A stretch of DNA of 64,000 bases from Hyaloraphidium curvatum SAG 235-1 (GCA_025558095.1 JAIVFI010000034.1:186001-250000); one strand, 5' to 3'; positions 1 to 64,000 are shown, counted from the first letter of the stretch. The notes: generated by a model not told the origin, from the letters alone. A program made the numbers and translations.

Positions 1-907
1 CCCTACGACTCCTGGCCGCGGATGCGCCCGAGGCGGCCACGTCAAAATCGAAGGAGGGCAGGTTTGGTGGTCCCGGATGTAGCGACGAGCGCAGATGGCA
101 CCCGATCCCCGCTCCGGACCTGTCCGCACCCGACGCCGGCGATACGATTATTACTCATTCACATAGAATACAATCAATAGCTTCTTCTCGCTCGCTTTTT
201 CCGTTTCGAGGACCGCGATCATGCATCTTCTTTTGCCAAAGTAAGGTCCTGGTTCCCCCGCGCACACAGCTAATAGCACGCTTGATCCCCAGAAGGAAAG
301 GCCGATAGCACTCGCGTCCCGGTCCTGTTCCAGTCGGCATCCGCACACGTCCGTAGACCATACCAATTCATTTCTTCCGCACCCTGATGATGATTGGCGG
401 CGATCGGACGGGCCTTGCCGACTTGGTGCGGTCCCCGCCGGGCCGGTCGACACGGCCGGCCGGCATGTCGGCTGTCCCCGAATTCCGTCCAGCGCTCAGA
501 TCGGCCGGGTTCCGTAGCCTCGGACCGCCTTTTCGGCCGACGGGGAAGGGTCCGAGCGGGCGGAAGGCGCGAGTGAGTGAGGCTTCCCGGCCGCGCGGAC
601 GTCGGAGGGGATGGTTGTCGGAAACGGCCTGGACGGCCTGGCAGCGGCCAGGGGACGCCGAGACGGGCTTGCCCGAGCTGATGGATGACTTTGCGCGGCC
701 GATATCGGCGTCCCAGGCGGGGAATCGGTCGACCGATCTGGAATAGGGGACGCACGGTCCCTACGTGCCGAAGGGACCTCCGAACTTCAAACCTCTCGCC
801 TCACCCCCCAGTGCCCCTCCCCCACCACGATGCCCTCCTCCGACGGCACCACTCCCGAGCGATCTCCTTGTGCGCCCCGCGAGTCGCGGTGCGGCCCCTG
901 GGCGGCG

Positions 908-3900
908 ATGGCGCGGCGGCTGCCCGCGGTGCTGGCGGTGCTCCTGCTCGCTGCCGGGGCGGCGGGCGCCTCCGCGCCGTACACGCCTGCGGTCAAGGCG
1001 GCGGCGACCGTGCGGATGCTGGGCGGGCCGAAGCCTGCGGCGGGCGACGACTGGCTGCAGTGCGCCGAGCTGCGGCCCGAGCTGCGGCACTCCTCGGCCG
1101 GCGCTTCCTGGGAGGCGCGACTCGACGTCGCGGGCGGCCGCGTGGTGCGGTGGGCGGCCGACGCCGTGCGGAACACGCCGCCCGCCTTCCGCGCCGCCGA
1201 GGCGCCCGCGGACGACGACGCGCCGGCCGGCCTGGTCGACGAGCGCGCAGGCAAGGCCCGCCCGCCCGAGCGCCACGCCTACGTGCTCTCCGGGGACTTT
1301 GAGCACGCGGCAGACGGGGACGCGCTGCCGCCCGTGCAGTTCTGCGTGCAGTACCGCGTGCGCTGGGCGTCGGCCGTGCAGCTGTTCGTGCTGCCCGCCG
1401 GCAACGCGCCCGAGGGCGACGACGTGCGCTACCTGGCCGCGGACGGCCGCGCCTTCTCGCTCGACGCAGAGCCCACGCCCTCCTCCGACGGCGCGCAGCC
1501 CGCAGCGCACCTCATCCGCATGCGCCAGAACGGCGGCGGCGGCTTCAGCTTCGTCAAGAACTTTGACGAGGGCTTCTGCCGCTGCCTGTCCGGCGTCAGC
1601 GGCGGCTTCCAGTACGACGTGCAGGGCGGGCGCACCTCAAAGACCATGACCACCACGTCGCGCACTCGCACGTCGACCTCGGTCACAAACACACGCACCA
1701 CCACCACCAAGCCGCGCCCGTCGCCGACCTCGGTCATCGCCGGCCGCATCTACATCGACTCGAACGGCAACGGCATCTACGACGACGGAGGTGAGTGTAC
1801 TGGCCTCCCTGCTCCGCATCCCGCCTCACTCCCTACCCGCCATTCCAGAGCTCGGCATCGCCAACGTCGCCGTCTCCCTCACCGGCACCGACGCCCGCGG
1901 CGCCGCCACCAACCTGACCGTCTTCTCCGACCCCGACGGCCTCTACTCCTTCACCGACCTCTGGGGCACCAGCACGGGCTTCACCATCACCGAGACCCAG
2001 CCCTCGGGCTTCGCCAACGCCCCCGGCTCCCCCGCCACCGTCATCACCGTGCCCACCCTGGCCAACGGCGTCTCGCTGCTCAACCAGGACTTTGGCGAGC
2101 TCGCCGTGGCCGTCTCGGGGATCGTCTTCCTCGACACGGTCGGCGCGGGCATCTACGCCGAAGCCCTGCCGCCCGTGCCCAACGTCACCGTGCGCGCCTA
2201 CCTGGCCACCGAGCAGGGCGCCAAGACGGGCGGGATCGTGGCGACCGCCGTGACGGACTACCTGGGGAACTACCTGCTGGCGCCGCTCGAGGCCGGAAAG
2301 CTCTACTTCATCGAGAGGGTGCTGCCGGCGGGTTACCGCAACCCGGTCGTGGGCCCGCTCACGCTCGTGGCCAACGTGACCAACCAGGCCCTCGTCAATT
2401 ACGGTGGGAGCGAACGCCCTACAACTTCCTCTTCCCCCTGACCGCCCCGTTATGCCAGGCAACGACTTCCCGCTCCTCCTCGCGGTCCCCGACGTCAACC
2501 CCAACCCCTCGGGCACCGTCGGTGGCGTCGTGTACGTGGACTGGGACACCTCGGGCACGTGGAACGACGAGACGGGCATCTCGGGGTGCGTGCTCCGGCT
2601 GACGGGGACGAGCGACAAGGGCAGCGTGTCGAGGGTGGCCATCACCAAGCCCAACGGCATGTACAGGTTCTCGGGCCTGGTGGGTTGCGTACGCCGTCTG
2701 CGGGGTCGGATGCATCGTGCTGACCTTTGTTTTGCGCAGCGGCCGGGGACGTACCAGATCCGGCAGTTCCAGCCGACGGGCGCCTTTGACACGGTCGGCG
2801 GCCCCGGCACGCTCATCACCAACATCGTGGTGGTGGACGGCACGCTCAACATGACGCACAACTTCGGCGAGCTCGTGCTCTGGACGCAGACCCTGACCAC
2901 CACGACGAGCCAGACGCCCACGACCACGTCGACGCGCACGACGACGTTCGTGACGGCCAGCATGGCCGGCCGGATCTACGTCGACCTGAACAACAATGGC
3001 GCCTTCAACGACGGGGAGCCCGGCCTGCGCGGGGTGACCTTCACCGCCACGGCGACCAACTTCCTCGGCTCCTACGTCACGCAGACCGCCACGACCGACT
3101 GCACGGGCTACTACCAGTTCACGGGCCTGCAGGCGGGCGACTACACCGTCTCCAAGACCAACCCGCGCGGCTTCCGCGACTCGGCCGTCTCGGGCGCGCT
3201 GGGCTCCAGCACCGTCATCCAGCTGCGCGGCGCCTCGAGGTGGCACACGTGGCCCGTGGTCACGGACCCCTCGGCCATGTCGACCAACGTCACCGACGGC
3301 TGCGTGGTCGCCGGCCGGGTGTACGTCGACACGAACCCCATCAACAACATCTTCTCCCCCACGGGCGAGCTGGGCGTGCCGCAGACGGTCACCCTGCGCA
3401 TCACGGGCCGGGACGTGGCGGGCAACCTCGTCAACTTCACCACCACGAGCATCACCTGCTCCGCCACCCCGTGCGGCGGCAACGTCGGCTGCACGACGGC
3501 GCAGTGCACCGACACGGGCTGCTCGGGCGGCAACCTCAACAAGCTCAACGTGCAGGGCATGTACTACTTCCGCGGGCTCAAGCCAGGCACCTACAACATC
3601 ACCCAGACGCAGCCGTTTGCGTACCTCGACTCGACGGCCGCGGGGGCGCCGACGACCTTCATCAACAACGTCGACCTCACCCAGACGTGCTACTCGACGG
3701 GCAACAACTTCCCCGAGCTCGGCATGGCCGGCTACTGGACCACGACCTCGTTCACCACCACCACAACGCGCAGCACGACGACCTCCATCAGCCGCACCTC
3801 GAGCACGTCGCGCACCTCGTCCACGACGAGCTTCTCCCGGACCACCTCGCAGACCGTCGCGCCCAGCCCCGGCGGGGTCAGTGGGCGGGTGTACTCGGAC

Positions 3901-4371
3901 GACAACGGCAACGGCAGGTACGACGACCCCGACACGGACACGCCCATCGGCGCGGTGCGGATCGACGTCATCGGGACGGACTGGATGGGGAGGAGGGTGC
4001 TCATGTCGACCTACACGGACGTGAGTTTCGGGCCGGGGCGGCCGCAAGCGTGGATCGGCGCTGACTTTCCCGTTTCCAGCCGCAGACCGGGTTCTACAAC
4101 CTCACCATGGTCCCCTCGGGCGTTCACAACATCAAAGAAAGTGCGTTCCTCCCTCCGCTCCTGCAGCCGGCCCAAGCTGACCCGCCTTCCTCCCCCTCCA
4201 GTCCAACCCGACGGGTACGAGAACCCGACCACGGGCACGCAGGACGACTACTTCATCACCCTCGGGTCGGCCGAGTTCCTCTCGGACCTGGATTTCATCG
4301 AGGTGCCGATCATGTTCCGGCGGCGGAAGCGGAGCGCGGAGGCATCGGAGGCCCCGGCGGCGGCGCAGTAG
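908..4371 (+). CDS. Secreted protein with six SdrD-B/CnaB-like repeats and Thr/Ser-rich linkers (multi-exon)
   Basis: Signal peptide MARRLPAVLAVLLLAAGAAGA at 908. Repeats of the form (I/V)xGx(I/V)YxDxNxNG..GE.G...V.L.G...T...G.Y.F..L..G.Y.I.E.QP. Introns approx 1791-1848, 2404-2458, 2680-2739, 4021-4085, 4141-4201. Stop TAG 4369-4371. Confidence 0.8.
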
Positions 4372-4505
4372 ACGGTCGCCGCTGGACGGCGCTGGAGCAT
4401 GGGAGCGGTTGCGAGTGGGCGTCTTGGTTCGTGATGGGGGAAAAACAGTATAGACGGATTCTCCACATGCAACTTTGCTGCCGAATTCCCGATGACCAGC
4501 GAAGC

Positions 4506-6169
4506 CTAGATGCCCGCGGCCTTCTTGTAGATCGCCGCGGCGGCAGCATCCATGTCCTTGTCCACCCCCGCCTTCTGGGCCCGCTCGAAGAGGGTCTTGA
4601 GGATGCCCTCGACGTCGTCCATGCCGAGCTTCTCGCCCTCGGAGGCGCCGCCGGCGCTCGGGAAGGCGAACCTGTGGATGCCGGAATGGGGCGTTCTGCC
4701 GCCCGCGACGGCCTTGATGAAGGCCGCGAGACGGTCGTACGAGTTGCCGGGCGTGGTCCAGTGGTAGACGTGCGGCATCTCCTTGATCTGCGGGGCGGTC
4801 GGGCGGATCGATCGGATCGCTCGCGCTCGGGCTGGCGCGGGCGCGGATGCAACCCACGATGTCGAGCGCGACGGTCTCGCCCAGCGAGGTTCGCAGGGAT
4901 GCCATGGTGAGGGTCTCGGCGTAGCAGCGGTCGGCGTCGCCGACGATCAGCTGCGGTGCGGAGGAGGTCCGTCAGAGAGGGGTCGCGGGGCAGGTCCTTG
5001 GACACCTGCGAATTGGGGCGGGAGCCCCGCCTTTGCGTCGAAGAGGGGGCTGTGGAGCGGGTTGTGCTTGTCGGCATCCCCGACATAGGTGATGGCACCT
5101 GCATGCAGCCGGATCAGGGGGAAGCTCGGGCCGACGAGCGGGCAAGTCGCCGCCGCCGCGGCAACGCACTGTCGGGGATCCAGGAACCCGTGGCGTTTCC
5201 GGCGGGTTGGAGAACGTCGAGGTCGAACTCGTCCGTCAGCAGCTCCGACGGGCTCGACAGCGTCAGGTCTGCCCAGCACGTGAAGCCGGCGATTCCGCCG
5301 GGGGCGGGAAGCCCCTGGTCGCGGATGTAAATGCCGAGGGAGTAAGCCATCGCGAACCCGGCCGAATCGCCGAACAGGACGATGCGGGTGGAGGGGATGC
5401 CCTGCGAAAGAACTTTGGCGGCGCTCGGTCAGGAGAACCAGCACAAGATTCGAAAGGTCAGCGAGCGACCCACGCCACTTGTACGTTATGACGGCATCCG
5501 CGAGGGCAGCGGGGAACTGCAGAGGAAGCCTTCGTCAAGGGCGTCGGCATGGACGGCGCCGCCAGCACTCACTGGTTCCTCAAAGCTTAGGCGATACTCG
5601 ATGCCGAATCCCCTGATCCCGCGTTCCACGAGCTGGCCGATGGTGAACCGGGGTCCTGGCTCATCGACGCGTCCGCTCGAGTAGGCTCCGGCGTGGAGGT
5701 AGAGCTGGCACGTTCACGTCACGAGTGTCGTTTAGGACGTCACGACGCTTTTGCCTCACTACAACAGGTGCGTCCTCCGGAGTCCCGTTCTTGACCTGCC
5801 ATTGTCCCGGAATAGTTCCGGCATTCTTGGTCTCTAGTCCCGGGACCGGAACCCGCGGAACTTCCACCTTGATGGACGGGTGATGAGCCGAAAGATGGTT
5901 GGACAAGTCCGGGTTCGCCCCACCTTGGTCACCTCGAAATCCTCCGGGAACGGCGGGGGCGGGGCCAAGAGGCCAAGGGCATGGAAGCCTTCCAGACTGG
6001 GGTTGCTTTGATAGTATTGGTGGACGGCACCGCGAGCTGCGGGAAGAACGAGCGCGATGAAGCGGTTCACAATTCTGCGTAGCGAAGGCCGAAACTCACT
6101 CGGAGTGATCCACTGCACGAGCTTTTCGCTCCAGGAAGGCAACTTCGGCGGCGCTTCAGCTGCAGCCAT
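4506..6169 (-). CDS. Alpha/beta hydrolase, hormone-sensitive-lipase (HSL/Abhydrolase_3) family esterase (multi-exon)
   Basis: Joined exons give LYLHAGAY (oxyanion, HGGG-like), IEYRL, FPAALAD, IVLFGDSAG (nucleophile), SPLF..GLPP, VGDAD and EMPHV. Confidence 0.85.
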
Positions 6170-6944
6170 GGTCTTTGCTCGCAGACACGCGGTGGAGACG
6201 CGTCGCAGGCAGCGCGTGTCACGGAAGTCGCCCTGTCAAACCCTCGAATAGACGGGTGCAGGACTCCCCGTCTCTGCACGAAAAGAAATGCGACGCTATT
6301 CGGATTGCTGAGCCGGGAACAGGGAGAACTGTCCCCCGAGTCGGGTTCGCCCGCGGATTCCGTGGAAGTTTCCACGGTTCCACCGCAGTCCGCACCAGCC
6401 CCCGAGCTCCCCCTCGACGGCTGGCCTCCAACAACTTCTAATGTAGAGCTTAACTCCCGACCACTTGTTCACAAGGTTTCCGGGGTGGTATGGAACGATC
6501 GCAGCGAGCCTTGGCCGTCCAAAGGGGCGGGACAGTGATCGGCACGGTGTCGATCGCGATCGGAGCAGGGCCGACCTGAAGGCGGTACCGTGTGAAGCGG
6601 TCTATTATTCAGATCTCCGGCGACTGTTTGGACCTCTGGTTTGTTTGAATGAGTAGTCGGATCGCCGGCCCCAGGTCCGGGACCGTGGTCGCGGGTTCGG
6701 AGGGTGCCATTCACGCTCGCGGGTCCGTCCGGAAAAAGCGCGCTGGCCCGCCTCTGATTTGGAGCTGGCCGCCTCGACTGCATCCGCGGCCAGGAGTCGT
6801 AGGGACGCTTGGGACCGTAGGGTCTTTTCGGACGTCGGTCGGTTGGTCCCTATTTCTGGCGGTCCCTACGGCCTCGGTTCAAAAGGACGCAGCTCCCCGG
6901 CACCGCCCTCCATCACACCCCCGCAGACCAGCGCCGCCGACACC

Positions 6945-8943
6945 ATGCGCGCCACCTCGTACCTCGCCGCCGCCGGCGCCGCCGTGCTGGCCCTCGTCGG
7001 GCGCTCCGACGCCCAGGGCGTCTCGTGGGCCGGGCGCTCGGAGCTCGCCGCCCTCTCGGGCTGCACCTCCGGCCAGCCGGGCACCAACGCCCCTCAGGTG
7101 ACTATCTGCTGCTTGGCTTGCCTTGGAGATCGGCTGCTAACCCTGGCCGCGGTATAGGTCGACACGGCCCGCACCAACATGACCCGTGCCGACATCACCG
7201 TCGCCGCGTGGACCAAGCCCGTCACCGGCCGCAAGATGACCATGTACCTCGGCAAGGAGATGCACGGCACGGCCGTCTGCGTCGCCGACTCGGTCGGCAG
7301 CACCGGCACCTGCCGCTACGACTTCACCCTCGCGGGCACCTGGCGCACGCTTCGCGGCTGCGCCTGGTCCAACCCCGACACCACGAGCCGCCCCGGCTAC
7401 GAGGTCCGCAACAACACGGTCTACCTGGAGTGGCAGGACGCCTTCCCCGGCGGCAACCGCCAGGCCTCGCGCTACGCCTACCCGGTGTCGATCGCCCTGC
7501 CCACGACCGTGAACGTGCAGACCGACATCAAGGTCCTCGAGGAGTCGGGCATCAAGAACTTCAACCTGACGGGGCTGTCGTACGACATCACCGACGGGCA
7601 GCGCTTCCTGATTGTCGACTTTACCATGTTCTCGAGGTGCGTTGCTCGCGGGCGCCCTTCCCGAACCGATCTGACTTTTCGCTCAGGTGGCCCAACAACC
7701 TCACCCTTGACGCCGACTCGGGCTACATCAGCCTGCCCGGCTACACCGGCTCGGTCGAGGTCGTCTCGTACACCCTGCCCACCTGCGTCAAGACCGACGG
7801 CTCGTCCAGCACCGCCTTCACGACCCAGGACTTCTGCTACCAGAACGGCCAGCTGAAGATCGCCATCGGCGACGTCTGCAACGTCGGCGGCACCTACGCC
7901 TTCAACTTCGACACCAACTGCTTCCCCGGCGCCGCCAACACCAACACCTGCACGGGCAAGGTGCTCACGGCCAACGCCCTCATCGGCACGCCCAACGCCT
8001 CGGGCGCCCTCGAGCTCGACCTCTGCAACGCGCTCCTGAACACCGTGGCCTCGGTCACCGGCGTGATGGTCGCGGACAAGCCCCAGGGCTACTTCTTCGG
8101 CGACACCGTCCTGCTCACGGCCACCTTCACCTCGCCCGACCTGCCCATCTACGAGGCCCGCCTGACCAAGATGATCCTCGGCCGCAACAAGGTCGAGCGC
8201 ACGCCCAACATCGGCGCCGCCACCACCGTGACCCGCAACGTCAACACGACCCTCGTCGACTCGGCCGCCGGCCCCGCCGCCGTCGGCGCCCTCTCGACCC
8301 TGGCCGTCAACACCAACTTCACCTACCTCCCGACCGCGGACCCCAACGTCGTGGAGATGAAGGTCACGCCCAACATGCTGCCCAAGCAGGCCGGCGTCGA
8401 CTTCAACGACGACTCGTTCCTGACCACCGACGACTTTGACTCGATCACCGTGAGTAGCGGGTGCCCGGGCTGCTTTGGATCGGCCGCTGACGTCCTTCTT
8501 CCTTCCAGGACTACACCTTCTACGCCACCTTCCGCATCTACTTCGACCAGCAGTCGGCCGCCGGCCAGCGCCGCCGCCGTCTCCTCGCCCGGGACGTGCA
8601 GGTGCCCGCCCCGGCCCTCCGCCAGACCACCACCAGCAACCAGAACGCGAACGCCGCCCTGACGGTGCCCCCGAACCCCAACGCGGTGCAGACCCAGCCC
8701 ACCACGGCCCCGGTCGCCCCCGTCGCCCAGCCCGCCGCCGCCACCTCCTCCAGCGAGGCCCTCGTCATCGCCGCCATCGTCATCGGCACCCTCGCCCTGC
8801 TCGCCGCCTGCTGCACGCTCATCGTGCTGCTCGCCATGCGCCGCAAGGACAAGAAGCGCGAGGAGGAGGACGCGTTCATCCGCCAGAGGCTCGTGCAGGG
8901 GCTCGACGCCAAGGCGCCCGCGTGGGGCACCGCCTCGGCCTGA
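6945..8943 (+). CDS. Type I single-pass cell-surface protein (signal peptide, Cys-containing beta-rich ectodomain, RRRR site, C-terminal TM)
   Basis: Signal MRATSYLAAAGAAVLALVG. Introns approx 7098-7157, 7637-7686, 8450-8508. TM ALVIAAIVIGTLALLAACCTLIVLLAM followed by basic RRKDKKR. Confidence 0.75.
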
Positions 8944-9217
8944 AGCTGAAAAAGGACGGACGTCCCTAGATGCCGGGCGACCTAGTGTAGAGAGCTCGGA
9001 ATTCATTGCTTTGCCTTCATCTTTGCCCGCGATTGTCCAGCAGCAGCACTTCTTTGTCTGGTCGAGAAGCTGGCTGCGGCCAGAGACGCGGATCCGAGGC
9101 GCCAGGAACAACGCTCTGCAACGATTGGTAAGGAGCTCGAACGCGGGACTGGGCGCAATCCGAGAGTTCCGTCGTCGGTGCCAGACTACGTTCGCACTGA
9201 GCTGTCCCGTCCCTGAG

Positions 9218-9628
9218 GTCGGCTCGTCATGCATCTCCCTCCACTTCATCCTTCTCCTCGTCCTGTTCTGCTGGGGCCTCGCTTCAGACCTCGCCGTGCT
9301 GGCGGCCTCCAACGCGGAAATCACCGCCGTCTGCACTGTCTACCACAACGCGCGAATCCGGCTCCGCAAGCTCGCCGTACGCGCGGGAGACATCCGGGAT
9401 GGGGAGCGCCGCCGCGCCGTCCTGGACGCACTGCTGGGGCACGATGCGCTGCTCTCGGCCTACATGAACGGGGAGAGATACAAGGCACGGTACCTCGGGT
9501 TCGCGGTGGACTCTTCTACCGTCCGCGCGGTCGTGGCCACGCTCTTCACCCTCGCCATTGGGCTCTTCACGCTGCTACGGGGCGTGGGAGTATTCATCAC
9601 TGTGCAGTCGGTGTGCCCGAATGCCTGA
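9218..9628 (+). pseudogene. Truncated 3' remnant of the 7-TM (GR/DUF3537-like) family
   Basis: Encodes VGSSCIS..AASN..VYH..YLGFAVDSSTVRAVVATLFTLAIGLFTLLRGVGVFITVQSVCP, matching TM6-TM7 of the paralogues. Only ~270 bp separate it from the upstream gene's stop, leaving no room for TM1-5. Confidence 0.65.
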
Positions 9629-9690
9629 CGAGTGACTCTACTGTTTTCTGTACAGTGGCTTGCTCTCCGATAGACGCCGCTTCACCCAGC

Positions 9691-11449
9691 TCAGATCTTC
9701 GCCTTCTCGACCTCGCTCGAGTACGCCGTCAGGTCGTCCGCCCTGGCGCCTTTCTGGGCCTGCAGCAGCGCCCCCGAGTCCGAGTTCGAAAACAGCCCGG
9801 CCGGGTCGTAGCGCTTCTTGAGGGCGACGAGGCGCTGCGTGTTGGCTCCGAAGAAGTTCTGCACGCGCAGATCCAGGTCAACCCCGCGCGTGATCGAAGG
9901 CGGAAGAAGGAGCCCACCATGGCCGCATCGTACCCCGCCTCGTCCTCCCCACCACCTTCGTTCCTCGCCCCCGACCCGATCCGGTTCACGAAGCTCCCCA
10001 CGGCCCACTTGCGCACCAGCTCCCCCGTCGCCGCCACCCACTTGGCCAGCGCCTCGCGCTCCCGGAGCACCCTTGCGCGGTCGTCGGGGTAGTCGAACGT
10101 GCTCGCGAGGATCAGGAACCAGAAACCCCTCTTGAGCCGCCAGGGGAACGCGGTTTCCCCGGGGGAATGGTCGGCGATCGCACCGCCGACGGGGAAGGCG
10201 ATCATCGCGGCACCGGGGTACGGTGCGCGGTCGAAGGATTCGCAGAGGGCCGAGATGAGGTCGTCGGGAAGGGCGGGGATGAAGAAGGCGACCTCGGTGC
10301 GGTGCGAGGGGGGGATGTGCGGCTTCATGATGGATTGGAGGTCGAGGTAGGTGATGATGGGGTTCGGCGCGGAGAGGAAGGGTTTGACGGGGAGGCCTGG
10401 GTGGGTCCAGTTGGTCGCGGATCGTCCGAGCAAGGCGGAGTGTACGCACCGTCGGTGACCTCCTTGAGCACCAGCTGGGCTTCCTGGGCGTGCTCGTCCG
10501 CCGCCTTCTTGGCGTCCACCGCGATGTAGGTGGGCAGCAGCTGCACGAACGGCCTGCGCTCGCTCCACCCGTTGCGGTCCAGCTTAGGGTAGGTCCAGTT
10601 GGCCTCCCACATGGTGCTGACCTCGCGGCGGCCCGACGGGCCGAACGCCTTGGACTCGAGGTGATTCCTGAGGAGCTCGAGCGAGGCGCGGAGCTGCGTG
10701 ATGGGGTAGAGCTGCATGCGGGCGTGGATGAGGACCGGGTGGGGGTAAAGCTTGAGGGTGAACTGCCCGAAACCATCAGTGGTGGAGCACCAGTTGGACA
10801 GCGTCGAGGCACCCACCCGTGTGACGACGCCGAAGCTCATCCCCGCCCCGCGCAGGGCAAAGAACAGGTCCGGCTCGCTCGATTCGCTGCACACCACCAC
10901 ACGTCCGTCGGCAAGCACGATCTCGGCCTCGACCATGTTGTCCGCCGCCATTCCGTAGTGTCTCGATAGCCAGCCGTAGCCCCCACCGCAGAGATACCCC
11001 CCAACCCCCGTCCGCGGGTCTGACCCCGCCACGGCGGCCAGGCCCCAGGTCCCCGTCTCGCCGTCGAGGTCACCGAGCTTCGCCCCGCCCTGCACGTGGA
11101 CCAGCCCGCGCTCCCGGTCGATGACGACGCCGCGCATCACGCGCAGGTCGAGGCAGACGGCGCCGGTTTTCATGCCCTTGAGCGTGTGGCGGCCGCCGGA
11201 CACGGTGAGCTCCAGGCCGCGCTCGCGCACGAACTTGACGGTGGCGGCGACGTCGGCGGTGCCCGCGGCCAGCACCAAGGCGAGGGGCCGCGCGTCCTGC
11301 GCGAGATTGAACGTGCCGTCGCGGAGGAGGTGCGCGTAGTCGGCGTCGGATTGGAGCACCACGCGGCCGCGGATCGCCGTCGACAGCGGGAAAAACGGCG
11401 AGTCCGCCGGCAGCGGCGCGAGCTCCTCGGGCACGTTGACCGCGGACAT
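9691..11449 (-). CDS. FAD-linked oxidase, berberine-bridge/6-hydroxy-D-nicotine oxidase-like (FAD_binding_4 + BBE)
   Basis: VSGGRH flavinylation motif, VQGGAKLGDLD, TGVGGYLCGGGYGWLSRHYGMAADN, DLFFALRGAG, and C-terminal NFFGAN..RL..LKKRYDPAGLF. About three short introns. Confidence 0.92.
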
Positions 11450-11643
11450 GACGGCGAGAGCTGGCGCGCGTGGGCGACGGAAGTGGTGTTTGGGAGGCAG
11501 GTGCGCCGTCTTCCGCAGACCAGCGGAGTCGCCACATGGATCAGATCGCGGGCTGACCGCTCGAGCTCGAGGAACGGACGTCGTATTCCGCCAGAGACTG
11601 CCCCATCCACCAACCGATCACGGACCGGGCCATCGTCCTCCGA

Positions 11644-12918
11644 TCATGGCGGCTTTTGCGGATCCTCCCCTGCCGATCGCGGCGGCGGCACCCTGCACCG
11701 CTCCCCCGGCATCCATCCGTCCCGCACCATGGCTTTGCCCGGGTCCACGCACCGCGTTTTGTTCCTGTACCTCACCGCGTCCATGTAGTGGTTGACCCGC
11801 AGCTCCCCCGCCGCGGCGCGCACCTCAAGCTTCTCCCTCCCTAGGGACGCGCGCACGGCGTACAGATGGTGCATGTCCGGCGCCGCCGCGGTCCAGGTCC
11901 TGAAGAAAAGCTTCGAAGCGCGCTGGCACATGTCGGGGAAGCGGTGCTCCGCCAGCCCCGGCCCGTCCGCGGGCCCGCCGGGGTGGGTGAAGAAGGCGCG
12001 GTCCAGAATCACCGCATCCGGCACCGGATCCGCTTCCAGGAGTCGCTGAAGCGGTAAGGCGCCGCGGCACACGACGAACTCGTCCGGGTCCACGTTGACC
12101 GCCCACTCGGCGGACCACCTCGCCAGCGCGGTGCAGTGGTGCAGCGCGGCGGTCTGCTCGAGCAGCCCGCGAGGCGCGGGGGAGGGCATCCCTCTCCAGC
12201 GGGGGAAGTAGCGCACCTCCCGGCCGGCGGCGCCGAGGGCGGCGGCCGTGGGGGCAAACGAGCCGTCGAGGTCGTACAGGACGGCGGAGTCGACGGCGCC
12301 GTTGGAGAAGTGGTGCTCGAACCAGAGGCGGACGGCGTCGGGGCGGTTCTGTTCGAGAAAGGAGCGGTTCCAGAAGGGCTGCGTGCACAGCGTGACCCGG
12401 CCCGCGCCGGCCGAAGGGTCGAAAGGCACGACCTCGAGCTCGAAGGCGGCGTCCAGGGCGCCTTCGAGCTGCACTTTCAGCGTCCGCCCGACCAGCGCCT
12501 TCAGCCGTTCCACCCCGGCGGCTGTCACCGGGCACAGAACCCGCGCAAGGTCGCGCTCCTGCGGCGGGAGCGCGACCGCGGTCCCGGCTTCCACGACTCC
12601 GCCGGGTCCCAGAACAAAACGCGGCGCGCCTTCCAGCGGGTCCGAGACGAGGATCTTGTGGTCGCTGCGACGCGTCGGGGAGGCGGCGATGAAAAGCGCG
12701 AGCTCCAGGAAAGCGGTGCCGTTCGGGGCCGCGTCCAGCGACGCGGCGACGAGCGTCCAGGTGGCGCCGTGCACGGGCTCGAACCCCCGCGTGCGCACCG
12801 CAACGGGGCCCGCATGACGCGGCGGCCACGGTGGCCGCATGAAGATAGCGAGGGCGAGTAGGAGGACGAGGAGTCCTGCGAGCACCCCGCGCCGCCCGCA
12901 CAGCTGCGCGGGGCCCAT
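11644..12918 (-). CDS. Type II membrane glycosyltransferase, GT92/DUF23-like
   Basis: N-terminal signal anchor VLAGLLVLLLALAIF. Motifs VTLCTQP, WFEHH..G.....LYD, EQTAALHHC, WAVNVDPDEFV (DxD) and VNHY. No intron evident. Confidence 0.7.
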   Translation of the reverse strand: MGPAQLCGRRGVLAGLLVLLLALAIFMRPPWPPRHAGPVAVRTRGFEPVHGATWTLVAASLDAAPNGTAFLELALFIAASPTRRSDHKILVSDPLEGAPRFVLGPGGVVEAGTAVALPPQERDLARVLCPVTAAGVERLKALVGRTLKVQLEGALDAAFELEVVPFDPSAGAGRVTLCTQPFWNRSFLEQNRPDAVRLWFEHHFSNGAVDSAVLYDLDGSFAPTAAALGAAGREVRYFPRWRGMPSPAPRGLLEQTAALHHCTALARWSAEWAVNVDPDEFVVCRGALPLQRLLEADPVPDAVILDRAFFTHPGGPADGPGLAEHRFPDMCQRASKLFFRTWTAAAPDMHHLYAVRASLGREKLEVRAAAGELRVNHYMDAVRYRNKTRCVDPGKAMVRDGWMPGERCRVPPPRSAGEDPQKPP

Positions 12919-13110
12919 AAGGGTCCAAAAGGCCCTCCTTAAGCGTCTTTTAAGGGCGACCGGAGTTTTGGGACGCCGCGGGCGCCATGCGCTCGCAGTT
13001 CTGCCGCCCGCCGCATTGTTTACTCGCCCGGTTTGGCTGGAGGCAAGGGATCGTCTCCCCCGTCTCCCGCCGGTCGACTCGGCGCACCCCCCGAAAAGCA
13101 GCCCGCCGCA

Positions 13111-14160
13111 ATGTCCGGCCTCAGGCTCGCCCACCGCCCCGTCGCCTTCGTCACCGGCGCCGCCGCCCCCAAGGGCATGGGCCGCGCCTCGGCGCTGCTG
13201 CTCGCCAAGCACGGCGCGCGGGTGGTCGTGAGCGACCTGCCTTCGAAGGAAGCCCAGGGGAAGGAGGTCGCCGAGGCGATCGGAAAGGGGGGAGGCGAGG
13301 CGATCTGGGTGCCGCTGGACGTTTCGGACGAGGAGGGGTGGCGGGCCGCGGTCGATTCCGCGGAGAAGCAGCTTGGCCCGCTGAGCGTGCTCGTGAACAA
13401 CGCCGGAATTGGGTTCCCCGGTTGGTAACTTCGTTGTGCCGAATCCGGACGCCGCGTGCTTGATCTCAGATGGATGGCCTCGCGCCAGAGATCGACGGCC
13501 CCCCGCAGACGCTCGCGGACCACCCCACGGCGGCCTGGCGTCGCGTGCTCGGCGTCAACCTGGACGGCGTCTACTTTGGCCTGAAGCACGGCGCGAAATC
13601 GATGCTCAAGAGGGCGGACAAGTCGCACCAGGGGTCCATCATCAACTTCTCGTCGGTCGCCGGCTTGTCCGGGACCGGGGTTCCCTACGGGATGCTCGGA
13701 TACACGGTTCGGCGTGCAGTTCCCCGGGGACTCAATGTGGAGCTCACCCATCCTGCCCACCGCCCCCAACCAGGTCTCGAAATGGGGCGTCCGCGGCCTG
13801 ACCAAGCAAGCCGCCGCTCACTTTGCCCCCCTCGGCATCAAAGTAAACGGAATTCACCCTGGGCCCATCGCAACCAACATCTTTGACGAGATGATAGAGA
13901 AGCAGCCCGGTCTCGGTGAGGCGCTCGCCCAGACCGGGGGGAGCACGGTGCCCGCGGGGCGGTGGGGGAGGCCGGAAGACGTGGCGAACGCGGTGCTGTT
14001 CCTGGCGGGGGACGAATCGTCATACATGTACGGAGGTGGGTTTGCTTCTTTGTCGGATTGTGCTTGGGGAGCGCTGACGCGGTCGGTGCGCGGCGCAGCC
14101 GAGCTCGTGGTGGACGGGGGGTTCATGACCGCGAACGGACTCCACACCGTGGGAGTGTGA
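13111..14160 (+). CDS. Classical short-chain dehydrogenase/reductase (SDR)
   Basis: VAFVTGAAAPKGMG, LDVS, LVNNAGI, VNLDG, IINFSSVAG, Y-x3-K across an intron (YT|VSK), VNGIHPGPIAT, GRWGRPEDVANAVLFLA, VDGG. Confidence 0.92.
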
Positions 14161-14310
14161 TCGGAGGAATGTCCACGTCTTCAGATGCACAATGGAGTGT
14201 CTATGCCGCCTCCGCGGGAGCATCAGGATCAATAAACGGGGCCATAGTGACTTGCGTGCATGCAACTGGGGACGCAAGGGATTCACCATGCTCAACTCTG
14301 TCCCTCAAAA

Positions 14311-16014
14311 ATGCGTTGGCGGCGGATCGACTGGCGGTTCGCCTTTGCCTTGGGCGGACTCTTGGGACTATTTCTGCGGCCGAGCTGGCCCATCTGCGCG
14401 GTCGTGAGCCCCGGTGGCGCCGCATCGCCGCCCGACGGGCCGGCAGTGCCCTCAAACGCCAGCGCCAATGCCACGGCGCGACATGGCACGGAACGCGACC
14501 TGACCGCGCAGCAGCCTGAACTGCCGGCCCAACTTCCGCCCGCGGCGACGGTGGCGACGGCCGCCGAGGCAAAGGCGGTCGTGGCGGACGCGGTGCGCCG
14601 CTTCGAGAAACACGGCGAAATCGTCGCCCCGCTCGCGGCCATCGAGTCGACCCTTGCGTTCGACGTCGGCCAGCAATGGAACCGCGAGCGCCTGCGCCGC
14701 CTGGCCGGCCTCCTGCGGCACGGCTGGGTCGAGCTGCCGAACCGCGGCCGGACCCCGCCGTACCTTCGCTCGCGCAACGCGCTCTACTGCCTGCTCATGT
14801 CGATGCCCTGGCGGTCCGACGGCTACTCCACGCGGTCGCAACACGTCGCGGCCGGTCTGCGCGGCCACGGCTGGAACCTGACCGCCGCCACAGCACCCGG
14901 CTTCCCTTTCAACCACGAGGGCATGATCATCAAAGCGCCCTTCGACAAGACCGCCGCCTCCTTTTCGCACGAGGTCGGCGGCGTGCCGTACATTGCGGCC
15001 GACGGACCGCACGCCGGCTCCGTGTTTGCCGACTCGCTCATGGGCGCGTACGCAAACCACTTTTACCGCGAGGCGAAGCGCATACGCTCCTCCGTCATCA
15101 TTTCGACCTCGCCGTACGTGGTAGCGCTCCCTGCCCTCGCCGCCGCCCGCAGGCTCGGCGTGCCCTTCGTCTACGAGGTGCGCTACTTTGCCGAGATCAC
15201 GCGTGGCTCCCTCGAACCCCCGTGGATGGACTCGGACGAGCGCCGGATGGCGACGGTCTTAGAGACGCAGGTCTCGAGGGGCGCGGACCTCGTCGGCACT
15301 CTGACGAAGGAGATGGTTACGGAGCTCGGCAACCGCGGCGTCGCCCGCGACAAGGTCGTCCTGGTGCCCAACGCCGCCGACGCCTCGCACTTCCGCCCCC
15401 GCCCGCGCGACCCGAAAATCCTCGCCCAGGTCGGGCTGCCCGCCGACGCCGCGGTGGTCGGCTTCGCAGGCACCGTCTCCGGGTACGAAGGCCTCGAACT
15501 CCTCGTCGAGGCCGTCGCGCAGCTCGCAAAGGACGGCGTGCCTCTGTACCTCCTCGTCGTCGGCGACGGCCTGGTGCTCCACACCGTCCGCGCGCGCGCT
15601 GAAGCGCTGGGCATATCGGGGCGGTGCCGCTTCCCCGGCCGCGTGCCGCACGACGCCGTGCCGGACTACCTGGCCGCCATGGACGTCGTCGCCGTCGTGC
15701 GGCCGTCGATCCCCGTCACGGAGCTCGTATCGGCGGTCAAGCCGCTCGAGGCCATGGCCATGGGCCGCGCGATGCTGCTTTCGGATGTCGCCCCGCACAA
15801 GACGATGGCGGAGGGGGGGAGGGCCGCGCTGTTCCGCAAGGGGGAGGTCGGGGACCTCGCGAAGGTGCTGGGGAGGCTTTTGGGGGACAAGGAAGAGAGG
15901 GAGAGGATGGGGAGGAAGGCGAGGGAGTGGGTGGAGAGGGAGAGGAACTGGGATGCCGTGACGGGCGGGTTCTCGAGGGCGATCGAGGCGCTGCTGGAGA
16001 AGGAGGCAGCATGA
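14311..16014 (+). CDS. GT4 family glycosyltransferase (bacterial-type) with N-terminal signal anchor, intronless
   Basis: DGYSTRSQH, AARRLGVPFVYEVR, VGFAGTVSGYEGLELL, LLVVGDG, FPGRVPHDAV..Y, TELVSAVKPLEAMAMGR..SDV. N-terminal hydrophobic FAFALGGLLGLFL. Confidence 0.9.
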   Translation: MRWRRIDWRFAFALGGLLGLFLRPSWPICAVVSPGGAASPPDGPAVPSNASANATARHGTERDLTAQQPELPAQLPPAATVATAAEAKAVVADAVRRFEKHGEIVAPLAAIESTLAFDVGQQWNRERLRRLAGLLRHGWVELPNRGRTPPYLRSRNALYCLLMSMPWRSDGYSTRSQHVAAGLRGHGWNLTAATAPGFPFNHEGMIIKAPFDKTAASFSHEVGGVPYIAADGPHAGSVFADSLMGAYANHFYREAKRIRSSVIISTSPYVVALPALAAARRLGVPFVYEVRYFAEITRGSLEPPWMDSDERRMATVLETQVSRGADLVGTLTKEMVTELGNRGVARDKVVLVPNAADASHFRPRPRDPKILAQVGLPADAAVVGFAGTVSGYEGLELLVEAVAQLAKDGVPLYLLVVGDGLVLHTVRARAEALGISGRCRFPGRVPHDAVPDYLAAMDVVAVVRPSIPVTELVSAVKPLEAMAMGRAMLLSDVAPHKTMAEGGRAALFRKGEVGDLAKVLGRLLGDKEERERMGRKAREWVERERNWDAVTGGFSRAIEALLEKEAA

Positions 16015-16304
16015 TCGCCCTTCGTGCTGGTGGAATCGGGGCGCCGCATTTCGAATGGCCATGGCCGATGGCGGCCGTCCCTCGGGTGGCCGTGCTGGGC
16101 AAGGGGCACTGGTAGACGAGGGTAGCTCCGCATCGATCTGGAGGCGCTGGGGGCGGGCATGGTTCCAGCCGAGGAATGAAGAGACTCCGTCCGATCCGTG
16201 ACCGATCGCGCCAATACCCGAACACTTTGTCCTCCGACGCAGTACTCATTCCATTGCCAAAGCGACCCAGGCATACATCAGGAAAGCAGACTCAGACAGC
16301 AGAC

Positions 16305-19300
16305 TCATTGATCCAACAATCCATCGCCAAAGGCAGCGCCCAACCGCGACGCGTACTCCTCCCCTCCCGACGGCATCTTCTCCCACAGCGTCGGGACATC
16401 GTTCCGCCGCCTGTTGCGGCTGTTTTTGCCCCACTTGTAGCGGTGCGGCGCGGGTCCCTTGTACTCCATCACGTTGTCCAAAAAGCCCTGGACCCCCTCG
16501 GGGAGGAACTGCAGGTCCAGGACGACGTCGCTCCCGTCGACGACGTTCTGCGCCCTGTACAGTTTGGCATTGGCGAGCAGGTCGCGGACGGCCGCATCCG
16601 CCGTGGCCGCGCGGAGGCCGCGGAGGGCGGCGGCGCTCGACGCTTCGGAGCTTCCGTCGGGGCTCGGATCCAGGGCCATGCGGCTGAAGCCGAAGATCCG
16701 CTTGACGATGCCCAGGATCAGGCTCTGGAAGAGTCGGATGGCTGTTGCGGAATGTGTCAGGGATTGCACGAAGAGGCACGAAAAGCGCCGTACCAGTCCC
16801 GAGCAGGTCAAGAAGGTCCACGTCGAACTGCGTCGACCAGCGCTCGCTCCCGACCATCCCCACCAACGCGCACGAAAGCTTGCCGCCCGCGGCGTCGGCC
16901 CCACCGATCCGGAGGTCGATTCCGGCGGTCATGCTCGAGATGGTGAAGAAGTCCGTGGCGGCCGCGATCCGCGCGAGGACCTGCCCGGCCAGGGTGGCGG
17001 CGCGCTGCGCGACGGACAGGACCGAGTTGGCCGCATTGAGGGCGAATTGGGCGACGTTGTTGGCGACCGTCGCCACGGCGCAGGCGGCGCGGCAGGCCAT
17101 GTCCACCGTCGTGTCTGGGAGGCAGGATCAGGGCGAGATCTCGCCTGGCAACGAGGGGAGACTCACTGATGATCCAGTCCCAGGCCCCGCAAACGTATTC
17201 TATGATGGCCACGGCGAGAGAGCAGGCAGAAGAAGCAAGCTGGGAGGGGAACAGAAGTGAGAGGGAGAGGAAAGGCATAACGAAGCTCACGACTCACATT
17301 GGTGAGATGGCTATAGAAGAAGGATGGAAAGGCTCGTTAGCAGGATCCAGAGCGAGCCAAGTGCGCGACGGGCACTGACCAACTGAGGTCGAGCAAACCG
17401 CAGGACTTGGACTCGGGACACTTGATCTTCTGGACCCAAGCTGCCGGGCCGCCCGCATGAGTGCACGGTCGCTGGTGTTGGCTACAAGGGCCACTCACAT
17501 GTGCATCCCCACGTTCTCACTGTGGTCACGCACTTGTCTTGGTTGCACACTGAGGACCCGTGAGGACGAGATGTTCGGGTGCATCGCGAACTTCACGCAC
17601 CTGAGGTAAGCGTTCGGTCCACTTCTGCCTTCGCGTTGGTGACACTCCTCTGGGCCTGTGGAGAAGCCGGCAAGATTAGCTTGTGGCAGCGGATGTGAGG
17701 TGGGGATGACCGACATCTGCCAAGGCGTTCGCCGCCTCCTGGCACCAGCCGGAAATCGCTGCCGTCACTCTGCTGACGAACTTGGTAACTGCGACGACAG
17801 AGGGTCAGAAGGAGTGCCAACTTCAATCCAAGCGGCCGTACTTAGATCTAACCCGCTGCGGAGGCAAGCAGCGAGTCAGAATTCAGATTCGAATCAGCAC
17901 GGGGCAGCATCGGTCACGCACCCGAATCCGACGGACGCCGAGACGCCCATGCTCGCCCATCCTTGCGAAGCGAGCGAGGCCGCGATGCTGAGGTTGGCGG
18001 ACAGGCCGAAGAAGTTGGTCGAAGCTGAGACGCGGAAGTTGTTGGGGACGGCAATGTCGACGATGACCTCGGCCTGCGCACGGAGTGAGCCAATCAAAAC
18101 ACGTGGAGGTACGGACAATCCGCGGAGGACTTACTCCTATGGCACCACCAAACAGAGACAAGAATGCCGAGCCTTGAATGACGGGCCGCGCCCGCCTGAT
18201 GCCGCGGGCATCGATGTAGACGAAGGCGCCGTCATTGGGCGCGGTCCTGTTCCTCTGGAGGACAAAGATGTCGCCTCCGATCCTGCCAGACACGCATGTC
18301 AATTGCAAAGCACAGCCACCTTCGAACTGGGTCCCACGTTAGCGGCGCCAAGGCAACATCAGCGAGCACGCCGTCGTCCGGATCCCACGAAAGCTGGGCC
18401 CGGCCCCGCAGGCCCAGGAAGTTAAAGCTGCCATTGAAATAGATTCCTTTCGGGAACGAAACACCGCGGAGCGGCTCCTGCGACTGCAGCGGCGAGAAGG
18501 AGAAAGTGAGGATTCCGGGGAAGCCCGTGTCCGCGAGGACCGGGGGGAGGTCGGGCGGGCTGTCCATCAGCGCCGTGAAGATGTTCTTGAGAACCATGTT
18601 GCGCAGCCGAATCCCGAACCTGAGGGGCAAGGCAAGATCAGAACTCCAGATCGATGCGCGACCGCACAAGGCACTCTTACCAGTTCTTCTTTGAGTCGGC
18701 GGGGTCTATTCCGACGTAGCTGGCGCAGGGAAGCATGAATTTGCGATGGAGAAGCCGGCAAGCACCACGAACCCGGCCCCGGAGACGCATCGCGCGGTCC
18801 CGTTTGCCGCCCGCATTTCGCAACACTTGCACGAGCACGGTGAGTCCTTGACGTTGTCCGTGTACTGCCGCGTGGGGTCGGCCGCGCAGATCTTCCTAAG
18901 CGTCGATCCTGGCCCGCCGTTCAGGTTGTCCGAGTTTGGATTGCCAAGCTCGGCCAACTCGCTCGTCGTGTACGTGGCGCACCGGAAGATGCGCGGCGGG
19001 GGAAGGTTGTTTCCATAGCAAGGCTGGAGACCCAGCATGATCTGCAGAGCATAAATGTCAGCCTCCTTTCGAGGTGATTGAGCGTGAGCACCCGCCTCGC
19101 CGCCGACCAGGATGGAAGGCATCGGTAGACCAGCCACTGGAGATGTGGCGCTGACCCCGAGACCGATCACGAGGTTGCCGACCGCGAGCCGAGGATTGCC
19201 GAAGGCATTTGTCCACATCCCAATCTGTTCCGAGTCCGTTAAGTCGGAGGCGGCCAGGGTCGGGAAATCCTCATACCATGTAGCCCTTGAACTCGACCTT

Positions 19301-22300
19301 GGGAGGAACAAAGATCGCGGCGACTTCGACCTGCCGGCAGATTGCGGATCAGCCGATCGGACCCTGCGCACGCTGCGGAGCAGCGTACCCCGAACGTGAG
19401 CGTGGTCCCGTTGTTGACCACGACCGCCATCTCCCCAAAGACCACGAACTTGGGCGTCTTGCTGATCACCATCTCCAGCCCGGCCTTGTTCAGGGTGAGC
19501 TTGTCGTTGATCTTGAGGTTCACGAGCGCGGCTCCGACGGCGAATTCCTCCTCGCGCACCGAGACATAGACCCGGAGGCGCGCGGAGCCGATGAAGCCCT
19601 TGAAGGTGATGCAGACGGTGTCGTTCTTGCAGTCGGCGGGGAACCCGAAGTCGGCAGCCAGGGTCAGTCTGCGGGGTCCGCCGTCGTCAGCAAGATGCGA
19701 TCCAAAAAGGCCGAAGGCCTCACCCTTTGGGAATCGAAGGCTCATTGGCGAGCTCGGGAGCCTGCCAGCGCCAGTCGGGGTTCTCGACGAGGTCCAGCTC
19801 CGTCTGGGACAGCAGCCCGTAGATCGTGGTCCCGGCGTTGCTCGGCGCCACCGGCATGGACTTGAAGTCCATGCTGCCGCCTCCCGTGGCCGACAGCAGC
19901 TGGTTGAACGAGTTGACGTCCCCGGTCCGGATGATGATGACGCCCGCCGCGATCCGCTTCTCCTCGAGCTTTCCCACTTGTACTTCCATATAGGCCGACG
20001 GCATGAATGACGGGGACCCCTTGGCAGTCGCCTGGTAGTCGCCGCCCTCGTACACGGCCTGCAGGGCAAAATCGTTGATGTAAAAGTCGTTGAGCGCGTC
20101 GGTGACAAAGTCCAGGGCGGCGGGCATGATCGGGGCCGACAACTTGGCCAGGACGGGGCCGATGGGGAGCGCCTCGCTCTCGATCCTGAGGATGAACTTG
20201 AGCGCGCGGGGGTCGAGGTCGGAAACCAGCAGGCGCTTGTCGGGATCGTACGGGACGAGCGCGTCGGGCTCGTGCTCGGGCGGCTCGAGCCACCGCTTGC
20301 GGCGCGGGCGCCGCCACGGCATCGTTGGCTCGACCAGACCCATCGGCTCCTGCCGGGGCGATCTGTCAAGCACGGTCCCCGCAATCGACGCGGAGCACCC
20401 ACGGCTCTCTTCAAGGTCTGCGCCCCGCCGAGCGGCCCGATCCGCTGCGTGTCGCTGGTCCAGACCACCTGCCGGCGCCCGATCTTCCCCTCGTACGCCC
20501 GTGCCGTGTTGTTGCCCGCCGGCTGCGTCGAGTTGGTCCCCGGGGTCGTCGTGTTTGTCGGCGTCGTCGAGTTGGTGCTCGTCCCGTTGGCGCCTTCGCC
20601 TCCGCCGCCCCCGCCGACGGGAACCTCGAGCCCGGCCGTTACGGTGATGGTCTGGTTGGCCACGTACCAGGACCCGATGATATTGAAGGCGAAGAAGCCC
20701 TGCTTGTCGACGACGTCGTAGTTGTACGAGCCCTGGAAAAGGACCTCCTTGAGCTTGGTGAAGTTGCCGTCGAGCGTGACTTCGCCTCCGCCGGCGAGCA
20801 GCGCGGTGCTGCAGGTCGGGGACCGTCAGAGACGGACGACAGCAGACGCAGATCCGGGACCCACATCATGATCGAATGCTCGCACGGCTTGACGGCGTTG
20901 GGCGCGCACGCCGTCCCCGAAATCGTCGTGATGGTCCCGAACTCGGCCGAATCGTCCAGCTCCGGATCCGGCACGGCGATGTCGAACCCCATCCCCCGCA
21001 CCAGCGCGGGCAGGCTCCACCCCAGCGGGGTCACGTCGACCTCGATCGAGAGGGACTGCCGCGTGAGCACGATCTCCACCGAGGGGGCCTCGTCGGCGTT
21101 GGGGAAGGTCGGGGTGAGCAGGCTCGCGCTGCCCGTGGCCGAGTACGGGCCCGGGGACAGGGTGATCAGGGAGTCGTAGTCGAACTCGATCTCCACCTCG
21201 GTGATGTTGAGCACCGCCCCGCCCAGGACGATGTCGTCCACGGACGCGACGAAGGAGCCGAAGGTCGCGGTGCCGTTGGCCCCCACGGCGGCCCGCATCG
21301 AGGTCAGCGTGAGCCGGGTGAGCCCGCCGGCGCAGTAGGTGCACAGGGCGGTGTCGAACCGCAGGCGCAGCTTGGTGAAGACGCCGTCGGCGGCCAGGGC
21401 GGTGTCGTTGGCGTCGAAGCACAGCATCGAGGGGGCAATGGCCACGGCGACGAGGGGCATGCCGTCCCCCGAGGAGCCGAACAGCGCGTTGGGGCTGCCC
21501 GCGACGATCGCCGAAAAGAGGGCGTACTGTGCGTCGGTCATCTGGTCCTGCGCGTCCGCGGGCGAGGTGACGTTGAAGATCTGGTCGGTGAAGCAGCGCT
21601 GGCACAGGTACGGGTAGTCGGTGCACTTGACCGCCGCCGTGGCGGTGGTGAGGGTCGAGGTTGTCGCCGTCCAGGTTGTGCTCGTGAAGCTGGTCGTCGA
21701 GCTCCGCGTGCGCGAGCTCGAGCTGCGCGTGAAGGACGTGGTACGGGTGTTGGTGGCGGACGTGGTACGGGTCTTGGTGCGCGTGCTGGACGTTGCCGAC
21801 AAGGAGCTGGAGGTCTGCCGATCACGCGCGGGCGCTCAGCTTGAGGCGATCGCCCGGGCCCGCGCGCAGCACCCACCCTCGTCTGTGTCCGCGACGTAGT
21901 CAGCGAGCTGGTGCTGGGCGTCCTGGACGTCGTAGCCGTCAGCGAGCTGGTGGTGGCCGTGTTTGAAGTCGTCGCGGTCCGGGAGCTGGTGCTTGGCGTG
22001 AACGACGTCGATGTTGCAGTTAGCGAGCTGCTCGTTGCCGTCAAGGATGACGATGTCAGAGTCAGAGAGCTGGTGGTTGCCGTCAACGAAGAAGTCGTAG
22101 CAGTCAAGGAACTGCTGGTTTCCGTAAAGGATGATGTCGTCGCAGTCAGCGAGCTGCTGGTTTCCGACAGAGACGTCGATGTCTCGGTCAACGAGCTGCT
22201 TGTCGCAGTCAAGGACGACGAAGTCGCGGTCTCCGAGCTGCTAGTCTGCGTCGCCGAAGACGACGTGAAGCTCGTGGTGCTGCTCGAGAGCGTCACGGAC

Positions 22301-24838
22301 GTCGTGGTGGTATCCGACAGCGTCCTCGTCGCGGACGTCGTACTCGTCCGTGAGGTCTGGCGCGGGATCAGACCCGATCCGCAGCAAGGGCGGCGCGGGA
22401 ACCCACCGAGGACGTCAGGGTCGCGGTCAGCGTGCTCGAAGTGGCCGTCTGCGAGGTCGTAGCGGTCTGCGAGGAGGTGCTGGGCGTCGCGGTCGTAGTT
22501 GCGGTCAGAGAGCTCGAGGTCTGTGTTTGGGAGGTTGTTGCTGTAAGCGAGCTCGAGCTCGGCGTGAAGCTGGTTGTTGCAGTCAGAGAGCTGGAGCTCG
22601 GCGTGAAGCTGGTTGTTGCAGTCAGCGAGCTCGAGCTCGGCGTGAAGCTGGTCGTTGCCGTCAGCGAGCTCGAGGTCTGCGTTTGCGACGTGGTGGCGGT
22701 CAAGGAGCTGCTGGTCTGGGTCTGCGATGTCGTAGCTGTTAACGAGCTCGAAGTCTGCGTCTGCGACGTGGTTGCTGTCAGCGAGCTCGAGGTCTGCGTC
22801 TGGGAAGTCGTCGCAGTCAGCGAGCTGCTGGTTGCAGTCTGCGACGTAGTTGCTGTCAGTGAGCTGCTCGTCCGCGATTGCGACGTGGTTGCGGTGAGGG
22901 AACTGGAGCTCGGCGTGAATGATGTCGTGGCGGTCAGGGTGCTGGAGGTCTGCGTCCTCGATGTAGTGGGCGTCAGGGAGCTTGAAGTCTGCGTCCTCGA
23001 TGTCGTTGCCGTCAACGAAGTTGTAGTCGCCGTGCGCGATGTCGTAGCCGTCAGCGAACTCGTCGACGCCGTCCGCGAGGTGCTCGCCGTCCGCGTGGTG
23101 CTCGACGCCGTCCGCGACGTGGTGGCGGTCCTGCTCGTGCTGCTCGAGGTCCTCGGCGGCAGGTTGAAGTGGATGCACCACCCCAGCAGCTGCCCCTCGT
23201 CCCTGCCCACGGGGTCCACGAACGCCGCGCGCCACGTGCCGTCCGCCAGCCCGCCGACGAACCGCGAGAGGTTGTCAATCGGGCGCGCCTGCCGGTCGCA
23301 TATCGAGCCTCCGGCGGCGGAGTCGTCGAAGATCGGTCCGAAGGGGGAGGAGCACGCGGCGGCGGGGTTGGCGAACAAGCGGACCGAGGCGCCATCCGAG
23401 AGGCGGGTCAGGTTGAGCGCCAGGTCCGCGGGGAAGGCGTGCGAGAAGCGCACGCGGAGGTCGACGTCCAGCACGGAGCCCCAGCCGGCGGGGACGGTGA
23501 TGTCGAGGTCGCCGAGGAGCGAGTTGGGGAGGGGGATGGGGCCTTCGGCGCAGAAGGGGGTGGGGGCGAGGGTGACGGTGCTCGTCGGGGTCGTCTGCGG
23601 GGCACGAAGGAAGGGTTAGCCGATGACAGTCAAGTCAAGATCCGCGGAGGAAGCCGACCGTCTGGGATCGCGACGTGGTCCGGGTCTGCGAGCGCGTTGC
23701 TGTAGCCGACGAGGTGGCGGTGGTGCCGGGCACCACGTTGGCGTGGAGGCACCACCCCGTGAGGGTGCCGGCGGCCGGGTTGGCGGCCGTGTCGATGATC
23801 GTCAGCCGCCAGGTGCTGTCAACCAGGGTCGAGAGGAACGTGTTGAGCTGTCCCAGGGGCTGCGTCTCGACGTTGCACAGGCTGCTCCCCGCCGACGTGT
23901 CGTCAAAGTAGTTGGCGTAGGGTCCCGTGCACGGCGTGGTAGGGTTCCGGAACAGCTGCACTGTGCGGCCGTCCGAGAGCCGCGTCAGGTTGGCGACGAC
24001 CTCGCTGGCCGCGGCGTGGTCCCAGGACAGCGTGACGGCCAGGTTCATGATGATCCCCGTGCCGGCGGGCGCCACTACGTCCGAGGTCAGGGCCGTCGTG
24101 GTGATGGCCGTGCTTCCCGAGCCTGAGCAGAAGGTGCGCACGGCGGAGTTCTGGGTGAGCACGCTCACGCGCACGTTGTCGACGTCGGCCTCGGTGCCGG
24201 GACCGTTGACGTCCCAGATCTCGACGGCCAGCGTCTGGCCCACGAGGGAGTTGCTGCCAACGAACGCGTACTGAACCGAGTAGTCGGTAAACTTGCCCCT
24301 GAAGTCGCCGGCCGAGTACACGTTGGCGGCCAGCGTGCGCGTCGCGATGCGTGTAGAGCCGGCGTACAGGTCGAGCCGCACGTCTGCCATGCCGCCGCCG
24401 CTGCGGGCACCGACGGCGACCGTCAGGATGACGGAAGCGTTGGCGGGCAGCGTCTCGCCGAGCGTCTGCCGGATCCCCATGTTCGACATTGTGCCGAAGT
24501 AAAAGGCGTTGCCGCCGGACATCGGAGACGGTGCGCCGTTGCCAGCCACGCCGGTGTACGCGTCGGTCGCTGGGTTGAAGAACCCATAATACGCGCCGGG
24601 GCTGCCGCTTGTGAGCGACCACCCGGAGGGCGTGCGGCCGGGGTTGCTCGTGTAGCCATCGCCGTTGAAGCCGCCGGTCTCGAAGTCGAAGTTGGTGACC
24701 GCCACGGCGCGCTGTCGGGGACGCGTCAGGGGCGTGCGGGCGGTGTCGCGTGCGGCCCACCGAGGAGCGCTGCGCGGCGGCCGGGCCGATCACGCCCGCC
24801 GCGATCAGCGCGATCGCGGCGACCAGCGCCGCTCGCAT
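16305..24838 (-). CDS. Giant secreted multidomain protein: HpiC1/Stig-cyclase-like domain, two P-domains, Ser/Thr mucin repeat, long beta-rich region, helical C-terminus (many exons)
   Basis: Signal MRAALVAAIALIAAGVIGPAAA at 24838. A chain of minus-strand exons separated by short GT..AG introns runs to a stop at 16305-16307. Exon structure at 17100-18330 is micro-exonic and uncertain, so the locus could be two genes. Confidence 0.6.
21640..23150 (-). repeat. Ser/Thr tandem coding repeat (13-aa/39-bp unit such as TTSQTQTSSSLTA or TTSFTPSSSSLTA, plus 7-aa TSSSLTA units)
   Basis: Visible directly in the minus-strand ORFs. More than a dozen 13-aa units lie at about 22430-23130. Confidence 0.9.
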
Positions 24839-25192
24839 CGCGGCGCGGGGACGCGGCTGCCCCGAATGCAATGGAGAGATATTCGGATAGGGGACTGCCC
24901 GCCGCGGCTGGGCCGGCGGCTGAGCGCAGGACGCAATTTCGAGGATCGGTATGTCATCGTCTCCTCCCGCCCCGCAGCGCCGGATCGCCCAAAACGGGGC
25001 CGCCGCGGTGGAGTTGATTAGATGCCCAACATCCATCCGGTGGCTGCTGCGCGGCAGGCCGGCGCCCCCGGATGGATGGCCGCGCGGGCGGCGCAACGCC
25101 CTTGACCGAGGCCCGGGACCCGCCGCTCACGTAATGCTGTCCCCTCTTTCCCTCGCCCCGTTGACAGCGGTCCCCCACGCCTTGGCGCCGCC

Positions 25193-28183
25193 ATGAAAGT
25201 GCCCGCTGCGCTGCTGGCCGCGCTGGCCGTCGCGGCGCTGCTCCCGCGCGCGGCGGCGCACGACTACGACCCCGACGCCTTCTACCGCGCCATGTGCGCG
25301 CCGTCAAGGTTCCACAACCACATCGTCTACGCGCCGCCGCATGCGCACGCCGACTGGGCGCTCGGCGAGACGCTCGTGCTCGACGGGGCAGCAGCGCCCC
25401 ACGGGGATCCCGCGCTGCACCGCCGCGACGCGCTGCTCGACACCCTCGACCATCCCTCGTCCCCAAGACGCGTGATCCGCTCGGTGCCCGGATGCCCGGG
25501 CCCGGCAGGCATCGCCGTCAGCCCCGCAAAGCTCGACGCCGGCGCCGTGCTGGAGCTGGCCCTCACAAACGTCCCCGCCTTCGGCATCGATTTCGGCGAG
25601 GGCATCCCCGATTTTACCGCCTTCTGGAACGCGTCGCTGCTCGAGATCAACGGCGCCGCGACGACGACCCTGACCGAGACCGCCGATACCCTGACCACCG
25701 CCGGCGCCGCCTTCCCCGGCTGCTTCGCGGCAGCCACCGTGTCGATCACGGCGAGGAGGACGCAGACGGGGGAGGACGCGACGTTCACCCCGGACGTCAC
25801 CGGGAGGTGGGTTCCCAAACTTGACCCATCCTCCATACACGGCAGCTGACACTTCTCCGCTCCGCCGCCCGATCAGGTACTTTGTCGACGCCACCATCAG
25901 CCCCGGCCTCCAATCGACGCGCTTCCCCTTCCAAATCACCACGGTGCGCCCCTCTCTCTCCCTGCTCCCCGTCCTTCTGACTCGGCCCCCGCGACAGACC
26001 AAGTACACCTTCACCCCTCCCCCCGGCTACCTTCCCCCCCCAACCGAAGACCTCCCCACCCCCACCCCGACATTCGGCGGCTGCCTCTCCGCCCCCCGCA
26101 TGACCGCCACCACGTCCGGCTTCCCCATCTACCGCGCGACCCCCGGCAACGGGATCCGCGTCACCCTCCTGGACCTCCCCGAGACGATCGCCGGGACGGC
26201 GGGGGGCAAGACGACGTGGGCGGCGGCGTACAGCGCGGGGGAGGTGCGGTACATCTCGACGGGGGTCAAGACGACAAAGGGGGCCAAGACGCGGTGGAGC
26301 ACGACCGTCACGGTCGTCACCGGCAGGATGGGTGGGTCCGGCGCACGGCGATGCGGGTAGCCCTGATGCGCCGCATCCCGTCAAAGTGACCGCCACCCGC
26401 GTCGTCGCCACCCCGCCCCACCCCGAGCGCGACGGGTGCGTGCGCACCCACGTTGACAGCACGCACTGGGTCGCGCCCACGGCCGCGGTGGAGCCGGACG
26501 AGATGCTGCTTCTTGGGGGCAGCGCGGCGGGCTTCGCGATGCACGGCGGGGCGATGGTGGGTCCGCGCTGTGGCCCGGCTTTCCGCGGCCCGCTGACGGT
26601 GCGGCGCCCCGACCAAAGATGCCGCTCGCCGACACGACGCTGGTCACGCCCACCGCGCCGCACACGCACACGACCCGCCTGACCTGCGGCCACTACTACG
26701 CCGCCGTCTCTCCCACGGCGGTGACCCCGGGCCAGGTCATGACCCTGCAGCTGTACAACGTCCCGCACACTCACATCAGCATGGCCGGCTTCTCGACCGT
26801 GTTCGAGGCCCGCTACGCGGCCACGGTGCTTTCCAACCACGTTGGGATCGGCACCGTGCCCACGCGGACGGTGGTCACCACCATGCCGACGCCGCAATGC
26901 CTGAACGTCTCGGCGACCATGACCTTCTCGGCCGCGACGCAGCACCTCCCGCTGCAGCCGGCGCCGAGCCCGACTCAGCTGTACCAGGTCCGCGTGGCCG
27001 CGCACAACCATTCCGCGCCGCAGGAGGAGTCCGCGTCCAGGCCGCAGATCTTCGTGGGTTTTTCCCGGCCCGCGCAGCGCTTCCCACCTGACCCGCCCCT
27101 CCCTTCCACACGCAGGTCAACCGCGGCGCAAACACCCCCGATTCGGTCATGCTCCGTCCCTACCCGTGCCTCGTCGGCCCCCTCCGCACCGTCACCACCA
27201 TCACCTGGAACCGCACGGCCCCGTTCGGCAGGACGTACCAGCTCAACCGCACCGTCCGGAGCGGGACCACCACGTGGAGGCTGAGCTGGCAGCTCGGGTC
27301 GCGCAAGGGGGGGCGGATGACCTTCGTCGCGAGGGACGGGCCGGGGGTTGTTGGGCCGGCGGGGGGCATGAGTGGGTTCCGCCCGGCGCCGTCGGGAGCG
27401 GGGCTGACCCGCGCATGCATGCAGATCTCTACGAGACGTCGCTGGCCAACCTGCCCCGCCCGGCAGACTGGGCCGTCGAGTGGACCGCCACCGGCAGCTT
27501 CGTCGGCAGGACGATGCCGCCCTTCACCGTCAACACGACCTACCTCGTATGCGTCCCCCCCTCGCACCCCGCGCACGCATGCATCGCTGACCCCCCTTTC
27601 GCAGGCCGACTTCCTCCTCCACCCCAACGGCACCCGCACCCGCACCCGCGCCTCGGTCCGCGCCTTCCACGCCGTCCGCATCGTCCCCCGCTGGGCGATG
27701 ACGCCCAAGGGCGCGCAGCCCTCGGTGCGGTTCGACGTGACCAGCCCGACGATGGGTGGCCACGACGCGCTCACGCTGACGTGCGCGCATCGGGGGGCGA
27801 GGAGGTCCGCGTTCCAGGTCGTGCCGGTGGGGGTGCTCAAGGGGGCGGTGGCGCCGAGCGACTTCGCGGGGCCGACGACGAGCTACGTGTGGACCTTCGT
27901 GGGTCTCGCTTATTGCATCCGCACGGCCGATGGATGCGTTGACGAGCAACCGATTCCGCAGAACACCGGCAGGTCCGGCCGCTGGGTCCCGCGGTTCCGC
28001 CCGGCCCTCAGCCCGCGGTGGCTCGGCCCGATCGCCGAGGCGGCGGAGCGGTTCGCGGTGGACGGCGGGGACGCGGGGGACAGGCTGGACGGGGAGCCGA
28101 ACCCGAACGCCCCCGAGGGCGCGGGGACGGCGGACGAGGTGATGCGGGAGCTGGCGGCGTTCAGGCAGGTCGGAGACCCTTGA
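25193..28183 (+). CDS. Secreted Thr-rich, beta-rich hypothetical protein (multi-exon)
   Basis: Signal MKVPAALLAALAVAALLPRAAA. Exons joined by repeated short introns with GCTGAC branch sites (e.g. 25807-25876, 27547-27604). Ends ..FRQVGDP*. Confidence 0.6.
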
Positions 28184-28267
28184 TTGGAAGGGCTGATTGT
28201 GTCGGGTTAGTATTGGATCTGTGGTTCTTCGCCGTATGCGCAATGGATCTTGCTGTGTCGATGCTCG

Positions 28268-31200
28268 TCATCCGCCAGTGGCTTCACCCGCAGCCTGCGC
28301 GCCGTCGCTACTGAAGGGCATTCGAGCCGCATCCCCGTCCTCGTTCTGCTTGTCCTCCAAGTCCGCCTTCTTGACGACCGCGACAAACACCTGCTCCAAC
28401 GAAGCCCGGCTCAACGCATACTCCCCGATGACCCCGTCCCCCTTTTGCGCCTCCAAAAGCGCGAAGCACGAAGCAAAGGACCCCGGCAGAGATCGCACCT
28501 GCATCACGATCCTCCTCGGCGTGCTCGAAGAGGAAAGATCGCCCAGGGCGTCCGAGTCGGGGAAGTTGTCGGCGACGAACTTGGAAAACTCGGCCGGCTT
28601 GAGCACCAGCGCCTCCAGCCTGTACCCGCTCGCGAACCGCTCCTTGAGCCTCAGTGGCGACCCAAGGCAGCGCAGCTTTCCCTTGGCCACGATGCCGATG
28701 CGCCCGCACAGCGCCTCCGCTTCGCGCATGTTGTGCGTGCTTAGCACCGCGGCGGCGGCGTCCGCATTCACGTGGCGGGACAGCGATGCCCAGAAGGTCC
28801 GCCGCGAAGACGGGTCCATTCCTGCGGTCGGTTCGTCGAGTATGAGGAGCGGGGCCCGTGCTGCGGCTGCGATGCAGAACTGCAGCTTCCTCTTGGTGCC
28901 CCCGCTGAGCGTGCCAGCCTTGGCGTCCAGGAATTCCGACAGGCCCACTTTCTCTAGCAGATCCTGCTCCCGATCGCCCGTGGGCCCGAAACCACGGATG
29001 CGACAGACCAGGTCGAGGTGCTCCCGCGGGGTCAGTTCGTCCGACATCGCATCAAACTGCGGTACGTAAGCCAGGCCGCGCAGCGGTCCCCCCGTCCGGC
29101 CGCCTTGCATGTTGTCCTCCCCAAAGACCGAGGCGTATCCTTGCGACGGTTCCAGGGCACCCGTCAGCATCTCCAGCGTGGTCGACTTGCCCGCCCCGTT
29201 GGGCCCGAGGAGCCCGAAGCACTGGCCCCGCGGCACGCCGAACCAGATCGCCCGCACCGCGTCCCGTGGGACCTCGACGTCGCTGCAGAGCAGTATCTGG
29301 GAACGGAAACCCGCCGAGGGCGATCCCTCGGCGGGCTTCTCGCGCGAGACGTAGGTCTTGCCGAGCCCGTGAAGCGAGAGCATCTCGCCTCCCGCGCCCC
29401 CGCACGCGACGCGGAGGCGTTCAGCAACTACGTCCGGGTCCTCGTCAGGCAATTCAGCGAGCTCGAGAGACTCTGGAGATTCCACATCGGATGCTCTCGT
29501 CCGTGCACCCCACCGCGCCAGCCGAATCGGGAGCTGCAGAGCCACGAGCAGGCCCGCGAAGAGTGCCAGCTGGACCACCATGAGAAGCAAGGTCCCGGAA
29601 AAGACATTGCCGATGGCAAAATAATCGGCGAGACTCGGAACCGCCCTCAGCCGGACCGGGAGCCACGAGAGGAAGAACAGCGCGCCGGTGAAGGTGTACA
29701 GCGGATCCACGGCGGCCAGGATGTAGTGGATGATGATTGCCGTATCGTAGTTGAGCAGCTGCGCGATGAGCGAGACGACGAGGTACGGTGCGATCGCCAA
29801 GAGTCCGAGAAAGGCGGTGATGCTGTGCGATCAACTGTCAGAGCGGCGTCACCGCAGGGCATCAAGCAAGACCCACTTCAGAGCTCCCTTGGCGGTCTTG
29901 ATGACCAAAGAAAGTAGGTACATGACCACCAGGGCAAGCGGGATCCAGACCAGCTCCGCCAGCAAAAGCGGCAGCACAACAGGCCCCGAGAACCCCACGG
30001 CCGGAACGGCCCCAATGAGGATCAGCGACACCACAGCTACGGGCGCGCAGAGCGCCAGGTCACGTGCCAGGCAGGCGGCAAAGTAAGCCAAGTGCGCGAG
30101 GCCCGAGATCCGCAGGATCTCGCGGAAGCCTCTTTCGCGGTCCCGCGCGAGGAGGTACAGAGCGAAAGACGGCACCAGCAGCTGGGCGAAGCCGAGGGTG
30201 AGCACGCCGCCAAATGCACCGCCTTCGAACTGCGGGGCATCCGAGGGGAGGGGTTGGACGGAGAAGGTGACGCGCAGGCGGCCGCCGGTGGCTGACGAAG
30301 CAGCCGCGGACGCGGTCATGGCGACGTAGGCCGGGAGGGAATGCAAGGCGACGGCGCTGAAGGCTACGTTCTCCGCCAGGGAGCTCGTCGCCGCGTTCCA
30401 CGCAGACACGCCGACGGCGGCCCAGGTCGAGTTGGCACCGGCCGTCATGTTCCAGTCCGAAGGCACGGCAGCGGAGCGGAACGGCAGGGCGGAAAGGAAA
30501 GAGTCGATCGAGATCGCGGGCGACGTGGAGTTCAACACCGGTACCGGGGCCGGCTGCGGGTAGAGGGAGGTGTCTAGCACGAGAGCAGGAGGTGCCGCGG
30601 CGGTGCCGGTCCCCGGCGAGGGAACAAGCAGCAAGACCAGGATGCCGACGATTTGGAAGAGGATGGCGACGGCCACCACCGAGATCGGGGCCACCCAGGC
30701 GCGCTTGATCTGCAGGAACCAGAACGGCAAGAGAGTGGCCGCCTGGTTGCTCCAGGTGGGGAGCACCGCGGGCCGGGGCTCCTCCGGATCGCGCAGCCCG
30801 CGCGTTTCCTCATCCCCACGCACGTTTGCCGCCTCCGGCACCTCGGGCCCGTGCTGGTAGTCCTCAAGCCCAAGGAAAACGTCCTCGAGCGAGGTCACCC
30901 TGAGATCGTACCGCGCCCCCGCGGCGTCCAGCTCCTCGAAAAGCGCTGGGAAGGCGTGCGACGCGCCAAACGGAATCTTGTACGCCTCGGCGGCCCCCTC
31001 GGAGCCCGAGGTCTCCTCCACCGCCTCGGGCACCTTCTCGGCGACCATCCGGCGCACGTCCTTCCCCGCGGCATCTTCAATTGCCAGCGTGTACCCCACC
31101 CCAAACCGCTGCCTCAGAAACATCGGCGTGCCCCCGCACCGCGTCTTGCCGTGCGAGAGCACCGCGATTCTGTCCGCGGACGCGTCCACCTCCTCCAGGT

Positions 31201-33258
31201 CATGCGACGACAGCAGCACCGTCCGTCCCTCCCTCCCGGCGCGGAGCACATCCCACAGCGCCGCGCGGGAGGCCGCATCCATGCCCGCCGTGGGCTCGTC
31301 CAGGACAAGCACGGGAGGGGAGCCGATCAGGGCCATGCCGACGGAAAGCTTGCGTTTCTGTCCGCCCGAGAGGACCGAGGAGCGTTTGCCCTCGGCGTCA
31401 TGCAGAGAGAGGAGCGCCAGCACGCGGTTGACCTCGGCTGCCTCGTCGCCAGGGGGTATGTGCTGCCGCCCCAGGATGCGACACGTCAGGACCAGCCGGC
31501 AGCAACCTGCATCCCGGGTCCACCCACCCTGATGGCCGCAGCAAGCTCCAAATGTTCCCGCGTCGTCAGGTCCCCAAACAGCACGTTCCCCTGCATGCAT
31601 ACCCCCATCCGCGGCCTGATTTCGCGCATCCGCGCTGCGCAGTCCATGCCCAGCACCTCGGCCTCCCCTCCCGAAGCGCGGAATAGCCCCGTGAGGATGG
31701 AGAGCAGCGTGGTCTTGCCCGCGGCGTTGTGGCCCAGCAGGCCGAGCACCTCGCCTTCGCATGCCTGCAGGGAGGCGCCGTCGAGGGCCGGGCGGGGGGA
31801 GCCGGGGTAGGTCTTGCGGAGGTCTCGCACCGAGACGGTGGCGCGCGCATCGGGGGGGAGGGGCTCGAAGTCGGGGCTGCCTTCGGGGGCGGCGACCGGG
31901 TGGGCTTCTCCGCCGCCGTGCTTCGTTGTCGTCATCTTGGCCGGAGCAAAGGCCGGAAGGAAGAAGAGCGGGTGCCGCTTGGGCCCGTACTCCCCGGGCA
32001 CGACGGCGTCCAGGTACCACGCAAGGGCGTAGTACAGTCCCACGTCGAGGAGCAGCATCAGCATCGCGGCGCCCGCCGAGAAGCCCGGATGCACGAGCGG
32101 GGTCCACAAGTTCGAAAACTGCAGGCCCGGGCCGGCAAACCCCCATGCGACGGCTTCGGCGACGCTCAGGGCCAGTGCGACGGGGGCGACCAGGGAGAGC
32201 GCCCAGAGGGCCGATGCGGGCGGGTCGAGGAGGCTCAGGGGGACGAAGAGCGACGAGAGGACGAGGGTGACGACGACGCCGACGTTGGCGGCCACTGCGG
32301 CACGCCGGAACAGCGGGGTGAGGAGGAAGGCAAAGGCGATCATGCAGAATGCGTAGAGCAGGAACATGGCCCAGATGAGGAGGAAGTTGGAGCGGGGAAA
32401 CACGCCGCCGAAGGTGGTAATCAGCGCCATGGAGAGCGTCGTCACCAGGCCCATGGCGCCGTAGAATGCAAACCACGAGGCAAAGTAGGCCGTCTCGTCC
32501 ATTCCCATCATCGACAGCAGTTCCTTGTGACGCTTCTCCTTCTCCAGCACGATCGTCGCAACCAGCGAAGACACCAATGGCCAAAAGGCGATCACGGTGT
32601 AAACGCCAGCAATCGTCTGAAGATACACGTAGCTTCCGACCGGTTTGTACGGCGGGAGCGGCAGGGTCTGCGCCGTGCCGGCCACGGCAAAGCCCGGCGT
32701 GGCGCCCGCCCCCGCAGCCAGCGAGCGAGTGAGCTCCAGCATGAGCGGCACCAGGCCAGAAGAGACGTAGCGCAGCGGCGGGCAGGCATCGTCGGGGGAC
32801 CGGCACGCCAGCGAGGGGTTCAAATACAGCGAGCCCGTCGAAGGAACGGCCGACGCGTTGAACCTCAGCGTGGCGTTGGCGGGCCCGGTGAACACGACTG
32901 CGGCGTAGAGCGGGTTCGATAGCGCGTACGGGTCCACGTCGGCGGCATTCTGCAGGGGAACCAGCGTGGCGCCCGGAAAGACGCGCCCGGCCGCGGCGGC
33001 CACGACAGCCTGCGCTGCCCCGGCCGCCGGCGCATAGGCGATTTGCGGGGAAGACGGCGCTCCAGTCACCTGCGATAGGTCGACAGCAGTCCCCGCGGGC
33101 ACCTCGGGCTGCACCTTCGTCGGAATGACGCGGCTTAAGACAACGAGCACGATGATGTAGACGAAAGGCAGCAGCAGCTCCAGCGCGAAATCGCGCGGCC
33201 GCCGCACTTTGAGTCGCCACGCCCGAACCACGAGCGCCCTCGTCTGCTGGAGAGCCAT
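28268..33258 (-). CDS. Full-size ABC transporter, subfamily A (ABCA)
   Basis: N-terminus QQTRALVVRAWRLKVRR..ELLLP. IVLEKEKRHKELLSMMGM and YLDAVVPGEYG. NBD1: GLLGHNAAGKTT, LSGGQKRKL, LDEPTAGMD. NBD2: FGLLGPNGAGKST, LSGGTKRKL, LDEPT. C-terminal SLEQVF. Two short introns. Confidence 0.95.
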
Positions 33259-33568
33259 TTTCGGCCGGGCGCGTTTATATCGGAGGCGGCGTTCCGAGCG
33301 GCTGTGCAGGCGATGAACACCCTGGCCGAGTCGGCGCAAGCCGTGCAAATGGAGCCGGCGCCGCGGTAAAGCATCATCGACATTGGCAGATGACGACTTG
33401 ACACCGGGCTTCTGATCCGTCCAATCAGAAGTGGCCAAATGGATCTGTTCCCGCGAGCGAGGACGATTAAGTCTGGCAAGCAACCACCCGAACCGAATGA
33501 CAGAATGGAAACCAAAAGCATAGCTTAGATAGGTAGGCGAACGACGCGTTGGTCCGCGGTCCCGACCG

Positions 33569-34312
33569 TCACACATGCCCGATCCTCTTGAGCCCGTCCG
33601 CCGCCTCCGTGTTCCCCTGCGCCGCGGATTGCCGGTACCACTCCCTCGCCTTGTCCAAATCCTTCGCCACGCCCCTACCCTCCTCGTACATGAACCCAAG
33701 GTTGTTCTGCGCGGCCGCGTTGCCCATCCCCGCCGCCTTCTCGAACAGCTCCACCGCCTTGGCTTCGTCCTTCCTAGTTCCGAGCCCCTCGGCGTAGCAC
33801 AGTCCCAGGTTCGAGAACCCCTGGTCGTCCCCGCGCTCGGCCGCCAGCTTGTTGTACGCGAACGCCATGTCGATGTCCTTGGCGACGCCGATCCCGTGGC
33901 GGTAGTAGAACCCCAGGTTCGCCGCCGCGGCCGGATGCCCCATCGCGCTGGACCGCTCGAACAGCTCCGCTGCGTGCTTGGTGTCCTCCGCGAGCCCGCC
34001 CATTCCCGTGCCGTACGCGACGCCGAGCGCGAACGTGCCGAACGGGTCGCCCTGCGCCGCGGATTTCTGGAACCACGCGACCGCGGCGGCCTCGTCCTTG
34101 GGGAGCCCGCCGAGGCCCTCCTGGAGCATGTAGCCGCGCGCGTATTGGGCCTCGGCGTGGCCGAGCTCCGCGGCGCGGAGGTACAAATCCGCGGCGCGCT
34201 CGAGGTCGGGCGGGGAGGTGCGGCGGAGCGCGTCGGCGGCGAGGAAGAGCGCGGTGGGATCGGTCGGGTCGGGCTCGTGCGCGGCGTAGACCTGATTCGT
34301 TGTGGCGGACAT
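33569..34312 (-). CDS. Sel1-like repeat protein
   Basis: About five to six 36-aa SLR units (AQYARGYML..G, AAANLGFYYRHGIGVAKD, AQNNLGFMYEEGRGVAKD..KAREWYRQSAAQGN). Confidence 0.93.
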   Translation of the reverse strand: MSATTNQVYAAHEPDPTDPTALFLAADALRRTSPPDLERAADLYLRAAELGHAEAQYARGYMLQEGLGGLPKDEAAAVAWFQKSAAQGDPFGTFALGVAYGTGMGGLAEDTKHAAELFERSSAMGHPAAAANLGFYYRHGIGVAKDIDMAFAYNKLAAERGDDQGFSNLGLCYAEGLGTRKDEAKAVELFEKAAGMGNAAAQNNLGFMYEEGRGVAKDLDKAREWYRQSAAQGNTEAADGLKRIGHV

Positions 34313-34423
34313 CGTGCAGGCGGGATTACAGGAGGCGAGGGAGGACGTGCGACACACCAGGCGACACAATCGCAGCGGGCTGATGTATTTCGCCCTCCCA
34401 CAATCCGTGTCCAAAAGCACGAG

Positions 34424-35994
34424 ATGGACGCCGCCGCGGACGGCGGCGCCGCAATTGCGGGCCCAATGCCGCCGTTCTCCGCCGAGGAATGGGCGGCGCT
34501 GTTCCCGATGCCGCCTCGCGGCGGTACGGACCCGTCCGACGTGCCCAACGAACTGCGCGAGCTCGCGGCGCGGGTCGCGGAGGAGAGGGACGCGGCACCG
34601 CCGCTCACACGGGACGCGTTCTACGCGGGGCTCGAAGGGGCGCCGGCGGTGCGGCTACTCGCGCGACTCCGCGCGTTCCTGGCGCGAACGGTGCTGCCGC
34701 ACTACGGCCTTCTCAGACTGCTGCAGCAAGCGTTCACGCTGTTCTTCGTGGCGCTCGTGTGGATTGAGAACGATGGCCGGTTCGGTACCCGACAACTGAT
34801 CGTGGCCACGGTCGCCTACGTCTTGAGATTTGCCATTTGGGACTCGCGCGTTTTCGTCGGCTGGTTCGCCCCTTCCGAGAAAGACGTTTTTATGAGGCCC
34901 GACGACGCGACCAGCTCTGGCTCGTCTGCCGATGGCTACTTCCTTGCAGGCGTCGTCCGCTATCGCCAGATCGCGCAGGCCACCGGCACATGGCTCACCC
35001 AACATGTGCCGCGGGACTCCTTGTGCACTTGCCCGAGACCGAGCTGCACCGGGGGAGTTATCCGTGCCGTCTTCTTCTCCTACTCTGCGTCTGCCGTCTC
35101 AAGGGTGGTCGGGTACCTGTCCATTTACGTCGTGCTCTATGTTTGGACCCCTATCATCACCTTCGGCGCCTCAACCTGGTCGACGCCGTGGGCCGCCACG
35201 CTCTCGGTCGTCGGCATCGTCGTTATCTCGGTAATGGTGGCCATTGTGATCCTGGGAGGGGATGCCCGTAATGCGGCGGTGTCAGGGCTCGATACTAGAA
35301 TGCGCCGTCGCGCCGCCCAACGTTGTCTGGACGACTTGCTTGGACGACTCCATGACGCTCTCGCCCGCCCAGACGGGCCATGGAAGCCGCGTGATGCCAA
35401 GACGGAGCCCTATATGGCACTGCACGCTGCGCTTATCATGACCTGGAGGCAGACAAAAGCGGGTGCAGACGCCCGCCGCGCCGTTGCCTGGGCGGGTTTG
35501 CTTGGGGATTCGGTTGGGCTCCTCATTGTTACTGTGGGTTGCGGTGGCAAAACGTTCTTGAGGATCTGCGGACTCTGACGGCCCGTTCGCAGATCGGATC
35601 CTCTTGCATTCCCGCCAACCTACTCGCCGGGGTTCTGTTCCTTCTCTTGTTCTTGCTCGTCTTTGAAATCTCGGTCCTGGCCGCCGCCAACACTTCCCCC
35701 GACCGCATCGCCGCCCTGTACCGCTCCGCCTCGCACTCCCTCCGCTCCATCGGCGCCTCCGCCTCCGCCCGCGGCCGAACCGACCTCGCCACCTCCGCCC
35801 TTTGGCACGAGCGAATACTCACAGGCTTTGCTGACGTCGATCCGTATCGCGTCCGCGCGTTCGGCGTGCCCGTAACATACGATCTCACGCGCACGATCGT
35901 GGCGACGCTCTTCACCCTCGGGGTCGGGCTCTGGAGCGTGCTGCGTGGCGCTGGGGTGGGCGTGACGATCGAGATGGTGTGCCCAGTAAGTTGA
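34424..35994 (+). CDS. 7-TM membrane protein, GR/OR/DUF3537 (7TMIC)-like family, copy A
   Basis: FSAEEWAALFP, PLTRDAF, HVPRDSLCTCPRPSC, EPYMALH..W. Phase-0 intron 35534-35592, then IGSSCIP, AAAN..LYR, AFGVPVTYDLTRTIVATLFTLGVGLWSVLRGAGV..VCP. About 503 aa. Confidence 0.8.
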
Positions 35995-36146
35995 CGCTCG
36001 GCAGACGGGTTCGGATGAATTGGAGCTCAGCCTAGTTTACCGCTGTCTCAGTCCGCGGCATCTACTGGGTGACGCACCCGCTGCTTCACTAAGTGCAAAC
36101 AATTGAGGAGAGATGGCAGCGGCCTTCGGAGCTCCACTGCCACGGC

Positions 36147-37220
36147 ATGTGCCTCGACGCGCGGAGCTTTTGCATACGGCGCACGTGCGCTCATTGCGAG
36201 CGGCCCGGCGCCGAGCGCGCTTGCACCGCCTGCGGCTCGGTCCTCTACTGCAACAGGAGCTGCCAGCGCGAGCACTGGAAGGCGCACGCCCCCCTCTGCG
36301 CGGCGCTCAAGTGGCCGGTCGATTTCGCGTTCGTGCTTTCGCAAAGGATCAGCGCTACGCGGCCCGGTGGCTTCAGCTGCCCGATTTCCGAGCTGCTGGA
36401 CGATGCGGACTCGGCTTTCGGGTGCTTCGTCATGCTCCGGGTCCAGGTGGGCGGCGTCAAGACGGATTGGTCCGTCGAGGTGCTGCTGGACAAGGGCAAG
36501 GCGCACTGGCACGTTAAGGGCAAATGCCACCACCACATCTTCGGAAGCGCGACCAAGGAGACCGATGACGTGGCGGCCGCGCAGGACTCGGGCTCGGAAG
36601 GATCGACCTCGTCGGATTCGGAGGAATCGACGGCTGCCTCGGAAGCTTCCAACAACGGCTCGGAATTGGACAAATCTGACGAAGGATCTGACGAAGGATC
36701 GGCCGATACTGCGGCCCGAGAGCTCGCGGAGAAGGAGCGCGAGCGAGCCCTCAAGGTCCTCTCCATCCTCGGCCTCTCCGCCCCCCTGGCCTCATCCACC
36801 CCGTTCGTCGCCACCTCGCCTCTCCCCTTCTTCCCGGGGCCCAAGAACCAGGCCCGCTGCCGCCCGCCGGCGAACAGCGGCAAGGAAGAAGGCCTCAGCA
36901 AACGCGAAGCCCTGCTCGCCCCTATCCCGACCGACCTGCCCGCCCGCCCGACGAGCTATGCCATGCCGCCGACTGCCGAGATGTTCAACTGTCCCGGTGG
37001 TGCTCCGCTGTTTGCCAAGAAGGGGGATGCGGTGGCGTCGGCGTGGTTCGCTGCGGCGGAGGTCGGAAACGTGCTCAGGATGGCAGAAGAGGAGAGGGCG
37101 GCGCTGGTGGAGGTTAATCTGCGCACGGGGATCTCCAGGGTCCTGGTGAGGGAGGGGTGGAAGGTCCTGAGGCTCGCGGAGGGCGTGGTGGAGGCGCTGA
37201 GGGAGGCGATCGCTGCTTGA
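36147..37220 (+). CDS. MYND-type zinc finger protein
   Basis: CAHC..ACTAC..LYCNRSCQREHWKAHAPLC near the N-terminus, with an acidic Ser-rich linker downstream. Start codon uncertain. Confidence 0.8.
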   Translation: MCLDARSFCIRRTCAHCERPGAERACTACGSVLYCNRSCQREHWKAHAPLCAALKWPVDFAFVLSQRISATRPGGFSCPISELLDDADSAFGCFVMLRVQVGGVKTDWSVEVLLDKGKAHWHVKGKCHHHIFGSATKETDDVAAAQDSGSEGSTSSDSEESTAASEASNNGSELDKSDEGSDEGSADTAARELAEKERERALKVLSILGLSAPLASSTPFVATSPLPFFPGPKNQARCRPPANSGKEEGLSKREALLAPIPTDLPARPTSYAMPPTAEMFNCPGGAPLFAKKGDAVASAWFAAAEVGNVLRMAEEERAALVEVNLRTGISRVLVREGWKVLRLAEGVVEALREAIAA

Positions 37221-38247
37221 GTGCCCGGGCCGGTTCGGAGTGCGTCTTCTGACAGATCCGTTTGAGTAGCTTACCATCGTAGCAGTAGATTGATTTCATG
37301 CTTTTCGGCCCTCTTGCACGGTTCATAGCGGTCCTCACCGAGGAGGATGGAAGGGAGCGAGGAATCGAGGTAGGGGAAGGACATGGAGCGGTCCCTTCCT
37401 CTTCTCAATTCCATTTCAACTGCCTATACTCTGTCTCGAGATTGCTCACGGGCCAGAGACAGTGAGGGGCTGAAGGAAACGCCCCGCGCACCCACTTGCC
37501 ACGCCTTCCTAGCGCGATCGGCCGGGCAGTCTGAACGGCAGGGGCGAGCTGGGCTTCCCGCGCACGCAGATGCATTGCGGCAATTGTGAATGATCCGCCT
37601 ACATTGTCCAGGGCGCATTTCGAGAGGTTGAGTCCCGGACCCAATGAGGTCGCGCACCGTTCAGGGTCCTGCGGCCGACATGCCGACAAACGTATCCCCC
37701 CGTCGGCAAGCGCGTGGGAGCGAAGGGCGCGGAAACCAAGCGGCGGAAAGAGTTTCTGGGAAGTGCTAGTCTATAGCTGGTGTGATCCGAGCCGGCATTC
37801 GCGCGCCCATTGGTCATTGGCGGCACGACATGACGCGGGTTCCGAGGTGGGGGACAGTCTACGGAAGGGTGGCCATCGGCGGGCCGGCAGCCGCTTTCGG
37901 GCCCAGCTTTATTCCCCGAGGGACATGAAACTTCACGCTTGCTTTGCGCGGTGTCAAATTGCGCCTTCGTGGGGCACCGAGTCGGGGCAATGATGTGCGT
38001 GTATGGCGCGATCGATCGGGCGCCCGGGGGAAAACCGCCGAGACCGCCGTCCATAGGGGAGGGAAGGCTACTCCGACGCCGGCTGCAATTCGGAACCAAC
38101 TCTGATAACGTTGTCCGGCAGTCCGAGCTGGGATTCGGCGACGTACCAGGTGTGCGGGAATGAGCTGCGCTTTTGGAAATATTGGCCCACGGCGGCTGCG
38201 GGTCCACGCGGTCCCGACTCGCTCGTGACCTTCCTCTCCCCCGCAAC

Positions 38248-38731
38248 ATGCCGACAAAAGCGCTCGAGGCGGCGGTTCCGCCTCTGCCGCCTGCGACGCC
38301 GCCGCCGCCGTACTCGCTGCGCGACGAGGAGCCGCGGCGGAGGGCGTGGCGGCGCGCGCTGTCGCTGATGACGCTGGCCGCCCTGCTCGTCGCCGGCTTC
38401 CTCCTCGGAATGGCCGTCGAGCGCGAGGTAACCCCCGCGAACCGCGGCATTAAACACATCGCTAACCGCATCGTACGTCTCCGCCCCGCCGCGGCGCCCG
38501 CACGCCCCCGCGCAGCTGGCCGCCCGCCGCGACCCGGACCCGCCGCCGGCAGACAACAACTTCGTCGCCGCGCTGTCGGCCTCGCTGCCGCCGCCCGCGT
38601 ACTGCCCGCTGCATCGCACCGCACACGGCCGCCACTCGGCCGCGGGCTGGACAATCGAAGTAACCACCGAGATCGACGGGTCCGAAGGGCCCCAGGTGTA
38701 CAGGCTGGGTAGCGACAATCGCGCCCTCTGA
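38248..38731 (+). CDS. Small single-pass membrane protein with PPxY motifs (2 exons)
   Basis: MPTKALE..PPPPYS..TM (ALSLMTLAALLVAGFLLGMAV). A phase-0 intron at 38428-38515 gives a 131-aa product ending ..SDNRAL*. Confidence 0.5.
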
Positions 38732-38992
38732 GCGGACAGCAGTCATTGTACGGACGCATCAGTGCTGGCCGCCGCCGAGGGTCGTGGCTGCCGCGCCAAT
38801 GGCGCCGTTTGGATGGCTTGCTGGCTTCATCAGCTTCTCGTCTCCCGTCTCACTCATTCCCGGACTCGGACTTCTCTGTTCATTTTGGATTGGGTCCCGC
38901 TAATGGGACCCCGCTGTAACTACTGTGTGTCTTACCCCCGTGTACATTAGCAGGCCCCACGGTTCGGCCAACCTTGTACAGATCGTTGATGA

Positions 38993-41900
38993 TCAAGATC
39001 CTTTCTCCTCCCCACCTGCCCCCCGGCACGCGCCCAGCCGCTCATCGAACCACGCCATGATCAGCTCGTACAGCTCCCGGGTCGCCTTGCCCCCTTGCGC
39101 GGCCATCGAGTGGTCGGAATCCGGGAACGGCTGGGCGCGCCACGCGGAGGCCGGCACGCCGTTCTGGACCAGGCGCGCCAGCAGCGCCGCCGCGTTCTGG
39201 AAGTGCACGTTGTCTGCCCGGGATCCGTCTCAGCTTTGCCGTCGCCTCTGGAGCCCGCACGACCGGGGAGACTCACCGTCCGCGGTCCCGTGGGCGATCA
39301 GCGTCCCCCCTCTTGCCCATCCCTGCCCCTCGCCCTTGACGATCCCCTCCTCGTAACCACTGGCGTTCTCCGTGGGCATACCCAGGTACCTCTCCGCGTA
39401 CGCACTATCATATAGCCGCCAATCCGTCACGGGCGCCACCGCCGCCGCTGCCCGGAAGAACCCGGTGTCGCTCTCGACCACCTTGAGCGTCAGGTAACCC
39501 CCGAAGCTCCATCCCCAGAGCGCCATCCTCCCGGCATCCACGTACGGCAGGCGCGCCAGCTCCCCCGCGGCGCGGAGCACGTCGCGCGCCTCGAGCTGGC
39601 CGAGGCGGCCCGCCACGGCGGACTGGAAAGCGCGCCCGCGGCCGAAGGTGCCCCTGCCGTCGACGGCAAACACGACGAAGGGGTCGGAGGGGTCCGAGGC
39701 GAGGGCTGCGTGGAAGCCCAGGGCGAAGGAGGGGGAGGCGGCCTGCGAAGCCGGCCCGCCATAAACCCGGACGAGCGCGCGGTATCTGGTCGCCCCCGTG
39801 GGCTCGAAGCCGGGCGGGCGGAGTTCGGTGGCGGAGACGACGATGGCGGGGTCACGGTCGGTGGCCGGGAGGGGAAGCTCGAAGGTGCGGAGGCTCGGGA
39901 GGTCGAAGTCCTCGAGGGCGAGGCGCAAGGGAGCGTTGAGCTCGCCGGGAATCCGGGCGCCAGAGCCAGCGAGGCGGATGATTTCGGTAAAGGGAATCGA
40001 AGGGCCGAGGTACGAGAGGGGGAGGTACTCCCCGCGCGGGGATAATCTGCGCACGAAGAAGCAAGAAGGTGGCATGGCCGCGGCGTTGCGGGGCGCGATG
40101 TGGCGGGAGGCCGACAGGGAGCCCGTCAGTGATTGTAGAATAGAATGACCCGACTTCCCCTGCCGGAGCGGGAACGATGGCGGCTCGTCCGATTGCGAGA
40201 GCAGCCGCAGGCGGGGTCGATCGCCGTGCTGCCGATCCTCGAGGTTGACAGTCCACACGTGACGCTCCATTCCCGACACCGCCACAACCGGCGCCGCGTA
40301 CGCCTCCGGCGTGAGCGTTGCCTCGATCACGAGCTCCGTGCCGTTGGAAAAGCCGGCGATCGCCGTCGCGTCCCACCCGCTGCCCCAAGTGATCCAGCGG
40401 TCCACGCCCTTGGACCGCGGCGACTCGACCAGGGCGACGTGCTGCCGTCCGTCACCTGGCCTCGTGGCCAGAAACGCGTGCCGCCCGCTGCCGAGCATCA
40501 CAGGCGGGCCGAGCTCGACCCACGCCCCGTCCTCTGCCGCAAACTCGCGCACCGCAGCCGCAACCCACATCCCCTTCCCCGTGTCCCACGATACCAGGAG
40601 CTCCTTGATCGTTAGCTGCACCCTGTCCGCAGTCCGCAGCAGCAGCTCGGCGCCGCCTTCCTCCCTCCAATCTCCTTTCAGCTCGCCGGGGTACCAAGCC
40701 GCCTCGAGCACGTAAAAGTCTGTGCCGCCCCATGCCTCCTCGATCCCAAAGACCCTGCCCAGCAGCCCCCCGCCCCCGAACCCGCGGTCCCAGATCCACA
40801 TCCCAACGCTTGGATTCGCCGTGCCCGCCTTCGGGTACCGGAGCTCGACGGTCTCGGGGTACTGCGCCGTGCCGTAGATGGGTATCTCCACCGTGCCGAC
40901 CTGCCCGACGTCGGTCCGCAGGAAGGCCATGAGCGGCGCAGAAGGGTGCGGCCATAGCGCCGACGTGCGTTCGAAGATCTCCTCCTCGTAGAGCCAGTCC
41001 GCAACGCCGTTGTACACGGTCGGCGAGCCGTCGTTGGTGACGGGAAACGGTTGGCCTAAAGGTAGAGCGAGCTCGTGCACGTTGTTCCCGGCGACAAATA
41101 CGAGGTGCGGCGAAGAAGGGTGGAACTCTGCATGCTGGATCCGCATGTTGGCGGCGTCCGAGGTTTCGTTGCCGAGCACGGGGAAACAGCTGCCCGAGCC
41201 TTGAAGGGAGACGGGGCACACAAAGTAGTTGGAAGCGTGGGAGTGCCGCCGGCGCTTTTCGCGGCGGGTTTCGATCAGGAGCAAGATGCCAAGATCGGCA
41301 TAGCTCGGCGAGGGGACGAAAGAAGTCACGCCAGCTCGTGAGTCTCCGTCGGCCTTTCGGGACACGATGAGGAGAGGTCAACGAGGAGTCCGTTTGGTCC
41401 TCACCGCTTTGGGTAGCTGCTCGCTCCGCAGCACCACCCGCAGCTCCCCGTCCCTCTCCGGCACCCACTCATCGCCCTCTTTCCCGCTCCATATCCGCCC
41501 GTCCCCGGCGTTTCCGAGCACGAAATCCCCACTCGTTGCGTTCTGGACGAGGTAGTAACCGTCGCGGTCGTTCCACTCCACCCAGACGACCCCCGGGGTG
41601 CCCGCAGAGGGAAAGGCGGGATCAAACGCGTCCGAGAGGGTGTACCGTCGGCGCGTTCCGTTGACAGGCGGTCGCACAGGGGCTTGAGACGTCGATGACA
41701 GGTCTCGTTGTGCGAAGAAACCTGCGGTCGTGGCGGTCCACCTTGGCATAGAGCCCCAGACTCCTTACGAAGACACGCCAACGCACCTAGCAAATGCGAC
41801 AACGCGAAGCCGATTGCGGTTCCCGCGACAAGGAGGACGAGTGCCTCGATCCGCGTCCCGCGCCAGCGGGGTTTCCACCACCGCCGCGACCGCGCGATTA

Positions 41901-42132
41901 CCGGTCCCAGCAAACCGAACCGCGCGTCCAAGGCGTCCGTCTTCGTGAGAAGCGCGTCTCCGCCGAAGTCGACGTCGACGAACGCGTCGCGGCCCAAGAG
42001 AGGCGATGACGCGTCGCTCGCGACTTCGTCGGCAGAGGTCCGGAACAGACCGCGACGCGCTTCCGGTGGCGACCTGGTCTTCATGGGGACCAGAGAGCTC
42101 GCCTCGCCGCGTTCCGAGGAGACTGCGGCCAT
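38993..42132 (-). CDS. Dipeptidyl aminopeptidase, peptidase S9B (DPP IV / Ste13-Dap2-like), type II membrane
   Basis: N-terminal TM, NGVADWLYEEEI, YPKAGTANP, VYGGPASQ, DGRGT, WGWSFGG, VAPVTDWRLYDSAYAERYLG, HGTAD|DNVHFQN and FPDSDHSM. Confidence 0.95.
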
Positions 42133-42253
42133 GTTTGGGGCTGACCGCTCGGAGGAATCGGAGTTCCGAGCGGCCAGCAAGGGAACGTCGCGCCGCAGAT
42201 CCATCGCGTCGAATCACCTTCGGTCTGTCTCCCTTGCCCATCGCGGCTTGGAA

Positions 42254-43057
42254 ATGGCTCCTGTCATCATCGTTGCGGGTGCCGGCCCCGGTATCTCCGC
42301 TGGCGTCGCCGAGAAGTGGGCGGCGAACGGACACAATGTCGCGCTCCTTTCGCGAACCCAGTCGAAGCTCGACGAGATGGCCAAAGGTGGGATTCTGTGA
42401 AGAACTAGGGCCGCGATCAAGTGACAATGCTCCTGCGAGCAGAGATCGGTGCCAAGAGCCCGGGCGTGAAGGTCAAAGGCTTCGCCGTGGACCTCAGCGA
42501 CAGCAACGCCGTTGCAGAGGTCCTGGAGATCGTCAAGAGCGATCTCGGACCCGTCAGCGTCATCCACTGGAACGCGTTCGGCCCCTCCAAGAGCCTCCTC
42601 GCGGCGACTCCCGAGGACATCTCTTCGACCATGACCGTAGCCGTCAGCAACCTTCTGGTCGCCGTGCAGAAATGCCTTCCCGATCTTGAGGCAGCCAAGG
42701 GCGGCGTCCTGATAACTGGTGGCGGGCTGTCGCTCGAAACCGACGGCAGTGTGACCATGGCCGTCAACTACGGTATCGGCACGCTGGCGCTCGCCAAGGC
42801 GGTTCAGCGGAAAATGACCCACATTCTCCATGTCGATCTCGAGAAGAAGGGGATCTACGTGGCGGAGGTCACCGTCTGCGGCGCTGTCAAAGGTGGGCTG
42901 ACACCGTCACGTGCGCATCTTCATGCTTGAACCTGCTTCTTCAGGGACGCCGTTCGCCGGACCGGAGGGCGGGATCCCGAGGGAAAAGATCGCGGACTTG
43001 TTCTGGGATCTCTACTCGGCACGGGACCCGAAAGTGTGGAACAAGCCCATCATGTGA
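42254..43057 (+). CDS. Short-chain dehydrogenase/reductase (atypical, NAD(P)-binding Rossmann fold)
   Basis: VIIVAGAGPGISAGVA, VALLSRTQSKL, FAVDLS, VLITGGG, LAKAVQR, GIYVAEVTVCG. Two introns. Confidence 0.85.
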
Positions 43058-43097
43058 TCGGTGTTGCAATCGATCTGCTTTTGGCCCCCCTCTGGAG

Positions 43098-44848
43098 CTA
43101 CTTGCCGGCAGCCTTGAGCTTTTCAACGCACTTGACCACCTCCGTGACCAACGCGACATTCCTCCAGTCCCCGCCCAGCCCAGCAAGCAGCTTGTTCTGG
43201 ACGTAACCGACGGAAATCTTGTGGTTCTTCTCCCACTGGAAGAGCATGCCACCGTACCTAGAAACAGTCAGCGACAGTCAAGCGAGCGCGGGAATGCACT
43301 CACCCGAACCATCCTCGCCACTCCCAGCCCTCGCCGATCTGGTCCTCAGAGTACAGGCTCTTGGGAGGCTGGACTGTGATGTCGTACCGACTCTGCGGGA
43401 TCTTCTTGCCCGCGGGTCCCTTTGCCCAACCCCCGACGAGGTAGTTGTTCATTTGGCCAAGGCACATGTCGACGAGATCCTTCGTTCGCGGGTCTTCTTC
43501 CTCGGCTTTTGCCAGTGTCTTGGGAGAAATGAAGTCCGGGAGCTCGGGAAGGGAGCCGCCGTTGGCCATGAGCGCGCCGAGTTTGGCCAGCTTCGAGACG
43601 TCATGAGCACGGCCCAGGAGAAGAAGCGTGAAAAGCCCACCGATTTCGCGTTGGTAACGTGGTATCCGCTGGGGACCTCGGCAGTCAAACCCCACTTGTT
43701 GTTGGAGCCCACGGTTGTTTCGTTCGCCGGCGAGTCAGGAAGGCGCGGGATCGACTGGATCAGAGCCTTGTAGAACCGGCCGTTGGGGTCGCCGCCGGCG
43801 ATCTTCATCATCCCTGTGAGACCGGGGTGCTCAAAGACCTGCGACGTCGACGGGAGGAGGGACTCGGGGAGGCCGCAGTGGAGCTGTGTGCCGAGGGCGG
43901 GGTTGACCTTCTCGCGGAGGATCCGTCCGTTGGTTTCCTTCTTGTCGGTCACCCGCCGCACGAGCCTGTGATTAGCCATGGAAGTTAGGCCAGGCGCGAG
44001 GACGTTGCAGAGGTTGCGTACTCGTTGAGGTACCACTGTTGGACAGGGAGCAACAATGAGCAGCGGACAAGACGCTGCAGACGGACACTCTCACCCCGCG
44101 CGTAATGGCATGGTCTGGCGTCGAAAGCGCAGCGGTATAGTCAGGTGAAGCGTCGTCGCAACGAGTCTTCGCAACTCACAGCTCTTGACGAGCTTGCCGT
44201 CGTTGTTGTGCTTTTGCCGAGCCACCTTCGCCGCGAGCTTGTCCAGATCGTGCAGCTCCTCCTTGGTCGGCACGTTCTCAAGGTCCAAATGCTCCACCCC
44301 GCCACTGTGCATCAGGAGATCCCGAACCAGCACGCCTTCCTTGCCGCCCTGGGCGAATTCGGGCCAGTAGTGCGCCACAGGCTTGTCGTAGTCCAGCAAG
44401 CCACGGCTGACGAGGTGTGCAATGGTAATGGCCATGATCTGGAAGGTGGGAGGCAGGAGTCGTGAGCGGCCGAAGGGGGACAACATCTTGCAGACTCCCT
44501 ACGGTCTTCCCGGCAGAGTGAATGACCTGGATCGTGTCCTCCGTGTACGGCTTGGTCTTTTCCTCGTCGCACCAGCTGTTCACAGTGCGCGTTAGCCGCT
44601 TGTCCCCACTCGCTGTCTCCCGGGCGTTCACGCACCCGGCCGTCAAGGAAACGACCTCTTTCCCGTCCACGAAAACCACGAAGGATGAGCCGAGCTCTTG
44701 TTCATCATTCGGATGGGGTTCGAAGTGCTTCACGAACACGTCCTTGACCGATTCGAAGCCAGGCGCCCTAAAGGGAGGCAACGTTGAACTTCGAGCGCTC
44801 CCGGGGATCCCGACAAACCAACACTCGGGCCACGAGATTTGTAGCCAT
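43098..44848 (-). CDS. Beta-lactamase/transpeptidase-like serine hydrolase (family VIII esterase type)
   Basis: APGFESVKDVF, SxxK motif HSAGKT, LDYDKPVAHYWPEFAQGGKEGVLVRDLLMHSGG, AEVPS, WFG|.YGG. Multiple introns. Confidence 0.88.
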
Positions 44849-45008
44849 GGCAATCGATGTGTGTCCTGGCCCTGCCGTCGGAAGCCGTCTTCTTGAAACG
44901 TGAGTCGGGGGATCGCCACAAGGTGCCGCTTTGCCGCACCCCCCGCCGCGGGCGCGCGCGTCCCGGCACGGGACCAAAGAACCGCAACGGCAATCCCCCG
45001 GCCCCGCG

Positions 45009-46818
45009 ATGCCGCCGAAGAAAACCAAGAAGAAGGAGGCGCCCTCCGCTGTCGTGAGTTGCGACCAGTTGGCGGCGGCGTCGCGGCGCGAAGGCGCGAA
45101 CGCGGCCCTGTCTCGCGGTGGAAGGGTCGGAGTTGCTCGACACCACGCGAAACGGCCCTGGCTGCCGGTCAGACCGCGTTCTGTTGCCCCCGCTGACTCT
45201 ACTGTCTCTTCAGCAGCGCGCCGGCAATGTCATCGAGGACCCCGTGCTCAGAATGGTGGAGGCTCTACCTCGGGAAGTGCTGAACAGCATTGTGGCCGCG
45301 GCAGTCAAGGAAGGCGCGGTCATCACTGCCGATCAGATCTCTACGAATCTGCAGGTCGCGCGGGCGCGCGGAATCGGAGAGCTGGCGTCGGAGGTCCGCG
45401 GCCATCGCGTTATCCGCCTCCTTCACGTTCTCACAACCTCCGACAGATCCTCGTGGCCATCTTCCGCTACTTGCCGATTCGCGACAGGATCCTCGTTGTG
45501 CGCGCGTGCCGCCACTTTCGGCAGCTGTCATCTCAAGGAGTGTTTGACGAGGTGCGGTTTCTGAAGGTCCCGACGCGCAAGGAGCTCCACGAGTGGGTAC
45601 CATTCTCGGTGCTTCTTGACTTTGATGCTTACGACTCCTCCTTCGTGCCCAGTCCATTCGCCTGGATGAAGAAGCACACCGTTTCGGCTTTCCTGCGCTC
45701 GCTGCCGAACGGAACCGTCAAGTCGCTCACAGTCCACCACCACACGCTTTCGCCCGCCAGCCTTGCCAGCCTCGCAAGGAATGAGCTCTCTGCACTGACT
45801 GAGGTTTGTCGCTGGGACCCTCAAACCTTTTTGCTTTGCTGATTGGGCTCGCAGCTCAACCTCGTCGGGACCCACTTCCTGCACAAGTTCAACGGGATAA
45901 ACCGAATCTCGTTCCCCAGCCTCCGCAAGTTCCGCGTCATGGATTACCAGAATCACCGCGGAAACGCGACGTCCGCCATTCCCCAAGGCTTCGTGGAGTT
46001 TCTCCAGAAGCACGACACGCTGCAGGAGATCTTTGTCGAGCTGTCGCTGGCCGGCGAAGCGGGGCAGGCGCTCCTCTCCGGCGATCCGAGCAAGTTTGCC
46101 CTCAACAAGAGCTTGAGGGTGCTCCGCGCGGAATGCTCCATCTCGCTGGACCAATTCACGAACATCCTGCTCACGTTCCCGAACCTGGTTGAGCTCGAAA
46201 TCTCCGGTCTGCACCTTAATGGCCATGCTACGCAGCAGAAGGAGGTCTCCCTTCCGGGCAACGGCTTCATGACGATGCGCATTCCTTTCCTATCCGAGGA
46301 GAGGCTCAACGAGCTGGCGGCGCTGCGGGCGCAGAAGCAGATGGCTCGGCTGCAGAAGCTCACGATCCACGAGAGCGCCTACGGATACGGCTACGGCTTC
46401 GGCGACACCAACTGCTCCTGCCACTTCGTCGGGCAGACCGTCGGGCCGTCGCTCGAGACGCTGGAGTACTTCTCGCACCGGATGATTTCGAGCTCTTTCG
46501 TCGGCCAGTTCCCCGCCCTTCGCCGCTTGCGCGTCCTGCAGCCTTCCGTCAGCTGGTATTCTCACAACATCCCGTCGCCTGCCAAGCCCTTCGCCGGTTT
46601 CGATGCTCCGGGACTGGAAGAGCTCGTCCTCTTTGGCAAAATGCCTTCCTGGAAAGAAGAAGTCCTTCGCCCGTATCTGGCTCCGGAGGCAAAGGTTCGT
46701 AGCTGGATGGGGGCTTGTGCTCGACCTTGATCTGACTGGTCCTGTCAAGGTGACGATCACCCGAGCCGACAGGAAGGAGACGAGGCTGGAGGACAAGGCT
46801 TGGCTGATTTGGCTGTAG
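45009..46818 (+). CDS. F-box protein with LRR-like C-terminus
   Basis: ELASE|ILVAIFRYLPIRDRILVVRACRHFRQL (F-box). LRR-like units FPSLRKFRV, SLRVLRA, FPNLVELEISG, FPALRRLRV, PGLEELVL. Confidence 0.75.
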
Positions 46819-46967
46819 ATTCAACTCAGGTCGATCATTCGTTTCATGATGACAGATTCCTAGAGATCTTCTCTTTCCCTTCGAGAGTTTCACTGTTGCG
46901 TTTGTGCGCGACCGCAGTGCCGCCACCGGCTCGACAAACAGGCGTCTCCCGCTTCTGTCCCCCAGCA

Positions 46968-48219
46968 ATGGTCCGGCTCGCAGCACCGCGCAGGATCCGG
47001 GATCCTTCGAAGGAGCCCTTCGAGCAGATCCTGTACCATGTGGACCCGGAGGCACGCGTGGGGGTCATTACCCTGAACCGGCCGAAGTACCGCAACGCTT
47101 TCGGACGCATCATGACGCTCGAGGTTGATGAAGGTACGTCTTCGCGCGCCCTTGGCGGCGTTTCCTTCCTCATGTCTCTCTCGTGGACTTGCGCTCTTTG
47201 CCAATCGGCGGCCTACGGTGCTGCAGCGTTCACCGCGATGGCCAACGACGACCGGGTCCGCGTCATCGTGCTCACGGGGGCCGGGGACCACTTCTGCAGC
47301 GGACACGACCTCTCCACGCCGCAGGAGGTTGCGGACGAGGTCGTGACCGAGGTCAAGAAGGACGGCATGCGGGGTTGGTTCCCACCAAGGCCCACAGTTG
47401 GTCGCGATTCGATCCTGCCTCTTCAGGTTCCTACGAGCGCTGGTACTCGCTGGATCTGGAAATGTGCCTCAAGTGGCGATCGATCCGGAAACCCGTCATC
47501 TGCGCTGCAAAGGGGTGGACCATCTACCACGGAGCCGCCGTCATGAGCGTCGTGCGTTCGCGTCCGTTGCCGTCTGCCTGCCCAACTCACGGTGTCGTCG
47601 GCCCGCAGGCCGACATCGTCATCGCTGCGGACGACCTGCGCTACTTCCCGAGCCTGGTCGAGTTCACGTCGCTCCCCTGGGACCTGCACCTCAATGCCCG
47701 AAAGGCGAAGGAGATCTTCTTTTCCCAGCGCATCGTGCTTGCGGAGGAGGCGTTCCAGATCGGCCTCGTGAACAAGGTGCGGGACGTGCTGCTCCGTCGG
47801 GTGGCACTCCTGACGGTCCAACCTCGCTCAGGTCGTTCCGAAGGAGAGGCTCGACGAGGAAGCGTTCCACATGGCCAAGATCATCGCGCGCAGTGACCCC
47901 TTCCACCTCGCCATGATGAAACTCTCTGTCAACCAGGCGCTGGACACCGCTGGACTGGTGATCCTTCCGTTGCTCCTTGGGTGTGCTTCTGCTGACCATC
48001 TGTTGCCAGACCGTCGACGTGCGCAACAACCTGTCGCACTGGACCGCCTACCGCGCCTCCGCGGACGACCCCAGCTCGATCGCCGTTAAGGAGGGCGGGA
48101 AACGGTTCGCCCCGGTTCCCCAGGCCCTCGAGGACGACGTGCTGCAGAGGCTGAGCATGGAGGCTTCGATCGTGCCCAAGAACGCCAAAATCGACCTGCC
48201 GCCGAAGTCCAAGCTGTAG
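46968..48219 (+). CDS. Enoyl-CoA hydratase/isomerase (crotonase) family protein
   Basis: ITLNRPKYRNA, VRVIVLTGAGDHFCSGHDL, KPVICAAKGW, ADIVIAADD, AEEAFQIGLVNKV. C-terminal SKL. Confidence 0.92.
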
Positions 48220-48381
48220 TGCTCCCGAGGAAATGTGATTCGTTGACCTTCTTTGATGGACAAGTAGGAGCTAGAGCGATCGAAAGGTCTCCCTCTCCTT
48301 TCTCTTGGCGCCGGCGATTGGGGTGCGTCTCCATTTTCTCCACCCGCAACATTTGTCGCGTGCAACCGCAGCTCCATCGCG

Positions 48382-50277
48382 ATGAGCTCGGCCGCAGACG
48401 ACCGCTCGACGCGGGATGCCACTCCCGTCACGCCCGCCGAGGGCGACGCGCCGCCGAAGGGCGACGGGGAGGCCAAGCCGGCCATCCGGCGGAAGCGGAA
48501 GTGGGACCTCGACGACTCGGGCCGCGAGGTGCCGCCCGAGCCCAGCGCGGGTGCGGCAGCCGCGGACAGCGCGAAGGCGGACGGCGACTCGGCTGCCCGG
48601 TCGGAGCGCGACGACACGCCCTCGAAGGAGGCAAAGGGTGGGCTCACTGACCCGCGGACAGCTCTTCGCGTTCTAACCGCCAGTGCGGCAGACATGGCGG
48701 CCGAGGCCGCGGCAAAGATCAATCAGCTGCTGCAGGCCAAGGGCGCTCTGCCCGCCGGCGGCAGCTCGGGGATCGCCATCGAGCCCGCGTCCAAGCGGAT
48801 CAAGGAGGCCCCGTTCTCGACAGAGATCGACATCAACGACATCCGGAACCGCTATGTGCTCACCAAGGGCGAGACGCAGAGGATGCTCCATGACGAGACC
48901 GGCGCCGAGTGGGTCTTTGCCTTGCCGCGCCCCTCGAAGCTCGCCTAACGTGTTCTCCCAGCGTCTCGACGAGGGGCCGGTACTACCCTGACCGCAGGAT
49001 GGCCAACGACCGCGAACCCCCGCTGCACCTGCACATCCAGGCGCCGACGCAGGAGTCGCTGGACAAGGCGGTCGCGCGGGTGCGCGAGCTGATCGACAGC
49101 GGCATGACGGGCCGCGAGGCGAGCCCGCCTCTGTCTGGAGCCAACGCGATGGGCGCCAACCGCATGTCGATCCGCGACCGGGACCCGTGGCCCGAGGACA
49201 AGGTCTACATTGGGATCGACGACTCGGCCTTTGTCCCGCGGGCCAAGGTCGTCGGTCCGGGCGGGTCGTACGTCAAGCACATCCAGTCTCTCACGGGGAC
49301 GCGGGTCCAGGTCAAGGGCAGGGGCAGCAACTTCATCGAGACCTCGACGGGGAGGGAGGCTGACGACGAGCTCCACGTCCACATCGCGTAAGAATTGGCG
49401 TCTTTTCGTGTGAGCCTGCGGACTGACTTGGCGTTCTTGCAAGTGGTCCGTCGATTGCTCACGTCCTGCAAGCCAAAGGCCTCGTTGAAGACCTCGTTGC
49501 GACCGTGAAGGAGGAGTACGCCAAGTGGAAGGCGGAGCGGGCGCCCAGGCGGCCCGCCGCCCCCATGGCCGGCTACGGCGCATACCCCGGCATGCCCGGG
49601 TACGGAATGCCGGCCGCCGGCGCGGCGTACGGCATGCCCGGGTACGGCGCGGCCCAGGCGGTGCCGAGTGCGCCCGGCGTCCCCGGCGCGCCGGGAACGG
49701 GACAGGTGGGTTGAGAGATCCGGGAGGTTCATGGAGGGCAAAGGGAGGGACCTTCGGACCGCGTGAGGCTACTGATCGTGGATCTGGCCCCGTCAGCTCG
49801 AGGCGCAGGGTAAACGTGCGGGTCCGGGCCGTGTTTGACGCTGACCTCTTTCTTCCCCACCCCCGCACTTGCCTATCCCGCCGTGTTCGCCTCACATCCC
49901 CTTTTCTTCATCCAGCCGTCGGCTGCCGACCCTTACGCCGCGTACTACAACGATCCCGCCTACCAGCAGTACGCCGCGTACTACCAGCAGTACCAGCAGG
50001 TGCGTGGCATCGCTTCCCGCTATGTAGGCGAAGCTCACCGTCGATTTTTCAGTATTACGCCGCTCAAGGCTACCAGATGCCCAGCGCACCCGGCGTCCCC
50101 GGCGCTCCTGGTGTCCCTGGGGCGCCCGGCGTCCCCGGTGCTCCGGGTACCGCGCAACCTCCGCCGCCCCCTACCTCCGTTCCCGGCGCGTCTTCGACCC
50201 CTCCGCCCCCCGGTGGCGATCGGAGCCCCGGCGACTACTCCGCGGTCCCTCCGCCTCCCAACTACACCAGGCGCTAG
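48382..50277 (+). CDS. KH-domain RNA-binding protein, KHDC4/BLOM7/RIK-like
   Basis: RKRKWD, EIDINDIRNRYVLTKGETQ, VSTRGRYYPD, PLHLHI, KVVGPGGSYVKHIQ..TG.RVQVKGRGSNFIE. Tyr/Pro/Gly-rich tail. Confidence 0.88.
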
Positions 50278-50662
50278 ATGTCGTTGCTTCGGAATGACCA
50301 CCTATGTCGGATGTCTGCAGTAGAGCCTTTTTCGGGATGCCTGCTCGTGGAATCCTGGCCCGTGACAAGCAGGCGTGAGGTCCGATCTTGCTGAATCCAC
50401 GCCTCCGGTACTGAAGCTCAAATTCGACCGAAGAAGCTCTTGCCATTGTGGTCGTCTTGATGCGCATGCAATGGAACCCCTGACTGGAGCTGATCGTTGC
50501 TCGGACGGCCATGTCCGATCCGGCCAGCAGCACCGCCTCATCCCTCCCTCAGCGTCGGGCCTTCTCCGGTCTCCGCCGGGAGCGAATCGCTCTCCGTTTC
50601 CACGCGATTGGGATTAATTTGGAAATCTCGGGCTCCTCCGGCCCTCGGCGCCAGTTCTCGGC

Positions 50663-53600
50663 ATGCAGAACGGCGGGGAGATGCCGAACGATGGCGGCAC
50701 GAGGAGGAGGACACCAACGATGCCGCCGCCGCCGGACCTGCTGGAGCTGAAGGTCACGGGGGAAGTCGCGACAACGGCACAACTTGCGGCGACCCACGAC
50801 GCCTTCGCCGGCCTGCGGGCGGGAACCGGAAACGCGGCCGCACCGTTGCCGACGGCGACTTCAATCGCCACAGACGATGCCGCGGGCAAAGGGCCCAAAG
50901 ACGGCCCCTTGAACCAGATTGTTTCCTTCAACTTCTTCACGAACCTCGCCTTCGTCGTCTTGCGCCGCCTCTGGCACTCCTACATTCTCATCACGTCCGC
51001 GGTAACCGTCTTGACCGTGGCCGTGTCGCTCCAGGTCAACGTGTTCTTCGAGTTTTTCTCGGGTTCCTTCACGAACTACGCGCTCCTGGCCTTGGATATC
51101 TGCTTGGCGCTTGTCGGCGCCGCCTTCCTCGCGCTGTGGGCCACGATTGTGACCGATTTGTTGAGAAGCGCGTGGAGCGGCGCCGACTACCTGCACGTTA
51201 GGAAGCTCCTCTTCTCGGCTTCGTGGGCGCCGAGGGACTTGGCCATCTTCTGGGATGCCTTCGTCCAGTTCCTTGTGATTGCGGGCCTGGATCTCCTCCC
51301 GATTGCCATGGCGCTTTATCAGGGCTATCTCAGCGGTTTCCAGGGCGTCCTTGCCGGTTTCTTTGCGACGGGCACATTGGCAGCGCTGGCGTTCAGCGCT
51401 GCCGTTTTCCTTTTGGAGATTATCAACGCCGCCATCGAGCTTGGCGCGGACCTTGTCTTCTTTTGCCATCGAAAGAAGGGCAGCACGGAGAAGCGGACCG
51501 TCGGCGTCTATTCGCTGCGTGCGAGGGCCGAGCAAGCCGGGTTTCAGATCCGTGGGTCGCACTGTGGTCTGTCGCACTCGCGCCTGCGCTCACTCCCGTT
51601 CTTCAGAGCGAGCGGTCGCGACCATGGCGACATCACCCTCCACAGAGTATTGGCTGTGCCACGCCTTGCTCACTCGCTTCGTGGGCTCGCGGAGCGCCCT
51701 CACGATCTGCGGATTGCTTGGCGTTGCGTCAATCGTCATGTGCAGCATCGCGACGGCGAGGAGCCCCAGCACGACCTGGGCTTGGATCGCCGAAGGAGTT
51801 TTCCTCGGGCTGATCCTCTTCTCGTGGCTCTACGGAAGGATTTGGTCGGGGGCCGCGCGGATTGTGGAGCTCAAGACGCGGGCGGCGCTCGCGGCCAATC
51901 TCCCGGATCCCGAGGAGGAGATCAGCCGCGTCGCCGCTGCGAGGGCGTCGACGAGGGTTTCGATGAGCAACGAAGTCGAAGCCCCCAAGCTCGAGATCAC
52001 GGGCGAAGCAGGTGGTGCACCAACCGAGGGGCCAACAGTGGTCCTGACGGTCGACACATCGGCAACACGCGAACGGCCTCCTTCCGTCATGACCGGACTC
52101 AACATTGAGAAGGCTCCCGTCCCGGAAACCCTTAAGCGGGACCCGCTCGTCAACGCGGATGCCTACGAGGCCCTTGCGGACCCGATCTCCCTCTGGTATG
52201 CGCAACACGTGGAACCCAATTTCCAGCCCGAGTGGTACGACATCGACGTGTTTTCGCCCTGGTCCTCGACCTGGAACGCGGTCCTCATCATATGGCTCGT
52301 GGTGGTCATAATCACAACCATGATTTGGACGACCTACCTCATGGCGAGGATCCAATGGTTCACAGTCGTGCTCAACATCTACTTGACGCTGCCATTCTTG
52401 ATTCTCGTCGGTCTCTATCTCTTCTTCATGCGACCTGGCTCTGAGGCGAAGCGTGTCATGGAGGAGGCCGCAGCTGAGGTCGGCAGTGCGGACCCGCCGA
52501 AGACCGAGCACGATCTTCCAAAGAACTTCATTCGGGTGCTCAGGGTGGGTGTTGGCGCCTAGGCGACGGATGATTGTGCTTTGCGTGAACCACGTGGCCG
52601 CTTCAGATCGTCAGTCTCTCGCTCTACATCATCATTCCCGCGATTCTTGTTTTAGTTCTCCTGATTTGGTACTTGGCAACGCAGAGCTCCAACGCCGCGG
52701 CCACGATTGGTTTTGCAATACTCTGTAAGAAGCACGCAGTATTGCTCTCACGTGAAGCTTACTCTGCCTCAGACTTTGCTATCGCTGCTGGAGTCATTCT
52801 CGCCTTCCGCTTCCTTGCACGCGGATTCCCCATCCGAGCCTTCCTCGCCGCCTACGGCTTCCTCCTCTTTATCTTCCTCTTCATCTTTGCCACCGCGACA
52901 ACCTACTCGGATGATTCCCAGCCCAACTGGACCGTGTCTGCCGAACCCGCGGCCCCAATCCCTCAGAGCGAGGAGCCCCTTCCCTACTGCGGTGAGCCGC
53001 CGCTGGTGCCGGTCCGCTCGTGCATGTACTGACTCCCCACGCGCCGCAGACCTGCAGCTATACAATCTTTCTATCGTCGACGTCTCGTTCTTCGCCAACC
53101 TCGCCTATGCGGGCCCGAGTTCAGTCGAAAGCGACTTGACACGGTGGTTTGGCCCGGGCTGGACGGTCGCGGAAAGCTACACGGACGACCCCCTCCTCTG
53201 GTACTACGAGTTCAGATTGACCGGGACCAACCTCTCGATCGTCGCCGTGCGGGGCACTCAGACTAGCGTGGACTGGCTCACCAATGCTCAGCTCTGGAGC
53301 CAGGTCGCGATGTTCCAGATCGCCGACTGTGGGTTCTTTCGCTCTGCTCGGCGTCTGAGGTCGTGCTGACCTCCCTCCTGCGCCAGTCTTTGTTCCAATG
53401 CTCCGCATCTGGCCCGACTCGTGGGCCCAAAACATGATCTATATCACGTCGGGCGCCATCTTGAAGGGCGAGGACTCGAACCTCAACTACCTCGTCCTGC
53501 TCCGGCACGTGGAGGCCATCAAGGCCGAGGGGCGCAGCGTGCTCATCACGGGCCACTCGCTGGGCGCGGGCCTGGCCAACATCGTCGGCACCCGCACGGG

Positions 53601-53901
53601 CTCGCGCAGCGTGACGCTTTCCCCGCCGGGCATCTTCTACTCCAAGAAGAAGTTCAACATCGGCCCGGAGCTGGACCGCAGCCTGATCACCGTGATCGTG
53701 CGCAACGACTGGGTCTCGATGGTGGACAAACCCGCGGGGTCGGTGCTCTTTATCCCGTGCGACCTGTTCCCGATCTCCTGCCACTCGATCACGAGGGTGA
53801 CGACCATCTTCCAGCGGTCGTGCGGGGATCCCGCTGGCCGGATGTTCTCGGCGGAGTGGAACTCGGACGGATCCACGGCCACGGGGCCGGTGCAGGGGTA
53901 G
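50663..53901 (+). CDS. Polytopic membrane protein with C-terminal class-3 lipase domain
   Basis: Many hydrophobic helices across 50900-52900, then IVAVRGT..DW, LITGHSLGAGLA, SPPG, NDWVS and CHSI. Confidence 0.8.
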
Positions 53902-53941
53902 CGGACGTGTAGGGCGCTCCGCTGACAAGATTGTCCTTCAT

Positions 53942-54631
53942 TCACTGCTTCCCGCCCGATACAAAGTTGGCGAAACCCGGCAGCTTGCCCTCGATCGCGA
54001 ACGCAGTTGCCAACAATGCCATGCTCCCGACGCCGTGCTGCACGATGCCGTGCTCGAGGTGGAACTTCCAGTCCATGGTTGACAGAGTAGGCTGCGCCAG
54101 GAACATGCCCGCGCCGGCGGTGATGAAGGCGAGCCAGGCGGACCGCGCCTTGAGCTGCAGCGACACGGCGTAGTACGCCGCGATGGTGGGGATCCGTCCG
54201 ATGAGGCGCTCCGTGTTCACGCTGACGTAGATGTTGGGGAAGTAGGGCGAAGTGTGCTGCACGGGAGGAAGAGGACGGGAGGCACGTCAGACGCCGTCAT
54301 CGACAGAAAGGAAGCAACCAAGGACGTCCGTGTTCCGGGACGTACCTCCAAGAAGCCGACAATGAGGCCACCGATGCCGGCAACTTTGCTCCAGGTGCTG
54401 GGCGCCTGCGGGACCACAGGTTATTGGCCTCCGGTCGCGCCAACCGACGCACGGACCAAGACCCACCGCCCGGTTCATTGCGTAGATCATTACGGAGTTG
54501 GTAGCGAAGTACCACGCCGTGGCGAGGTGGAACCACCGGGGCAGTAGGGACCAGTCCGAGGGCGAGAAGAGGCCGGGTCCTTTCGCCGGCGGGAGCTCCG
54601 CGAGTTCGGGTTTGGGCTTGGAGAGTGCCAT
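53942..54631 (-). CDS. Small multi-pass membrane protein of unknown function (3 exons)
   Basis: MALSKPKP.. exons joined by two short introns, with several hydrophobic segments. Ends ..SGGKQ*. Confidence 0.6.
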
Positions 54632-55536
54632 GGCGGGAGCGGAACGAGCGGCAGTCGTTCGGTGGCGCCGAACGGGAGACGTTGGCGTGGCGTCGGGCCG
54701 ACGGTCACTCGGTCGGGCGGCTGCCCGGGCGGCTTCGCAGCCCGCTACCCGCAAGGGCGCAGATGCGCGGGCGGTAACGGCTTGCTTGCCGGCAAATGTA
54801 CTCGTCCCGCGAGCCTCGGTCCCTGGTTGACCCCGTGTGAGCGCAGCTCGAGCACAGTCCCGATTTCCTCCCTCCATCCACCGGCACATCACTCCAGTCA
54901 GCAGCGGTAGCGGCGACGGTGCCCGGCGGGCGGGTGGCACAAGTCCAGGAGCTGGTGTGTGCGCAACTCCTGCCCCCCGCTTGGAGATGTCCGGGAGCTT
55001 CTTCCGCGTCACACGCCACGTACGGCCTCCCGCTGATATGCCGCAGGGCGTCGGGCGTGTGCGCAGGCAGCGTCCCTGGCCGTCGATCGTCTGGATTGCC
55101 TTGTCGGTGGGAGCTTCCTTCGGCCAGGGCCGCGGCGACTCCTAAGGGACCTGGTGGGCCGTCCGGTGGTAAGTTTCTTCGACGCTTTGCCAGCTCATTT
55201 CGGTGGCCGGTTTGCTGGAGCTTGGTCCCGTCCCGAGGAGGTTGGTTTGCGTTGCTTCCGATGGGTGACACGATAGATGGGTGACATACAGTGTGAGGTG
55301 CGTTTTGAGACACGCGCGGCCCCGCCTCCACCGAGATAGCAGCTCTACAGAGCTGTTTACGTGTTCTAGTTCACTTCGAGTTCTTCCCGCGACGCATTCC
55401 ATCGGACCGGGTTTACTCGCCCGAGCATGTGCCGGCACAGCCCGACCCGGCCGCGTCGAGTCATCCCAGACCCACCCTCCGAACGACTCACACCAACTTC
55501 CGCAAACTCAATCCGGAATCCGAGAAGACGACCGCC

Positions 55537-56238
55537 ATGCCTCCGTACCCGCCGCTCGAGACCACCGTGCAGTGCCTGTGCGGCAAGGTCCGCCTCGGCG
55601 TCAAGGTCCTCCTCGCTTTGCCCGTCTCGGGACGACGCTGACCCTCGCAGAGCGCCTCGTCCATGCGCCTCGTGTGCTTCTGCAAGGACTGCCGCGGCTA
55701 CTACGAGCACCGCCGCGAGGGGAACCCGTCGCTCCCGGAGCTCGAGGCCGGCGGAGGGGTCGACTACACGCAGGTTCCGCGGCCGCACCCCGCCCCCGCA
55801 TTCCTCCGCCGCTCACCGCCTTCCTCCTGCGGCAGGTCGGCCCCGGCGACATCACCGTCCTCTCCGGGCAGGAGCACCTCCGCGCCGCCCGCCTGCGCGG
55901 CCCCAAGGGGCAGCCCCGCGTCTGGGCGGCGTGCTGCGGGACGCCGCTCTACTCGGCCGGAATGTCCGCGATGCTCTACACCTTCCTCGTTCCCGAACAC
56001 AAGAGGGGGCCCGTGGACTTCAAGATCATCGGGCGGGACGCCACCGGTCCGGTGGGCGAGGACGTGTCGAAGGGCGTGCCGTGGACCTGTGCGTGGTCGT
56101 TCCGCGGCCCCATGATCCTCGCTGACCCAAGACCACCCGGCAGGGCCGTTCTCCATGATTGGCAGGCTCTGGGGGGAGAAGAAGACGCCGGTGCCGTTCG
56201 ATGCGCAGACCGCCGAGCCGGAAATCGTCAAGCTGTGA
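55537..56238 (+). CDS. Mss4-like/GFA zinc-binding protein (DUF6151-like)
   Basis: QCLCGKV, LVCFCKDCR, GGVDYTQ, RVWAACCGTPL. Three short introns. Confidence 0.8.
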
Positions 56239-56375
56239 ACGGCGTCGACTCCCTCAACTTTGATCCCGGCATCCCCATCTTGGTCTTGACTGATTCTTCC
56301 ATTTCGACATAGCACTGGATTTAACGCCGCATCGAAATACACACCGTACCTGGATTACACCCTCGCGGTCCATTC

Positions 56376-57693
56376 TTAGCCCGCGGTCGGGGGCTCGTTC
56401 TGCGGAGGCGGCGGAGGGTTGGGCAGCGGCAGCCTGCTGTCCACGTCCGTCCTCAATCCATGTCCGCCGGGGCTCCCCGGCGACGGCACAGAAAGCTGCG
56501 ACGGCGGCTCGACAGCCTCTTCGGGCTCCACGTCGGCGGCGCGCTTGGGCGAGTTCGCCACGCACATGCCGTTGGAAGCGCAGCGGGTCCCTTCTTTGCA
56601 GTACTTCTTGGAGCCCCCGCAGGGGGCATGGCACTTGCCGTCCTGCCCGCAGACGGCCGCCCCCACGCAGTACGAAGCCCCGCAGGGCGCGTGGCACTTC
56701 CCGTCGGACCCGCACACGGCACCGTTGATGCACACCGAGCCGCCGCACACGGGGTGGCAGCTCCCGCCGCGGCACGCGTACCCGTTGGGGCAGTACCTGT
56801 TCCCCGCGCCGCAGGCCCAGTGGCACGCCATGTCGGCCCCGCACACGGCGCCGTCGGCGCACCAGAAGCCCGATCCCGGGGGGCACTCCGGGTGGCACTT
56901 GTTGTCGGTGCCGCACACGAAGCCCCGCTTGCAGTAATGGTCGTTGTCGATGCATTTCGGGTAGCAGAGCCGGTTTTCGCCGCAGATCCGCCCAAAGGCG
57001 CAGTAGCTCCCGTACCCGCACTCGGGATGGCACTTGTTGTCGGTGCCGCAGACGAACCCGTCCTTGCAGTAGTGATCCGAGTCCACGCACGCGGGCCTGC
57101 ATTTGTTGTTCTCGTCGCAAACCTGCCCGTCGTCGCAGTACGTCCGCCCGTTGGGGCAGGCCCGGCGGCACCTGTTGTCGCTCCCGCAGATGTCCCTGCC
57201 GTCGGCGCAGTAGTGCACCTTGTCGGGGCACGGCTCGTGGCACCGCCCGTCGGAACCGCAGATGCCGCGGACGCAGTAGGTCTTGGAGCCTGCCGGGCAG
57301 GGCTGCACGCACGTGTCCGTGTTGACGTTGTCGTTCTCGTTGGGGCACAGCTGGTCGTGCCGGCAAGCAAAGGTCCACGCCATGCGGCAGCAGATGGTTC
57401 CGCGTTCCTGGGCGGGGACGGCGGGTCAGGGGCCGCTGCTTCCTCAGGGCCGCATGCGAACGCACGTAGCAGTTCAACCCGCACTTCACCCCGCCCCCGA
57501 CGCAGTCCCGCTCCCCGTAACCCCCCAGTTCGGACGGCGCGCCGGACTGGAGCATTAGGTACCCGAGCGAGGCGTTGGTCGGCGCGGCCGCCGGTCCCAT
57601 GTAGCCCAGCGCCAGGCCCAGCGACAGGTTCGCCACGACGGCGGCGCGCACGGCGCCGGCAAAGGAGCGCACGGCGAGCGCCGGGAGCGCCAT
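56376..57693 (-). CDS. Secreted or anchored Cys-rich tandem-repeat protein
   Basis: Hydrophobic N-terminus, one intron near 57407-57464, then 11 four-Cys repeats, a KR site and a Pro/acidic tail. Confidence 0.75.
56560..57312 (-). repeat. 11 tandem ~21-24 aa Cys repeats: C-x3-C-x4-7-C-x4-6-C(G)-x3-4
   Basis: Examples: CRPACVDSDHYCKDGFVCGTDNK, CYPKCIDNDHYCKRGFVCGTDNK, CHAPCGASYCVGAAVCGQDGK. Confidence 0.9.
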
Positions 57694-58103
57694 GGGGGGC
57701 GCCCGGCCGGTCTCGTTCCGTGTTTGTTTGGTCGTCCGCCCGTGTTTGTCCCTTCCGTGACTGACTGACTTCCCGGATGACGGGCTTTGCGGGGCCGAGT
57801 CCTGGCTTCCAGGGTGCTAAAGACAGTACTCTACGGAGTTCTGATTCGGATTCTAAGGCGTTCCATGCATGACGAATTGTCGGCATGCGTCTGATCCGAA
57901 GCTTCGAAGCAGCCCCACGGTTTCAAAGCACGGCATGCGTGGTCCATAATGTTCGATTTGAAGATTCGAATAAAGCTAGTACATGGTACACGGTGAAGCT
58001 ACATGAAATCTCGCAAGGTAGGAAACCAGACCACGTCCGCCGCATCGCCGCCGTCCAACGAGCCACCCATCGTGCGCCAATTCCCCCCCTCCCGCCGCCA
58101 CCC

Positions 58104-59399
58104 TCACGCATCCCCCCACTTGCCCCCCGCCAGCCCGAACGGCACCACCGGCTTCCTCTTGGGGCTCCCGCCCGCCCCCTTGCCGTCGACGTAGGTCCTC
58201 GGCTGCCTCCGCATCGGCGTGTCCGGGCCGTCGTCGGGGAGCTCGGGGCCGCGGGGGAGGTCGTCCTCGGGCAGGGCGATGGGGGCCAGGGAGAAGGACG
58301 GCGCGGAGGGGAGCGGGCGCGCGGGGGAGGTGGGAGCGGGGGAGGTGGTGGAGGGGAGGGCGCTGGGCGGGGTGCGGAGGAGCCGACTGCGGAGGGGCAC
58401 GAGCAGCTGCGACGGGAAGGCGTTGGTCTACGTCCTTCCTGCGGCACGTGCATGGTCGGCCCACCTCGGAAAGAACCCACCGCCTCCCGCCGCGGAGGAG
58501 GAAGAGCACCAGCGCGAGCTTGGCGAACTGGTACCACGTGGGCCCTCCGGGGCGCTTGGCCGGCGGCGCGGCGCCGACGGCGATGGGGTCGTAGGCGTAG
58601 TCGGCGCCGCGGGCGAGCGACAGCAGCGCGAGCATGGCGAGCACCGGCTTCTCGTCCGCGGGCTTGGCGGGGGCGGCGCCGAGGGCCAGGCGCAGGGCCA
58701 GGTACGCGGGCGGGGCGATGTACAGCGCGTCGAGCACCTGGCGGGGGTGGCGGGTCCAGATCTGGCGTCAAAGTGTTAGCGACAGTGGTTGATGAGGTGG
58801 CAGCAGAGCAGGGTTACCTTGTTGGCGGCGTAGGAGGCGGCCGCACCGGCCAGGGTCAGCACCGCGGCGTGGGCGTGCTTCTTGGGCACGCCGGCCTTTG
58901 CCAGCAAGTCGAACGCGGGGGCGGCGCGGACCAGCGCGGCCTCCGCGGCGGCCAGCTTCTCGAGGGCGGCTGCGCCGACGCGCGCGGCGGCGTTCCCGAG
59001 CGGGCCGTCCGAGCGCGGGGCGGCCAGCAGCGCGTGCAGCGCGGCGGCGAGCGGGAGCACCGCGGCGTCGGGCGCGGCGGGCAGCGCGGGCGGGTCGACG
59101 GCCGGCAGGGCGGGCAGCGCGGGCAGCCTCGCGGGCAGCTGCGACAGCGCGGCCTGCGCCGCCCCCTTCAGCGCCGCGGCGTCCCTCGGCAGCTTCTCGG
59201 CCACCTGCTGCACCGCGGCGCGCGCGCGGACCCCCGCGGCGGACAGCACCCGCGCGACCGCCGCGGCAGGCGACTCCTGCGCGGAGGCCTGCCCGGCGCC
59301 CTCCCCCGCGGCGCCCTCATCCCTCCTCTCGGCCTCGGCCTCCGCCACGCCGTCCGTCGGCGCGTCGACAAACGCCTCGGGCAGCTCCCCCGTGCTCAT
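58104..59399 (-). CDS. Divergent TB2/DP1/HVA22 (REEP/Yop1)-like membrane protein with Ala-rich N-terminus
   Basis: Spliced core LYIAPPAYLALRLAL..WYQFAKLALVLFLLRGGRRWVLSE|LLVPL resembles the REEP pattern YPAY.S.KA..YY..K..F..WL..GA..IY...P. Two introns. Confidence 0.5.
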
Positions 59400-59786
59400 T
59401 TCTCGGAGGATGCGGGGCCCGGAGGTCGAGGTCCCGCGCAAACTGTGCGCAAAGGGTCACGCGACCGGTCGGCCCCGGCCTAAAGCGGGCTCGCCGTGCG
59501 CCGCGCGATAAGTGCGCTCGTCTGAGCGCTGGACGGGCGCGGAAAGAGGAGCCGCAGGAAACGGCGAAGGGGAGGAAGCGGAGCCTGAATTCGGGGCCGA
59601 GTAGAAGTTTGGACATGTGAAAATGCAACCTCGAATCTCTTTCCTCGCACACGTCCAGCGGGGCCTGTCCACCGCCCAGACATGTAAAAAAGACACCTCT
59701 CGGCATCCAATCTGCCATCCTCTGCCCCGATCGGCCGACGATCCGCCCCGACCGACCCTCCCGCAACCCGCACGCCCCTCCGCGCC

Positions 59787-61279
59787 TCACCTGCTCGGGC
59801 AGATGGTCCCCATGGCGACAAACACCCCCAGCCCCCGCAGTATGCTCCACAGCCCCACGACCAGCGTCAACGCCGTGGCCGCCAGCGTCCTGATGACCCC
59901 GTAGTCCACCACGAACCCCAGCAGCCTCGCGCGGTACCTGTCCAGGTCGGCAAAGGTGGCCAGAAGCGCCGCGCGGGCATCGGCCGCGCCGAGGAGCTGC
60001 CGCGACGCTGCGGGGGGGAGCGAGGCGCGGTCGCGGAGGGTGCGGAGCTCCCGCACCGCGTCGAGGTACAGGTCGCGCAGCTCGGCGACGTTGCGGTTCT
60101 CGGCCGCCGTGGCGACGAGGTCGAACAGGCTGGTCATAGCCACGTAGCCGACGTAGACGAGGTAGAAGGAAGGGACGCACGAGCCCGCGCCGGCGTTGGC
60201 GGCGGCAAAGGCGGCGTAAGCGCCCACGGAAAGGTACAAATGCGTGGTGGCCGAGAACTGCCGGATGCCCCGGGCCCAGGCGGCGGTAAGGAGGTGGTGC
60301 AGCTCCTCGAAGGGCTCGGGACGGCCCGGTCCGGACGGTCGGGGAAGCAGCGCCGGGTCGTCGGCCTCGAGCGCGGCCCCGAAGCCCGAGAGCATCGCGG
60401 CGAGGGCGAGCTTCGCCGCCCGGAAACGCACCCGCTGGGTGACTTCCAGGAGCGGCACGTTGGTCGAAAAGCGCAGCGAATAGTTGAGCGAAACAGGGCG
60501 ACGCCCGCGATCCACTGCGCCAGCAGGAAGGCGCTCCAGGCGCTCGACCAGGCCCCCGGGGCGGTCGCGGCGCTCCAGACCACGCAGAGCATGAGGAACA
60601 GGTACATCGCGAGCTTGGCGGACAGCTCGGCGATGCGGAGTGCGGAAGAGCGCCATCGGCAGGGTCCGGCGCAGGTCCGTGCAGGGCACGGGCAGCGGTC
60701 GTCCCCTTCCCGGTGCCGCAGCAGCGGCGCGGCGCCGTTTTCGGCGGCCGACGCGTCCAGCAGCTGCTCCCAGCGAGCGAGGCCGGCGGCCCCGTGCGCC
60801 GAGTAGTCCTTGGCTGCCGCCGGAGACGCCTCCTTCCGTCCCGTTTGCGTGCCCGTCCGGAACGTGGCCCGGTACTTGGCAAACAGCTGGATCAGGACGA
60901 CCGACACGAACGTGCAGACCAGCTGGCCGACGGTGCCCACGACGAGCTGGGCCGTCCCGTACACCGACGCGCCCAAGACGATCGGCAGCGGCATGATGGC
61001 GCAGACGGAGAGGAAGAGCGCCGTGGCGCGGAGCAGCGCGCGGCTGTTGAACCCGTCGAGCGTGAGCTGCAGCCACGTCACCGCCCGCAGCCCGGGCGCG
61101 TTCTCGAGCGCGGCGAGGAAGGGGGCGCGGGACAGAGGCGACGACTCGCGGAGGGAACGCGCGCGGTCCGCCGGCACGGGCAGGCCGCACAGCGGCGCGG
61201 CCAGCGACGGCGGCTGCGGGAACATGGCGAGGAGCTCCTGCGGCGAGAACATCGCGTCGGGCTTTTCGGAGTCTTCCAT
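59787..61279 (-). CDS. 7-TM GR/DUF3537-like family, copy B (one apparent frameshift at ~60491-60493)
   Basis: FSPQELLAMFP, PLSRAPF, HREGDDRCPCPARTC, EPFEELH..W, GSCVP, AAEN..LY, LLGFVVDYGVIRTLAATALTLVVGLWSILRGLGV..ICP. The frame switches at CTG TTT CG with no intron available. Confidence 0.75.
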
Positions 61280-61366
61280 CGCGCGTGGGTGCCCGCGGGA
61301 GACAGTGGAATATTCCTGCGACGATTCTCCGCCCTGCAGCTGTCGCCACACCAACTCTCGACGGCA
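61280..61366. promoter_or_regulatory. Putative 87-bp bidirectional promoter between 7-TM copies B and C
   Basis: Divergent ATGs at 61279 (-) and 61367 (+). Both starts are supported by the conserved (F/G)xxEE..A.(F/L)P N-terminal motif shortly downstream. Confidence 0.55.
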
Positions 61367-62890
61367 ATGCGCGGAGGAGGGACAGAGGGCAGCGCTGCCG
61401 ACATCCTGGGTGCCGAGGAATGGCTCGCCCTCCTTCCGTCGGCGACATTCCCCGGGAAGGGGGTCTCAACTTCGGAGCCGCACGAGTTCATGGAGAGCGA
61501 CCCCGCGGCGGACGCCCGCAGCGAAATGCCGCTGACGAGGGCAGACTACGACGCGGCCTTCGCGGCTTCGTTGCCGCATCGTGCGACTCTCCTTCTGCAA
61601 CGCCGGTTGCCGCACACCAACGCGCATCTCTGGCCTCGCATGGCATACTACACCGTGCCCCACCTCGTGCTCGCGTTCGCCTCGATCGGGGACATGCTCT
61701 CCTCCGGGATGTTTGACGAGCGAGGGGTCGGCGTCGGCCTCGCCGCCCTCGCCATCGCCCACCTATTCCACGCCTTCCTGCTGCCGCCGATGGTCCAGGC
61801 GGCGCTGGCGGTGCAAGCGGACCTCGATCGCCATCCCTTCGCGCCCTACGTGCGGTGGACCAGACTGGCCAGGCTGGCCCAGGGCCGACCGGCCCCGACC
61901 GAGCTCGGCGCCGCGGAACTCGCGGGGATCGCGGACGGCTCCGGCGGCGTTTCCCTAATGGCACACGATGCCGACGATCCCCTCTGTCCCTGCCCCGCGC
62001 CGAGCTGCGGCGGGTCGGCGGTGGGCACGTCTGCGGTGTACCAGTCCGTCCTCTTCGTCTACGGAATTCTTCCGGGCCTGGTCAGCTGGACCGTCCTTGC
62101 CCAATGGACCTTTCTGGTGACACTGGCATCGGAAACCTGGACATCGTGGAAAGCGTTCTTCGCGGTCTGGACCATCCTCGCCAACCTCGCCGTATGGGTG
62201 TCGTTCGAAGTGTCGTCCACGGACGTCGCCCTCATCCGCCTCGAAAGCAAGCTCAAGCACCGAGCGCTCAAGGACGCCCTCGCGGCCTTTGTTGACCGCT
62301 GCTGCAATGCTACCCTTGCCGAGTCGGCGGACAACGAGGCCGCCGCCCCCATTTGCTGGCCCTCCCCCGAACCGTACATCACCCTCCACCTCGCCTTCGC
62401 CCCCTCGTGGCGGGCAAACAAAGGCATCACCGAAGCCGTCACCAGCCTGTTCCTCGGCCTCTTCCTCGGCATGGCCGTCCTCTCCCTCGTCCTGCTCATC
62501 GGCTCGGGCTGCATCCCGGCCTACATCCTCGCCGCCGCGGCCATCTACCTCGTCTCCCTCGTGCGCCACCTCGCTGACGCCGTCGCCGCCAACTCGGGCG
62601 TGTCTGCCGTCGCCAATCTGTACCGCCGTGCGCGGACCTCCCTCGCCGCGCTGCAGACCGCACATCCGTCCCACGCGGAGCTCCCCCGCCTGCTGGCGCA
62701 CGAGAAGCTGCTGGCGCGATACGAGGCCGCGGTGCAGGAGGACCTGGCGCGGGTGTTTGGGCTCGTCGTGGACTTCGGGCTGCTGAGGGGGCTCCTGGTG
62801 ACGGGGCTGACGGTGGGCGTGGGGCTGTTTGGGATCCTGCGGGGGGCCGGGGCCAGGGCGACGGTGCAGACAGTGTGCCCCGTCTATTGA
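61367..62890 (+). CDS. 7-TM GR/DUF3537-like family, copy C (intronless, ~507 aa)
   Basis: GAEEWLALLP, PLTRADY, HDADDPLCPCPAPSC, EPYITLH..W, GSGCIP, AAN..LYR, VFGLVVDFGLLRGLLVTGLTVGVGLFGILRGAG..VCP. Seven hydrophobic segments. Confidence 0.85.
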   Translation: MRGGGTEGSAADILGAEEWLALLPSATFPGKGVSTSEPHEFMESDPAADARSEMPLTRADYDAAFAASLPHRATLLLQRRLPHTNAHLWPRMAYYTVPHLVLAFASIGDMLSSGMFDERGVGVGLAALAIAHLFHAFLLPPMVQAALAVQADLDRHPFAPYVRWTRLARLAQGRPAPTELGAAELAGIADGSGGVSLMAHDADDPLCPCPAPSCGGSAVGTSAVYQSVLFVYGILPGLVSWTVLAQWTFLVTLASETWTSWKAFFAVWTILANLAVWVSFEVSSTDVALIRLESKLKHRALKDALAAFVDRCCNATLAESADNEAAAPICWPSPEPYITLHLAFAPSWRANKGITEAVTSLFLGLFLGMAVLSLVLLIGSGCIPAYILAAAAIYLVSLVRHLADAVAANSGVSAVANLYRRARTSLAALQTAHPSHAELPRLLAHEKLLARYEAAVQEDLARVFGLVVDFGLLRGLLVTGLTVGVGLFGILRGAGARATVQTVCPVY

Positions 62891-63383
62891 GGTGGCGTTG
62901 TAATGATTGGAATGAAGTCTGTCTGCTACTTCTGGTCTTTCGATCTGGCAGCAACAGGTCGGATACGCGCGTTATGGTTTCGAGACGGGCCCAGTCTCGT
63001 TGGTATTGCCACCTTGGGGAAGGAAACACCAATCGGCAAAACGGGGAACCGTTCCCTGGCCACGAGGGCGCAAGCAGTCCGAGCGGGGCTCCCCGGCCGT
63101 GCCGCGCCGGCCGGCCAGGTCCAAACAAGGCGCACCAGTCCCCGAAGAAACCGTCCGCCGGCGGACGCCGCACGTCCGCCGGTGCGCTGCCCGCTTGTGG
63201 CTCCGAGTCCCGTGTGCGGCGCCGCGGGTATCCAAGATCAGGTCTGTACAGGTCGCCTTCGCCGTTCGGGGCGAAGGGAAGGTCACGGCGCGCTGCCAGC
63301 CAGGCAGTCAGGCCCGCACGCCCCGTACCCTCGACACGCCGGATCCCGACGCGTCCATCGCATCGTCTCGCCCCCGGATCACC

Positions 63384-64000
63384 CTACCCATCGTACGTCT
63401 CCATCTCCGCCCCTCCCTCCGCGTATGCCCCCCCCTCCTCGGCCTCCTTGCCCAGCTCGAGCATCAAGGAAGCGCACACGTCCCCGTCGTCGTCCAGCGG
63501 CTCCCCGCTGCCCACCCTCCGCAGCGTCTGCACCTGGAACCTCAAATACGCGTCCAATTCGGCCTCCTCCTTGACGGCGGCCTGCATCGCGTCGGGGTCG
63601 GCCTGCTGCAGCGCCGACGCCGACGCCGCGCGGGCGAGGGAGAGCCGGGCGGCGGTGCGTTCGAGAGCCCTGCGCAGGGCGGCGGCGATCCACGCGCGGG
63701 AACCGTCGGGGGGTGCTTCCAAGGGCGGCGGCGGCGTCGGGTCGTGCGCGGTGCTGGGCGGCGACACGGGCGCCGAAGCCGGACGCGGGAGGAACCCCGG
63801 GAAAAAGTCCGCCGAGGGCGTGCGCGGCGGGTCCGAGCCGGATGGGGAGGGCAGCGGCGGCATGTTGGGGCGCACCGGGCGCGGGGACGCGCCGGGGAGG
63901 AGCTCGGGGGTGTTGCGGCGCTGGGAGGGCCCGCGGCGCATGGGGCCAGGGTTGGAGGCCATCCCGCGGTCTTTGGGAGGTGTCTGCCAGCTTGGAATTG
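63384..64000 (-). CDS. 3' part of an unknown protein (Pro-rich linker and helical C-terminus), running off the window
   Basis: The frame is open from the window end to the stop at 63384, with GC3-rich codons. No recognisable domain. Confidence 0.55.
   Translation of the reverse strand, partial: IPSWQTPPKDRGMASNPGPMRRGPSQRRNTPELLPGASPRPVRPNMPPLPSPSGSDPPRTPSADFFPGFLPRPASAPVSPPSTAHDPTPPPPLEAPPDGSRAWIAAALRRALERTAARLSLARAASASALQQADPDAMQAAVKEEAELDAYLRFQVQTLRRVGSGEPLDDDGDVCASLMLELGKEAEEGGAYAEGGAEMETYDG

Follow-up and report, generated by a model that had tools for sequence, protein, structure and literature searches.

The window analysed here, a 64,000-nucleotide stretch of contig 34 of the 55-contig, 31.9 Mb Hyaloraphidium curvatum genome, has a GC content of about 66%. 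Exactly four loci in it (copies A, B, C and R) matched a profile of 93 paralogues drawn from the genome outside the window. Copy A was searched per exon and copy B per piece rather than as joined proteins, and later alignments were made without B and C. The features are as follows.

9122-9628, plus strand: copy R, TM5 to the C-terminus, profile positions 330-494 only, 149 bits
34424-35994, plus strand: copy A as a whole, two exons, 503 codons in total
34424-35533, plus strand: copy A exon 1, 370 codons, N-terminus to TM5, 272 bits
35003-35053, plus strand: copy A H-x6-C-x-C-x4-C-x-G motif, intracellular loop 1
35534-35592, plus strand: copy A intron, 59 nt, phase 0, GT..AG, extracellular loop 3
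35593-35994, plus strand: copy A exon 2, TM6, anchor, S7a, S7b and Cys tail, 152 bits
59787-61279, minus strand: copy B, full span, two frames, 201 and 232 bits against the profile
61280-61366, no strand: B-C spacer, 87 nt between the start codons of a head-to-head pair
61367-62890, plus strand: copy C, intact single-exon ORF, 507 aa, 372 bits against the profile, modelled as a 7TMIC fold
61964-62014, plus strand: copy C His200/Cys207/Cys209/Cys214, invariant motif in the cytosolic loop after TM2, candidate zinc site
62510-62512, plus strand: copy C Cys382, extracellular loop 3, invariant, candidate disulfide partner of Cys504
62774-62845, plus strand: copy C S7b, predicted pore helix, residues 470-493, with positions 475, T479, T482, 486, 489 and the gate candidate 490
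62876-62878, plus strand: copy C Cys504, extracellular tail, 99% conserved

An earlier interpretation made from the DNA by itself (the sequence-only reading) had listed four paralogues in the window, and the profile recovered the same four loci, C being only 28-36% identical to A, B and R. That A is spliced, that B is broken and that the family runs to hundreds of members was not given there. The two motifs it had described, AAxN..LY and a terminal G-x-x-V-D/T..R..T..T..GL-W/F-xx-LRG, were found in all four copies, with VY for LY in R. The position of the copy A intron recurs in many paralogues. The frames of copy B join at 60488/60485, where an intron cannot fit, and this single one-base frame break may reflect either a pseudogene or an assembly error. 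Copy R lacks the 5' part and is a 5'-truncated remnant; its similarity to paralogue P0136 (62% identity) is restricted to the last 127 aa. In a FastTree phylogeny C, the closest paralogue of A and the closest paralogue of B fell into different clades, indicating that A, B and C are not local duplicates even though B and C lie head to head at such short distance; B and C are members of distant subfamilies. Judged from the family alignment, the start of C is best placed at the ATG at 61367. The database protein for C (P0001, 570 aa; 61178-62887, plus strand) lacks an initial Met, having its start 63 residues further upstream, and extends into B.

The genome-wide count that had been proposed as a check gave hundreds of loci. 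First-look candidates numbered 702 in a protein search and 893 in a profile search of the genome, and those that were scored matched. The DNA pattern for H-x6-C-x-C-x4-C-x-G occurred 302 times in the genome versus 2 times in a reversed control, so the motif is not due to chance, and a second, independent C-terminal pattern occurred 231 times (8 in the control). Capture-recapture on contigs 1-14 (98 and 71 loci, 41 shared) gave about 520 loci genome-wide, and correction by motif frequency in full-length proteins gave about 425-515. The family thus comprises about 430-520 loci, of which roughly 320-390 are intact, the latter total assuming a representative sample where the one used was biased to motif-keeping loci. 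With phmmer 279 clusters at 50% identity were obtained; among 30 matches looked up from the best 150 of the 279, 23 were from H. curvatum and 7 from other samples. Most contigs carry loci, and 43% of loci have a neighbour within 10 kb. Head-to-head pairs like B/C recur (C12:253713/255794, C12:711225/712619 and C14:39168/40893), and two truncated copies (profile 8-218) lie inverted to each other at C10:807980-814218; their motif DNA is identical, so they represent either a very recent fragment duplication or an assembly artefact. The paralogous proteins are annotated as 'hypothetical protein' in H. curvatum. Given that standard annotation misses the family entirely, although about 1-2% of the genome length belongs to it, comparable expansions may have gone unnoticed in other places.

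Gene integrity was examined for 69 matches in motif-picked loci, with part of contigs 12-14 sampled: 26 were intact single ORFs, 26 were full-length with canonical introns only, 6 were full-length with a break and 11 were partial, i.e. about 75% were intact overall. Introns in these loci ranged over profile positions 97-116, 254 and 361-370, the recurrent ones being at 361 (phase 0, loop 3) and 254 (phase 1, TM4); none was located in the S7 region, and the last TM7-region intron of animal GRLs is thus lacking. The median pairwise identity was 26%, GC3 was 0.84, dN/dS in six close pairs was 0.25-0.37 with none above 1, and nearest-neighbour identity among 51 intact genes was at most 77%. These sequence data indicate that the family is under purifying selection and that the intact genes are functional, and they likewise show that gain and loss of copies are ongoing. 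The mix of intact and broken genes, the selection, the clades and the dispersed loci agree with the lineage-specific birth-and-death expansion suggested earlier. It could be argued from the high copy number and the broken copies, including B and R, that these are repeats without function, cargo of mobile elements or duplicates created by the assembly, but the dN/dS, GC3 and nearest-neighbour values, together with conserved spliceosomal introns, unshared flanks and orthologues in other species, make the probability of this negligible. Transposon cargo in particular was rejected since no common repeat was found when the flanks of family loci were compared, the introns are conserved and selection is purifying; haplotype inflation was rejected since there were no near-identical pairs in the 51 intact genes (a few identical motif pairs exist); and true domain fusions were rejected since long annotated models consist of one or two family units. 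One annotated model, P0045 (788 aa), combines a family unit with a SIMPL (DUF541) domain and is probably a merged neighbouring gene model.

Relatives were found in a eukaryote (53-55% GC) in dataset SRR26194948, in which neighbour genes match those of H. curvatum at 53% and 80% identity and at least four family copies, two of them in tandem, are distributed over three contigs; both organisms share the split at position 254. These contigs, of up to 48 kb, are a candidate second genome for the lineage. Three other metagenomes also contain relatives. Best matches of the non-H. curvatum proteins to H. curvatum paralogues were 40-63% identical, and since 5 of the 7 each group with a particular H. 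curvatum paralogue in a starred clade (FastTree), the expansion predates the speciations. Metagenome, viral and prokaryotic contigs gave no match when scanned with sequence patterns, which is a weak test.

Seven family-averaged hydropathy peaks matched the helices of two predicted models and the N-terminus was not hydrophobic, in line with the earlier claim of seven hydrophobic segments and no signal peptide. There were about 2 K+R per 15 columns before TM1, TM3, TM5 and TM7 and after TM2 and TM4, compared with 0.0-0.5 in EL2, EL3 and the tail, and this positive-inside bias indicates an intracellular N-terminus, as had been proposed. A GPCR or rhodopsin-type 7-TM protein was rejected, given that the charge bias is opposite to N-out and that no GPCR appeared among the top 50 structural matches. 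In the predicted model, which has seven helices, the intracellular loops (IL1 about 65 residues, IL2 and IL3 long and helical) exceed the extracellular ones (EL1 about 4, EL2 about 17 and EL3 about 4 residues), as the 7TMIC criterion asks; IL1 is short, as in Class-A Euk7TMICs, whereas Class-B members have a very long IL1. The TM4-6 helices (287-321, 336-380 and 385-432) reach into the cytosol as an anchor domain, and TM7 is split into helix S7a (439-458), two short strands near 462-467 and helix S7b (470-493), a split that the second model repeats.

The best structural matches (Foldseek) were OR/GR structures, so the fold assignment made earlier stands. The 7TMIC criteria, taken from PMC9998090, include a TM-score >0.5 to known members; scores were at most 0.46 against solved structures and 0.57 and 0.71 against a cnidarian cluster without a name, and VbraGRL1, an accepted member, gives 0.47. 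That an unrelated 7-helix family has converged on this structure would fit the 7-13% identity to OR/GR and the lack of a profile link, but we consider it very improbable given that two independent models match colinearly from end to end, with S7a-hairpin-S7b, anchor and pore Thr in register. The proteins are, with high confidence, 7TMIC homologues.

Whereas the 7TMIC-like fold was borne out, the proteins do not belong to the DUF3537 or GR family by sequence. Pfam scans of the window copies and of the 93 members gave nothing relevant: 7tm_7, 7tm_6 and Trehalose_recp were matched in 0 of 93, as was PF12056, and a genome search for PF12056 was blank, with an uninformative control. An HMM search of PDB sequences with the whole and the C-terminal part gave no match, and insensitive word-seeded homologue searches gave 5, 1 and 0 matches. 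In an embedding (Atlas) search, ciliate-rich and arthropod-rich clusters (71-213 members) scored 0.95-0.96 and may be further unannotated 7TMIC groups.

Compared with insect OR/GR proteins (Orco, MhOR5, AaegOR10, AgamOR28, BmGr9, Gr43a and Gr64a), the predicted fold is shared over about 300-350 residues, with the N-terminus inside, the TM4-6 anchor, the S7a/S7b split, the pore Thr and the terminal hydrophobic residue; both are also large repertoires shaped by birth and death, in which the pore is conserved and the TM bundle varies. The family differs in intron positions, in its single-celled host, in the absence of the Y and Q of TYhhhhhQF and in the addition of the His/Cys3 loop, the outer Cys pair and a C-terminal strand, and no Orco-like conserved member was identified in it. 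Plant DUF3537 proteins (PF12056) show a language-model feature similarity of 0.91-0.93 and presumably resemble the family at the S7 hairpin, the TM7 motif being degenerate. PHTF, a Class-B 7TMIC, has a very long first intracellular loop and is single- or low-copy. The chytrid and protist GRLs (SpunGRL1, SpalGRL1, TtraGRL1-6 and VbraGRL1-6) were absent among the matches identified and number at most six copies versus hundreds here; fungal 7TMICs have been described as single genes in two Spizellomyces species, with up to six in protists and 4-12 in plants (PMC7746228). The accessible part of a 2023 tree-of-life screen does not mention H. curvatum or any expansion, and no published description of the family was found in literature outside subscription journals.

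S7b is the least variable region of the family, and the anchor is conserved as well. The offset to BmGr9 was constant at -46 at the ends of three alignments, and with the BmGr9 motif at 436-444 (PMC11100771) this places T482 (96%) on pore residue T436, in a register that depends on the alignment end points, two entries being three residues off. Position 475 (49% Thr) then falls on T429, 486 (Gly/Ala) on I440, 489 (Ser/Gly/Thr) on Q443 and 490 (Ile/Val/Leu) on the F444 plug, while T479 (80%) contributes one more hydroxyl, the third, to this helix face. Of the TYhhhhhQF of GR TM7, the T and the final hydrophobic residue are thus kept, with V/L for Y and S/G/T for Q. Member-variable polar residues at helical spacing were found on TM2, TM3, TM4, TM5 and TM6, not on S7b. 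A conserved pore with a variable pocket is the pattern described for 7TMICs, and the family shows it, although its entropy maxima lie for the most part in the inner halves of the TM helices.

Cys382 and Cys504 share the outer side, where each lies beside a short strand in both models, and may form a disulfide; the invariant His/Cys3 motif is a putative zinc site. These four potential metal ligands, in a cytosolic loop under TM2/TM3, could alternatively mediate gating by redox, metal, light or temperature, as in LITE-1 or Gr28b, and non-chemical sensing is known in the superfamily. We regard this as quite improbable, given that one invariant site does not explain hundreds of diverged copies and that a structural zinc role is simpler.

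The reading we favour, held with somewhat better than even confidence, is that this Hyaloraphidium-lineage family works as a ligand-gated ion-channel repertoire. That the proteins are ion channels is likely; that they are a ligand-diversified sensory repertoire is rather probable, and fairly likely if a defence variant is included. The labels 'chemoreceptor' and 'channel' are drawn by analogy from the fold and the conservation pattern. For the fuller proposition, that several hundred homomeric ligand-gated 7TMIC channels, a repertoire of animal scale, evolved independently in a unicellular fungus for which no motile stage is described and carry a zinc loop and a disulfide-tethered gate of their own, we see the chances as evenly balanced. 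By analogy with OR/GR channels, four subunits would meet via the TM4-6/S7a anchor and four S7b helices would line the pore, where ions would be solvated by rings of hydroxyls at 475/479/482, with the I/V/L at 490 as the outer hydrophobic plug. Binding of a small molecule in a member-specific pocket in TM2-4/6 would twist S7b so that the small polar residue 489 takes the place of the plug, letting in cations, Ca2+ probably among them. Particular to this family, a Cys382-Cys504 bond would staple loop 3 to the gate-helix tail, and the His/Cys3 loop would bind zinc at the cytosolic side. Given that no flagellum is described, swimming is a less likely output than an altered physiological state, be it in spore release, growth, dormancy, stress or defence; relative to chemotaxis, such control or defence is at least as probable.

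Two other explanations accept the fold. The proteins might not be gated by outside chemicals at all and instead serve for leak or uptake, or act in the ER or in trafficking as PHTF or TMEM39 do, with copies that differ in cargo or regulation: TMEM39 (PF10271) was ranked at 0.93 in Atlas with each of the two queries, a wider pore could result from the Gly/Ala at the inner gate position, and the outer face is comparatively conserved, covered by the Trp-rich loop 2 and the Cys pair. The Atlas scores are weak because recognition values were low (1859 and 1717), housekeeping roles seldom need about 300 lineages below 50% identity, and a conserved pore with variable TM2-6 is the pattern of a receptor repertoire, making this explanation unlikely, if worth keeping in mind. 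Alternatively, the same mechanism could serve immune-like or nonself surveillance, in which molecules of parasites, grazers, bacteria or kin lead to Ca2+ influx, dormancy or cell death. That the family is large and dispersed, with pairs in tandem or head to head, that about 25% of its loci are broken or partial and that dN/dS is relaxed, in an organism with no flagellum described, is compatible with this; against it, dN/dS was not above 1 in any of the six pairs, no effector domains were fused, and subfamilies common to other species at 54-63% identity suggest stable ligands and not an arms race. We therefore consider surveillance an unlikely function as well.

The family is real, and it is the number and the host that are extraordinary, the fold being ordinary. 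Non-animal genomes in published work hold 1-12 7TMIC copies, and fungi one, compared with hundreds here. What is at stake is the role of 7TMICs outside insects and nematodes, and hundreds of selected, diverged copies in a culturable single cell are the strongest hint so far of many-ligand discrimination by non-animal 7TMICs. If the fuller proposition holds, the repertoire is without precedent outside animals and provides direct evidence for chemical sensing as the superfamily's ancestral, repeatedly expandable function. The ligand question is testable, about half of the genes being single-exon and S7b conserved enough to predict gate mutants. Two new problems are what there is to sense for a little-known, non-flagellated fungus, and how one cell uses hundreds of possibly co-assembling channels, whether simultaneously or singly.

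According to published descriptions, H. curvatum has neither flagellum nor rhizoid, and 4-8 spores form inside the mother cell (PMC6899921, PMC8371127). In the genome three dynein heavy chains were over the Pfam cut-off (C38:205597, C4:806377 and C16:335699), and no clear IFT57 or RSP3 was found, both being weak tests with an uninformative RSP3 control. A single cytoplasmic dynein heavy chain is expected in a non-flagellated fungus. From these genes H. curvatum may retain a reduced axonemal kit, and a motile stage may have been recently lost or be cryptic. Within the window, a Sel1-repeat gene (33572-34333, minus strand; Pfam E 1.6e-46) lies head to head with copy A, and the other neighbours are ordinary: an ABCA-type transporter (31489-33300, minus strand), a MYND-finger protein (36093-37217, plus strand) and a GT4 glycosyltransferase (14260-16011, plus strand).
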